Of a stretch of 64,000 nucleotides of DNA, positions 1 through 64,000 are shown piece by piece; position 1 is the first letter of the stretch; every line of letters starts with the position of its first letter. The position numbers were made by a program, and so were the translations under genes. The notes below the pieces were generated by a model. The model saw only the letters and a list, made by a program, of their open reading frames with translations, ran no database searches and had not been told where the DNA came from. The stretch lies in NCBI GenBank assembly GCA_965153355.1, contig OZ231126.1:28582001-28646000 (forward strand), in the 5' to 3' direction. The DNA comes from Flaccisagitta enflata. Its lineage: Eukaryota.

Positions 1-230
1 TCCTGAGGCAGACAGATGGACAGATCGACGAACGGAGAATGTCTTTCATAGCGAAGCGTGAACTCACCTTAAAAGGCTGAACGCTGCGAAATGAGACATG
101 AAGCAGGTAGAATGAAATTCTGACATCTGTTTGATATCATGACGATCCCGTAGATAAATGAGGGTTGTCACAAATGTTGTCACTATCACAGATGGAACAA
201 GTCGAAACAGGAAATGAGTTTGAACCCCGG

Positions 231-428
<198 letters not shown>

Positions 429-998
429 TGTTGGGTATTCAACCCCCGCCGACCCGCGACGGGGCATCTCTCCTTCTCCGCCGTAACTCGACAAATGATG
501 ACGCAGCTTTGCCGTGTGACCATTAACATATTTGCGATGAAATGACTATGACATGACATATCGATAAATGACCGTTGACAATTAAAGACAGACATATGAC
601 ATTTGATGGGCGGATATGGACGGTGGAGAGACCAATCATCATAAAGGAATTAAAGAAATAATAAAGTAATGAAAGACAGAGACGAGTTTTCAGGGAAGCA
701 GAGGCGCGGCAGAGTGAGAGAGACAGAGAGACAGTCAGAGAGAAAGGAGGGGAGAGGGGAGAGAGAATGACGGTGAAGAAAAGAGAAAGAAAAGGAAGGA
801 AAAAAGGTATAGCGAGGAGTCTTTTTTTTTCACCACATCATTGAAAACGGCGCCATTTGAAAAGTGCGTTTTACGTGCGAAGCAATCAAACTCAACGCAA
901 TTCAATGAGGAGAGGGGAAACATGTAACCCGGGGTAACAATAGCGTGGCCGTTGGGACCAGGTTGGCATCGGGCAAGGGCATACACCCACCTCCCATC

Positions 999-1328
<330 letters not shown>

Positions 1329-1483
1329 ATACACTCTTTCATTCTTTTCATCAGACAGACGCGTGGTACAATGGACGGACATAGCCTCCTATGAATTGGC
1401 TTGTCCGCAACTAAAAATGATTTATAAGCGAATGACTGAAGAAAAAGTTGACACCTCGTTTTGCGCAGGAAGTCGTAACGAGA

Positions 1484-1600
<117 letters not shown>

Positions 1601-2369
1601 CGCCGTATAATTACAACTAAGCCTGTGGAAACGGTTTAAGAATGAAAAGCCTGTGGTCTTCTGGCAGACTGTCACGGGGAGTTGTCACAGACGATTGTTA
1701 AGTTGGCTTCATGCTTCTGCTCAGACGACATTTCACGTGTCATTGGTGCTGATAATTGCGTCGTTTCAACAACCACTTCACTCCTCATAAATGCGGATGG
1801 TTTGACGGTCAGACGAATGTGTTGGAGTGAGAATAAGAGTTTTCATTCAGTCCTCATTCTTGCATATACAGTTACATACCGCTACAACGGATCCAAGAGT
1901 AACAGAAATCTAGATGTAAAATGAATGGATGTAAAGCTTATGTCATTTCAAATGATTTTCTATCAATTTCTGTGATGGCAATGATAAAAATCTGCCTACA
2001 CATTGCAGAAAACTTTGGATCCTTTAAACAACAGTTTACAGTATGTAAACTGCATCATCAAAAATTTTTTCAGCAACAGAATTTTCTCATTTTAGAGGAA
2101 ACCGAAAGGAGTTGTTATCTTTTCTCGTTTTGTGCTCTTCAACCTTCAAGATATCTTCCACATAAAATAAAAGTTATTATTTTAGCTTCACTAAGTAACT
2201 CTGAATGCTCTGATACAGGTTTGTTTTGATTAAGAATGTGAGTTTTTCTGAAATGATCAATGATTATTACAGATGTTGGACTGAAATCTCCGTCATACTG
2301 TCTTGTTATACTAAGTGGGTTTATGGTAGGCATAAAATTTTCAGCTAAAAATGCATAGCACCAGTGAAA

Positions 2370-2756
2370 CACAGCGCAATCTATAGTAAAAAAACTGGTC
2401 ATTAGTCCCCCGGAGAAAAGCCCTGATTCATTGGTAAAGTTAGTTTTAATGGGGGATTTCCCCGGGAAATTCCCCGAGATTAAACTTTGATATTTCTCAG
2501 AAAAGCCCGGTTCACTTTAAAAAATAATTGTAAAAGGGGAATCCCCGGAATTAAACTTTGATATTTGTTAGTAAAGCAATGTTCACTTTAAAAAATAAGT
2601 ATAATAGAGGATTTTCCCGGGGAATTCCCCAGGGAATTCAGCGGGATTAAACTTCAATATTTCTCAGTGAAGCCCGGTTGACTTTAAAAAGTAATTGTAA
2701 TGGGGATTTCCCAGGGGATTCCCCGGGGAATTAATATCACTATAGATTGCGCTGTG
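2370..2756. mobile_element. Non-autonomous TIR element (Transib-like MITE)
   Basis: Perfect 18-bp TIR CACAGCGCAATCTATAGT (2370-2387) / ACTATAGATTGCGCTGTG (2739-2756); 5-bp TSD TGAAA (2365-2369, 2757-2761); internal degenerate GGGGA..TCCCC repeats. CAC termini with 5-bp TSD are Transib hallmarks. Confidence 0.8.
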
Positions 2757-4023
2757 TGAAAGAACCGGATATGTGAATGGGGGGCTGTCATGTGTAAAGA
2801 AGCGCGCCACTGGGGGAGCCTAAAAAGGGGTATTACCCTGGACCTTTCAATGTTTTTAGAAAAAGTTAATCTTTTGAATTTTTTTTTCTTGAGCTTTAAA
2901 GGAAAGGCATAAACAATTTCTAACAAAAGGAACCACAAGAAAACTACTCCCTTCCTCAATATTTCATCAATTTTCAATATTTAAGCATATAGTTTACTTA
3001 TAATTTAGCATCAGAGACTGTTATGATGAAAAAATCAAATAAAAAAGAAGCGGCGGCATTTGAATTCCAATATGCTTAACTTGCTGTGTGTAAGTGGACA
3101 ATGCTTGGTTCAAAGTAAAACCTACTGCGCTTTTGAGTTTTAAATGTGTACTATTATCATGAATTCCTCAACAATCAAGAGACCGCAGCTTGTTTTAAAT
3201 CCTCTGCCACTGCCCCTGACGCTGCCGCTGCCAATGTTCATATGTTTTTTACCATTTTACGTTTTATGCCTTGTGCTCCTAGAGGGCCGCTAAAATAGAG
3301 ATCAAGAGGAAGGCAGAAGAACAACTTTTGCTAGTGATTTCTTTGTAGATGATGACACAAGCACAGGCGCTTGGTGATATTCGATATGACAAGGTCAAAT
3401 TGATATCTAAACCGAAAGTTAAGACAGCCTATGACCCCCCGATGTGGACTAAATCCCGGAATTCTCGCTACATTGGATGCCTATTTATGGTGTATCTTCC
3501 TTTTTGACGGATCCATGTTGGACACTAACAGCCCATGGTTAAGCGTTCATTGACAACGTGATTGGAATTGGCTTAGTGAGGGAACTGCGCGTTGAATTTG
3601 GTATCAGATACCACAAATTATTACATTTTTTTTTCTACTCGGATGCAATGGGTTAAAGTGCACAGCGGGATTAGTTTCCCACGCGTCGCTGTTAATCAAT
3701 ACTGCTCGGTCGTAACAGGTCTTACATAAAAAAGTAACATTTTTCCTAAGGAGATCTTAAAGAATTTGGTACTTTTTTATGTAAAACCTGTTATGCAGTA
3801 ATGTGGATAGAGAACATTGTATTTGTATCTTTCGATTTGGTCCAAGATAGCGTCATGGTTTTGACTTTTGACCATTGAATAAGGCCCACAGAAAACTCAC
3901 TGAGGCGGCGTTATGGTTGAGGTCAAACTGACACCGTCATTTTCCCCCATAAAACCAATTCAGTCATGTAATACTTCACTGGCTCTTTTCTAAAAGATAA
4001 ACTTTGTTATTACCGTGTCTTTA

Positions 4024-4187
4024 AAACAAGGCCGGATACACGGCAATCTAGTCGCGGACGGTTGGGCAGGAGCAGTAATGCGAATACCGCTCGGAATTCA
4101 AAAATGTGACCGACCGACCGACCGACAGACCGACCGACGGACCGACCGACAGACCAAGGTGTAGAGTCGCGTGTCCGCGACTAAAAA
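4024..4187 (-). mobile_element. DINE-1/HINE-like non-autonomous (Helentron-associated) element
   Basis: On the minus strand: TTTTTAGTCGCGG..CGCGACT 5' hairpin, (GGTC)n microsatellite, second CGCGACT copy, 3' stem-loop GCCGTGTATCCGGC followed by CTTGTTTT; same architecture at 55848-56068. Confidence 0.7.
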
Positions 4188-4360
4188 TGAAGTTATTACG
4201 GAAGTCAATGTAGCGAAAAATTGGGTGGTGTTGGTCTTTTGCTCTTTTTGCTCTTTTGTTCTTCGCATAATTATGACACACGCTCCAACGCCTCGTCTCT
4301 CGCTGTATTCTTTATTTTCTGTTTTATACTTTCCTTCGCTATTTTACTTGTTCACGCTGT

Positions 4361-4876
<516 letters not shown>

Positions 4877-5389
4877 TACAGTGGTAGTGGCTAAGAATGC
4901 AAAAATTGAAACCGAGAATATGTCACATCAGACAAGACAGCAATTTTTAGATAAGTGTAAATCTAAAGATAGACGAAGAGACGAAGAAAATGATAAGAAA
5001 GAAAAGTAGACAATTCAATTTCTGGGAGAGATTGCTTTTATACGGGGCCATGAACATCCAAAAAATGTTCATGATAAAAAGTGACCTCTTTCTATCTAAC
5101 AATGTGAGATAAGGCGAAAGGCTCTACATTCTACAACGCCATCTCCCGCATAAAAGTCAAGACTCGTATTCACATTGTTTGAAAAATAGCATGTTTAGTC
5201 TCGTCACAAAATGGAATTGGTGAGCTTAGTTATCACAAGTTCCAGAAAGAAACCCGATGGATCGACTGACATGACAAGACGACGTTGACTTGAACGAAGG
5301 TTGGGGGTTTTTATTGACTGCAATGAACTCCCGGCCGTAGTCAGGAATCGGCCAACGACAAAAACGCTGCAGTATTGGACCGACACTGG

Positions 5390-5730
<341 letters not shown>

Positions 5731-5811
5731 TGACATGACAATGCGGATTATATAGCCGCGTGTCCACGATTTAAAACAAAATGAGCAATGACTTAACCAA
5801 TCTTAAGAGAA

Positions 5812-6180
5812 GCGTTGTTCTGCTGTTGTTGATGTTAAGTTCAAGCCTTATCTACATCTTAAGAGACAAGTTATAAAAGTGTTGTTCTGCTGTTGCTGAT
5901 GTTAAGCCAAGCCATATCCACATCTTAAGAGACAAGGTATAAAAGCGTTGTTCTGCTGTTGCTGATGTTAAGCCCAAGCCACGTCTGCCTCCACAAAGAG
6001 TCAGGGGTCTCTTTTTGTGGTGCTTATGTTAAGCCAAGACATGTCTACCTCCAAAGTGTCAGAGATCTTTTTTTGTGTTGCTTATGTTAAGACAGGCCAT
6101 GTCTACCTCCAAATTGTCAGAGGTCCCTTTTTATGGTGCTGATGTTAAGCCAAGCCATGTATACCTCCAAAGTGTCAGAT
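5812..6180. repeat. Degenerate ~58-65-bp minisatellite
   Basis: About six copies sharing the core GCTGATGTTAAGCCAAGCCATGT(C/A)TAC. Confidence 0.75.
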
Positions 6181-6262
6181 GTCTCTTTGGTCTCGTATTA
6201 GGAGAGTTATCGTCCTTCTGTCTTTTGTTTTTAGCGGTCAATCACTCGAAAGCGGGTAACAA

Positions 6263-6905
6263 GTTAGGGTTAGGGTTTGAACCGAAAGCGAAATAGTGCT
6301 ATACTTTCTTATAACGCTAACCCTAACCCTAACCCTAACCCATGACGCTCATGAGCGTGTACATGCCGCTCACTTAGTGAAACATTAACCCTAACCCTAA
6401 CCCTAACCCTAACCTCCAAACCCTAACCCTAACCTCATTATCCAGCCTAACCTAACCTAACCTAACCCGAGAAACACAACCTAACCTAACCTAACTCTAA
6501 CCCGAGAAACAAAACCTAACCTAACCCTAACTCCTAACCCAAAACATAACCCTAACCCTAACCTAACCTAACCCGTACAACAGAAGTGCATTCGCGAATG
6601 GTTTAGAACAGCGAAATAGTGCTACTTTCTTATAACGCTAACCTAACTAACCCCAACCCATGACGCTCATGAGCGTGTACATGCCGCTCACTTAGTGAAA
6701 CATTAACCCTAACCTAACTGCCTAACCTCCAAACCTAACCCTAACCTCATTATCCAGCCTAACCTAACCTAACCTAACCCGAGAAACACAACCCCAACCT
6801 AACCCTAACCTAACCCGAAACATAACCCCTAACCTAACCCTAACCTAAAAACATAACCTAACCCTAACCCTAACCCTAACCCGTACAACAGAAGTGCATT
6901 CGCGG
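6263..6905 (-). repeat. Telomere-like (CCCTAA/CCTAA)n array with interspersed spacers; two ~320-bp higher-order copies
   Basis: Runs of CCCTAA/CCTAA broken by fixed spacers (ATGACGCTCATGAGCGTGTACATGCCGCTCACTTAGTGAAAC; GTACAACAGAAGTGCATTCGC), each present twice. Confidence 0.9.
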
Positions 6906-7246
6906 GAATGGGTTTGGTTTCATGCTAACGCCTTCTCTCGCCTAAGGCAACGATAGCGAGCTCACCACCGAGGCGGAGAGAAGCAGTCGGTCATCGGTAA
7001 AACCCTCGGATGGTCATTTCACCGGTGCCTGCGATCGGCCAATGGCCGAGGTAGTGAGTTTCTTTACTGGCACGCGGGGAAGCGGGTTATTTCGGTCAAG
7101 ACTCGCGCATGGTCACCGAGCCTCTCTTTTCAGCTTCACCCTCGTTTGACCGCTCCCGGTCACTACAACCGCGGGTCAATTTTCAACCACCGTTGGCCCG
7201 AGGAAGCAATATAAGGCAGGCGGCTGCCGAAGTTTCATTCTTCGCC

Positions 7247-9058
7247 ATGAAACAATTTACCTGTCCGGTCTGTAAACGCCAAGAGCCGTGTACGTATGAA
7301 GGCGAGAATAAAAAGCCCACCATCCATTTGAACGTTCCTTGGCAGGGCCTTCCGTTAACAGTCACAAGCTCCGGCGAACAGTGCTACCCATGCCCGCGCT
7401 GCGAACTCGACGAGAACGGCGAGTCAAAGATCCGAACATGGACCCAAGCCGAGCTTCGAATTCACAAACGCCTGCGGCAACATTTCACCCGCCACCATCA
7501 CGGCAAATTAGCCGATTTCTACACGCCCGAGGAGATAGTGAAATTTTATGATGACGCGCGTCGCCTAAGATGCGAATTGATCCACGGCCCCGAGATCGAG
7601 CAACGTGAAGAACCGCCAACCAATTCATCCAAGGCTGAAAGCCCGGAACCACCACCGAAGCGCGTTTGGAAAATTTCATTGACTCCGTCAACCAACATTA
7701 CCCTTCCTTCGAACTTTGAAGGGTGGCTCGCCGGGGAAGTGAGTAAACTCACCGCTAAAACGTATAGCGGAGTGATCCGAATATTTCTCGAATTTCAACA
7801 AGCCAAGGGCGCGAAAGGCACCTTAGCGGATGTTTGGGACTTCGACGCCGTCAAATTATTCTTGGATGAAAAGAAGAGCCAGGCCAAGCCGTCGACCCTC
7901 TTTAATTACTTTTTCGCTTTGCAATCGGCGCAAAAGTTCACTCAGCTTGAAGGGATCGCGGCACCAACAAAGCTCACGACGTTGAAGTTTGACTCTTTGG
8001 GAAAGCAACTTTGCCGGGCGAAGACGGCTCACTACAAGGTCATTGCTGCGGAAAAGCGCAAGAGCGGAATTAGTCTTCATCTCGTGAAAGAGAAGATCCT
8101 GGACGATCCCGCTCCTCGTACTCACTTCGACAAGCTCGTTCGTCAAGCTCAACAAGGGTTTTCGCTGACACCATCGGACTATCGCTGGGCGACGGGTTAC
8201 GCGGCGTTCAACTTGCAGGCGAGTAACTTTAAGCGGAACGGGAATCTCGCCAAAATCTCGTACGAAACAGCAATCAAGCGCCTCAAGGCTGCGTTGAGGA
8301 AGGGCACCTCTTGCGAACTTGAGGTAACCGAAGCGACTAAAACGGGCGGAACCGAGGTCTTCTCAGTCATCCATCGTGACCGTATCGAAATCCTTCTTCA
8401 TTACGGCAAATTCATCCGGGCCAAAACAGCGAGCGGCTGACAGGACCCCGCTTTCTTTCTCAACAGCGTCGGGAAAAGGATTACCCAACTCGCGCCGTTT
8501 ATCAAGGCCGTGGCAAAATCGGTCGGCCTACCTTCACTCACCATCAAAGATTTGAGGTCTCAAATTGAGACAGAGGCTGCGTTTCGAGGTGATTTAGTCG
8601 ACCGGGCAGAAATCGCCAGTCATCTCGCTCATACAGAGGCAACGCGGGATCGTCACTACCTCCTCAACGACCACAGGCGTAGTCGAAAGGCGGCAAAGGA
8701 GCTAATTATGCTCTTAGACCGCGCAGAACCCGATGCTACAATGGACACGGACTCGGACGATGCGCAGGAAAGCGACTCGGATGCAGAAGCCGTAAGAGAA
8801 TCGATCCCATCAACACCCACGGAGGATGCGGAGCCCACGGGGGAATCGAACCCTTCAACGTCCGCGGAAGACAGCACCGAACAACAGGAAAGCTCGCAAA
8901 TAGATCAAAGTGTCACCGAGGAACCCGCCAAACTACCAACAGATGATTCAAGCTCAACGCCTAAAGAAGAGAACTCTTCCGTCAACATCCGTCACCTTCG
9001 ACGCGGGCGGACCGTGACCTCGGAAATGAGGCCAAAGCCGAAGAAGAGACGTAGATGA
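7247..9058 (+). pseudogene. Zn-finger tyrosine recombinase, copy 1, disrupted by a nonsense codon
   Basis: Colinear with 12491-14302, but codon 398 CGA>TGA (8438-8440) splits it into the 443-aa and 182-aa ORFs and separates KDLR, His and Tyr from the rest. Confidence 0.85.
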
Positions 9059-9227
9059 TCGCGGTGTTTTTTATTTGTAATAGAACTTGCCTACGTTTGT
9101 CCTATCACTGTTTATTTGCCCCATTCAGTCTTGGTCAAAGCGGTGGAAAGCCGCAGTTTTCGTTTAACGGTCAATTTTTGCCATCTTTCGGGTATGGATC
9201 TAGCTAGATAACGAGGGTATCGGGTTT

Positions 9228-9876
9228 TCTCGTTCGAGTCGAAAGACGGCCATGCACCACCATTTGAGTACGCCAATCCTCGCGGAGTCTGCGCCGGGAT
9301 TAGGTTCCCGGTGTTGAGTCAAGTTAAGCCCAGAGGGTAGGGTTCATCCGTCAATTCCTTTAAGTTTCGCATCGTTATTGATCGTCACTACATCCCCGTG
9401 CCGGGGGTGGGTAATTTGCGTGCCTGCTGCCTTCCTTGGATGTGGTAGCCGTTTCTCATGCTCCCTCTCCGGAGTAGAACCCTTATTCCCCGCTACCCGT
9501 TATCACCACGGTAGGCCGGGCTCCTACCGTCAACAGTTGATAAGGCAGACATTTATTAGATCAGCCGCCGGCGCAAGGCCACGCGGTCAAGTGGAGTTAT
9601 CCAGAGTTCAAGGAGGTCGACCGCCACGGTCCAAGAACCGCGCTGCATAGGCTGGTCTTGAAGGGATAAAGACGTCGCGACCCTCCCGGGCCCCAACGGC
9701 GACAGGCATGTATTAGCTCTAGAATTACCACAGTTATCCAAACGTCACGTCCAAAGACGCGACCGAAGATCTAAGGAACCATAGCTGATTTAATGAGCTG
9801 TTCGCGGCTTAGCCATTTGGCGGCATGTGCTGACACTTGCATGGCTTAATCTTTGAGACAAGCATATGATCAACCA
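9228..9876 (-). pseudogene. Internally deleted 18S rRNA-derived sequence (mini-18S), copy 1
   Basis: Reverse complements of conserved SSU blocks in the correct order: TGCATGGCTTAATCTTTGAGACAAGCATATG; GCATGTATTAGCTCTAGAATTACCACAGTTATCC; GCCTGCTGCCTTCCTTGGATGTGGTAGCCGTTTCTCA; CCGTCAATTCCTTTAAGTTTC; GTGTTGAGTCAA.TTAAGCC; ACGGCCATGCACCACC. Only ~650 nt, no 3' minor domain. Confidence 0.9.
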
Positions 9877-10250
9877 AGAGAAACATCGAGAAGGAGGTGG
9901 GTCATCAAGTTGTAAGCACTTCGTGGAGGGATTGGAAGGGAAACAGAAGGAAAAAGAGAGCCTCTACCAGGTCCCACGAGCGTCACAAGATAGGACCAAT
10001 ACTGAGCTGATGCCGGCCAACACCGGCAACTACCGCTCCGGACATGGACAGGCTATGGACAGGCAAGGTAACAGACAGGCAAACATCGGACAAGGGTATG
10101 GCCACCACCAACCCCGCCTACCTCAGAGAGCAGGCATCGGTCAATCGGTCAACAGGGAGGGGCAGAGATAGCCGTGAGAGAGAGAGAGATAGAAAGAGGG
10201 AGGAATAGAGAGAAACAGAGAGAGGACAAGCGATCCCCCAATCCCTCAAA

Positions 10251-10381
10251 GAGCTGGAATTACCGTGGCTGCCTCGTTAGACCCGTATCATTATTGATCG
10301 TCACTACCTCGCGCTAGAAGTGGTAATTTGCGTGCCTGCTGCCTTCCTTGGATGTGGCTGCGGTTTCTCATGCTCCCTCTC
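10251..10381 (-). pseudogene. Second 18S rRNA-derived fragment, copy 1
   Basis: GAGCTGGAATTACCGTGGCTGC (530-loop region), then CGTCACTACCTC...GCCTGCTGCCTTCCTTGGATGTGG. Confidence 0.85.
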
Positions 10382-10665
10382 GGTTGCAGGGACCGAGTCG
10401 CTACCCCTCGCAAAAAACGGGGTGGGGTCGCATCGCTATCACCCCAGCCGCCTGGACAAGGGTGCTAGCCGGGACCCAGGAGAAGCGACAGGTCCATCGC
10501 GAGCCGATTTGAGGTGCGGCGACTCCCCGTGCTGCCAGCGAGGAATCGGGTTTCGGGTCTGAGAAAGCCCGTCGCGTTGTTTTCATAGCCTCAGCCGTGA
10601 GGCTCGCGTATATGCCTCTCCCGATGGATGGATCAATCCAGGTCGCCCCATCGACGGTCGCTCGT

Positions 10666-10933
10666 AGTGTCGAGGCTCGGTCCCGTCGCCAACCGATCCC
10701 CGCTGATTTTTCGCCCCTACGGTGCTGGTCGCGCTAGATGGCGGTGCATCGTCGCGGACCGAAGAAGCCCATCGCGCTGCCTCTCCTACCCTCGGTCTCT
10801 CGCAGTGTCGAGGCTCGGTCCCGTCGCCAACCGATCCCCGCTGATTTTTCGCCCCTACGGTGCTGGTCGCGAACAATGGCGGTGCATCGTCGCGGACGGA
10901 AGAAGCCCATCGCGCTGCCTTTCATACCCTCGG
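10666..10933. repeat. 138-bp direct tandem duplication inside the unit
   Basis: AGTGTCGAGGCTCGGTCCCGTCGCCAACCGATCCCCGCTG... at 10666 and 10804; also in copy 2 (~15913, ~16047). Confidence 0.9.
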
Positions 10934-11159
10934 CCAGGAAGCCCACTTCACTGCCCCTCCCGGAGAAAGGACGGGGCCGGGTCGTGTCGCCATCACCGGA
11001 GCCGCTTGGACAAGGGTGCTAGCCGGGACCCGCGGGTAGCGGTGAGACCGTCCGATGGTCTCTCTGGGCGGAAGGGAGGTCGCAGCGAATCCACCAGACC
11101 CGCCTCACCAGGTGAGCCGAGACCTCCCCTCCCTAGTAAGGGAATTCCGCGTGACAAGG

Positions 11160-11339
11160 GGGGCTAGCGGGGTTGAAATCCATTATGAAGCAATTTGGCT
11201 TCTGGGTGATATTGACAGGTCAATTTGACAAAAAGTCCCTGTATCTTTATACATATAAAGGCTATATAGAGCAAATCGGCCTGCCTATCTGACCAACAAA
11301 TGAAATCGCTTTAACATGGATTTCAACCCCGCTAGCCCC
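11160..11339. repeat. 24-bp perfect inverted repeat with ~130-bp AT-rich spacer
   Basis: GGGGCTAGCGGGGTTGAAATCCAT (11160-11183) / ATGGATTTCAACCCCGCTAGCCCC (11316-11339). Confidence 0.9.
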
Positions 11340-11386
11340 TCTTTTAACCCGGATCAAAAACGGGATCCCTTTATTTTCTATATAAA

Positions 11387-12131
11387 TTAGGGTTAGGGTT
11401 AGGGTTTGACTCACTTTGGAGGTACGTCCTTCTGAAACGAGTAAAAATGGGTTAGGGTTAGGGTTAGGGTTAGACTTCACTTTGGAGGTACATGTTGCGG
11501 GTTAGGGTTAGGGTTAGGGTTAGGGTTTGACTTCACTTTTGAGGTACGTCTGAAACAGTAAAAATGGGTTAGGGTTAGTTAGGTTAGACTTCACTTTGGA
11601 GGTACATGTTGCAGGTTAGGGTTAGGGTTAGGTTGACTTCACTTTTGAGGTACGTCCTTCTGAAACGAGTAAAAATGGGTTAGGGTTAGGGTTAGGGTTA
11701 GACTTCACTTTGGAGGTACATGTTGCGGGTTAGGGTTAGGGTTAGGGTTTGACTTCACTTTTGAGTACGTCTTCTGAAACAGTAAAATGGGTTAGGGTTA
11801 GGTTAGACTTCACTTTGGAGGTACATGTTAGGGTTAGGGTTAGGTTAGGGTTAGACTTCACTTTGAAGGTACATGTTATGGGTTAGGGTTAGGTTAGGTT
11901 AGGTTAGACTTCACTTTGGAGGTACATGTTGGGTTAGGTTAGGGTTAGGGTTAGGGTTAGACTTCACTTTGGAGGTACATGTTGCGGGTTAGGGTTAGGG
12001 TTAGGGTTAGGGTTGGACTTCACTTTGGAGGTATATGTTGCGGGTTAGGGTTAGGGTTAGGGTTAGGGTTGGATAAAGGGGTTAGGGTTAGGGTTGCGGG
12101 TTAGGGTTAGGGTTTGGGTTAACCCTAACCC
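11387..12131 (+). repeat. (TTAGGG)n array interleaved with two spacer types, ending in a GGGTT|AACCC palindrome
   Basis: Short TTAGGG blocks alternate with ACTTCACTTTGGAGGTACATGTTGCG or ACTTCACTTTTGAGGTACGTCCTTCTGAAACGAGTAAAAAT. Confidence 0.92.
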
Positions 12132-12451
12132 GTTGAGGTTCGTGAATGGGTTTGGTTTCATGCTAACGCCTTCTCTCGCCTAAGGCAACGATAGCGAGCT
12201 CACCACCGAGGCGGAGAGAAGCAGTCGGTCATCGGTAAAACCCTCGGATGGTCATTTCACCGGTGCCTGCGATCGGCCAATGGCCGAGGTAGTGAGTTTC
12301 TTTACTGGCACGCGGAGAAGCGGGTTATTTTCGGTCAAGACTCGCGCATGGTCACCGAGCCTCTCTTTTCAGCTTCACCCTCGTTTGACCGCTCCCGGTC
12401 ACTACAACCGCGGGTCAATTTTCAACCACCGTTGGCCCGAGGAAGCGGCGG

Positions 12452-12493
12452 TATAAAAGGCAGTCGGCTGCCGAAGTTTCATTCTTCGCCATG
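12452..12493 (+). promoter_or_regulatory. Pol II core promoter of the recombinase gene: TATA box, Inr, Kozak-like start
   Basis: TATAAAAG at 12452, TCATTC initiator with its A at 12481 (29 nt downstream), GCCATG start at 12491; CCAAT at ~12277. Confidence 0.6.
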
Positions 12494-14302
12494 AAACAAT
12501 TTACCTGTCCGGTCTGCAAACGCCAAGAGCTGTGTACGTATGAAGGCGAGAATAAAAAGCCCACCATCCATTTGAACGTTCCTTGGCAGGGCCTTCCGTT
12601 AACAGTCACAAGCTCCGGCAAACAGTGCTACCCATGCCCGCGCTGCGAACTCGACGAGAACGGCGAGTCAAAGATCCGAACATGGACCCAAGCCGAGCTT
12701 CGAATTCACAAACGCCTGCGGCAACATTTCACCCGCCACCATCACGGCAAATTAGCCGATTTCTACACGCCCGAGGAGATAGTGAAATTTTATGATGACG
12801 CGCGTCGCCTAAGATGCGAATTGATCCACGGCCCCGAGATCGAGCAACGTGAAGAACCGCCAACCAATTCATCCAAGGCTGAAAGCCCGGAACCACCACC
12901 GAAGCGCGTTTGGAAAATTTCATTGACTCCGTCAACCAACATTACCCTTCCTTCGAACTTTGAAGGGTGGCTCGCCGGGGAAGTGAGTAAACTCACCGCT
13001 AAAACGTATAGCGGAGTGATCCGAATATTTCTCGAATTTCAACGAGCCAAGGGCGCAAAAGGCACCTTAGCGGATGTTTGGGACTTCGACGCCGTCAAAT
13101 TATTCTTGGATGAAAAGAAGAGCCAGGCCAAGCCGTCGACCCTCTTTAATTACTTTTTCGCTTTGCAATCGGCGCAAAAGTTCACTCAGCTTGAAGGGAT
13201 CGCGGCACCAACAAAGCTCACGACGTTGAAGTTTGACTCTTTGGGAAAGCAACTTTGCCGGGCGAAGACGGCTCACTACAAGGTCATTGCTGCGGAAAAG
13301 CGCAAGAGCGGAATTAGTCTTCATCTCGTGAAAGAGAAGATCCTGGACGATCCCGCTCCTCATACTCACTTCGACAAGCTCGTTCGTCAAGCTCAACAAG
13401 GGTTTTCGCTGACACCATCGGACTATCGCTGGGCGACGGGTTACGCGGCGTTCAACTTGCAGGCGAGTAACTTTAAGCGGAACGGGAATCTCGCCAAAAT
13501 CTCGTACGAAACAGCAATCAAGCGCCTCAAGGCTGCGTTGAGGAAGGGCACCTCTTGCGAACTTGAGGTAACCGAAGCGACTAAAACGGGCGGAACCGAG
13601 GTCTTCTCAGTCATCCATCGTGACCGTATCGAAATCCTTCTTCATTACGGCAAATTCATCCGGGCCAAAACAGCGAGCGGCCGACAGGACCCCGCTTTCT
13701 TTCTCAACAGCGTCGGGAAAAGGATTACCCAACTCGCGCCGTTTATCAAGGCCGTGGCAAAATCGGTCGGCCTACCTTCACTCACCATCAAAGATTTGAG
13801 GTCTCAAATTGAGACAGAGGCTGCGTTTCGAGGTGATTTAGTCGACCGGGCAGAAATCGCCAGTCATCTCGCTCATACAGAGGCAACGTGGGATCGTCAC
13901 TACCTCCTCAACGACCACAGGCGTAGTCGAAAGGCGGCAAAGGAGCTAATTATGCTCTTAGACCGCGCAGAACCTGATGCTACAATTGACACGGACTCGG
14001 ACGATGCGCAGGAAAGCGACTCGGATGCAGAAGCCGTAAGAGAATCGATCCCATCAACACCCACGGAGGATGCGGAGCCCACGGGGGAATCGAACCCTTC
14101 AACGTCCGCGGAAGACAGCACCGAACAACAGGAAAGCTCGCAAATAGATCAAAGTGTCACCGAGGAACCCGCCAAACTACCAACAGATGATTCAAGCTCA
14201 TCGCCTGAAGAAGAAAACTCTTCCGTCAACATCCGTCACCTTCGACGCGGGCGGACCGTGACCTCGGAAATGAGGCCAAAGCCGAAGAAGAGACGTAGAT
14301 GA
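12491..14302 (+). CDS. Tyrosine recombinase (Crypton-like, intronless) with N-terminal Zn-finger region, acidic tail and C-terminal NLS, 603 aa
   Basis: CPVC and CPRC..HFTRHH motifs; integrase core-binding-like region (F.GWL..SKLTAKTY..KPSTLFNY); catalytic set R330 (FKRNGNL), K365 (TKTGG), K434xxR437 (IKDLR), H462 (LAH), Y471; FFLNSVGK box; PKPKKRRR terminus. Confidence 0.85.
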   Translation: MKQFTCPVCKRQELCTYEGENKKPTIHLNVPWQGLPLTVTSSGKQCYPCPRCELDENGESKIRTWTQAELRIHKRLRQHFTRHHHGKLADFYTPEEIVKFYDDARRLRCELIHGPEIEQREEPPTNSSKAESPEPPPKRVWKISLTPSTNITLPSNFEGWLAGEVSKLTAKTYSGVIRIFLEFQRAKGAKGTLADVWDFDAVKLFLDEKKSQAKPSTLFNYFFALQSAQKFTQLEGIAAPTKLTTLKFDSLGKQLCRAKTAHYKVIAAEKRKSGISLHLVKEKILDDPAPHTHFDKLVRQAQQGFSLTPSDYRWATGYAAFNLQASNFKRNGNLAKISYETAIKRLKAALRKGTSCELEVTEATKTGGTEVFSVIHRDRIEILLHYGKFIRAKTASGRQDPAFFLNSVGKRITQLAPFIKAVAKSVGLPSLTIKDLRSQIETEAAFRGDLVDRAEIASHLAHTEATWDRHYLLNDHRRSRKAAKELIMLLDRAEPDATIDTDSDDAQESDSDAEAVRESIPSTPTEDAEPTGESNPSTSAEDSTEQQESSQIDQSVTEEPAKLPTDDSSSSPEEENSSVNIRHLRRGRTVTSEMRPKPKKRRR

Positions 14303-14471
14303 TCGCGGTGTTTTTTATTTGTAATAGAACTTGCCTACGTTTGTCCTATCACTGTTTATTTGCCCCATTCAGTCTCGGTCAAAGCGGTGGAAAGCCGCAG
14401 TTTTCGTTTAACGGTCAATTTTTGCCATCTTTCGGGTATGGATCTAGCTAGATAACGAGGGTATCGGGTTT

Positions 14472-15123
14472 TCTCGTTCGAGTCGAAAGACGGCCATGCA
14501 CCACCATTTGAGTACGCCAATCCTCGCGGAGTCTGCGCCGGGATTAGGTTCCCGGTGTTGAGTCAAGTTAAGCCCAGAGGGTAGGGTTCATCCGTCAATT
14601 CCTTTAAGTTTCGCATCGTTATTGATCGTCACTACCTCCCCGTGCCGGGAGTGGGTAATTTGCGTGCCTGCTGCCTTCCTTGGATGTGGTAGCCGTTTCT
14701 CATGCTCCCTCTCCGGTATAGAACCCTTATTCCCCGCTACCCGTTATCACCACGGTAGGCCGGGCTCCTACCGTCGACAGTTGATAAGGCAGACATTTAT
14801 TAGATCAGCCGCCGGCGCAAGGCCATGCGGTCAAGTGGAGTTATCCAGAGTTCATCAAGGAGGTCGACCGCCACGGTCCGAGAACCGCGCTGCATCGGCT
14901 GGTCTTGAAGGGATAAAGACGTCGCGACCCTCGCGGGCCCCGACGGCGACAGGCATGTATTAGCTCTAGAATTACCACAGTTATCCAAACGTCACGTCCG
15001 AAGACGCGACCGAAGATCTAAGGAACCATAGCTGATTTAATGAGCCGTTCGCGGCTTAGCCATTTGGCGGCATGTGCTGACACTTGCATGGCTTAATCTT
15101 TGAGACAAGCATATGATCAACCA
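14472..15123 (-). pseudogene. Internally deleted 18S rRNA-derived sequence (mini-18S), copy 2
   Basis: Same conserved SSU blocks and deletion pattern as 9228-9876. Confidence 0.9.
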
Positions 15124-15497
15124 AGAGAAACATCGAGAAGGAGGTGGGTCATCGAGTTGTAAGCACTTCGTGGAGGGATCGGAAGGGAAACAGAAGGAAA
15201 AAGAGAGCCTCTACCAGGTCCCACGAGCGTCACTAGATAGGACCAATACTGAGCTGATGCCGGCCAACACCGGCAACTACCGCTCCGGACATGGACAGGC
15301 TATGGACAGGCAAGGTAACAGACAGGCAAACATCGGACAAGGGTATGGCCACCACCAACCCCGCCTACCTCAGAGAGCAGGCATCGGTCAATCGGTCAAC
15401 AGGGAGGGGCAGAGATAGCCGTGAGAGAAAGAGAGATAGAAAGAGGGAGGAATAGAGAGAAACAGAGAGAGGACAAGCGATCCCCCAATCCCTCAAA

Positions 15498-15628
15498 GAG
15501 CTGGAATTACTGTGGCTGCCTCGTTAGACCCGTATCATTATTGATCGTCACTACCTCGCCCTAGAAGTGGTAATTTGCGTGCCTGCTGCCTTCCTTGGAT
15601 GTGGCTGCGGTTTCTCATGCTCCCTCTC
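15498..15628 (-). pseudogene. Second 18S rRNA-derived fragment, copy 2
   Basis: Counterpart of 10251-10381. Confidence 0.85.
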
Positions 15629-16400
15629 GGTTGCAGGGACCGCGTCGCTACCCCTCGCAAAAAACGGGGTGGGGTCGCATCGCTATCACCCCAGCCGCCT
15701 GGACGAGGGTGCTAGCCGGGACCCAGGAAAAGCGACAGGTCCATCGCGAGCCGATTTGAGGTGCGGCGACTCCCCGTGCTGCCAGCGAGGAATCGGGTTT
15801 CGGGTCTGAGAAAGCCCGTCGTGTTGTTTTCATAGCCTCAGCCGTGAGGCTCGCGTATATGCCTCTCCCGATGGATGGATCGATCCAGGTCGCCCCATCG
15901 ACGGTCGCTCGTAGTGTCGAGGCTCGGTCCCGTCGCCAACCGATCCCCGCTGATTTTTCGCCCCTACAGTGCTGGTCGCGTAAGATGGCGGTGCATCGTC
16001 GCGGACCGAAGAAGCCCATCGCGCTGCCTCTCATACCCTTCTCTCGAGTGTCGAGGCTCGGTCACGTCGCCAACCGATCCCCGCTGATTTTTCGCCCCTA
16101 CGGTGCTGGTCGCGTACGATGTCGGTGCATCGTCGCGGACGGAAGAAGCCCATCGCGCTGCCTTTCATACCCTCGGCCAGGAAGCCCACTTCACTGCCCC
16201 TCCCGGAGAAAGGACGGGGCCGGGTCGTGTCGCCATCACCGGAGCCGCTTGGACAAGGGTGCTAGCCGGGACCCGCGGGTAGCGGTGAGACCGTCCGATG
16301 GTCTCTCTGGGCGGAAGGGAGGTCGCGGCGAATCCACCGGACCCGCCACACCAGGCGAGCCGAGGCCTCCCCTACCCAGTAAGGGAATTCCACGTGACAT

Positions 16401-16592
16401 GAGGGGCTAGCGGGGTTGAAATCCATTATGAAGCAATTTGGCTTCTGGGTGATATTGACAGGTCAATTTGACAAAAAGTCCCTTATATATGTATCTCTAT
16501 ACATTATAAAGGCTATATAGAGCAAATCAGCCTGCCTATCTGACCAACAAATGAAATCGCTTTAACATGGATTTCAACCCCGCTAGCCCCTC
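16401..16592. repeat. 26-bp inverted repeat, copy 2
   Basis: GAGGGGCTAGCGGGGTTGAAATCCAT (16401-16426) / ATGGATTTCAACCCCGCTAGCCCCTC (16567-16592). Confidence 0.9.
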
Positions 16593-16637
16593 TTTTAACC
16601 CGGATCAAAAACGGGATCCCTTCATTTTCTATATAAA

Positions 16638-16952
16638 TTAGGGTTAGGGTTAGGGTTTGACTCACTTTGGAGGTACGTCCTTCTGAAACGAGTAAAAATG
16701 GGTTAGGGTTAGGGTTAGGGTTAGACTTCACTTTGGAGGTACATTTTGCGGGTTAGGGTTAGGGTTAGGGTTTGACTTCACTTTTGAGGTACGTCCTTCT
16801 GAAACGAGTAAAAATGGGTTAGGGTTAGGGTTAGGGTTAGACTTCACTTTGGAGGTACATTTTGCGGGTTAGGGTTAGGGTTTGACTTCACTTTTGAGGT
16901 ACGTCCTTCTGAAACGAGTAAAAATGGGTTAGGGTTAGGGTTAGGGTTAGAC
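16638..16952 (+). repeat. TTAGGG/spacer array of copy 2, left part
   Basis: Same pattern as 11387-12131; resumes at 26721. Confidence 0.9.
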
Positions 16953-17743
16953 TGTAGGTTTTGTTAGGTTTATTACTTTCTAAACCATGTACTTTACCTT
17001 GTTCCATATATAGCACAATAATCTCATTAGCATATTGTGGTAATATTATGGCGTAGAATGATAGTCCGGCTCATGCCCTTTCATTTGATATATTGCTCCG
17101 CCTTTTCCTATGTACGGTTTCCGAGTTATGGGTCCTTTTGTATTACCACCCCAGGGGTATCTCAGGGGTACCTCAGCTTTCAATGGGTTACCCCCCCATG
17201 GTCGACATATCAACCGGCCTCTCGTATAAACCTTAGCTAAAGGCGACCTCAAATCTGGGGTCCGTTTGCCCCTATCTCCAGCCGTTTAGCGGGTACTGCC
17301 CCTGCCCTTATCTGGGACTCTGCCTCTGGTTTTCTTGAGCAGCCCAGATGCTCTTTTATCTCGATGCCAATCTCGCTATATAGAGGGCAGCATTGTTCCG
17401 CTGTCCTTCAGTTATATTGCTCCTTTGTTTGGGTCTCCATTCCCCTCTCTGGTCATGTGACCCAAAACTGTCATGGCAGCCTCCTTGCACCGAGCCGGAG
17501 GGACTGCCAACCTTAGGAAAGTATTCCATTCATTCTGGTTCTTTCTCCTTGGTCTTGAAGGCCACATGTTTTATGTCTCTGAATAAATGCCTAGGCAAAA
17601 GCCAGGCTCATCTGTGGACTTGTGTTTTATTTAAGGCCAAGAGCCTTTGTATTCACCTATGTACCCCAAGGGTACTTGTGGTAATTCTCACGATTACATT
17701 GGGGCTGGATTGGAGTCTCCAGCCCACTTGTGGTACACCTACA
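16953..17743 (+). repeat. 5' LTR of Gypsy A
   Basis: About 1% different from 25930-26720 (roughly 8 substitutions counted by eye). Confidence 0.97.
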
Positions 17744-19495
17744 AATTGGTTTATCCCGACTTAAAGAACAATTATTCCACCAACCTTCTGAAACTAACTA
17801 CAGAACCCCCCCTGTGAGAAGCTCTTCAACCTGTAAGAGGCACCGCAGGGGGCCCCCAATCGCCGTCATTAAGCCCAAAGTGGACTCAAAACAACCAACA
17901 ACAAGAGGAGATCCCGAGACTTGGCCCAATCAAGGGCTGTCAAGGGCAAACACCGGGCCGGTCCAGCGCCTTGGAGATAGGCAGAAAGGAGGGTCTGGTG
18001 CAGGAACCAGCACCCACCCCATTGGGTGAGCCAGACACGAGAGTGACAGACTCATAAACTGACACTTTCTTCACCTCCAGACCGACCAACTGACATAACA
18101 GCTTTAAAACTATGTCATTTCATCTTGTTGTTTTCCCTGCCATTTTTATCCACATGTGATCGGCTACAAACGTCTCCTGAGAGCCAACACCATCGACCTG
18201 CGATCCCAGACCTGTCAAGGAGGTCAACCACTTCGAGCTGCATCGCATCCCACCCTCCAACCGATCGTCAGCAGCCTCAACATCGCCGGCGACAGTTACA
18301 TCAGTTTAACTGCAACAACAGCTTTATTCTGCAACTACAAACGGCTCTCGAACGAAAACGACATCGCCAATCGACTTGAAACGTGGCATGGTAGTCGACC
18401 AACTCGAACTGCATCACACTGCATCCTCCATTCGATTCCGACGGGCCTCCAACACCTCGTCGACGCCCCCCTCAGTCTAACAACAACAAACTGCATCCAT
18501 CAACTTTGAAAGGCTCTCGAACCCAGAGTTCTCAATGGATCGTTATGAAACCGACTGAGGACGTTCATCACATCGAGGACCAACAGCTCGAGCCTTCAGA
18601 TCGACTCCGACACGCCTCCAACGCCTCGTCGTCGACCCCATCGCATCGGCAACTTCGACGAGCCGCTGCGCAGCCGCCTGTTTACTGACGATCACAAAAC
18701 TCACCAGGGACATCCCCAGACACGCTGGGTACAACATCCAACAGTTTCCAAACCTCCTCGTCCACCAGCTTCGCGACGGCACCCTCGAGTCCACCAGGAA
18801 GCACTTCTTGAAGGAAGCGGCTGCAGACGCCAAACCACTTCATTTAGGAACGAACAAAGCAGCTAAAAGCTTCATCCTCACCTCCTCTACGATCTCCAAC
18901 AGTCACCACGGCTCCGACACAACGCATTCTCGCCGTGGGCGCCTCTGTAATCGACGACCTCTTCCAATGCTTCCACAACTTTAATGAAATTCAACTTCAA
19001 TCGTCCATATCTCTGGAACCGCTTGGCCAATTTCGATGAGCTTTTGCATGGTGATACAACTCGACTTCCTCTACAACATCGAATCATCAGCAACATCATT
19101 TCTCAACGTTCTCGCTCATCTCCTCATTTAGCTCAGCTTGAGCTAGTTGTTATCTTTGTTACATATGTGCCAGTGTCATTGCACATAGTCTACATCGTGT
19201 TAATGTGTCATTTATCGATTCTACAACTACACAAAAGTGTAAACAAGTGTCTCTACTCATCCTCATCATCTTTAGATCGAATCTAAAGAGTTTTACATCG
19301 AATTCTAAGAGTTGACATCGAATCTCCGCCTATTCTCAATTGCCTTCGATCTCTCTTTGTTCCTGCTTCTCTCATGTGACATGTGACATGTGACAAATCC
19401 TTTTGTCTCTTCTCTGGAACCGAGATCGCGATCTCGAGCTCGTGACAAGTTTAAAACTAAAACCAAAATCATGATCATCATCCAAAGCCATTCAA

Positions 19496-20842
19496 ATGAG
19501 TGGAAATCGTGATAACCTCACTCTGCCAACTGACAACAGATACATTCCTCGAGTCCTTCGTTCTCGTAGCGTCTCTCCTCGTCTCTCTCCATCCTCTTAT
19601 CATTGTGAAGAGGGTCTTCAAGTGTTTAACTTCGACGACGACAGCCAACGACGCCCATTGTCCAGTCTCTCACTCAGAGAGATAGACCAAATTCGAATCG
19701 ACTCTGCAGCAGCTTCAGCTGCCACAACAACAGAAGCAACGATGTCTGTAACACAGGAACAGTTCCAACAGTTGCAGCAGATGATGGAAACGCAACAGAA
19801 GCAAATTCAAGAGATGAAGGAAGCTGCACAAGTCCAGCATTCAAATCTACTCGAGTCACAACGTCAGCTGCAGATCTCACAAGACACAGTACAGTCCCTC
19901 ACCCAATCATTTCAGAGCCTCTCCACACAGCCTCGAGCAGCTGCAGCATCAGCAAGGAAGAAGCCTGACCTCCCTCCCTTCGATCCCAAGAACATCATTG
20001 TGTGGATTCGACGCCTCAACGCCGCCTATGATCGAGCAGCCATCACTCTTGCAAAAGATAAGTTTGCATTTTTAGAATCTACTTTTCCAGTAAAACAAAA
20101 TGCCACCATCGATGCCTTCATGTATGGCACAAACACTGACGATGACTGGGAGGATTTTATGACTTATTTGAAAGATGAATATGGTCCTACAATCAGACAG
20201 AAAGCAGTCAAACTCATGAGTGACAACCCAAGACATGATGTCAAGCCTTCAGTCTTTCTTGCCCAGTTGGTTGATGACACTCGAGATGTCACAGTAGACC
20301 ACATTCTGAGAGAACATGTTCTCAAATCCATCCCACCTCGAATTAGAGAAATAATGGGGAAAGAAGTCGAGCAGATGACAGCCCAAGAAGTAGCTAAAAT
20401 GGCTGATGATTTCTTTGACAGAAATGGCAGACCCATCGAGAAGTCGACTCACCCCATCAACAACATCGTCAACAGCAACTCCAGCTCCTCTTCAGCTTCT
20501 GCTTCACCCTTCACAGCAGCTTTTCAAGACGACGACGACTCTGAGGTCAATTTTGTAAAAAGAGGAAGTGGACAAGGAAATAGACAACGCTCCAAGAGTC
20601 GTAATTTCCGCAGCAACAGTCGTCCTCCCTTCAACAGCAGCTCCAACAGCTCGTCCACTGCAGCAACTGCTTCAGCCTCAAGCTCCTCGTCTTCTCAGCA
20701 GAACAAGCAAGGAATGTGCAGATGGCATCGACGATTTGGTCAGAAGTCAACAAAATGTGTTACAGATTGTTCTCTGTATCAGTCTTTCCTCTCTCAACAA
20801 CGACAAGGCTCGGGAAACGGCCAGGGGGGACGCCGACAGTGA
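19496..20842 (+). CDS. gag: Gag of Gypsy A
   Basis: Coiled-coil, LPPF..WI capsid-like motif, [18 protein letters not shown] (CHCC) knuckle. Confidence 0.93.
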   Translation: MSGNRDNLTLPTDNRYIPRVLRSRSVSPRLSPSSYHCEEGLQVFNFDDDSQRRPLSSLSLREIDQIRIDSAAASAATTTEATMSVTQEQFQQLQQMMETQQKQIQEMKEAAQVQHSNLLESQRQLQISQDTVQSLTQSFQSLSTQPRAAAASARKKPDLPPFDPKNIIVWIRRLNAAYDRAAITLAKDKFAFLESTFPVKQNATIDAFMYGTNTDDDWEDFMTYLKDEYGPTIRQKAVKLMSDNPRHDVKPSVFLAQLVDDTRDVTVDHILREHVLKSIPPRIREIMGKEVEQMTAQEVAKMADDFFDRNGRPIEKSTHPINNIVNSNSSSSSASASPFTAAFQDDDDSEVNFVKRGSGQGNRQRSKSRNFRSNSRPPFNSSSNSSSTAATASASSSSSSQQNKQGMCRWHRRFGQKSTKCVTDCSLYQSFLSQQRQGSGNGQGGRRQ

Positions 20843-23800
20843 ACTCGGCCGTCTCCCCCAACAACAGAAACAGCGATTTGTTATTTGTTCACGACGCTGG
20901 CGACCAACGTAGATGGCTCATTGATGGAGGCGCCGTGCTCTCCATAATGCCCCCAACCATGGCACAACGTCTCAAAGGTCCAACAGAGGCCCAATTGCAA
21001 GCAGCAAATGGCACCAGGATCGCATGTTATGGGGTGAGTCTCGAAACTATCACACTAGCTGACAGGCAGATTTCGTTTCCAATCACCATAGCTGACGTTA
21101 AACAGCCAATTTTGGGGGCTGATTTTCTAGCCCATTCATTTCTAGCTCCCAATCATCGTGATGGGACCCTAATAGACTTGAAAGACTATTCTGTTTTGAA
21201 GGCAAATTTTGACAATGACTCAGAGCCCATCAGAATAAACTACGTTGACCAAGCCACTGACCCTTATTATCAGTTATTGGACCGTTACCCAACCCTTTCA
21301 AATCCATCATTTCGAGTGAAGGAAGTTGAACATGGAGTAACTCATCACATCCCCACTGACGGACCACCAGTTCAGTCCAGAGCCAGGAAATTATCCCCAG
21401 AGAAGCTCGCGGTGGCCAAGGCAGAAATAGAAAAATTGGTTGAATTAGGCGTTTGTCAGAGAGGCAAGAGTGAGTGGTCGTCGCCACTGCTTGTCACAAC
21501 CAAGCCTTGTAGTAGCCCATGTACTTGCGAACAAGAGAGTCCATGTGGAGGATGGAGAGTATGTGGTGATTACCGCAGATTGAATGCTATGACGACTACC
21601 GACAGATATCCTGTAAGAAATCTGACAGACTTCAACAATGAACTTCGCGGAATGAAATATTTCAGCAAAGTAGATCTCCTAAAAGGGTATCACCAGATAC
21701 CCGTGTTCTCAGAACACATAAGGAAGACAGCAGTTATCACTCCATTTGGTTTATATGTCTTTCCACGATGTCCTTTTGGCCTGAAAAATGCAGGCCAGGA
21801 CTTTCAACGTCTAATGGACCAAATACTAGGAGATATTCCCCATACCTTTGTCTACTTGGATGATGTGTTGATCGCATCTGCCACCAAGGAAGAGCACCTC
21901 GAGGATCTCGAGAGGGTCTTTAAGATCCTAGCAGAGAATGGCCTTGTAATCAACAGGAAGAAATGCATCCTGGGAGCTTCCTCAGTTGAGTTTCTTGGCC
22001 ATCTTGTCGACGCCGATGGCATCCGTCCTCTTCCTGAAAAAGTAGAGGCCATCCGCAAAGTCAAGCCTCCAACATCTGTCAAGGAGCTGAGACGCTTCCT
22101 TGGCATGGTAAATTATTACCGACGATTTGTTCAAGCTGCTGCTCATCATCTCTATCATCTTTTCGACGCTCTCAAAGCAAGTCCAAAGAGATTAGGATGG
22201 ACTGAAGACATGCAGTTATCATTTGATGCTATTAAAGATGCCCTCGCTAATTCTACCATGCTGCACCACCCTGACTCAAGCCTGCCTCTAGCCATTACTA
22301 CCGACGCTTCTGACGTTGCTATGGGGGCTGTCATTGAGCAGAGGGGCCCCAAAGGATGGGAGCCGTTGGCCTTTTGGTCGAAAAAGTTCTCTGATACACA
22401 GCAAAACTGGTGTCCTTATGACAGGGAGCTGAATGCAGCACACAAGGCCATACGTCATTTCAAATATATGGTAGAAGGACGTCCTTTTACACTTTACACT
22501 GACCATCAGAGTTTAGTGCCATCAATCCACAAAAAGACAGATGCACCAACTTCGCGACAAATGAATCAATTAAGTGAGATCGCGGAATACACAACCGACA
22601 TTAGATACTTAGAAGGCAAAAGCAACTTCGTAGCCGATGCTTTATCAAGGCCAAACGGAGAAATCTCAACCAAAAAGCCTTCCAGCATCTCCAACGTCTC
22701 AACTGCATCTCAACATGGTCGTCATCTCTTTCTACTGCAGCTTGATCTTCTAAAAAATCAACCTGACATCTCTTCCATCACTCCAGCTCAATGGTGGACA
22801 ACAGACGATCAACCTGATGTCTCTGCAATCTCCACAATGCAAGATCCTTCAGCAACCGCATCCGCTGCAACAGCTCCAGCTGCTCGTCAAAAGAGAGTCT
22901 CTTTTGCTTCCCCAGTCACGCAGACAGATGTCAGACAGAGCCAAAAGCAATTATTTTCATCTCTATGGGAAGAATTAGCTGATTTTGATGTCCAATTCAA
23001 AAATGAAGCAAAATCCTCCAAGAGCAGCTTCTCAAGCCTCTCGTCGACCAACGGCTCACCCAGGAACCTTCAAAATGGCCATGCCGTCACATCTCCACCT
23101 GCTGAACACGATGGTACTGTCAAAACAACAATCCAACATGGTCTTGTGGATCCGATGCTGAGTCAAAGGTTATGCAACAACAAAAACATCAAAAATGCAT
23201 CACTTGACGAGCCACTGCGGCCGAACGCCTCGAGATCAACCTCTGAAACTGGTCAAGCATGTACATCTGAACAAGATCTATCAAACGCGACCATCCGCGG
23301 GTCTCTAGCTCAAACCGTTCTCACTCCAGAGCCTTTCAAAGCTGAAAAAGCCAAAATTGCATCAGACAGGGGTCTAGATAATGCAGCAACTACGCTAATT
23401 TTGCAATTTCCCGGCCACAAAGGACATCTGAAAGTTAAAAATTTTCTACCTCACAGTTCTCGACACGCCGGATCCAATGGCGACGTCCGCGGGCACGTAA
23501 CTATGGCGGTTTCGGAGAAAAAGAGCGAAAACAACCAAATTTTTGCACACAGGGCTCCAGAAAGTGCAGCAAATGTAGCATTTACTCAATTTCTCGACGA
23601 CAAAAAGCCTCAGAAGCTTGAAAATTTGCTATCTGACAGTCTTCGCCATGCCGAATCCATTGGCGAGGTCCGTGGGCACACAGATCCAACCGTTTTTGAG
23701 ATAAACACCGAAACAGGCGAAAATTCCTCAAAAAAAGTCCCTGATCATAAGATAGAAGAGCTGCAAGCCGTTGTAAACGCTATCGATCACTACAACATTG

Positions 23801-25584
23801 ACATGGAGGAACTAGCGCACCAACAAACGTTGGACCCAGACTTCCGTCAACTTGTCAGAGACGCCCATACCGGTCTCCAGTTTAGGAAAATTCCTATAGG
23901 TGACACATACATATACGTGGATGTTTCCAACGGTCCTGCCAGGCCTTTTGTGCCGCTCAACTTCCGCCGCAGAGTATTCGACGTTATCCATGGCCTCGGC
24001 CACCCTGGTGTCCAAAGGACGAAACAATCAGTTTCAGCCAAATTTTGCTGGCCAGGACTCGCAAGAGATGTCGCACAATGGGCAAGAGAGTGTATGGCCT
24101 GTCAGCGCGCGAAAATCAATCGACACACAGTGCCTCCCATTCAAGACTTTGCCGTGCCGCACAAGAGATTCGCTCACGTCCACGCAGACTTGGTCTCTAT
24201 GCCAATTTCAAACGGAAACAATCATCTTCTCACAATTATAGATCGTTTCACACGTTGGCCCGTCGCCATACCTATCCCGGATATTACCGCAGAAACTATT
24301 GTCGACGCTTTCGCTCATCATTGGGTCGCCACATACGGGGTTCCTGAAGTGATAACGACAGACAGGGGAAGCCAGTTCGTGTCTCAGACTTGGACCCAAT
24401 TGTTAAATACTTGGGGAACAAAACATATTACAACAACAGCGTATCACCCCGAGGCGAACGGGATGGTTGAGAGATTGCATAGGCGTCTCAAAGAGAGTTT
24501 GATCGCTTTGGGCCAAGACCAAAGAAACGATTGGTTTTGGAAGCTGCCAATGACCATGTTGGCCCTTCGCACCACAATCAAGCCGGATTTAGGAGCTTCT
24601 CCATCGGACCTCGTATATGGTGAAGGCCTTACTGTACCAGGCCAATTGGTGGGGTTGCCTGAGATGAACGACGACGAGTTGCTGCGACAGCAACGAGGAT
24701 CTTTAGCAAATCTCAGATTGGAAGTCGAAAGATTGCAACCCAAGCCCACCTCCCATCACAGGCGTCCAAATGTCCATGTCCCAGAGGATCTTGCGACGGC
24801 TACGCATGTATTAGTGAGACGAGGTTTACAACCTTCCATGACGGCTCCTTATGACGGTCCTTACCGCGTCCTCGCGAGAAACAGAGACAATTTCCGCATC
24901 CAGTTTCCGGGCAGAGGATCGGACACGGTAGCAATCGCCAGACTCAAGCCAGCTTTCGTTTCCAGAGACGATATCGCAGCAGCGGAGCGTCAAGAGCAAG
25001 ATCTCGAAGATCAGGTCCCTCCGTCTCCTCCACCTCCTGGCAGACGTCCGGGAGTCCGCACTCGCATTCCCGACCCGACTTCACGAGTAACTCGCAGCCA
25101 ATCAGCGCAGAGTCGACAGCAGCCTACAGCTTCTTCGTCCAACTCGAATGCAAATGAGCCTCTCCGTCGGCGCAATCCTGCGCCAGTTCCAGCCGCTGCT
25201 CCTCCGAGAAGGCGCAGATTTCACAAGACGTTCCACGACTTCGACGATCCAAACGATTCACAGGCAGTGGATCCTAATCCAGCCAACCCAGAACCGTTCT
25301 TCTTAGTCCCGGGCCCCGATGCCCCGGCGCCTCCCGATACGAATCTTCCAACCGATCCTTCTCTTCCGAACGACCGAGAAACAATTGTCGTCAATGACGC
25401 TTTCTTAAACGCGCATCACAGCAGCGCCGCCGAACAGCGCGCCGCAGAACAAGACTCGCGTGCCTCTAGTCAAGGGGGCGCACAGCGCAAGAAAACATTT
25501 TCGAACCCTAAGCCGGGCAATTTTTCGTACAGGCGTCGTAGACTGGATGTCTCCGCGTTACAACAAATTCTTAAGTCATTATAA
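20716..25584 (+). CDS. pol: Pol polyprotein (PR-RT-RNase H-integrase) of Gypsy A, entered by -1 frameshift near 20818
   Basis: LIDGGA protease, [21 protein letters not shown] RNase H, H-H-C-C zinc finger, D..D(TDRGSQF)..E integrase, GPY motif. Confidence 0.96.
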   Translation: MQMASTIWSEVNKMCYRLFSVSVFPLSTTTRLGKRPGGTPTVNSAVSPNNRNSDLLFVHDAGDQRRWLIDGGAVLSIMPPTMAQRLKGPTEAQLQAANGTRIACYGVSLETITLADRQISFPITIADVKQPILGADFLAHSFLAPNHRDGTLIDLKDYSVLKANFDNDSEPIRINYVDQATDPYYQLLDRYPTLSNPSFRVKEVEHGVTHHIPTDGPPVQSRARKLSPEKLAVAKAEIEKLVELGVCQRGKSEWSSPLLVTTKPCSSPCTCEQESPCGGWRVCGDYRRLNAMTTTDRYPVRNLTDFNNELRGMKYFSKVDLLKGYHQIPVFSEHIRKTAVITPFGLYVFPRCPFGLKNAGQDFQRLMDQILGDIPHTFVYLDDVLIASATKEEHLEDLERVFKILAENGLVINRKKCILGASSVEFLGHLVDADGIRPLPEKVEAIRKVKPPTSVKELRRFLGMVNYYRRFVQAAAHHLYHLFDALKASPKRLGWTEDMQLSFDAIKDALANSTMLHHPDSSLPLAITTDASDVAMGAVIEQRGPKGWEPLAFWSKKFSDTQQNWCPYDRELNAAHKAIRHFKYMVEGRPFTLYTDHQSLVPSIHKKTDAPTSRQMNQLSEIAEYTTDIRYLEGKSNFVADALSRPNGEISTKKPSSISNVSTASQHGRHLFLLQLDLLKNQPDISSITPAQWWTTDDQPDVSAISTMQDPSATASAATAPAARQKRVSFASPVTQTDVRQSQKQLFSSLWEELADFDVQFKNEAKSSKSSFSSLSSTNGSPRNLQNGHAVTSPPAEHDGTVKTTIQHGLVDPMLSQRLCNNKNIKNASLDEPLRPNASRSTSETGQACTSEQDLSNATIRGSLAQTVLTPEPFKAEKAKIASDRGLDNAATTLILQFPGHKGHLKVKNFLPHSSRHAGSNGDVRGHVTMAVSEKKSENNQIFAHRAPESAANVAFTQFLDDKKPQKLENLLSDSLRHAESIGEVRGHTDPTVFEINTETGENSSKKVPDHKIEELQAVVNAIDHYNIDMEELAHQQTLDPDFRQLVRDAHTGLQFRKIPIGDTYIYVDVSNGPARPFVPLNFRRRVFDVIHGLGHPGVQRTKQSVSAKFCWPGLARDVAQWARECMACQRAKINRHTVPPIQDFAVPHKRFAHVHADLVSMPISNGNNHLLTIIDRFTRWPVAIPIPDITAETIVDAFAHHWVATYGVPEVITTDRGSQFVSQTWTQLLNTWGTKHITTTAYHPEANGMVERLHRRLKESLIALGQDQRNDWFWKLPMTMLALRTTIKPDLGASPSDLVYGEGLTVPGQLVGLPEMNDDELLRQQRGSLANLRLEVERLQPKPTSHHRRPNVHVPEDLATATHVLVRRGLQPSMTAPYDGPYRVLARNRDNFRIQFPGRGSDTVAIARLKPAFVSRDDIAAAERQEQDLEDQVPPSPPPPGRRPGVRTRIPDPTSRVTRSQSAQSRQQPTASSSNSNANEPLRRRNPAPVPAAAPPRRRRFHKTFHDFDDPNDSQAVDPNPANPEPFFLVPGPDAPAPPDTNLPTDPSLPNDRETIVVNDAFLNAHHSSAAEQRAAEQDSRASSQGGAQRKKTFSNPKPGNFSYRRRRLDVSALQQILKSL
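20812..20862 (+). promoter_or_regulatory. -1 ribosomal frameshift signal, Gypsy A
   Basis: In-frame G GGA AAC slippery heptamer (20812-20818) followed by hairpin GGGGGGACG..CGTCTCCCCC. Confidence 0.8.
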
Positions 25585-25929
25585 AAGACACGTCGAATGT
25601 GTGACAGAGGCGCTCCTCTATAAATATGTTACTCATTTCTATGAAGTAGAATGTCCGTTATGTAGTTTTGGCTATGTTTATTTCTTTTTTACCTTTTGCC
25701 GTGTGGTTAGGTATAAATACTTTTACTCGTTCAAGTAGAATGTATCCTGCTCACCATTTTCGTTAGCATGTGCCGTTTAACCCCGTCGAGTGGACCCGCC
25801 ACTATAAAAGGTTACCTTTATTTCATTTTTATTCCGTCGAGTGGACCCGCCACTATAAAAGGTTACTTTTTTTTATTTTTACTCTCGCTCTCCGTTACTG
25901 CCACTCGATGCCTCACAGTCTAGGGGGCG

Positions 25930-26720
25930 TGTAGGTTTTGTTAGGTTTATTACTTTCTAAACCATGTACTTTACCTTGTTCCATATATAGCACAATAATC
26001 TCATTAGCATATTGTGGTAATATTATGGCGTAGAATGATAGCCCGGCTCATGCCCTTTCATTTGATATATCGCTCCGCCTTTTCCTATGTACGGTTTCCG
26101 AGTTATGGGTACTTTTGTATTACCACCCCAGGGGTATCTCAGGGGTACCTCAGCTTTCATTGGGTTACCCCCCCATGGTCGACATATCAACCGGCCTCTC
26201 GTATAAACCTTAGCTAAAGGCGACCTCAAATCTGGGGTCCGTTTGCCCCTATCTCCAGCCATTTAGCCGGTACTGCCCCTGCCCTTATCTGGGACTCTGC
26301 CTCTGGTTTTCTTGAGCAGCCCAGATGCTCTTTTATCTCGATGCCAATCTCGCTATATAGAGGGCAGCATTGTTCCGCTGTCCTTCAGTTATATTGCTCC
26401 TTTGTTTGGGTCTCCATTCCCCTCTCTAGTCATGTGACCCAAAACTGTCATGGCAGCCTCCTTGCACCGAGCCGGAGGGACTGCCAACCTGAGGAAAGTA
26501 TTCCATTCATTCTGGTTCTTTCTCCTTGGTCTTGAAGGCCACATGTTTTATGTCTCTGAATAAATGCCTAGGCAAAAGCCAGGCTCATCTGTGGACTTGT
26601 GTTTTATTTAAGGCCAAGAGCCTTTGTATTCACCTATGTACCCCAAGGGTACTTGTGGTAATTCTCACGATTACATTGGGGCTGGATTGGAGTCTCCAGC
26701 CCACTTGTGGTACACCTACA
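25930..26720 (+). repeat. 3' LTR of Gypsy A
   Basis: Follows the PPT; followed by TSD AGAC. Confidence 0.97.
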
Positions 26721-27311
26721 AGACTTCACTTTGGAGGTACATTTTGCGGGTTAGGGTTAGGGTTAGGGTTTGACTTCACTTTTGAGGTACGTCCTTCTGA
26801 AACGAGTAAAAATGGGTTAGGGTTAGGGTTAGGGTTAGACTTCACTTTGGAGGTACATGTTGCGGGTTAGGGTTAGGGTTAGGGTTAGGGTTTGACTTCA
26901 CTTTTGAGGTACGTCCTTCTGAAACGAGTAAAAATGGGTTAGGGTTAGGGTTAGGGTTAGACTTCACTTTGGAGGTACATGTTGCGGGTTAGGGTTAGGG
27001 TTAGGGTTAGACTTCACTTTGGAGGTACATGTTGCGGGTTAGGGTTAGGGTTAGGGTTAGGGTTAGGGTTAGGGTTAAGGTTAGACTTCACTTTGGAGGT
27101 ACATGTTGCGGGTTAGGGTTAGGGTTAGGGTTAGGGTTAGACTTCACTTTGGAGGTACATGTTGCGGGTTAGGGTTAGGGTTAGGGTTAGGGTTGGACTT
27201 CACTTTGGAGGTATATGTTGCGGGTTAGGGTTAGGGTTAGGGTTAGGGTTGGATAAAGGGGTTAGGGTTAGGGTTGCGGGTTAGGGTTAGGGTTTGGGTT
27301 AACCCTAACCC
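26721..27311 (+). repeat. TTAGGG/spacer array of copy 2, right part, ending in the GGGTT|AACCC palindrome
   Basis: Terminal ~150 bp match those of the copy 1 array. Confidence 0.92.
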
Positions 27312-27331
27312 GTTGAGGTTCGTGAATGGGG

Positions 27332-28948
27332 TGTAGCTCTCGTTAGGTTTAGCAACATTATATACTATAACCGTAACTCAATCTTTTGTTTGCGTATCTC
27401 TTACCGTGTCCATCTCTCTTCATTTGCATACAGTCGCCTATATTACCTTGACTTTGCTTTAGGGGTTGAGACCTAAGATGGAGGGGCTAATGTATCTGAC
27501 TTGTCCCTGACCTAGAGTAGTGTCTGGCATACCCAGTCCTACTTTCCTTTTTGATTAGCCCCCACTCGTTTGGCGCCCATGGCCGTTTAACCCATGGGCT
27601 CATTTGCATATTGTGTCAACATATTATTCCATCATCTGCGTTTCATCATTCTCTATCCTATGGTGCAAGTCCCATGCCCATAGTCTCAACCATTCATGAG
27701 TTATGCCATTTTTAGTGTATAGCTCATTAGCATATTGTGGTCTTATAATTATATCAAGTCATATGTGTCCTTATATTTGGGCAGGCATACCCTATCCATT
27801 CCTGCCCTCAGTTTTGCCCTAAACCCAGCCGTTTAGAAGTTAGCCCACCGATGGACTTTAGTGCAAAAAGAAATTGTTACATTGTATTACATTTCCTAGG
27901 CGAGCAGTACCATTGGTGGTGGCTCTCATCCGGATATGGCCTGTTGAATATTGTGGCACTGCTAATGAGCATCCTCATATCTTTAGAGAACTCATAGCTT
28001 CTCCTAACCATACTCTAAAATAAGGGGATGAGTTTTCACCCCCATACATAGTCTCACTATCCTGATGGCCAATCCAGGTCTGTTTTTATAGAGGTGATCA
28101 CCCTCTGTAACCCCCTGGATTCGATCCTGGGACCTTTGGATTCCCAGCTCAATCCCTTACCGGTTGCGCCACGGCGGCTACATGGATTGAGCTACCAAAG
28201 CTTCAGGTGGTTCTTTCCCCTTTGTTTTACTATCTGTTTTCCTCTGTGTTTTGCTAAGTATGAGTGATTACATACTGTGCCCATACTTAGACTCATCTGA
28301 TCACTATGATTTTTGGTACACATGTAGATTGGCTTTAGAGAAAATGATTGGCGTTTTTAGTTTATTCATTTTCGGCCAGGCTTAGTGACCCTGCCCAAAT
28401 AATCTCTTTATGAATCATCTCTTTCTCTTACTTTTGCCTAATTAGTGTATTCAGGCCTTTTGTTTACTCTAACTTTAACAGAAGGATTTGCCTTCTTCAC
28501 TTTTGAGTTAAAGTGTTCATTTGTCACCAGGTCAGGTGACCTCCCTTCGTCCTCTCGTTGGTCACATGACCTTTCTAAGATGGCTGCCGCCATGGCAGGC
28601 AGCATGGCCAGATTGTTGACCTTAGGAATTAATTTCATTCATTCTGGTTCTGATTTTTTGGCTACAAAGCCAAGTAGTTCTCGCCTCCTGTTTATTATTG
28701 CTTTGAATAAAAGGCTAATGCCTTGTGCTTTTATTTGTGTGTTTTTAATGCATGGGTGAATAAACCCCAGCACTTTAAAGTACCCCACGGGTACCCATGG
28801 ACTTGAGGCCCCTGCCTCTGACCCTGTCCATGGACTGCAATCAAGCTATTACATTGTAAAGACTTGTTCTGTGACTAAAGATAGAAAAGACTTGCGTTTC
28901 GTTTCGATTGGCTTTATGGAGTCAAGCCACACTTTCGTCACAGCTACA
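27332..28948 (+). repeat. 5' LTR of Gypsy B (1617 bp)
   Basis: 7-bp terminal inverted repeat; followed by AATTGGT exactly as in element A. Confidence 0.85.
28106..28178 (-). other. tRNA-derived sequence (Pol III A/B boxes) inside the LTR of Gypsy B
   Basis: Minus strand GCCGCCGTGGCGCAACCGGTAAGG...AAAGGTCCCAGGATCGAATCCAGGG: A-box TGGCGCAACCGG, B-box GGATCGAATCC, tRNA spacing, poor acceptor stem. Confidence 0.55.
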
Positions 28949-30466
28949 AATTGGTGACTCCCGTCTCAAGAACAAGAACAAGAACAAGACAGTCATCATT
29001 TCCCCGACCTTCTGACCTTCTGGAGGCCTCGACGTCGAAGCTGACGAGCAGCTGCTTCTTCAGGGACGACTACAAGACTGTGGTGGTAACAGTACCCTCG
29101 TGTCTACTCGTTTTCGTCTCCCAGCATCGTCCACGACGTCAACAGCACCTCCAACACCTCGTCGTCGACAGCATCGTCGACAATTCGATTCAAAGCTCAA
29201 GACAGAACAGGAGCCTACCGACTCGGCTGTGCTTCGGACGGCTGTTGGTGGCGAAGCTGGATCCAAACTGCCTGTGGGATTTGGCGAAAGGGCGGATCCG
29301 GTGCTAGCAAATGCACCCGTAGAATCGGGTGAGCCGGATGTATAGTGTTTAATAACTTCCATTAACACTTATTTACCGCCTAACAACGAACAGACCACAA
29401 CAACAACTTAACCCTCAATTCATGCTGTTGTTTCACTGTTTGTTTCCACATGTTACGCGGGTTCTCGACTTCACAACCTCTACATCATTCCAATCGAGCC
29501 TCGAGATCCTTCCCACGCCTTCACGCCATCACCACGAGCCGCTTCAGCGCCCCCAGCATCCGCCAACCTCCTCGACAGCCGCTCTACCGAATCAGCAACA
29601 GCCAAACGTCTTCAATTCGAGCAACAGTTGAAGCCACGGACGCCATCACCGCTGCGACGCCACTGCTGCACTGCTGCGCTGCTGCACTGCTGCAACACCT
29701 CGTCCACGACGTCACGACAACGTCACGAGCCTTCCCGACGTCGCCAGCATCCTCCAGCACCCGTGGTTCAACCGTCCTCGAGCCGTCTCCATTCCAATTT
29801 CATCTCAACAAACGATTACTCCTCTTTTTACAACCTTCGAACCTCGAAATTCTAACGTCAACTTCGACGAGCCGCTGCGGCCAAACCTGCGAGCCGATTT
29901 GGACGAAACTTTCAGCCTACCTCCTCCACCATCTCGACTTACTACGGTACAAAGGGCGTCAAATTGCAACTACGTTAAGGGGTTAAATTCCCCATCCTCC
30001 TTTTTACCATCGAAAAAGCGCCCCCAACTTCAAATGATCGAGTGGAGGGAAGGAGTTGGAGCAGGACCGTGAAATTTTAACACAAAGTAGTTCAAGGTCA
30101 CCTTTACCAACTCCTAAAACGGCATCGCTCAACTCAACCTAGAAGTACCTTTTTCGAAGCGCGAAAGATCGTCCTCGACGAACCGCCGCCGCCGTCAACT
30201 TCGAACCTTCGCTACGACCGCCCTAGGCAACCCAGGATCGTGAAAATTGCAGGAAGTGTTCGTCAACATCTCATCTACCATCCCTCCAAGTCTCGTCCCT
30301 CAACTCCTCCGGGAAGAGCCGCAACAACGCGACGAAAATTACGGGTTCGAAGACGCCAAATTTTTACAACTCCAATTCTTCTGATTTTATCCTCGCGCCA
30401 AATCTATGTATTCTACTCGTACATAACAACATTTCTACTAACAACATTACTCAACTCTGAGTATAG

Positions 30467-31621
30467 ATGAGTGGGCAACGCCATCATCCTCACGTCACAG
30501 ACGCTGGTTTCACTCCTCAACGCCCTCGACCCAGTTCTCCAATTCCAATAGACATTGACGAGCAGTCTGAAGTCGACAGTCACATTTTCTTCTCTCCTAA
30601 TCCTCAAATCACTTTGAGAGATATTGATATTCATAACGGCATCAGAAGAGAACCCTCGCCAACTGCCTTGCTTCAGTTCAATCTCCCTCCACCAGCCCCA
30701 CAGCAGCAACAACAGCCTCCAATCATGGAGTTGACAGAGGAGAGATTTCGGCAGCTACAAGCCTTAGCTGAACAGCAAGCAAAACAGATCGAGGAAGGCA
30801 ATGCTTTTGCCCAAAGGATGGTAAATCAGCTCCAAGATTCACAGAATCAGCTTCATGCTGCACAACGGAACATCTCGGATCTCACAGACGCCTTCAACAA
30901 CTTGTCAGCTCAACCGAGGCCTCTCACAGTCTCCACAGCCCCAAAGAAGAAGCCAGAGCTTCCTCCATTCGACGCCAAGAATGTCCTCATCTGGATCCGC
31001 AGGGTGGAAGCTGCATACAGCCGAGTGGGCGTGGTGGAGCCTAAAGACAAATTCGCGTGGCTCGAATCTATGTTTCAGGTCAAGTTGGATCCTCAAATAG
31101 ATGCATTTCTATATACAAACAACAACACCCCTGAAAACTGGGCAGATTTCATCGAGTATTTGAAGCTCCAATATGGCCCAACCATGCGTCAAAAGGCCCA
31201 AAAGCTGATGGGTGATATACCAAGGCATGATCTTAAGCCATCCCAATTTCTCCTGCAACTGAAAGACGACGTCAAAGATGTTACGTTGGATCACATCCTC
31301 AAGGAACATGTCCTTAAATCCATCCCTCCGAGGATACGCGAGATAATGGGAAAAGAGGTTGAGAGTATGTCAGCTGAAGAAGTAGCAAAGCAAGCTGACG
31401 ATTTCTTCGATCGTCAGGGACGCCCAGTGGAGAAATCTTTGGGTCAAAATAACCAAATAAACGCCATCGAATCTTCCTCCTCGTCCCTCCCTTCTAACGC
31501 CTGTCGTTGGCATCGTCGCTTCGGGGACAAAACTAGGAAGTGTTATCCTGAATGCCCTCTGTACAAGTCCTTCAGCTCTTCTCAAAAGCAGGGAAACGGA
31601 CAAGGGGGCAGACGTCTGTGA
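30467..31621 (+). CDS. gag: Gag of Gypsy B
   Basis: Homologous to Gag [19 protein letters not shown] knuckle. Confidence 0.93.
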
Positions 31622-34600
31622 ACGCGGCCACCCCCTCCTCCTCATCAAACGTTCACAATGATCTTTTATATGTCCATGATGAAACCACCAAGCAAAAATG
31701 GTTAATTGACGGAGGCGCTGTCCTCTCTATTATGCCTCCTACTCTCGCACAACGTCTTCAAGGCCACTCAAACCTTCAACTCCAGGCAGCAAATGGTTCC
31801 CGGATAAAATGTTATGGGGTAAGGCAAATGCCCATTCACCTCCCTGGTCGTCGTCTCTCATTCCCAGTCACCATCGCTGATGTGAAGCAGCCCATCCTAG
31901 GAGCTGACTTTTTGGCCAAAAATTATTTGGCCCCCAACCACAGGGATGGCACTCTCATAGACTTAAAGGATATGTCGACGATAAAGGTGGATTTTGAGGA
32001 AAAAGATCAACCCATCCGAGTAAATCATGTTGCCCACGCCACCAACCCTTACTACAAACTTCTCGACAACAAATTTCCGGAGCTCTCCAATCCTTCCTTC
32101 AGAGTCAAAGAAGTAGATCATGGGGTATACCATTATATCCCCACGGAAGGACCCCCAGTTCAAGCAAGGGCCCGTAAGTTGGATCCAGAGAAGCTGGCCG
32201 TCGCCAAGGCGGAAATTGACAAGTTGGTGGAGCTGGGAGTTTGTGAAAGAGGGAAGAGCGATTGGTCTTCACCACTACTCGTCACGACTAAACCCTGCAA
32301 CTCCCCCTGCACCTGTGAAACTCAAAAGCCATGTGGAGGGTGGAGAGTGTGTGGGGATTATCGTCGTCTCAATAACCTCACCACTGACGACAGATACCCC
32401 GTGCGAAATCTACAGGATTTTAACTCTGATCTCCGAGGAAAGAAAATCTTTAGCAAAGTTGATTTGCTTAAGGGGTATCACCAAATCCCTGTGAACCCCA
32501 GCGACGTCAAAAAGACGGCAGTGATTACGCCATTTGGTTTATTTTTATTTCCTCGATGCCCATTTGGACTGAAGAACGCTGGGCAAGACTTTCAGCGCCT
32601 AATGGACAAAATCTTAGGTGAAATTCCCCACGTCTTCGTCTATTTAGACGACATTTTGATAGCGTCGTCATCCCAGGAAGAGCATCTTCAGGACCTGGAA
32701 ACTGTCTTCAAGATACTCGAAGAGAATGGCCTAGTCGTCAACAGGAAGAAGTGTGTGTTGGGTGAAAGCACCATCGAATTTCTGGGACACATCTGCGACG
32801 CCCACGGCATCAAACCTTTACCCTGCAAGGTGGAAGCGATCCGCAAAGTGAAACCACCCACAACCATCAAAGAATTGCAAAGGTTCCTGGGTATGATAAA
32901 TTATTATCGCAGATTTATCAAAGCCGCCGCCCACCACCTCTACCACCTCTTCGAAGCATTAGGTTCCAAGCCCAAACGTCTACTATGGTCTCCCGAGATG
33001 CAAGCATCATTTGACGCCATCAAAGAAGCCCTTGCAGCAGCAACCATGCTCCACCACCCTGACCCCACTCTGCCTCTCGCCCTCACTACAGACGCCTCTG
33101 ACGTCGCGATTGGCGCAGTGATCGAACAGAGGGGCCCAAATGGATGGGAGCCATTGGCCTTCTTCTCAAAGAAGCTCAGTGACAGCCAACAAAAGTGGTC
33201 ACCATACGACAGGGAGCTTCATGCTGTCCATAAAGGCGTCCGTCACTTCAAGCATATGCTTGAAGGAAGATCTTTTACCATCTATACGGATCATCAAAGT
33301 TTAGTTCCTTCAATGGCCAAAAAGACGGATGCTCAAACGGCCCGTCAGTCAAATCAGCTCTCCGAGATATCAGAGTACAGTACAGATATCCGTTACCTTG
33401 AAGGTAAAAGCAACGTGGTTGCAGACGCGTTGTCAAGGCCCAACGGAAAGCTTGACCCACCCACAGTCTCAAATGTTTCCCAACTTTATTCTGAGATGCC
33501 TGAACATATTTTCCGCCAAGACATCAGCAGGATGCGAGAAGCGGGAACACTTGGAGTGTATCAAGTCAACTATGAAGAAGAGGACGATGATACCGAACCG
33601 GAAGTGGAAGAATACAATCCCATGGATGATGAGGATGAAGAAGAAGATCTCGACACAGAAGCAGATGCAAATTTCTTCGACGAAATGGAACAGCGTTTCA
33701 ACAGGCTCAAAGCTTGTTCATCTCAAACAAATCCCTCAGGGGCTCTTCCTTCGTCGCCTTCTTCAACAACCGCTTCCTCTGCACCTTCGTCAACTCCCGC
33801 AAGGGCTCTTCCTCCGCCTCATTCTTCAACAACTGCTTCCTCTGCACCTTCGTCAACTCCCTCAGTGGCTCTTCCTCCGCCTCCTTCTTCTAACTTAGCT
33901 TCCTCAGCAACCTCGTCAAAATCAACATCGTCAGCAAAGGCAAAGCATGTCTCCTTCGCCCCAACGATCTCCTCGGTCTCTCATCCTCCACAGCATCCTC
34001 AGCAACACATTGAAGACCAGCTGCAGCAACATGACTCTCAAGCAAAGAAACAAATCGAATCTATGCCTGATCTCAAACGCTTCTTTGAGCCCAAATCCAA
34101 TGAAGCAACCTCTTCCTCACCAGCCATTCCAAAAGGGTACAAACCAGTCCCGGAAGAGAAGCTTGAAGACCTGCAGCTCCTCGTCAACTCTGTCAATCAT
34201 TACTCGATAGATTTAGAGGACATGGCCAGACAACAAGCCCTGGACCCAGAGCTGAGGCAGTTGCGTCGAGAAGCCCAAACTGGTTTGAGTTTCAGAAAAG
34301 TTCAAGTAGGCACCACATACCTTTTTGTGGATGTATCTAATGGACCAGCTCGCCCGTTTGTTCCTCTTTCATACAGAAGAAGAATCTTTGATGTAGTCCA
34401 TGGTTTAGGACACCCGGGGGTCGAAAGGACCAGACAGTCAATAACAGACAAATTCGTCTGGCCCAACATCAAACAAGACGTCTGTAAGTGGGCCAGGGAG
34501 TGCATCCCCTGCCAACAGGCTAAAATTCAAAAGCATGTGGTGCCCCCCATCGCTGACTTCACCGTCCCTCCAAAAAGGTTCCAACACTTGCATGTGGATC

Positions 34601-36072
34601 TAGTATCCATGCCACCATCGAATGGATTTAACCATCTATTAACCATTGTTGATAGATTCACTCGATGGCCAGCTGCCATTCCTATCCCAGACATAAACGC
34701 AGAGACAGTGATTGATTCTCTCACACATGGGTGGATTTCAACATATGGCGTACCCGAAATAATCACTACAGACAGAGGAAGCCAGTTCTCTTCACAAATT
34801 TTTACTCAATTACTCAAGAATTGGGGCATACGCCACATAATGACTACGGCATACCACCCGGAAGCAAATGGTATGGTGGAGAGGCTCCATAGACGCCTCA
34901 AGGAGAGCTTAATCGCCTTGGGGGAAGGTGAAAGATTACAGTGGTTCTGGAAACTTCCAATGGCCTTACTCGCAATAAGAACCACCATCAAACCAGACAT
35001 TGGAGCATCTCCTTCAGAGTTGGTTTTTGGAGAAGGCGTCACCGTCCCGGGGCAGCTCATTGGCCCTCCAAACCTCACCGAAGAGGAGCTCATTAGAGCT
35101 CAAAGATCAACTCTGAGCAGCCTTCGAGTGGAAGTGGAAAGATTGCAGCCCACTCCAACATCCGCCCACAGGAATCCTCGCATCAATATTCCAGATGAAC
35201 TTTCCACAGCAACACATGTGCTAGTAAGAAAAGGGGTCCAACCATCCTTAACTGCACCCTACGAAGGCCCTTACAAAGTGCTTGCAAGAACGCCTACAGG
35301 ATTCAGATTGCAATTTCCTGGTAGAGGAACCGACATCGTCGCCCTCTCTCGCCTAAAACCAGCTCTAACAGCACGTGACGACGAACGTGATGAGGAGAAT
35401 GATGATGAAATAACGCCTCCATCACCTCCTCCTCCTGGCCGTCCTCCTGGCATCAGGACTCGCCATCCGGCTCCAATTACGCGACAGACGCGCAGCACCA
35501 CGCAGCAGCAGCAGCCTCGTCAACAGTCGCAGCAGCAGCAGCAGCAGCAGCAGCAGCGTCATCCTCAACCTTCGACAGCCAGTGAGCCCAACAGCAGCTC
35601 GCAATCCTTGCAAGTCCCGTGCTCTAGCCGAGATGCACCAGGAGAGCCACTTCCAGACTCTCCTCCTCTTCCTCCTCCTTCGAGGCGCTCGAGACATCAA
35701 CGAGATCCATCTCCAGAGACAGTTGACCCAACCGGAAGGGTGAACATCCCGGACGATCCCAATCTCTCCATCTGCCCTGATCCTGTGGGCGAAGGAATCC
35801 TAGCAGACGCCTTTCCTCATCTTCCTGGTCCAATCAATCGAGATCCAAGAGACACTGACCAGCCTCTTCTTCCTCCTCCTCTTCCAAACCCCACTCCAGC
35901 CAGTGACAATGTGCAAGGGGGCGCCAATCCCACACCAACCGGAAACAACGCGCAAGGGGGCGCAGGAAGGCCCAAGGTACTGTCCTTTTCAAATCCCAAA
36001 AAGGGTAACTTCTCATATCGTCGTCGAAGACCAGATGTGTCTGCTTTAAGGAAAATTCTCAGTGAACTGTAG
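31552..36072 (+). CDS. pol: Pol polyprotein of Gypsy B, entered by -1 frameshift near 31597
   Basis: [29 protein letters not shown] and GPY motifs; uninterrupted. Confidence 0.96.
31591..31640 (+). promoter_or_regulatory. -1 ribosomal frameshift signal, Gypsy B
   Basis: In-frame G GGA AAC (31591-31597) then AGGGGG...CCCCCT stem. Confidence 0.75.
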
Positions 36073-36327
36073 CTTACTTCATTTACATGTTGTAGTAGCT
36101 CTCTTAACTCATATAATTTTTATCGTTCGCGTGTATATATATCTTTATATCATTCGTCGAGTGGTCAGGGCACTTAAAACCTGTTTAAACTTCTTACTCA
36201 CTTGTGTAGTGTCGCAGAGGACGCAACCTCTATAAAAAAAGTTTACTCTCCTCATTTACGTGTCCACTCACGTCGTTCAGTAGCCTGCTTCCGTCCATTT
36301 TCACCTCCGTACGCAGTCTAGGGGGCG

Positions 36328-36490
36328 TGTAGCTCTCGTTAGGTTTAGCAGCTTTATATACTATAACCGTAACTCAACCTTTTGTTTGCGTACATCTTAC
36401 CGTGTCCATCTCTCTTCATTTGCATATAGTCGCCTATGTTACTTTGACTTTGCTTTAGGGGTTGACACCTTAGATGGAGGGGCTAACGTC
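36328..36490 (+). repeat. Truncated 3' LTR of Gypsy B
   Basis: Matches 27332-27490 with many substitutions, then abuts a HINE-like 5' end (GTCGCGTAGCACGCGACTAAAAA, minus strand). Confidence 0.85.
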
Positions 36491-36867
36491 TCACACTTGA
36501 CCAGGGAAAAAGCGGGGCGTAGTGTCGCGTAGCACGCGACTAAAAACTGCCTTACCCCCTCCCTTCCCCCTTTTACCCACGCTACGATGAAATGTATCGA
36601 CTTTACTATCGACTTCCGATTCAGTATAACAAGGTAATGATAAGAGGTATTAAAGGCGATGATAGTAAAAGGAATTATCGGACTTTGATCGGGTTTCATC
36701 TTATCGCTTTCATTCAGGATCCCGAAATCGGATTTGTCACAGTTCATCGGATTTTGTGGGACTGCGAAGGGAATCAAAGACGAACTTGGTTCATCGCGAA
36801 AAATGTCACTAAATTCAAATCAAGAATTAGTTTTATTGTCATTCCGGTTTGACACTCCATCTCTAAC

Positions 36868-37035
<168 letters not shown>

Positions 37036-37423
37036 TTAACATACCCCTCGGTCATCATCAATTCCATCTCCACCACTAATACTATCTTCTTCGCCTTTTC
37101 CCCCCTCCTTTACCTGTTTTTCCGTTCTTTCTGCCGACCTCCAACTTTCCTTACTTACTTACAAGATGTCTTATCCCCTGATTTGTGTCTGCACAGTCTC
37201 CACACTGTTCAGTTACAGTGCCTGTATAAATGATGTCTATCGGTCCGTGGGTAAGACAGCATTTTTAGGCTTTTCGGGTCTTTCCCAGCAGTTTTTTGTT
37301 TGTTCATTTTTAATCACTGTCGACATCCACCAGCAAATGACTGACGGTCTTGAAATTTTATTTGATCCGTCAGTTGGTTAATCGATCCGTCTACTAACAA
37401 TGCGTTCGTCAGTGGCAAAGCAA

Positions 37424-37756
37424 TTTTTAAGTCGCGTGCACGCCACTCTATAACCTGCTATGTCTATCGGTCAGTTCGTCGGTTGGTCTGGCGGTCCGTA
37501 ACGCTTTGCTTTTCGGCGGTCACGAGTGATTTTTGCATTTTTTGCCCAAATGCTAGGTTAGCCTCTGTTATCACTGCCCTTGCCCATCCGCACGCGACTT
37601 GGGTAGCCGTAGGTCCGGGCTTGTGGAAACGAGTCCAAAATTGGGAGTGTTTCAGATGCTTATTGTGTGTGTGTATATGGGGGCTGGGGCATGGGGTGTG
37701 GATGGGGGCTTGACGCCCCGGCCGCAACGATATTGTAACCCCGCGTCACATGTTTA
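37424..37756 (+). mobile_element. DINE-1/HINE-like element(s)
   Basis: TTTTTAAGTCGCGTGCACG 5' end, GTCG-type repeats, GCACGCGACT inverted copy, GCC..GGC hairpin; adjoining GCAAC.ATATTGT.ACC.CGCGTCAC 3' end as at ~42400. Confidence 0.6.
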
Positions 37757-38330
37757 AGTAATGCGCCGTATCTCAGCGAATAAATGATATGACTGTCTAA
37801 ACAAACGGGTATACCAAATGGCTGGTAGAGTGAATTAGATATTCGCGCGGCTTGCAACTGAAAAAAAAGCTACCTAAGGAAGCTAGAAATAGTTTCATAT
37901 CCAACGTTTGAAAAAAAATATAGCCCAAGTTTTTTTCTCTTACACTTTTTACGCCGGGTTTCTTTGCGCAGTCCACGCCCTACATCATCAGCCCTTTTAG
38001 CCAGGATGTCTAGATATCAGGAAAGCTGTTAAAAAATCAAAGCATTTTTCAAACCTCTCCAGTCTATACTTCCACCTAAAAATGTTTCTAAGCCACTATG
38101 GAATTTCAAAATTAAAGTTATGCATCCAAATGTATCCTTTGCTGTGCATCGCATCAAATACAGAAGAATTTGAATGTCGCACTATGGAAGAGCTGCGTCG
38201 CAGAAATGTCGACTCAACTTCTTTAGATGCGTCTGTCTGTATATCACGCTTTCGTGAAAACAGCGAATAACGTTCACATTCATCACCATTCTTTATTTCT
38301 TTATGAAGGTGTACCTTCTAGAGTTCTTTG

Positions 38331-38421
38331 ATTCATTCATTCATTTATTCATTCATTCATTCATTCATTTATTCATTCATTCATTCATTTATTCATTCAT
38401 TCATTCATTCATTCATTCATC
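38331..38421. repeat. (ATTC)n microsatellite
   Basis: Direct reading; also (GAAT)n at 46879-46960 and (ATTC)n at 53527-53578. Confidence 0.95.
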
Positions 38422-38949
38422 CAACCCGTATGGTTGGCCTACTTGGCCTTGTTCCTCCCCACAGCGGGGCCACGCGTTTTGTCCTTTCCAAGCTTCCTTT
38501 AGAATTCTCTCACGTGAAACTCAGGAGGACGCCTGCACTCATCTTTTTTTTTGTCTCTGATCTCACCAAGGAAAATTGCGCAGCTAAAATGAAAGACTGG
38601 AATAGAAAAGATAAGAAGAAGCGGAGTGCAGTGGAAGGACAGGAAACGATAACAAGCATTCATCTGATGCAGGCAGGAAAAACATTGAATTCGCTTTGAC
38701 TGTCTTAAGGTTCGGCGAAGAACTCTTTACCATGAATCTTTGCATAATTCTTTGACAAGCCACAACACAACAAATTTAAACGGCCCGAGATTATGAGTGG
38801 CGAGGTAGAGAGAGAAATAGGAGAAGAAATAAAACACAAACAAACAAACATCGAAAGAAGAAAAAGCTTTAGGCAAGAATCTATTGCTACTCTGCTAGTT
38901 AGTGTTTGTTTATGTCTCTGGAGGACCGACCGACCGAGATTCTGTACCC

Positions 38950-39053
<104 letters not shown>

Positions 39054-40100
39054 AATTGTACACAATTGTATGTTCACGCGCGTTAAATTTAGGCAAGATT
39101 AGATCCAAAAGTCACACATATTTCATTTACGTTTTACATTTAAAATACCATCTTGGCCATAAATATAAGCACAGTAGGTGTATAAGTTGATTTATTGACT
39201 AGAAGCGAGCAGCAAACATATCAGACTGCATCCAATATTTAGTAGGACCATATTGGGCATCCACCACCCCCTGCATTAACTTTGGCATTAACTCGTACAG
39301 AGATCAGAGGTACTCTGGAGTTATGCTGTTTCAAACCGTTTATGCGATTCATTTCAGCCCTACTTTGCATGTTGTTTTCCCCTGTTTTTGCAGGTTTTTT
39401 GTTTGAATCTTTGAATTCTCAACTAGATTAAGATCCAAATTGATGTGGGGTAACCCTGGACGAGCTTGACTCGTCAATCTTACAGTATATTTGGCACAGT
39501 GTCACAGTGCACCATAATCCATAAACTAAGAAAAATTTGCCCAACCACACTTGCAAAAGGCAAATGTTTTATTCATTTGGCTCTCATTTCTAAACGAATA
39601 AAGATACAGGAACCAGCTTGGTCTCATTTGATAGATTTTTCAAAGATGCAAATTTTGTTAAAAAAATCATCCCTCTGCTATTAAAATTGAGCGAGTTATG
39701 ACACTTTAAAGCTGTGCTTATATTTATGGCCAAGATGGTAGTTGTCCCTCTGAAACAGTGTCCCTTGAAACATTGCTTGTTTAGTACATGTGCAGCAGAC
39801 CATACTTACTAGTTGTCCCTCGGTCGATCCATCCGTCGAACGGTTCCTCCGTCGGTCATTCATTTCATTTGTCCGTCCACCATATTCTGCTCTTTGCAGC
39901 AGTGCCTCAGCCCGTCCTTCTGATGGTCCTTTCGTCGGCTATTGTAGATTGTTCCTCTGAGTCTGAATTGCTTGTTTATTCTTTTTTCATTCCTTTCTTT
40001 CCTCCTTCCTTCCTTCCTTCCTTCCTTCCTTTCGTTCTTGCTTTCTTTCTTTCATGTTTTCTTACTTTCTTTCTGACACCTTTATTTCTCTCTCTCTTTT

Positions 40101-40164
<64 letters not shown>

Positions 40165-40205
40165 ATTTTTTTTTTTTTTCTTTCTTTTTTTTTTCTTTCT
40201 TTCTT

Positions 40206-40304
<99 letters not shown>

Positions 40305-40377
40305 CTCTTTCTGGCTTTCTCTCAACCTGCTTTTTATTTGAACACCAACTCTATAAGAGGCTTTCAGCCTTTTTCAT

Positions 40378-41261
<884 letters not shown>

Positions 41262-41955
41262 TACAATTGAAAAATGTATCAATTGAAAAATGTATCATGT
41301 ACGATGAAAACTTTTCTTTAGCATTGAACAACAAACTCTTAGAATTTGTCACTGTAATTGTTTCACTGAATTATTTATTATTTATTGGTACTTCGGTACT
41401 GCTCAAACAATTCATTGTTGGTGTGTTAATCACATTATGAGCAATTAAATCCAATCCAATCCAATCCAATCTCTCTCTCTCTCTCTCACTCTCTTTCTCT
41501 CTCTCTCCATTAAAAGGGGTTGGGCACATTTCTTTCTCTCCAGTGAGCAGAGAACAAAACCCTATGGGTACGAAACGACGATGCCAATGGCTCCAGAATC
41601 CAGATACAACCTCCTCTGGATCCTCCCTCTTTCGATTTTTGTCCTTTTGAATTTGGTGAGTTCTCTCTAGTTTCTGCCAAATTTGGCATGAAAGCGTAAA
41701 AGTTGATATTCTTTTCAAATTCTTTTTTTATCCTCTTCATGACAAGAGATCACAGTTACATTTTTTCAGTCATGGATAAGCCTAGCCACCCTCCCTGTTG
41801 TTGGCTGGTCCGCCTGTTCATCTTTCCATTCATCCGTGTCCGTGAATAATATTCACTGAATATGTCTTTCTGTTTGACTGTCTCCAAATATACCTGTCTG
41901 TTTATCGCCCTGTCACTCTCCATATTCATCTCCTGTCTATCTGTCTCTGTCTTTG

Positions 41956-42054
<99 letters not shown>

Positions 42055-42222
42055 TTTCCCTGTAAACATCTAAACTCAGGCACCATCACGTCTTTTCCTC
42101 GGGTAATGAAGGCGCAATCCAGAACTAATGCGAAGATTAGGGAAATCCAAAGCACGAGCCTCGCTCTGAGTCTGTACGAGTGAATGATCTTCAAACCAAA
42201 TTATTCGATGGCTTTATCGCAC

Positions 42223-42428
42223 TTTTTAGTTGCGGATAAGCATCTCTGTAAGAGGCTTTGTCTGTCCGTCCGTCCGTCCGTCCGTCCATGGTGATCGAGT
42301 CGAAAAATACTAAAATGAATCTGTTTATGTATGTTGGTGTATGGAGTGGGTTTTGGGGTGAGGATGGGGGTTGGATGCCCCTGCCCACCCGTCCGCAACA
42401 ATATTGTGACCTCGCGTCACTTGTTTCT
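42223..42428 (+). mobile_element. DINE-1/HINE-like element
   Basis: TTTTTAGTTGCGGA 5' end, (GTCC)n, TCCGCAAC inverted copy, GTGAC..GTCAC hairpin, TTGTTT. Confidence 0.7.
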
Positions 42429-43204
42429 TTAAAACAAGTAGGCACATGTGCTCGTAAACTGCATAGCCAGACAAAGCCAGTCGCAGATGTAAAAAGGTAA
42501 CATCGAAGACGTGATAATCGCACAAGTGGTAATGTTAATGTAAGCAGACTCACAGTAGTCTTTGCATTTCAGGATCATCAACATAGCATGATTAGCATCA
42601 TGTACCAGAGACATTCTTGGCTCCCATTTCGATTGAAAGACCTGATTCCTGGGATGATTACTGTGTATCAAATGGATTGACTTTATTCAGGGGAACAAAA
42701 ATTTAAATAAGAATTAATTTTTAAAATCTTGCGACACAAGTAAAAAGTGCAACAGCATAAGTGTAATTGAGGTCGAGCATCAGTGTAATTGCATCTTTTT
42801 GGATCAAATTAGAAAACTCTGGTAAGGTCAATATTTGTTGAACTAATTGATGTTGAATAAAATAATTGGCTGTTCTGCCTCATGATTTAAAAATCATTGT
42901 CTTTCTTAATTCTTTCGCTCTTTTCATTAAGAACGCAGCAGTCCGACAGCATATTAAGGTAACGAATAACTTGCCCGTGTCTGAAGAAAGAGGCTAGACG
43001 ACGGAAAAATAGACAGACCGATGGAGATGAATGTGACTTGAAATGAAGAAGCCTTGTCGGGTAATGAGGATTTGTTGTTGGCAGCGTTTCTCGCAAATTT
43101 TGCGGGGAAAACAAGAACGAAAAACAAATGAACTTTAGGCATGGAAATCAGTGACGAATGACGGCACATAGGGACGACACTATCTATTTCGTCGCTGACA
43201 AAGC

Positions 43205-43490
43205 AGTGAGGGGTGGCCTACCGGTAACGCGCTGGCTCTTCCATCGGATGGTCGCGGGTTTGATCCTGCAAGTTGACATGTGCTTCCCCGGCCAGGCCTG
43301 GGGCCCGAGGCGCTGCTTCGTGCCCGGTGTGGCATGGCTCGCGGAGTTATGGGCAGTGCCGCGTCCCAGGTGACGAAGCGGAGTGGCGGTCTGGTCAGCC
43401 ATGCTTCCTCCTTAAACATCATTTCTGGCATTTGCCTGTTTTTGTGGGATCTCAACACAGTGGGTGGTGGCCTGTCGAGACTGATTAGCA
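43205..43490 (+). mobile_element. Probable tRNA-derived SINE
   Basis: A-box TGGCCTACCGG (43214) and B-box GGTTTGATCC (43257) at tRNA spacing, followed by a GC-rich body; 3' limit uncertain. Confidence 0.5.
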
Positions 43491-43503
43491 AAATTTGAAC
43501 CTA

Positions 43504-43735
43504 TTTTTGGGGTAAGCGACTCTATAGAGGGTGTCTCCGTATGCAGGAAGGTCCGAAACGTGAAAATTTGGAAGACGTGAAATCGTATGAAATACTAATA
43601 GTGATTTCTGAGCATTTTTGCCCCTGCCCGTCCAGATTACAGCCCCCGCCCTGCCCCATACTCCCCCATCCACCTGCATTTCTGCCCCTGCCCACCCACC
43701 AGCGACTACTTATTGGCCGTGTATCCGGCCTTGTT
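43504..43735 (+). mobile_element. HINE-like element (degenerate)
   Basis: GCGACTCTATA near the 5' end, GCGACT..GGCCGTGTATCCGGCCTTGTT 3' hairpin. Confidence 0.55.
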
Positions 43736-44729
43736 CTTCTTTACTCTGTCAAAGTCAAACTTCTGCGCGTTAAGAATATATGAAGAGTGACACAAATCAA
43801 ATAAATACAGTTTTTGATTTGTAACACAAGATTTTTGTAACTCTCTCAGGAGTCTCTTGGTACGCTTTGGTATCTTTTCATTTTGCATTTTTGTTATGCG
43901 CATGAGAAAGATAGATTTAGAGTCGATAGACCCACTGAATGAATTTACCCGAAACACGGGAGTCGGGACTCCACTATGATAAGTTTATCCCCGAGTCTCT
44001 CTTCTTTTGCAAAAGAGGGGGAAAACCCTTAAAGTGGATGGCAGGCGCAAAGAAACGACCGAATTGCGGCCTCAAAGCCACCAAATAGCACCGAAACAAA
44101 CAAAAATCTGTCAGCCATAATTCTCCCAAACGCCTCCTTAATCCCGGCCTCGTTCATCCCGGCCTCGTTCAAACCTCCCTATAACGAGTATTTCAGCCCT
44201 AGTCAAGACATTTCAAGTGTTTCTACAGCATGATTTTTACGAGATGAAATGTTTTATAACACAAAAGGTTCATGAGATGATCAAATTCCGAAAAAAAATA
44301 TTCTGAAATAGCGTTTGTGAAGTCTTTTTTTCATTCATCAAAAACAGCATACGAATGAATATGGCGAGTGATCGCGTGGCCGTGGGCTACAGGGTATCAG
44401 TGCAACAGGTAACCGCGTATCAGTGTAACACCGTTCCAGCGTCAACAATATGAACAAACTCTTTTCCACGACCTCGACGTCTTCTGAAGGGGGAAAAAGA
44501 AAAAAAAAAGACTAAGAACTTTTATGCCAATAATGACCTCGGGCCTTGGGATCTATTTTCACCACATTCACAGCGTCAGAATCTGAGGAGCCGTACATAA
44601 TCTATCGTTTACCTGGTTCTCACCCGGCTTTTGGGGCTCCCATGGCCAATTAAAGGAATGGTTTATTGTCAATTACGAAAGAGGCAGTTTCAATTCATAT
44701 CCAGGCTCGTAGATTTTAGTCATTATTTT

Positions 44730-44764
44730 AACAACAACATCGACAGCAACAACGACAACAACAA

Positions 44765-44854
<90 letters not shown>

Positions 44855-44855
44855 C
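44730..44855. repeat. (AAC)n microsatellite
   Basis: Direct reading. Confidence 0.95.
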
Positions 44856-46736
44856 TGTTAAAGAAGAAATCGCTGGATTCAACTGATCTGACATGAGACA
44901 CAATCAAAGAATCGTATTCCACTCTCTCTCAGCCTCCCCAAAGACTTACCGCAATCCACTGAATCAACTCCTCCTCCTCTTATTTCCTCCTCATTTTTTC
45001 TCTCAACTCTCCTCTCCTCACTCACCCTATTTTAGGGTATGACAAAGCACCTCTATAACTGGCTGTAACCAGTCGGTTGGTTGGTCTGTAACGCATTCGT
45101 TCGACGATCCACACGTCGCACCTTATTGGCCTACTTGGCCTTGTTAGTTGCACACTCAGCTTTACAAGCAGCTATAAATGTTGGTCCGTTGGTCCGTCAG
45201 TCCGTCAGTCGGCATCACTGCCCCTGCCTACTTGTTTGATTGACCTTTCTCATCTCTGCCTCTGCCCACTTGGAAAACTAAGATTTTTTTCTCTCTATAA
45301 AGTGCATAGTGCACACGATAAACTAACCGTCCTCCAACTTGGGATGTGGAAGCGGTCGATTTTAATGCCGCTTCCAACGCTTCCGCTTCCATTTTTGGAG
45401 TTAAAATACCAGTGGCCATCCCACCCACCAAAATGGAAACGGTCAGTCGCTTCCACACCCCTACGGCTCCAACTGTCATCTTCCTCCTCTGCCTCTCGTT
45501 TGCCTCCTTTCCCTTTTTCCCTTCCCCCACCTCCCGCTTCTGCTTCCATTTTTATAGTTTTGTAGTTCAAATGCTAGTGGCTATCCCAGCCACCAAAATG
45601 GAAATGGTCAATCGCTTCCACATCCCTACGCTACGGCTCCAACTGTCATCTTCCTCCTCTGCCTCTCCATTTGCCTCCTTTTCCCCTTCTCCCTTCCTTC
45701 ACCTCCCTCTTTTCCTCCCTCGCCTCGGTCTGCAACAAATTTTCTTAATTTTTTCCCGCTCCACATCCCCGCTCATCCGCTTCAGCCTCCACACCACAAT
45801 CCCTCCACCACCCACACCACAATCCCTCCACCACCTACACCACAATCCCTCTACCACCCTCATCATAATCCCTCCACCACCCACACCACAAAATCTCCAC
45901 CACCCACACCACTATCCCTCACCACCCACACAAAAATCCCTCGACCACCCACACCTCAATCCCTCCACCACCCACAATTCATCTGTGATTAAAGAAATTA
46001 CTTTAACTGATCTTCATTTTTGCTTGGCTCTTTTCCTTTTAATGATCTTTATACATATGTTGAGCACCGTCAGAGCGCACCCGCTAATAAAGCATATCCG
46101 CCATTAGGGCATATACCCTTCTGTCCAATGAGAAATTCTTTAGTTATTTCTATATTAGCAACAAGACAGCTTCACTATAAGACCTAATTTTGCTCAATCC
46201 CACAAATTGCGCTCAAGTGAAGTTCAACGGTACGTTTCCTCGGCAATTGTGTGATTCTTGAGGTCATGTTACTTCTCAGAGAAATAAGCTTTTTTGAGGG
46301 GGAAAAAAGAAGAAACAAAAAAAGAATATGACCGACCGACCCATACCATCTTCTCCCCATCACTATCTCAGCATCCACATATCACCCATTCATCACCATC
46401 AAATATTTCTCCTCCCTCCCCCTCCCCCTCCCCCCCCCCCAAAAAGTTTTTCTTTCTCGGAAATCTTTTCTTTCTTTTCGTAATGGAAGGCTGAGTAAAC
46501 GAGACGAGATGAAACAGATTTTGTTTCGCCCTGTCAATCGTGCGAATCAATGGGAAAAATTGAAAGAAAGAAAAGAGTCGTAAGAAATGATAAATTAATG
46601 GGAAAATGAGAAGCGAGGAAGGTGAAAAAAAAAGAAGGAAAATTCAAGGGATGATAGAAAGACGAAAGTAAATGAGGCTTAAGGAAGAAAGAGAGAAAGT
46701 AAGAAAGAAAAAAGAAAGAAAAAAAAGAAAGAAAGA

Positions 46737-46768
<32 letters not shown>

Positions 46769-46780
46769 TTAAAGGCAAGC

Positions 46781-46824
<44 letters not shown>

Positions 46825-47221
46825 AGAATGGAGACAAATGAAAGAATTAGATGTTTGACGGGAAACGAAAGAAAAAGTGAATGAATGAATGAATGAATGA
46901 ATGAATGAATGAATGAATGAATGAATGAATGAATGAATGAATGAATGAATGAATGAATGAAAGAAAACAAACAGGGAAAGATGTGAAAGTTAGAAAAAGA
47001 AATGAATATTCATGAAATCATGGGATAGCCACGAAACAAAAAGGAAGAAAAAAAAAGGCACAAATTACGAACCGGCAAAGACATTAATTTCTCCCTCAAA
47101 GCTATTAATTTCTTTTTACGATTTCATCACAAGGGAATTTTGGATGAGCAAAAAAGTTTACCCGTCATGCGCATTGTAAATTTCATACTCGCTTTTGAAT
47201 TTTGATTGATGGAAGAAATTT

Positions 47222-47318
<97 letters not shown>

Positions 47319-49331
47319 ATTGTTTAGAGCATGTCCCTGCTGCGTTCCGAAAGGCTGCACCACCTGCGCCTTTCGATGCGGTCGCCATCGACGACATCAT
47401 TCATCGCCTTTCGCCCACGGATTTGGATTATGGTGTTGAGCCCGGAATGACCCGTCGCCTCTGTAATGGAGAAGGCGCAGGTGATGTGATCGTTCCAGGA
47501 TGCTTACCAATTTCTTTTTACCTTACAGATTCGTTTTTATAGATAGTTAGTAACTTATTTATTTTGTCTTGTTTTTGTTTGTTTCCTTGGAACATGTACA
47601 TTTTTTGTTTTGTTTGTTTTAGACATGGTCTTTTTAGTCATTATTACGGTCACTTTCTATGACATGTTTTAGTAGCATGCCCCCACTTATCTTTTCTCCA
47701 CTCTTGTCAAATCCCAGGCTTTGAGGCTCGAGGCCTGTTTCCCCTCCCCCTTCCCTTTAACTTTTTCAGAACGGGCGCCAACCTTCGCTGCCGCCTTCCG
47801 TTCCATTCGCCATTGGGATCGCTGTAAATTTGCTGGTGGTATCCTTTCCGGACGGGAATCATCATTCGTGCAATCGTCGATCTGTTGATAGTTAGGTTGG
47901 GGAGCAAGAGGCGGTGGACGGGGGGAGGGGCGGAGGGCTGAGTCTATGTAAATTTTTTTAAGGAAGGTAGTATCAGGTTTTTTAGTAGGTTTCACACTGA
48001 AACTAGGGGTGTCTGATTTGAAATTCCGTAATTCCAAAATGGGGCAGAATGTTAGAAATGTATGTCCGTCCGTCTATTGATATGTGTGCTTTGTCTCTTC
48101 TTTTGCGTGCTTTTGGCTTTTTCTCTTTTTCGATTATTCAATGCCCGCGTCTTTTGTTTCTCGCCATTTTTTATATTGAACGCTAGATGGGTAACCATAT
48201 GGTTGCGCCTTGTATTTTGTGCCATTTGTTTTTATTACGTAGGCGAACATACGTATCTCGTCTTTCGTATCATCCAATTTTTGGATTGATTGATTTTATT
48301 TATTTACGGCATTGCTTCTTAAAGTGATTGATTGATTTTTCGTGATCGTCTGAATGCGCCCTTGGAATTCACTAATTTCAATAATCTCTCATCTTTTTAT
48401 TGCAGATAAACTAATGAACGGACAATTAACGTTAATTTGACTTCGACAGACTGTGGGTTGAAACCAACGAAAGTGGGCCTAAAAGTAAGTTTTATAGACG
48501 CGCGTTTGTTTTTATTATCGTTGTTTTATCTTGTCTTCCGGTCTGTTATTTGTCTTTTGTCCTTTGCATTTTTATCGCCGGATTTTAGTATGGTTTTATC
48601 GCTTGCCCGATCAGCTTGCTATAGGGATGATATGGATGAATTTAATGGGATGGGCCGGGGCAGGGGCAGGTATTATCAGGTGGCATGGGCTCTGAAGAAG
48701 ATGAACATGTTGTCATGTGCTGTTTCTGTCCTTATTGTGTCCTATCTCGATTTCATGTTATCTTTTGCGTTTGCTGATCACAATTAACGCCCACTTTCCC
48801 TTTCATTTTTCCCCCTCTCTTCAGTTGTTGAAATTTTTATGGAATAAACGAGACGATCGCCTTCCTATTTTCCAATCGGCCAACTTTCTTTCACCACAAG
48901 TCGTCAGTCAGATAGACGCTCATAGACAGTGCCAGTTGAAACTCGTGGGCGTAATTATAATGGGGATTTCTTGGACGGCCGGGTCCGGGAAAGGCGGGAA
49001 CATTGGAGGCAAAAATGGATTTTACTGGAAATGTCAGAAGCTCAATGCAAAAAGTGAAAACGAGCGCAGGATCGAAATCAGGATGGCACAAAACCTATCT
49101 ATGATTGGCAACACAACTTTTTCATAAGCTGGAGGTTGGTTAGCGACTTGGAGTCTTTAGTTAGAAATTGTAGAAAGATGGTTCCGCACCAAAAATATGT
49201 ATTGTGGAAACTTTACGCATGACATGAAGCAGCGACGGATCAAAACGAATGGTTTTAGGCTGAATTTTTAACACCACATGTACTTAGGGGGTCGCCGCGC
49301 TAGATGACCAAACCTATAATAGTGAATTGGT

Positions 49332-49459
49332 GTGTCAATATGTTTTGGCATTTAGATTTTATAGAACTTCAAAGATTGAAATACCCAAAAATTGTTATTT
49401 TGACATACCCTTAGATCTTTGAAGTTCTATAAAATCTAAATGCAAAAACATACTGACAC
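49332..49459. repeat. 45-bp near-perfect inverted repeat with 38-bp loop
   Basis: GTGTCAATATGTTTTGGCATTTAGATTTTATAGAACTTCAAAGAT / ATCTTTGAAGTTCTATAAAATCTAAATGCAAAAACATACTGACAC. Confidence 0.85.
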
Positions 49460-50797
49460 GCCGATTGCACCACTGGTTAGCTCCTGAGCAGTTTTTTATT
49501 TTGCTCATGGATATTAAGTCTTTTTATAAATTGTAAGTGGCCTAAATTTTCATCCAAAATTGACCAATTTGCAAAAAAATCGATTTTTTTGCACCTGCTT
49601 CTACAGTCTCTAAAATTTTTTGGGGGGAATATCGATCAAAATTTTTTTTACCATCAGCTAGAACAGGAAAAACTCTTCAATTTGATCACCAATTCTATGC
49701 AGATTGGTCCATCCAAAGCCCCAAAATATTAAAATTTGTGAAAAATGTCAAAATTGCCACTGAAATTGAAGCTCCCATTTTCCCTTCAAACCCTTTCATC
49801 TTTGAAATGCTCTCAAATCTAAACGAAAAATGATAGAAACATGCGGATTGCACCACTAGTGAGATCTTGAGCTCTAGTTTTATAATCTCATGGATTTTTA
49901 GGTTTGATTACTAAGGCTAAGTGGCCCAATTTGGCGGCCAAAATAACCTAAATTTGACATTTTTACCACAACCCATCAGAGAAAAACTGTCGTAAATTCT
50001 TGGAAACGACAATAACAAAGAAGTGGTACCCAGTTAAAAGGCGCAAATTTTATCCGTCATTGAAAAACAAGCTTCCCTAGCCTTTAGAAAAGTATAAATA
50101 TTTGCGCAAATAAATGCTGAGACATTTTCTACAAACCTGTTACAAATTACAAGCAAGAAAGTAAAAGGATTTGACATAAAGAATGCAGCTTAATTTAGCC
50201 AAATATTTACGACTGAAAAAGCGAGATGACCATCAAGTTATGATCAAAATATCAAATCTGGCACCTCTAAATCACAGAGAAAAGTCATATAGCGAGTAGT
50301 TTTCAACAGTATAGACATAGTCTGTTTAAAAAAGCTGCAGGCTGGGGTGTTCAATTGATTTGATGCAAAAACCGTTGGCCCTACCCCCCGCCTCCTTATG
50401 CCAGAAACCTCAAACCCTATTGAATAACATGGAAAATTGACAAAAACTGAAAAAGACAAAAGTTTTCATGGAATAATATAAAAAATTGAGAGAAAATGCA
50501 AAAATGCAAAAATCCCCATTGAATAACACGGACAATAGATGAAAAATGAAGAAAATGCAGAAATTCCCATTAGATAGCATTGGAAATTGACAAAAAAAGA
50601 AAAAATCTCATTGAATAACATGAAAACTCACTCCTGTGTCCTACAGGATATTGGCTTTTTTGGGCCGCTGCCATGCTCAGCTTTCACTAAATCACTCCCA
50701 GCAGGACATCGGGTACCGCTGAACATCTGGGATCCTTGGATGACTAATTGTTTGTGTGACTTTTTTAACTGACAATAGAGGGTTGAATGGACACAGC

Positions 50798-51829
50798 GGG
50801 GAATTCTCACCAGTGGGAAGGATTTTTTTCTCACCAGTGGGATGAAATCAAATTCTCACCAGTGGGATAAAAAATTTTTCCCACTGGTAATAAAAAAATA
50901 TTTACCACTGGTGAGAATTTTTAAAAAAAGAAATTCTCACCAGTGAGAAGAAAAAGGAGGAAATGGAGGAAGGGGGAGGAAAGGGCCTTAATCCAATAAT
51001 TTTAAGTTAGGATTTGGGTCCAAAAGCATGGAGTTGAGATCCAAGGCCAGGCCAGGCCAAGTATATGCATATATATGTTAACCTCTAACCTTTTCCCAAG
51101 AAACATTGGCCAATACCAGTCCAGACAGGAGGGCAGGGGTGAAAATGCCTGTTTTTACACTTTCAAACTTGATGACCCTTGACAGATCAACAGATGGACC
51201 AATGGACCAATGCACCAACAGACAGAGGGACAAAGCCTCTTATACAGTTAATAGTCTGCAACTAAAAAACTGTTGATGTAGCCGCTGTTTCAGTGAAAAT
51301 TTTGCCTTTACTGAGTGGCTGAAATGACGTATGGGTTCTATGAGTGTGTGGTTTCAGATTTTGATTTTGGGTCTTGGAAATAGGTCTTTAGATTTGAATA
51401 ATGGCATCATGGCTGAGACGAATGAGAAATTGACTGATGGAGAGACCAACTTACGGATGGACACATTCTCTTATAAAGATGCGAGAGACATCTAAAAATG
51501 GTGTGACAGGTGTTTGTTAAGTGATTTTGACAAATGGGCAATGGACAGATTGGAGACAGACTAACGGATGGACACACCTTAATATAGAGATGCGAGGATG
51601 CATCAAAAAACCTAACAAAGCTATTTAGGGTGATATATCTACTAGGATAGATATCATATAAATACAAATAATTCAAAACAATAAACTAACAGACATACAA
51701 TACATGCTTTGTTGCAAATTGAATCTAATATTCTAATCATTTTTTGTTTTGTAGAAGGAGAGGGCTTTTGCTGTCATTTTCTTATTGTTTTTTTTTTTCT
51801 CTCTGTCTCCTGTGTCTCTTTCTGTTTCT

Positions 51830-51875
<46 letters not shown>

Positions 51876-52047
51876 TTTGTCTTTCCTTTTTTCCTTTCCC
51901 ACTGGTGAGAATTTGATTCTTCCCACTGGTGAGAATTTGTTTGAAAAAAAAATCTCACCAGTGGGATGATTTTCTTATCCCACTGGTGAGAATATTTCTT
52001 AAAGCAAATTCTCACCAGTTCGATTTTCCCACTGGTGATACCCACCC
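50798..52047. mobile_element. Non-autonomous DNA transposon, Mutator-like
   Basis: 9-bp TSD GGACACAGC (50789-50797, 52048-52056); imperfect TIR GGG....T.TCACCAGTGGGAA; clusters of TTCTCACCAGTGGGA motifs at both ends. Confidence 0.7.
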
Positions 52048-52266
52048 GGACACAGCATTTGTTAGGGTTGCGTTTCTGTAACTCAAGGCCAGATACACGG
52101 CTAGAGAAAGAGAGAAAGATTCTTAATAGATTCTAAATAATGAACAAAGGATAGAAAGACAGACATTCTAAGTTATGAACATTTTGATATGTTTGTAACT
52201 TAGATTCTAAGTTATGAACATTCTTGAAGGGGCATAATTCAGATTCTAAATTACGATACGCACTCC

Positions 52267-52922
<656 letters not shown>

Positions 52923-55502
52923 GCAGTTCAGTTCAGTTGACTTTCCTCACCCGTACACTTATTTATGTTTGTTGCCCTTTGTTCTTTTATTCTACCGCTA
53001 CACTTCATGTGTGAATATAAACAAATTCAAAATTTTCTGAATGAGTGACGCAACATTTTGTTGCTTCCTTTAACTTCTGATAGACAAGAGTGACAAATCC
53101 TATCTCAGGGATGCTCAAACGCATCTAAAACCTTTGAGCGACGTGGAGGAATTTTGACTTGGAGGACGAAGTCGAAGTTGACCAACTGTTCGAGCATCCA
53201 AATTGGTGGACCGTGGGAAAGTCAAAGACGGCTCCTGCATCCCCAATAGTCGCGTCCATCCGTGTGATCTAACAAAGAAATCTCTTTATCAGTTATCGTC
53301 ATAATCATCCTCATCTGCAGCAGCTTCAACGTTATCATACTTGTCATCAACACATCATTTTCAAGTGCGTCCTCGCACTTCTACAGGAGGTCATGTCCGT
53401 CCGTGTGTCAGTCGTCCGGTCGGTTAGTAGGTTGGTCGGTCAAAATGTACAAAATGCCCGAATATGACGTCTCTCTTCTTTCCTACCACGTTTCATGCCT
53501 CACCACATTCATTTTCATCCTATGGATCATTCATTCATTCATTCATTCATTCATTCATTCATTCATTCATTCATTCATTTAAACCGTTCATTCACAAATT
53601 ATTAATCAAGCAAGGTGCAAATAAATTGTGCAATTATTGGCCATAACTTCGCCTTGTTGTGAGCATCATCAGCTTCACAGATTACTTCTATCATCATGCA
53701 TCATCACTAGAATCACCCTCACCAACATCATTACCCTAAAACGTTTTTATCACAAATCAATATGGCCATGATAATGCCACCAAATACGGTGAATCATTAT
53801 CATGTGTCATATGCATGACTAATCACCCTCACCAAAAAGTCAGCCTAATCTCGCTTCATCTTCATGTTTTATCATTATCAACTTCATCATGAATTGTCTC
53901 CATCATCAAGAGTCAGATATCATCATCATCTTCCACGTTTATAAACCTTGGCCTAGGATTAATATGATCGGAGTCAGAGCGACTGGAACCCAACAAGGTG
54001 GCGAATAATCTGCTTAAGCAGGACATATTCACTTCTTCTTCAGTTTCCTCCAAGCAGATCCTGTCGAGAAGATGATGTAGACCAGGGAGTTTAAAGAGGT
54101 TCATTTCATTTGCCACTTGCTAAAACTGGATTTCTCCCGCCACCTGCACAAGTTGAGCTAGCTGCATTATTTCTCATCGCAAAAAAAAAATTGAGTAAGG
54201 AGGCTAGAAAAAGGTCAATCTTGTGTAAAAAAACCTGGGGAATCCAACTGTGACCTTTTTAGAGCCCTACGCGGCTGCGTTTAGAAACGGCCCCAAAAAA
54301 ACACCCAAAAATGGCTATTTTTGGGTATTTTTGGCCAAAATTTAGTACTTAAATGGAGGCCAAGTGTTTAACTTCATACTTGGGGACACTTCAAGATGTA
54401 AGAGACTAGTAAAACAAGAATCATGATGATGGGGCTACTGTGGGGTACCTAAAAAGGCCCAAAAAGGGCCCCTAAAACGGAAAAAATGTAGTTTTTTTTT
54501 CATTGTGACTACAAAAATGAATGGAATGACTTCAAATTTAAAATGGAAGTTCCTTATAAATGCAACTACCATCATGTAAAAATTTGTGGCCCTCCTTAGA
54601 TGGCTTCATAGGAAAATTTGGCCACAAAAACCAAAAATCGCTCCAAAAAAATCAGTTTTTTGAGTTCATTGACCTAAAAACAATATTATAAGGTCAGGGT
54701 ACCCCAATTTTTTTTTCTATTTTGCTAATATAAGATGTTTGGAGGTTCCAAAAAAAATTTCAGGCCATATTTCCAAAAAATGGCTGAGATATGACCATTT
54801 GAAGCGACGTGGTAAAAATGGAAAACGCCGAAAATGGTCATTTTTTGTGATTTTTTTAAACAATTGGGTACAAAAAGGGGTCCTGTTCATTTTAATTCAT
54901 AGTTGGGGACACTACAAGATGTAAGAGATTATAAAAACAGGAATCATAATGATGGGGCTATTGTGGGGTACCTAAAAAGGCCCAAAAAGGGCCCCTAAAA
55001 CGAAAAAAATGTATTTTTTTTTTCATTGTGACTACAAAAATGAATGGAATGACTTCAAATTTGAAATGGAAGTTCCTTATAGATGCAACTGCCATCATGT
55101 AAAGATTTGTGGCCCTCCTTAGATGGCTTCATAGGAAAATTTGGCCACAAAAACCAAAAATCGCTCCAAAAAAATCAGTTTTTTGAGTTAATTGACCTAA
55201 AAACAATATTTGAAGGTCAGGGTACCCCAATTTTTTTTTCTATTTTGCTAATATAAGATGTTTGGACTCTACAACCCGCTTGGTCGGTCCGTCCGTCCGT
55301 TGGTCCGTCCATCTGTCGGTCCGTCCGTCCGTCGGTCCGTCACACTTTACTTTTTTGGGGGGTTTTGCGATCTTTGGCCTCACTGCTCCTGCCCAAATGA
55401 TTGAGTGACCTCAAAAACAGCCCCTGCCCGAGACTGGTGTAGCTGTGTATCCGGCCTTGTTAGTCAAAGACATGCAAATCTAACCTTGCTTTGTCAGTCA
55501 GT

Positions 55503-55567
<65 letters not shown>

Positions 55568-55582
55568 GACAGAGAGAGAGAC

Positions 55583-55627
<45 letters not shown>

Positions 55628-55847
55628 GACAGACAGACAGACACACACACACACACACACAAACACTAAGAGAAGGGGGAGGGAGTGGTTAGAAGAGGAT
55701 TGGTGATTCGAAAGAACGATCTGTACTCGAAACAAAAGTCGGCAATAAATCTTTTTGGTGTTTACGTGTCAGTTGCCTCGCCTAAAAAATGTAAGAAACG
55801 TAAGAATGTAAGAACCTGCATGTGTTTCAACTGACAACCAAAAACGC

Positions 55848-56068
55848 GTTTTTAGTCGCGTGCTACGCGACTCTACACCCCGCTTTGTCTGTCCATTGGT
55901 CCGTCCGTCGGTCCATCCGTCGGTCCATAGGTCCGTCCGTCACACTACTTTTTCTGGGTTTTTGCGGTTTTTGGCCTCACTGCTCCTGCCCAAATGATGG
56001 AGTGACCTCAATTATGGCCCCTGCCCACCCGCACGCGACTGGGGTAGCCGTGTATCCGGCCTTGTTTA
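55848..56068 (+). mobile_element. DINE-1/HINE-like element (complete)
   Basis: TTTTTAGTCGCGTGCTACGCGACT 5' hairpin, (GTCC)n, GCACGCGACT subterminal inverted repeat, GCCGTGTATCCGGC hairpin, CTTGTTT; a 5'-truncated relative lies at 55265-55461. Confidence 0.75.
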
Positions 56069-57160
56069 CTGTAAAACAGGTATATCCTTAACATATATAA
56101 ATTGCAATGTTCCTACAAAATAGTGAGCGAAGCAAGTGAACGAGCCTGTGAATGAAGCTATCAAGCGAGCAAAGCAAGTGGAGCCCTGCAAAGTGGAGCC
56201 CTGCAGAAAAAGTGAGTGGATAGAGCGAGAGAATGTAACGAGCAACCGAGTGGCCCTTTAAAAACACAATTGTCTGTGACTGGAAACACGCCCTTTGGCT
56301 GCGTAGGTTTGGATGCTTCAACGTTTCATTTTCTTACACGATGCTCAAAAACCTCCTGAAGATTCGGACTCAGAAGAGGAGAGTGATTTGGAAGAGGAAG
56401 ATGAGGAAGATGAAGAGCAATTGGAAGATCCAAATGAAGAACTCTGAAGATAAAGCACAATCTTCAAAGGGGTCACCTTCATTTTAGCCGGCTAATAAAG
56501 GGATGATACAAATGAACTTACTAACTGACAACTCAGGAGTTTTGTACTAGATAGGTTAGGTGAGGCGGGAATGGAAGGTTCATGGTAGCATCCTAGCCAA
56601 ACAATTGTTTGGTAAAGATGTGACGAACTAGCCTAGCCAACAGCTACGAGTTGCTCATTCCTGTAAACTGAGCCACGAGAGCCAGAGTGTTAACATCCTT
56701 TTTATTCAATAAAAATGGAAATTAACTGTGCTAACTCTGTTAAACAGTAACTGTACAGAAAATAACAAGAAAAACACATAATTTTGAAATAATTGTACAG
56801 GGACTGTTTATTTGCTGTGGCCAGGCCGAGTTGGCGGGTGCTGTATACAGTGTTTCATACAGGGACTAATTCTTGGAGTAGGATTGTAAGGAAGTTATAA
56901 GTGGCTGATCTCAGAAAGCCACTTTTTCAATTTTTCCCTACTCTTTTACAGCAAGAAAACCCAACACAATTTATTTTTTGGATCGCTCACATATATCCAT
57001 CACCAAAAATGACCATTTTTGGCATTTTTCAGTTTTACCACGTCGCTTAAAATGGTGATATCTCAGCCATTTTATGGAAGTATGGGCTGAAACTTTTTTA
57101 AGAACTTCCAAACATCTTATATTAGCAAAACAAAAAAAAATTGGGGTACCCTGACCTTCA

Positions 57161-58753
57161 GTAGTAAAATTATATTTTCATGAAAAATATAACAACAGTA
57201 TCTACGCAGCTCAACAGATTGTTGGATTGTAAAAATTGCCAGACGACAATGACTAGTCCTACACAGATCATCGTTGCGCAGATAAAAACGAAAAGGTAAT
57301 AAATAAAAGCAAACAGCAATAATGAAAATATGTAACATTGGCTCAGCGGGTAATCAAAAGGCGTGGAGCTGTCCAGGATGGCTCATTTCTTGCCGAAAAT
57401 AAACTATAAGAGCCAAGAAGCGCAGCCTTAGAACCGTTTTTAACCAGAAGCTTAAAAACATTCTTAGAATCACTGCAGAATTCGTAAGCAAAGCATTTGA
57501 GCCTCGATTTATTCTCTTTGGAGATCTGTCCACGCACTGTTACTTCAACAGAGAATTGAAAAACCTTATAATCGTGAGAAAGGTCGGCAACAAGAGGGGC
57601 ATACTTGTTTTCTTTGAACTCGTGGCTGCGATTTACATTTGAATCCCATGGGCAAGTAAGTTCCAATAATGCAATGCGGCGTCTAGATCGGTCAATGAAA
57701 AACAAGTCAGGCCTGAATGACGTCACTAGAATATCAGGAGGGATGGTCCCACCGTGCGGCGCTTGGAATCCATCCAAATCCGAGAAAAAAACAACATCAG
57801 ATTTTAGCCGTGACGCAAATACATCAATAAAGGATCGAAGTACGGAGTTATGGCGCCATGTAAAGCGGCCTTGGTCAAGAGCAGAAGAGCAATTCGACAG
57901 AACATGTGCAAGCGTCTGGATGTTCCCACAAAACGGGCATCTATCATTTACCCTTTTGCCCCATCTTTTAAGATTATCAAACGTAGGCAGGGTGTTAATC
58001 CCAGCATTTATGGCAAACTTCAGAACTCCCTGTGGGATATCCCACAGGTAACTTTTCCAAGTGATACAACTATTCTCTTCCATTAACAATGCGAGATAGT
58101 CACCCTGCATTATGTAGTGCCCAACTTTCTCCTTCCAAAAATCATCGACATGTCTCTGAACCCCCTCCTGGATCTTACCCTTAAGCTGCTTCTGAGTCAA
58201 GGCCCTGGGGGTGGGAACAGGAGCATTGGCTGCAGCCTCAGCAGCTACCACCTCCTCCATGATCCCCTCCGGCAGGGGGGAAAACTGCTCAGAAGTACCA
58301 AGAGAGAGATCCAGGTTTTGCCCCGCTACAACTTCATCACTAGGCGCAACCTGAGGAATGACCTCTTCAATAATACCCTTAGCATAGGTCGCAGAGGAGA
58401 ATTTTCGGCACCACTTGCCCTCTCTTTCTTCTTTTGAATCCAACGCATGCCGCACACGATCGTCGCCAAACAACCTGATTTTGGATAAAGACAAAGCGCG
58501 TGATTCCATGTATAAGTGGCTAATGGATTTGATGTTAAGTCCATGGGCATCGTGAACTAAAGCCCATGAGGCACCACGGGGGAGACCTAGCCATTTTTTA
58601 AGATAGCGATGAGTGAGGGAATTGAGATCATCAAGTTGGGCCAAACACAAATCATGTACGGAAAAAACAAAACGGTTGGCCCCCAGGAAATATTCGGAAT
58701 AGATTCTTACCTTGTACTCATTCCTGACCAAAAGATCATCAATATCAATATTC
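57161..58753 (-). mobile_element. 5'-truncated R2-superfamily (RLE) non-LTR retrotransposon, Hero/NeSL-like
   Basis: Interrupts a 524-bp repeat at GACCTTCA|AATATTG; contains ORF 57343-58755. Confidence 0.8.
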
Positions 58754-58755
58754 AA
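57343..58755 (-). CDS. C-terminal part of a retrotransposon ORF: RT thumb, CCHC knuckle, restriction-like endonuclease (truncated)
   Basis: RYLKKWLGLP; CPFC..TLAHVLSNC..GRFTWRHNSVL; RPDL..LLELTCPW..KENKY. Confidence 0.85.
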   Translation of the reverse strand: MNIDIDDLLVRNEYKVRIYSEYFLGANRFVFSVHDLCLAQLDDLNSLTHRYLKKWLGLPRGASWALVHDAHGLNIKSISHLYMESRALSLSKIRLFGDDRVRHALDSKEEREGKWCRKFSSATYAKGIIEEVIPQVAPSDEVVAGQNLDLSLGTSEQFSPLPEGIMEEVVAAEAAANAPVPTPRALTQKQLKGKIQEGVQRHVDDFWKEKVGHYIMQGDYLALLMEENSCITWKSYLWDIPQGVLKFAINAGINTLPTFDNLKRWGKRVNDRCPFCGNIQTLAHVLSNCSSALDQGRFTWRHNSVLRSFIDVFASRLKSDVVFFSDLDGFQAPHGGTIPPDILVTSFRPDLFFIDRSRRRIALLELTCPWDSNVNRSHEFKENKYAPLVADLSHDYKVFQFSVEVTVRGQISKENKSRLKCFAYEFCSDSKNVFKLLVKNGSKAALLGSYSLFSARNEPSWTAPRLLITR

Positions 58756-60367
58756 TATTGTTTCTAGGTCAATGAACTGAGAAAACTGATTTTTTTGAGC
58801 AATTTTTTTTGTGGCCTAATTTTCCTATGAAGCCATTTAAGGAGGGCCAAAATTTTTTTTCATGATGGTAGTTGCATTTATTAGGAACTTCCATTTCTAA
58901 TTTTAAGGCATTCCATTCATTTTTGTAGTCACAATGAAAAAAAAACTATTTATTTTTTGCTTCAGGGGCCCTTTTTGGGCCTTTTTAGGTACCCCACCAT
59001 AGCCCCATCATTATGATTCCTGTTTTTATAATCTCTTACATCTTGTAGTGTCCCCAACTATGAATTAAAATGAACGGGACCCCTTTTTGTGTCCAATTGT
59101 TTTTAAAAATCACCAAAAATGACCATTTTTGGCATTTTTCAGTTTTACCACGTCGCTTCAAATGGTCATATCTCAGCCATTTTTTGGAAATATGGCCTGA
59201 AATTTTTTTTGGAACCTCCAAACATCTTATAATAGCAAAATAGAAAAAAGAAATTGGGGAACCCTGATCTTGAAATATTGTTTTTAGGTCAATGAACTAA
59301 AAAAACTGATTTTTTTGGAGCGATTTTGGGTTTTTGTGGCCAAATTTTCCTATGAAGCCATTTAAGGAGGGCCACAAATTTTTACATGATGGTAGTTGCA
59401 TTTATTAAGAACTTCCATTTCCAATTTGAAGGCATTCCATTCATTTTTGTAGTCACAATGAAAAAAAAACTACATTTTTTTCGTTTTAGGGGCCCTTTTT
59501 GGGCCTTTTTAGGTACCCCACAATAGCCCCATCATTATGATTCCTGTTTTTATAATCTCTTACATCTTGTAGTGTCCCCAACTATGAATTAAAATGAACA
59601 GGACCCCTTTTTGTACCCAATTGTTTAAAAAAATCACCAAAAATGACCATTTTTGGCGTTTTCCATTTTTACCACGTCGCTTCAAATGGTCATATCTCAG
59701 CCATTTTTTGGAAATATGGCCTGAAATTTTTTTTGGAACCTCCAAACATCTTATATTAGCAAAATAGAAAAAAATATTGGGGTACCCTGACCTTATAATA
59801 TTGTTTTTAGGTCAATGAACTCAAAAAACTGATTTTTTGGGAGCGATTTTTGGTTTTTGTGGCCAAATTTTCCTATGAAGCCATCTAAGGAGGGCCACAA
59901 ATTTTTACATGATGGTAGTTGCATTTATAAGGAACTTCCATTTCAAATTTGAAGTCATTCCATTCATTTTTGTAGTCACAATGAAAAAAAAACTACATTT
60001 TTTTCGTTTTAGGGGCCCTTTTTGGGCCTTTTTAGGTACCCCACAATAGCCCCATCATCATGATTCTTGTTTTACTAGTCTCTTACATCTTGAAGTGTCC
60101 CCAACTATGAATTTAAACACTTGGCCTCCATTTAAGTACTAAATTTTGGCCAAAAATACCCAAAAATAGCCATTTTTGGGTGTTTTTTTGGGGCCGTTTC
60201 TAAACGCAGCCGCGTAGGGCTCTAAAAAGGTCACGGTTGGATTCCCCAGGTTTTTTTACATAAGATTGGGCCTTTTTTAGCCTCCTTACTAAATTTTTTT
60301 TTTTTTTTTTTTCATCGTAGCCCAACTTGTGCAGGTGGCGGTTCTCTCTCTCTCTTTCTCTTTCTCT

Positions 60368-60468
<101 letters not shown>

Positions 60469-60538
60469 ACTCACTCACTCACTCACTCACTCACTCACTC
60501 ACTCACTCACTCACTCTCTCTCTCTCCTCTACTCCAAC

Positions 60539-61787
<1,249 letters not shown>

Positions 61788-62409
61788 GACTTTTTCTACA
61801 GTTTTACATGCCCATTTGATGTATAAATCCATTTCAAAAGATTGCAAAAAAATCTGTATGGCGCTTTTTTGATAAATCTCATTTTTTTACCATGATGAAG
61901 TACAGGTTGTTGTACTTTTTCCAATTTTGCATGAATGCCTTTGTTTTGCTTATAACTTCTACAGAAATTGGAGAAAATCCCTATGGTTGGTCTCATTTGA
62001 TAGATCTTTGGAAGAGCTTTCCAAATGTCACTGATTTTTTGTGGATTCATCAAAAAACAACCTCGTTATGACTTGCCAAAGTTGATACGGTGGTACAAGT
62101 TGATGTAGCATTTCATATTTTACATAAACACCCTAGTTTTACCTATAATTGCCTAATGGATAAACCTGCAGGCCTCTGAGTGGTCTCATTTGGAAGATAT
62201 TTTGAAGTAGTATATCAAATTTAAAAAAAAATAAATATGTTGGCCCCTTTAGATCCTCCAAGGCTTTGTTAAAGAGGATCCAAAAATACAAAAAATCTAA
62301 AATCTACCAATTAAAGAGATTTGCTTGTTTTTGGGCAGCGGCCCCAAAGGGGCCCATTACGTATGCTTTCACACAAGAGAAATTTCTCCTCCTTCTACGT
62401 ACCCCCCCG

Positions 62410-62925
62410 TTGAGACCCAAATTCTAGTCTTAAGGCCCTTATCCTAGCCCCAGAGCTCAAATCCCAGCCTCAAAGCTCAAATCCCAGCTTCAAAGCTCAA
62501 ATCCCAGCCTCAAAGCTCAAATCCCAGCCTCAAAGCTCAAATCCCAGCCTCGAGGCTCAAATCCAGCCTCGAGGCTCAAATTTCAGCCGTGAGGCTCAAT
62601 TCCCAGCCTCATGACTCAAACCCAAGCCTCAAAGTTCAAATCCCAGTCACGAGAGTCAAATCCCAGTCACCAGGCTCAAATCCCAGTCACCAGGCTCAAA
62701 TCCCAGTCTCCAGGCTCAAATCCCAGTCTCCAGGCTCAAATCCCAGCCTCGAGGCCCAAATTGTAGTCTTGAGGCCCAAATTCTAGCCTCAAGGCTCAAA
62801 TCCCAGCCTTGAAGCTCAAATATCAGCTCGAGGCTCTATTCCCAGCCCCAAGGCTCAAATCCCAGCTGCAAGGCTCATATGCCAGCCTCCAGCCCCTGAT
62901 TCAAGCTTTGAAGCTCAAATAAAAA
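62410..62925. repeat. ~21-bp minisatellite (AAATCCCAGCCTCAAGGCTC)
   Basis: More than 20 degenerate copies. Confidence 0.9.
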
Positions 62926-63384
62926 CAGCATAGGTCAGCGGCCCCTTCGGGGCTGCTGCCCCTCTAACTACCTCACACCATCATACAGTCACATAGGGGC
63001 AACGGGTACCGCTGACCATCTAATGCTTTTGCGACTATTCTCTGTGTTATTGCAGGATGTTGAAAATTTCTATTAAGTAACTGTTATGTTGCATGTAGAA
63101 ATTAGTTAAGACCAACAATGAAGGTTTAGGGTCCATTGAGGCTCTATCTAAAGAGCTCAAAACGCTCAATATAGACTCAATCTTGATCAAAATCTCAACA
63201 TTTTTGGAAAGTTTTTATTGTTTATAACCAAATGAGTGGTACATTTCTTCTCACTCACTGTTATCCAATGCAGGGTAACTGTGGGGGAACAAATATACAA
63301 GTTGAGGGCCTTTAAGAGGTTCATCAAGGGCTTCAAATGACTCAAAATGACCCTAAAATAGTGAAAATCTTGTTATTTGTGGTC

Positions 63385-63830
63385 TGAAAGGCCTGCTTTG
63401 AGGTCTTAGGGGCCTTATCCTGGATGTCTGAGGCCTGAGTTGGGTCTTAGAGGCTGGAATAAGAGTGTGGGATGCCTGAGTCTGGTTTGAGAGGCCAGAA
63501 TTGGGGTCTAGGAGGCCTGATTTGGGGAATGAGGGGCTTTAATAATACTTATGGTCTAAGAGGCCTGACTACCGGTCTGAGAGGCCTGGGTTAGGATCTT
63601 AGAGGCCAAAAGTGGGGTCTCATAGACCTGATTTGGGGTCTGAGAGCTCTCTTTCGGCCTAGTTTAGGGTCTGGCAGGCCCTATTTGGGGTCCGAAGGGC
63701 TTCAATTAGGGTCGGAGGGTCTGATCTGAAAGGCCTGAGTTGGGTCTGAAAAGTCTGATATGGGGTCTGAGAGGCCTGATTTAGGATCGAAGAGGCTTGA
63801 TTTGGGGTCTGAGGGCCTGATTTTAGGTGG
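63385..63830. repeat. ~21-bp degenerate minisatellite (GGGGTCTGAGAGGCCTGATTT)
   Basis: Direct reading; neighbouring GGGCAGCGGCCCCAAAGGGG motif recurs at ~62332 and 63931. Confidence 0.8.
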
Positions 63831-64000
63831 GGGGACAGAAACTGGAAACAGGTCGCCCAAGGGCAATATGTGGTCAGCGATACCCGTTGCCCTGCTTTGC
63901 ATGAATATGAATTGGAGTGAGAGGAAGCAGGGCAGCGGCCCCAAAGGGGACAAAGTCCTGTAAAACACAGGGGGACTTTCGTTCGTCCCTCCAGGCTCTC

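What the first reader, a model, noticed from the sequence alone, without database searches (positions are those of the whole stretch)
6263..27331. Candidate new mobile element class: telomere-capped tyrosine-recombinase unit carrying a miniaturised 18S rRNA
Seen: a ~5.2-kb unit in head-to-tail tandem (starts 6906, 12144, 27324) combining one intronless Zn-finger/tyrosine-recombinase gene, convergent 18S-derived sequences, an inverted repeat and a TTAGGG array. It has no RT, no DDE transposase and no LTR, and I found no TSD. Known: Cryptons are YR-only DNA transposons thought to move through circles; R1/R2/Pokey insert into rDNA rather than carrying it; some herpesviruses use terminal TTAGGG arrays to integrate. 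I know of no described element uniting a YR, rRNA cargo and telomeric ends. Inference: an autonomous element or episome that circularises or concatemerises through telomeric ends and carries an rRNA-mimic RNA.
Basis: partly seen in the sequence, partly recalled or inferred. Interest (0 to 1): 0.92.

Follow-up and report, generated by a model that had tools for sequence, protein, structure and literature searches.

The report
Telomere-flanked tyrosine-recombinase repeat with 18S scraps
A 5.2-kb repeat from a marine eukaryote carries one tyrosine-recombinase gene, scrambled pieces of 18S rRNA and outward-facing telomere-like arrays, and appears very abundant in one sequenced organism; it looks like an unusual Crypton-like mobile element, but movement is not shown.

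Summary
The window has two full head-to-tail units (6903-12140 and 12141-27320, 98% alike) and a ~10-nt stub of a third. Unit 2's array is split by a young Ty3/gypsy-type LTR retrotransposon, and a second one cuts off unit 3.

Each unit has one intronless gene: a Cys/His-rich N-terminal domain plus a Cre/Xer-fold tyrosine recombinase. It also has minus-strand 18S pieces (model positions 1-478 joined to ~1140-1350, plus a second fragment), an 82-nt-arm inverted repeat and a composite TTAGGG array. A CCCTAA/CCTAA array lies to the left, so telomeric repeats face outward on both sides.

- The recombinase family is real and conserved: 73 relatives, invariant R-K-R-H-Y, and dN/dS about 0.3 among read variants.
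- Both window copies are damaged, mostly by CpG transitions.
- The 18S part diverges at the same rate as other non-coding sequence, so nothing supports a functional rRNA mimic.
- Contig depth in one organism's DNA run implies roughly 3% of that run.
- Four distant relatives show neither 18S nor telomeric arrays.

Best reading (0.5): a lineage-specific, high-copy, Crypton-like recombinase-only element. Mobility, circular forms and episomes remain untested.

The parts
5810..6188 (-). Outer-left 58-66-nt tandem repeats carrying three inverted copies of the right-array motif CACTTTGGAGGTA
   Evidence: TRF rows. Motif matches on the minus strand at 6046, 6104 and 6162, against 25 plus-strand matches in the right arrays; 29 matches in all, shuffles mean 1.8.
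6263..6902 (-). Left composite array: CCCTAA and CCTAA blocks with unique spacers, as two ~320-bp subunits (6284-6604 and 6606-6915, 90% alike)
   Evidence: 9 minus-strand hexamer dimers and 6 minus-strand (CCTAA)3.
6903..12140 (+). Unit 1 (body plus right array)
7247..9058 (+). Recombinase gene, copy 1, with a premature stop at codon 398 (8438-8440, CGA>TGA)
9200..9880 (-). Mini-18S, copy 1: SSU model positions 1-478 (lacking ~17-33) joined to ~1140-1350 with further deletions
10250..10385 (-). Second 18S-derived piece, copy 1. By eye it extends to the 530-loop motif; that motif is recalled, not from a call.
   Evidence: 10284-10381 is 85% like 9368-9469; sequence read.
10655..10933 (.). 138-nt tandem duplication, copy 1 (copy 2: 15902-16176)
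11146..11353 (.). Long inverted repeat with 82-nt arms, 77% complementary, and an AT-rich 44-nt centre; copy 2 at ~16389-16604
11356..12121 (+). Right composite array 1: (TTAGGG)3-4 blocks alternating with 26-48-nt spacers, periods 50/56/66/110
12109..12155 (.). Unit 1/unit 2 junction: head-to-head GGGTTA|ACCCTAACCC followed by gttgaggttcgtgaatgggtttgg. The same junction recurs at 27289-27331.
   Evidence: Junction-type contigs are present in X1, X7 and X17 but run on into other sequence after 12155.
12452..12459 (+). TATAAAAG box 32 nt upstream of the ATG, followed by TCATTC (initiator-like). This promoter is inferred, not shown.
   Evidence: Sequence read. The consensus motifs are recalled.
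12491..14302 (+). Recombinase gene, copy 2: open, 603 aa, but with R467W beside the catalytic Tyr471
14444..15127 (-). Mini-18S, copy 2
   Evidence: Rfam hit 14626-15103; offsets.
16607..16952 (+). Right array 2, proximal part
16953..26720 (+). Secondary insertion: LTR retrotransposon with 791-nt LTRs (8 mismatches), a 4-bp target duplication AGAC, gag 19496-20842 and pol 20722-25584 (PR-RT-RH-IN)
26721..27331 (+). Right array 2, distal part, then the junction and a ~10-nt stub of unit 3
27332..36500 (+). Second, related LTR retrotransposon (gag 30467-31621, pol 31552-36072). Its 3' LTR starts at 36328 and is cut off near 36500, so the rest of unit 3 is lost.

Best explanation
This is a lineage-specific, very high-copy DNA repeat built around a single autonomous-looking gene for a Cre/Xer-type tyrosine recombinase. 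In kind it is a Crypton-like, recombinase-only element.

The gene sits behind a TATA/initiator-like promoter and has no introns. Its product has three parts: a Cys/His-rich N-terminal domain of unmatched fold, a SAM-like core-binding domain, and a catalytic domain with R330, K365, R437, H462 and Y471.

The most likely mode of spread is inferred, not shown. The recombinase, or plain homologous recombination between neighbouring units, excises a monomer circle in which the TTAGGG-side array abuts the CCCTAA-side array. Re-integration into repeat-like or telomere-like tracts, together with unequal exchange, then builds head-to-tail clusters such as this one. I read the repeated CACTTTGGAGGTA-type motifs in the arrays as candidate protein-binding sites.

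The 18S pieces are most likely passenger DNA, or a relic of an old association with rDNA, not a working RNA.

The two chromosomal copies in this window are decaying under CpG mutation, while the family elsewhere keeps the reading frame under selection.
For: Shown:
- Recombinase fold: Foldseek XerA E 5e-4 and Cre E 1.2e-3; VIA gives Cre Z 12.8 with 269 residues aligned, XerH 11.3 and lambda Int 10; the profile hits XerA at E 2.7e-4.
- R330, K365, R437, H462 and Y471 are invariant in 28 of 28 aligned homologues at 22-84% identity.
- Family size: 31 relatives in the 90%-clustered library. Among 1.84 billion representatives, 73 score E<=1e-3 and 17 score E<=1e-30. The window's own 90% cluster has 94 members, of which 15 were listed, 11 of them 603 aa.
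- No RT, DUF3435 or DUF3504 in 28 close and 39 distant relatives. Phage_integrase was found in 2 of 28 and 6 of 39. No longer fused relatives were found.
- Selection: ORF divergence between the copies is 13 of 1812, against 49 of 2648 in the other non-array non-coding body, Fisher p=0.0016. Read variants are 13 synonymous and 14 non-synonymous over 413 S and 1396 N sites, dN/dS about 0.32.
- Abundance and spread: 20 of the 24 listed runs, from 11 studies, hold the unit or part of it; 13 hold half or more of its words. Single contigs in run X7 have word depth 6100-7300 in a 1182-Mb run.
- A real chromosomal locus: an LTR element sits inside the array with an AGAC duplication.
- A small 2-3-unit cluster embedded in ordinary repeat-rich DNA fits integration of a concatemer.
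- Body CpG observed/expected is 1.13 against 0.65 in 37000-64000. Yet 29 of the 62 differences between copies are CpG transitions. This suggests the source copies are young or shielded from methylation.
Against: - No insertion polymorphism, empty site, target duplication or circle junction was seen.
- The cluster's right edge is destroyed and no genome is held.
- Both window copies carry damaging changes: a stop at codon 398 in copy 1 and R467W in copy 2.
- Between the two copies the ORF shows 4 synonymous and 9 non-synonymous changes, which is near neutral.
- Animal Cryptons are described as lacking terminal repeats (PMC3212892, section 8, read). Array-flanked units at this abundance are not typical of the kind.
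- The protein matches no Crypton-linked Pfam model.
- High copy number and head-to-tail order are equally what a satellite would show.
- RNA-library contigs also cover 12160-12474, upstream of the presumed promoter, so they may be DNA carry-over.
Confidence: 0.5

Rival explanations
1. It is a satellite-like host repeat. One ancient Crypton-type insertion next to rDNA and telomere-like sequence became part of a 5.2-kb unit. That unit is now amplified only by unequal crossing-over or replication slippage, and the recombinase plays no part.
For: - Strict head-to-tail order with identical junctions at 12109-12155 and 27289-27331.
- Very high depth in run X7, with many short variant contigs: 149 laid, of which 100 are >=99% alike, 43 are 95-99% and 6 are 90-95%.
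- Both window ORFs are damaged.
- The 18S part and other non-coding parts evolve alike.
- Of 4 distant relatives, 0 share the 18S or telomeric parts.
Against: - The ORF is 2.6 times less diverged than the non-coding body (p=0.0016), and read variants give dN/dS about 0.32.
- Of the 15 cluster members listed, 11 are distinct full-length 603-aa variants.
- The catalytic residues are invariant across the family.
- The window shows only a 2-3-unit cluster inside non-satellite DNA.
- The body is not CpG-depleted although the host DNA around it is.
Confidence: 0.22
2. It is an extrachromosomal replicon, either a linear mini-chromosome capped by telomeric repeats at both ends or its circular form. 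The recombinase resolves or amplifies copies, in the manner of FLP in the yeast 2-micron plasmid or a telomere resolvase acting on the head-to-head TTAGGG|CCCTAA junction. The chromosomal cluster in this window would then be an integrated concatemer.
For: - Telomeric repeats face outward on both sides of the body.
- The usual upstream flank in X1, X7 and X14 is the CCCTAA-side junction.
- The junction GGGTTAACCC is palindromic.
- Depth suggests about 3% of one DNA run.
- Body CpG observed/expected is 1.13 against 0.65 for the surrounding DNA.
- rDNA-derived spacer-like repeats and an AT-rich-centred long inverted repeat could serve as an origin. That role is inference.
Against: - Nothing here shows free ends or circles, and contigs cannot show them.
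- The arrays are composite, with at most 6 perfect hexamers in a row, unlike a functional telomere.
- The many diverged variant contigs in X7 look like genomic copies.
- The fold is plain Cre/Xer type, and no protelomerase appears among the 50 VIA rows, though that absence is inconclusive.
- The window copies are chromosomal, hit by retrotransposons and decaying.
Confidence: 0.12
3. It is a subtelomere-type tandem repeat carrying a host or domesticated recombinase gene. This would be analogous to yeast Y' elements, which sit in tandem separated by internal telomeric repeats. That comparison is recalled, not tested.
For: Telomere-like tracts lie between units; there is one conserved ORF per unit with its own promoter-like sequence; copy number is high.
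Against: - The cluster lies at least 5.8 kb and 27 kb from the window ends, inside ordinary DNA.
- Each body has an oppositely oriented array on its left, which a simple subtelomeric stack would not give.
- Relatives at 34-44% identity have quite different flanks, as mobile elements do.
Confidence: 0.1
4. It is an assembly artefact or chimera that joins unrelated repeats.
For: Repeats of this kind are hard to assemble, and no reads of the assembly itself were available.
Against: - Two units are 98% alike with scattered private differences.
- An LTR element has a clean 4-bp duplication inside the array.
- Independent runs from several studies carry contigs collinear with 12144-14460.
Confidence: 0.03

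Closest known systems
Crypton DNA transposons (recombinase-only eukaryotic elements; Kojima & Jurka 2011, PMC3212892, sections 5 and 8 read)
   Same: A single tyrosine-recombinase gene with no RT and no DDE transposase. It is found in marine animals among other hosts and is proposed to move through a circle.
   Different: - Animal Cryptons are reported without terminal repeats, and others have only 4-6-bp direct repeats. This unit is bracketed by hundreds of bp of oppositely oriented telomere-like arrays.
- It carries 18S pieces, sits head-to-tail, and appears to make up a large share of one organism's DNA.
- No Pfam DUF3435 or DUF3504 signal in 67 family members.
- It has an extra N-terminal Cys/His domain.
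DIRS / Ngaro / PAT recombinase-encoding retrotransposons
   Same: They use a tyrosine recombinase, have unusual terminal structures and tend to form clusters.
   Different: There is no RT or RNase H ORF in the unit. No longer fused relatives were found. No ITR-plus-internal-complementary-region layout is present.
Yeast 2-micron plasmid with FLP (recalled)
   Same: A small multicopy unit encoding a tyrosine recombinase and flanked by inverted repeats. FLP matches the model at Z 9.1.
   Different: The best structural matches are Cre and Xer rather than FLP. Episomal status is unknown, and the left and right arrays share only telomeric repeats.
Yeast Y' subtelomeric elements and telomere-attached retroelements such as Athena/Terminons, and ciliate TBE1 elements with telomeric repeats at their ends (all recalled)
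   Same: Telomeric repeats sit between or at the ends of repeated units that each carry one ORF.
   Different: Those encode a helicase, an RT or a DDE transposase, not a tyrosine recombinase. Here the repeats face outward on both sides, and the locus is interstitial within the window.
rDNA-associated elements (R1/R2, Pokey; Starships that target 5S rDNA) (recalled; Starship papers seen only in search listings)
   Same: An association between a mobile element and ribosomal RNA gene sequence.
   Different: Those insert into working rDNA units. Here a deleted, rearranged 18S remnant travels inside the unit, with no intact rDNA beside it.

Membership tests
Tyrosine recombinase superfamily (Cre/Xer/lambda Int type) | Two-domain fold: a helical core-binding domain plus a catalytic domain | tested here: met
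   AF2 model pLDDT 79. Foldseek: XerA 5e-4 and Cre 1.2e-3. VIA: Cre Z 12.8 with rmsd 4.3 over 269 residues (154-466), XerH 11.3, IntI 10.9.
Tyrosine recombinase superfamily (Cre/Xer/lambda Int type) | Catalytic Arg, Lys, Arg, His/Trp and the Tyr nucleophile | tested here: met
   R330, K365, R437, H462 and Y471 are invariant in 28 of 28 sequences. The usual His three residues before the second Arg is Lys434 here. Window copy 2 has W at the nearly invariant R467.
Tyrosine recombinase superfamily (Cre/Xer/lambda Int type) | Recombination activity on a defined site | not testable with these tools
   A scan for inverted arms >=10 nt with spacers 0-10 nt found no convincing core site.
Crypton | Encodes a tyrosine recombinase and no RT or other transposase | tested here: met
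   There is only one credible ORF per unit. No RT was found in 28 close and 39 distant relatives. No longer relatives were found (weak evidence).
Crypton | Recombinase groups with CryptonA/F recombinases (Pfam DUF3504 / DUF3435 similarity) | tested here: not met
   0 of 28 members at E<=1 and 0 of 39 at E<=0.01 match either model. The Atlas lists DUF3435 clusters only at score 0.91, rank 12-13. CryptonI and CryptonS have no model to test against, and no reference Crypton sequences were available for a tree.
Crypton | No long terminal repeats; at most 4-6-bp direct repeats at the ends | tested here: not met
   The body is flanked by a 640-bp CCCTAA-type array and a 770-bp TTAGGG-type array in opposite orientation. 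The true element ends are not defined.
Crypton | Dispersed copies at different loci (mobility) | tested here: inconclusive
   No genome is held. The window holds one cluster. The loose ends lie inside array-type sequence.
DIRS/Ngaro retrotransposons | RT/RNase H gene beside the recombinase; ITR+ICR or split direct repeats | tested here: not met
   The only RT in the span belongs to the inserted LTR element, which has its own LTRs and target duplication.
Protelomerase / telomere resolvase | Resolvase-type fold acting on a palindromic junction to make hairpin ends | tested here: inconclusive
   A palindromic GGGTTAACCC junction exists. No protelomerase chain appears among the 50 VIA rows or the listed Foldseek rows, but a family that is not listed is not excluded.
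Functional small-subunit rRNA or structured rRNA mimic | Complete domains, or conservation above the neutral level | tested here: not met
   The central domain (~479-1140) and everything after ~1350 are absent, and a duplicated fragment lies out of order. Divergence is 12 of 680 against 37 of 1968 in other non-coding sequence, p=1. Only two copies were compared, so the power is low.
Satellite DNA | Head-to-tail units in high copy number | tested here: met
   Long uninterrupted arrays were not observable in this window.

The most novel reading that the evidence does not exclude
The unit is a self-maintaining mini-replicon of a marine animal. It would exist as a linear or circular extrachromosomal molecule whose ends are telomeric-repeat arrays. 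It would be kept at thousands of copies with help from its own tyrosine recombinase, through resolution of head-to-head telomere junctions or FLP-like amplification. It would use rDNA-derived spacer and promoter sequence for replication or nucleolar residence, and now and then integrate as concatemers such as this locus. That would be a eukaryotic plasmid-like element of a kind not described in animals.
Probability: 0.12. Interest if true: 0.92.

Novelty: new variant of a known kind. Interest (0 to 1): 0.62.

Why it matters
Recombinase-only elements are the least understood eukaryotic transposons. Their ends, target choice and intermediates are mostly guesses.

This one is unusually tractable. 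It has an intact conserved gene, defined candidate binding motifs repeated in oppositely oriented arrays, a palindromic telomere-repeat junction, and enough copies that circles or linear forms should be easy to detect.

If the recombinase acts on telomere-like repeats, it would link site-specific recombination to telomere biology in an animal. If the unit is only a satellite, it is still a rare case of a multi-kilobase satellite whose units keep a protein gene under selection.

It also shows how rDNA scraps can be carried around a genome, which matters for 18S-based surveys of marine plankton. The unit's 5' 18S domain is well enough preserved to score 330 bits against the eukaryotic SSU model.

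Tried and rejected
- Whole-genome search and laying the genome: not possible, because no genome is held.
- Related-locus scans with the 28-sequence alignment failed because it has no conserved stretch. I repeated them with a closer 15-sequence alignment. The metagenome scan gave 147 pattern matches, of which 4 encode relatives. The viral scan gave 65 pattern matches and 0 relatives.
- The 4 loci (1.6-3.8 kb, 34-44% identity) show no SSU match at E<=0.01 and no (TTAGGG)3. L001's downstream 1.3 kb shows none even at E<=10.
- The 13-nt 18S-type motif GGCCATGCACCAC occurs once in L001, 345 nt after the stop codon (0 of 200 shuffles). It occurs 190 nt after the stop in both window copies, and not in L003. 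This is a post-hoc lead only.
- N-terminal domain (residues 1-125, pLDDT 89): no fold match (Foldseek best E 0.29; VIA-wide best Z 3.8) and no Atlas lead above 0.89.
- Search for longer fused homologues: none found (weak evidence).
- No tRNA genes in 5500-28000.
- The bacterial promoter/terminator scan is irrelevant here.
- No second conserved ORF: the arginine-rich 179-183-aa frames over the 138-nt repeats look spurious.
- Core-site palindrome scan: nothing convincing.
- Earlier findings of this scan: none.
- RNA libraries. X14 contigs cover 24 of 30 bins and X17 covers 8 of 30. The uncovered bins, and the covered stretch upstream of the promoter, cannot be interpreted, so transcription is not shown.
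- No protelomerase appears among the VIA rows. This is an absence only.
- Literature searches found no paper joining a tyrosine recombinase or Crypton with telomeric-repeat termini and 18S cargo. One search was badly framed and useless. Repbase and Dfam could not be searched. Supplementary files were not consulted.

Full report
WHAT IS THERE

The window is eukaryotic and no whole genome is held for it. It is rich in microsatellites and retroelements.

Between 5810 and about 36500 lies a cluster built from a ~5.24-kb unit. Direct-repeat families have spacings of 5238-5251 nt. BLASTN aligns 6903-11704 with 12141-16953 at 97.8% over 4827 columns, and 11586-12140 with 26721-27320 at 91.8%. A 20-nt probe from the start of the body occurs only twice in the window. 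There are therefore two full units. The third 'start' at 27324 is a stub of about ten bases.

Unit 2 is interrupted in its terminal array by a complete LTR retrotransposon (16953-26720):
- Its LTRs are 791 nt long and differ at 8 positions.
- It has a clean 4-bp target duplication, AGAC.
- Its gag and pol have Pfam RVT_1, RNase H, rve and Integrase_H2C2 domains.

A second, related LTR element starts at 27332, right after the stub. Its 3' LTR is cut off near 36500, so the original right edge of the cluster is gone.

These insertions show that the arrangement is a real chromosomal locus and that the arrays predate the retroelements.

ANATOMY OF A UNIT (PLUS STRAND)

1. Left array. In unit 1 this is a 640-bp composite array of CCCTAA and CCTAA blocks with unique spacers (6263-6902). 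In units 2 and 3 it is reduced to 12 nt.
2. About 350 nt of unique sequence, ending in a TATAAAAG box 32 nt before the ATG. The promoter reading is my inference.
3. An intronless ORF of 603 aa.
4. 18S-derived sequence on the minus strand, starting about 145 nt after the stop codon.
5. A 138-nt tandem duplication.
6. An inverted repeat with 82-nt arms and an AT-rich centre.
7. Right array, about 770 bp. Blocks of (TTAGGG)3-4 alternate with 26-48-nt spacers that carry the motif CACTTTGGAGGTA.

All 71 TTAGGG dimers in the 64-kb window lie in these arrays, against none in 100 shuffles. Nine of the ten in the left array are on the minus strand. All 61 in the right arrays are on the plus strand. The telomeric repeats therefore face outward on both sides of the body, as on a linear chromosome.

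The arrays are not pure telomere: the longest perfect run is six hexamers.

At the unit 1/unit 2 junction the arrays meet head to head (GGGTTA|ACCCTAACCC). The same junction recurs before the stub of unit 3.

Further left, at 5810-6188, 58-66-nt repeats carry three inverted copies of the right-array motif. The cluster as a whole is therefore bounded on the left by inverted array-type sequence.

THE PROTEIN

Pfam finds nothing at E<=0.1, but the family is real:
- 31 relatives in the 90%-clustered library.
- 73 at E<=1e-3 among 1.84 billion representatives, of which 17 are at E<=1e-30.
- All are unnamed and come from environmental assemblies.

A 28-sequence alignment has invariant R330, K365, R437, H462 and Y471. 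Its profile hits archaeal XerA at E 2.7e-4.

An AlphaFold model (pLDDT 79) matches XerA and Cre by Foldseek. By VIA it matches Cre at Z 12.8 over 269 residues, then XerH, integron integrase, Tn1549 Int and lambda Int. FLP and type IB topoisomerases score lower.

Of 28 close and 39 distant relatives, none has an RT, DUF3435 or DUF3504 match. Two and six respectively match Phage_integrase. A search among longer proteins found nothing (weak evidence).

The first ~120 residues form a confidently predicted Cys/His-rich domain (pLDDT 89). It has no structural or Atlas match, and the distant relatives lack it.

The Atlas places the whole protein nearest to unnamed eukaryotic clusters whose few classified members are chordate, arthropod or cnidarian. 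DUF3435 clusters appear further down the list, at score 0.91.

THE 18S PART

Rfam's eukaryotic SSU model scores 320-330 bits on the minus strand of each unit.

Given more room, the alignment runs from the very 5' end of 18S:
- Model positions 1-478 are present, lacking about positions 17-33.
- It then jumps over the central domain to about 1140-1350, with further deletions.
- It ends about 145 nt from the recombinase stop codon.

A second fragment lies 370 nt upstream on the same strand. It is 85% like part of the first.

'Miniaturised 18S' is thus a fair description, but the sequence is a rearranged remnant. Between the two units it differs at 12 of 680 positions. That is the same rate as the other non-array non-coding sequence (37 of 1968, p=1), whereas the ORF differs at 13 of 1812 (p=0.0016 against all non-coding).

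With only two copies this test has low power. Still, nothing points to a constrained RNA.

STATE OF THE COPIES AND OF THE FAMILY

- Copy 1 has a CGA>TGA stop at codon 398.
- Copy 2 is open but has R467W beside the catalytic tyrosine.
- The two ORFs differ by 4 synonymous and 9 non-synonymous changes.
- Of 62 substitutions in the unit bodies, 42 are transitions and 29 are CpG-type.
- The body's CpG observed/expected ratio is 1.13, against 0.65 in the host DNA at 37000-64000.

The resident copies are therefore decaying in the way methylated repeats do. The family sequence itself, however, has not equilibrated to the host's CpG depletion.

Variants seen in public runs split 13 synonymous to 14 non-synonymous over 413 and 1396 sites, giving dN/dS of about 0.32.

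ELSEWHERE

Twenty of the 24 listed public runs, from 11 studies, hold the unit or part of it, and 13 hold at least half of its sampled words. Most are labelled marine metagenome, and two are DNA runs of a coded organism A.

I laid four runs on 12122-14460:
- Single contigs of organism A's run X7 have word depths of 6100-7300 in a run of 1182 million letters.
- If word depth approximates read depth, a 5.24-kb unit would take roughly 3% of that run. This is a rough inference, not a copy number.
- X7 also gives 149 mostly short contigs (100 at >=99%, 43 at 95-99%, 6 at 90-95%), which indicates many variant copies.
- In X1, X7 and X14 the sequence upstream of the body is the unit-1 type, continuing into the CCCTAA side.
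- The short unit-2 type junction also occurs, but it runs on into other array-like sequence.
- RNA-library contigs cover much of the ORF: X14 in 24 of 30 bins and oligo-dT run X17 in 8 of 30. They also cover 12160-12474, upstream of the presumed promoter, so DNA carry-over is not excluded.

Four related metagenome contigs at 34-44% protein identity have different flanks, some with long palindromes. None of the four has an SSU match or a (TTAGGG)3 run. They are short and distant. Contigs of closer relatives could not be fetched.

INTERPRETATION

The simplest account is a lineage-specific, high-copy, Crypton-like recombinase-only element whose chromosomal copies decay after insertion.

Shown:
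- the enzyme family;
- selection on the gene;
- the unit architecture;
- the outward-facing arrays;
- the abundance;
- the secondary retroelement insertions.

Inferred:
- excision as a circle;
- use of array motifs as binding sites;
- re-integration as concatemers.

The rivals are a pure satellite, a plasmid-like linear or circular replicon, and a subtelomere-type repeat. Each is weighed in its own section. None is excluded.

COMPARISON WITH PRINT

Kojima & Jurka 2011 (PMC3212892; outline, find passages and sections 5 and 8 read) describe animal Cryptons as single-recombinase elements without terminal repeats. They also note that Crypton groups may have arisen independently.

A 2026 paper on CryptonA elements (PMC13465315, passages only) restates that Cryptons lack TIRs and have 4-6-bp direct repeats.

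Five full-text searches found no description of a recombinase-only element with telomeric-repeat arrays and rRNA pieces. Repbase and Dfam could not be queried, so an existing entry cannot be ruled out.

The comparisons with Y' elements, the 2-micron plasmid, TBE1, Athena/Terminons, R2/Pokey and herpesvirus telomere integration are recalled knowledge, not tests.

VERDICT

I rate it a new variant of a known kind. There is a modest chance (about 0.12) that it is something categorically new, namely a telomere-ended replicon with its own recombinase.

Noticed in passing
window 16953-26720 and 27332-36500: Two related Ty3/gypsy-type LTR retrotransposons sit in or right next to the telomere-like arrays, at GGGTTAGAC| and GAATGGG|. 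The first is complete, with 99% identical LTRs and an AGAC duplication. The second has a truncated 3' LTR. Two hits in one small cluster may hint at a preference for G-rich telomere-like targets.
   Followed up: partly
window 6903-11355 versus 12141-16606: Of 62 substitutions between the unit bodies, 29 are CpG-type transitions, including the stop in copy 1 and R467W in copy 2. Yet the body's CpG observed/expected ratio is 1.13, against 0.65 in flanking host DNA.
   Followed up: partly
window 6446-6881: The left array mixes CCCTAA hexamers with CCTAA pentamers (6 matches of (CCTAA)3, longest run 4). The right arrays are almost purely hexameric. The host's own telomere motif is unknown.
   Followed up: no
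L001 2823-2835; window 9248-9260 and 14492-14504: The 18S-type 13-mer GGCCATGCACCAC lies downstream of the recombinase gene in a 43%-identical relative that otherwise has no detectable 18S similarity. It could be a conserved site, or chance.
   Followed up: partly
L002 145-178; L003 1347-1368; window 6342-6364 and 6659-6681: Perfect or near-perfect palindromes containing GAGCG/CGCTC lie near the recombinase genes of two relatives and in each left-array subunit of the window. They are candidate recombinase sites, untested.
   Followed up: no
window 12491-12865 (protein residues 1-125): A Cys/His-rich N-terminal domain is conserved in the close family (C6, C9, C49, C52, H73, H79, H84, C109). It is predicted with confidence but has no match in PDB or the Atlas.
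   Followed up: yes
window 57343-58815 (minus) and 39785-41134 (plus): The open frame at 57343-58815 has a zf-RVT match (E 3.7e-6) and is probably a remnant of a non-LTR retrotransposon. The frame at 39785-41134 has no Pfam match.
   Followed up: partly
window 1-5800 and 36800-64000: The flanks carry an exceptional load of long microsatellites, for example (CA)163, (AG)96, (AAC)113, (AGAG)163 and (TTG)89.
   Followed up: no
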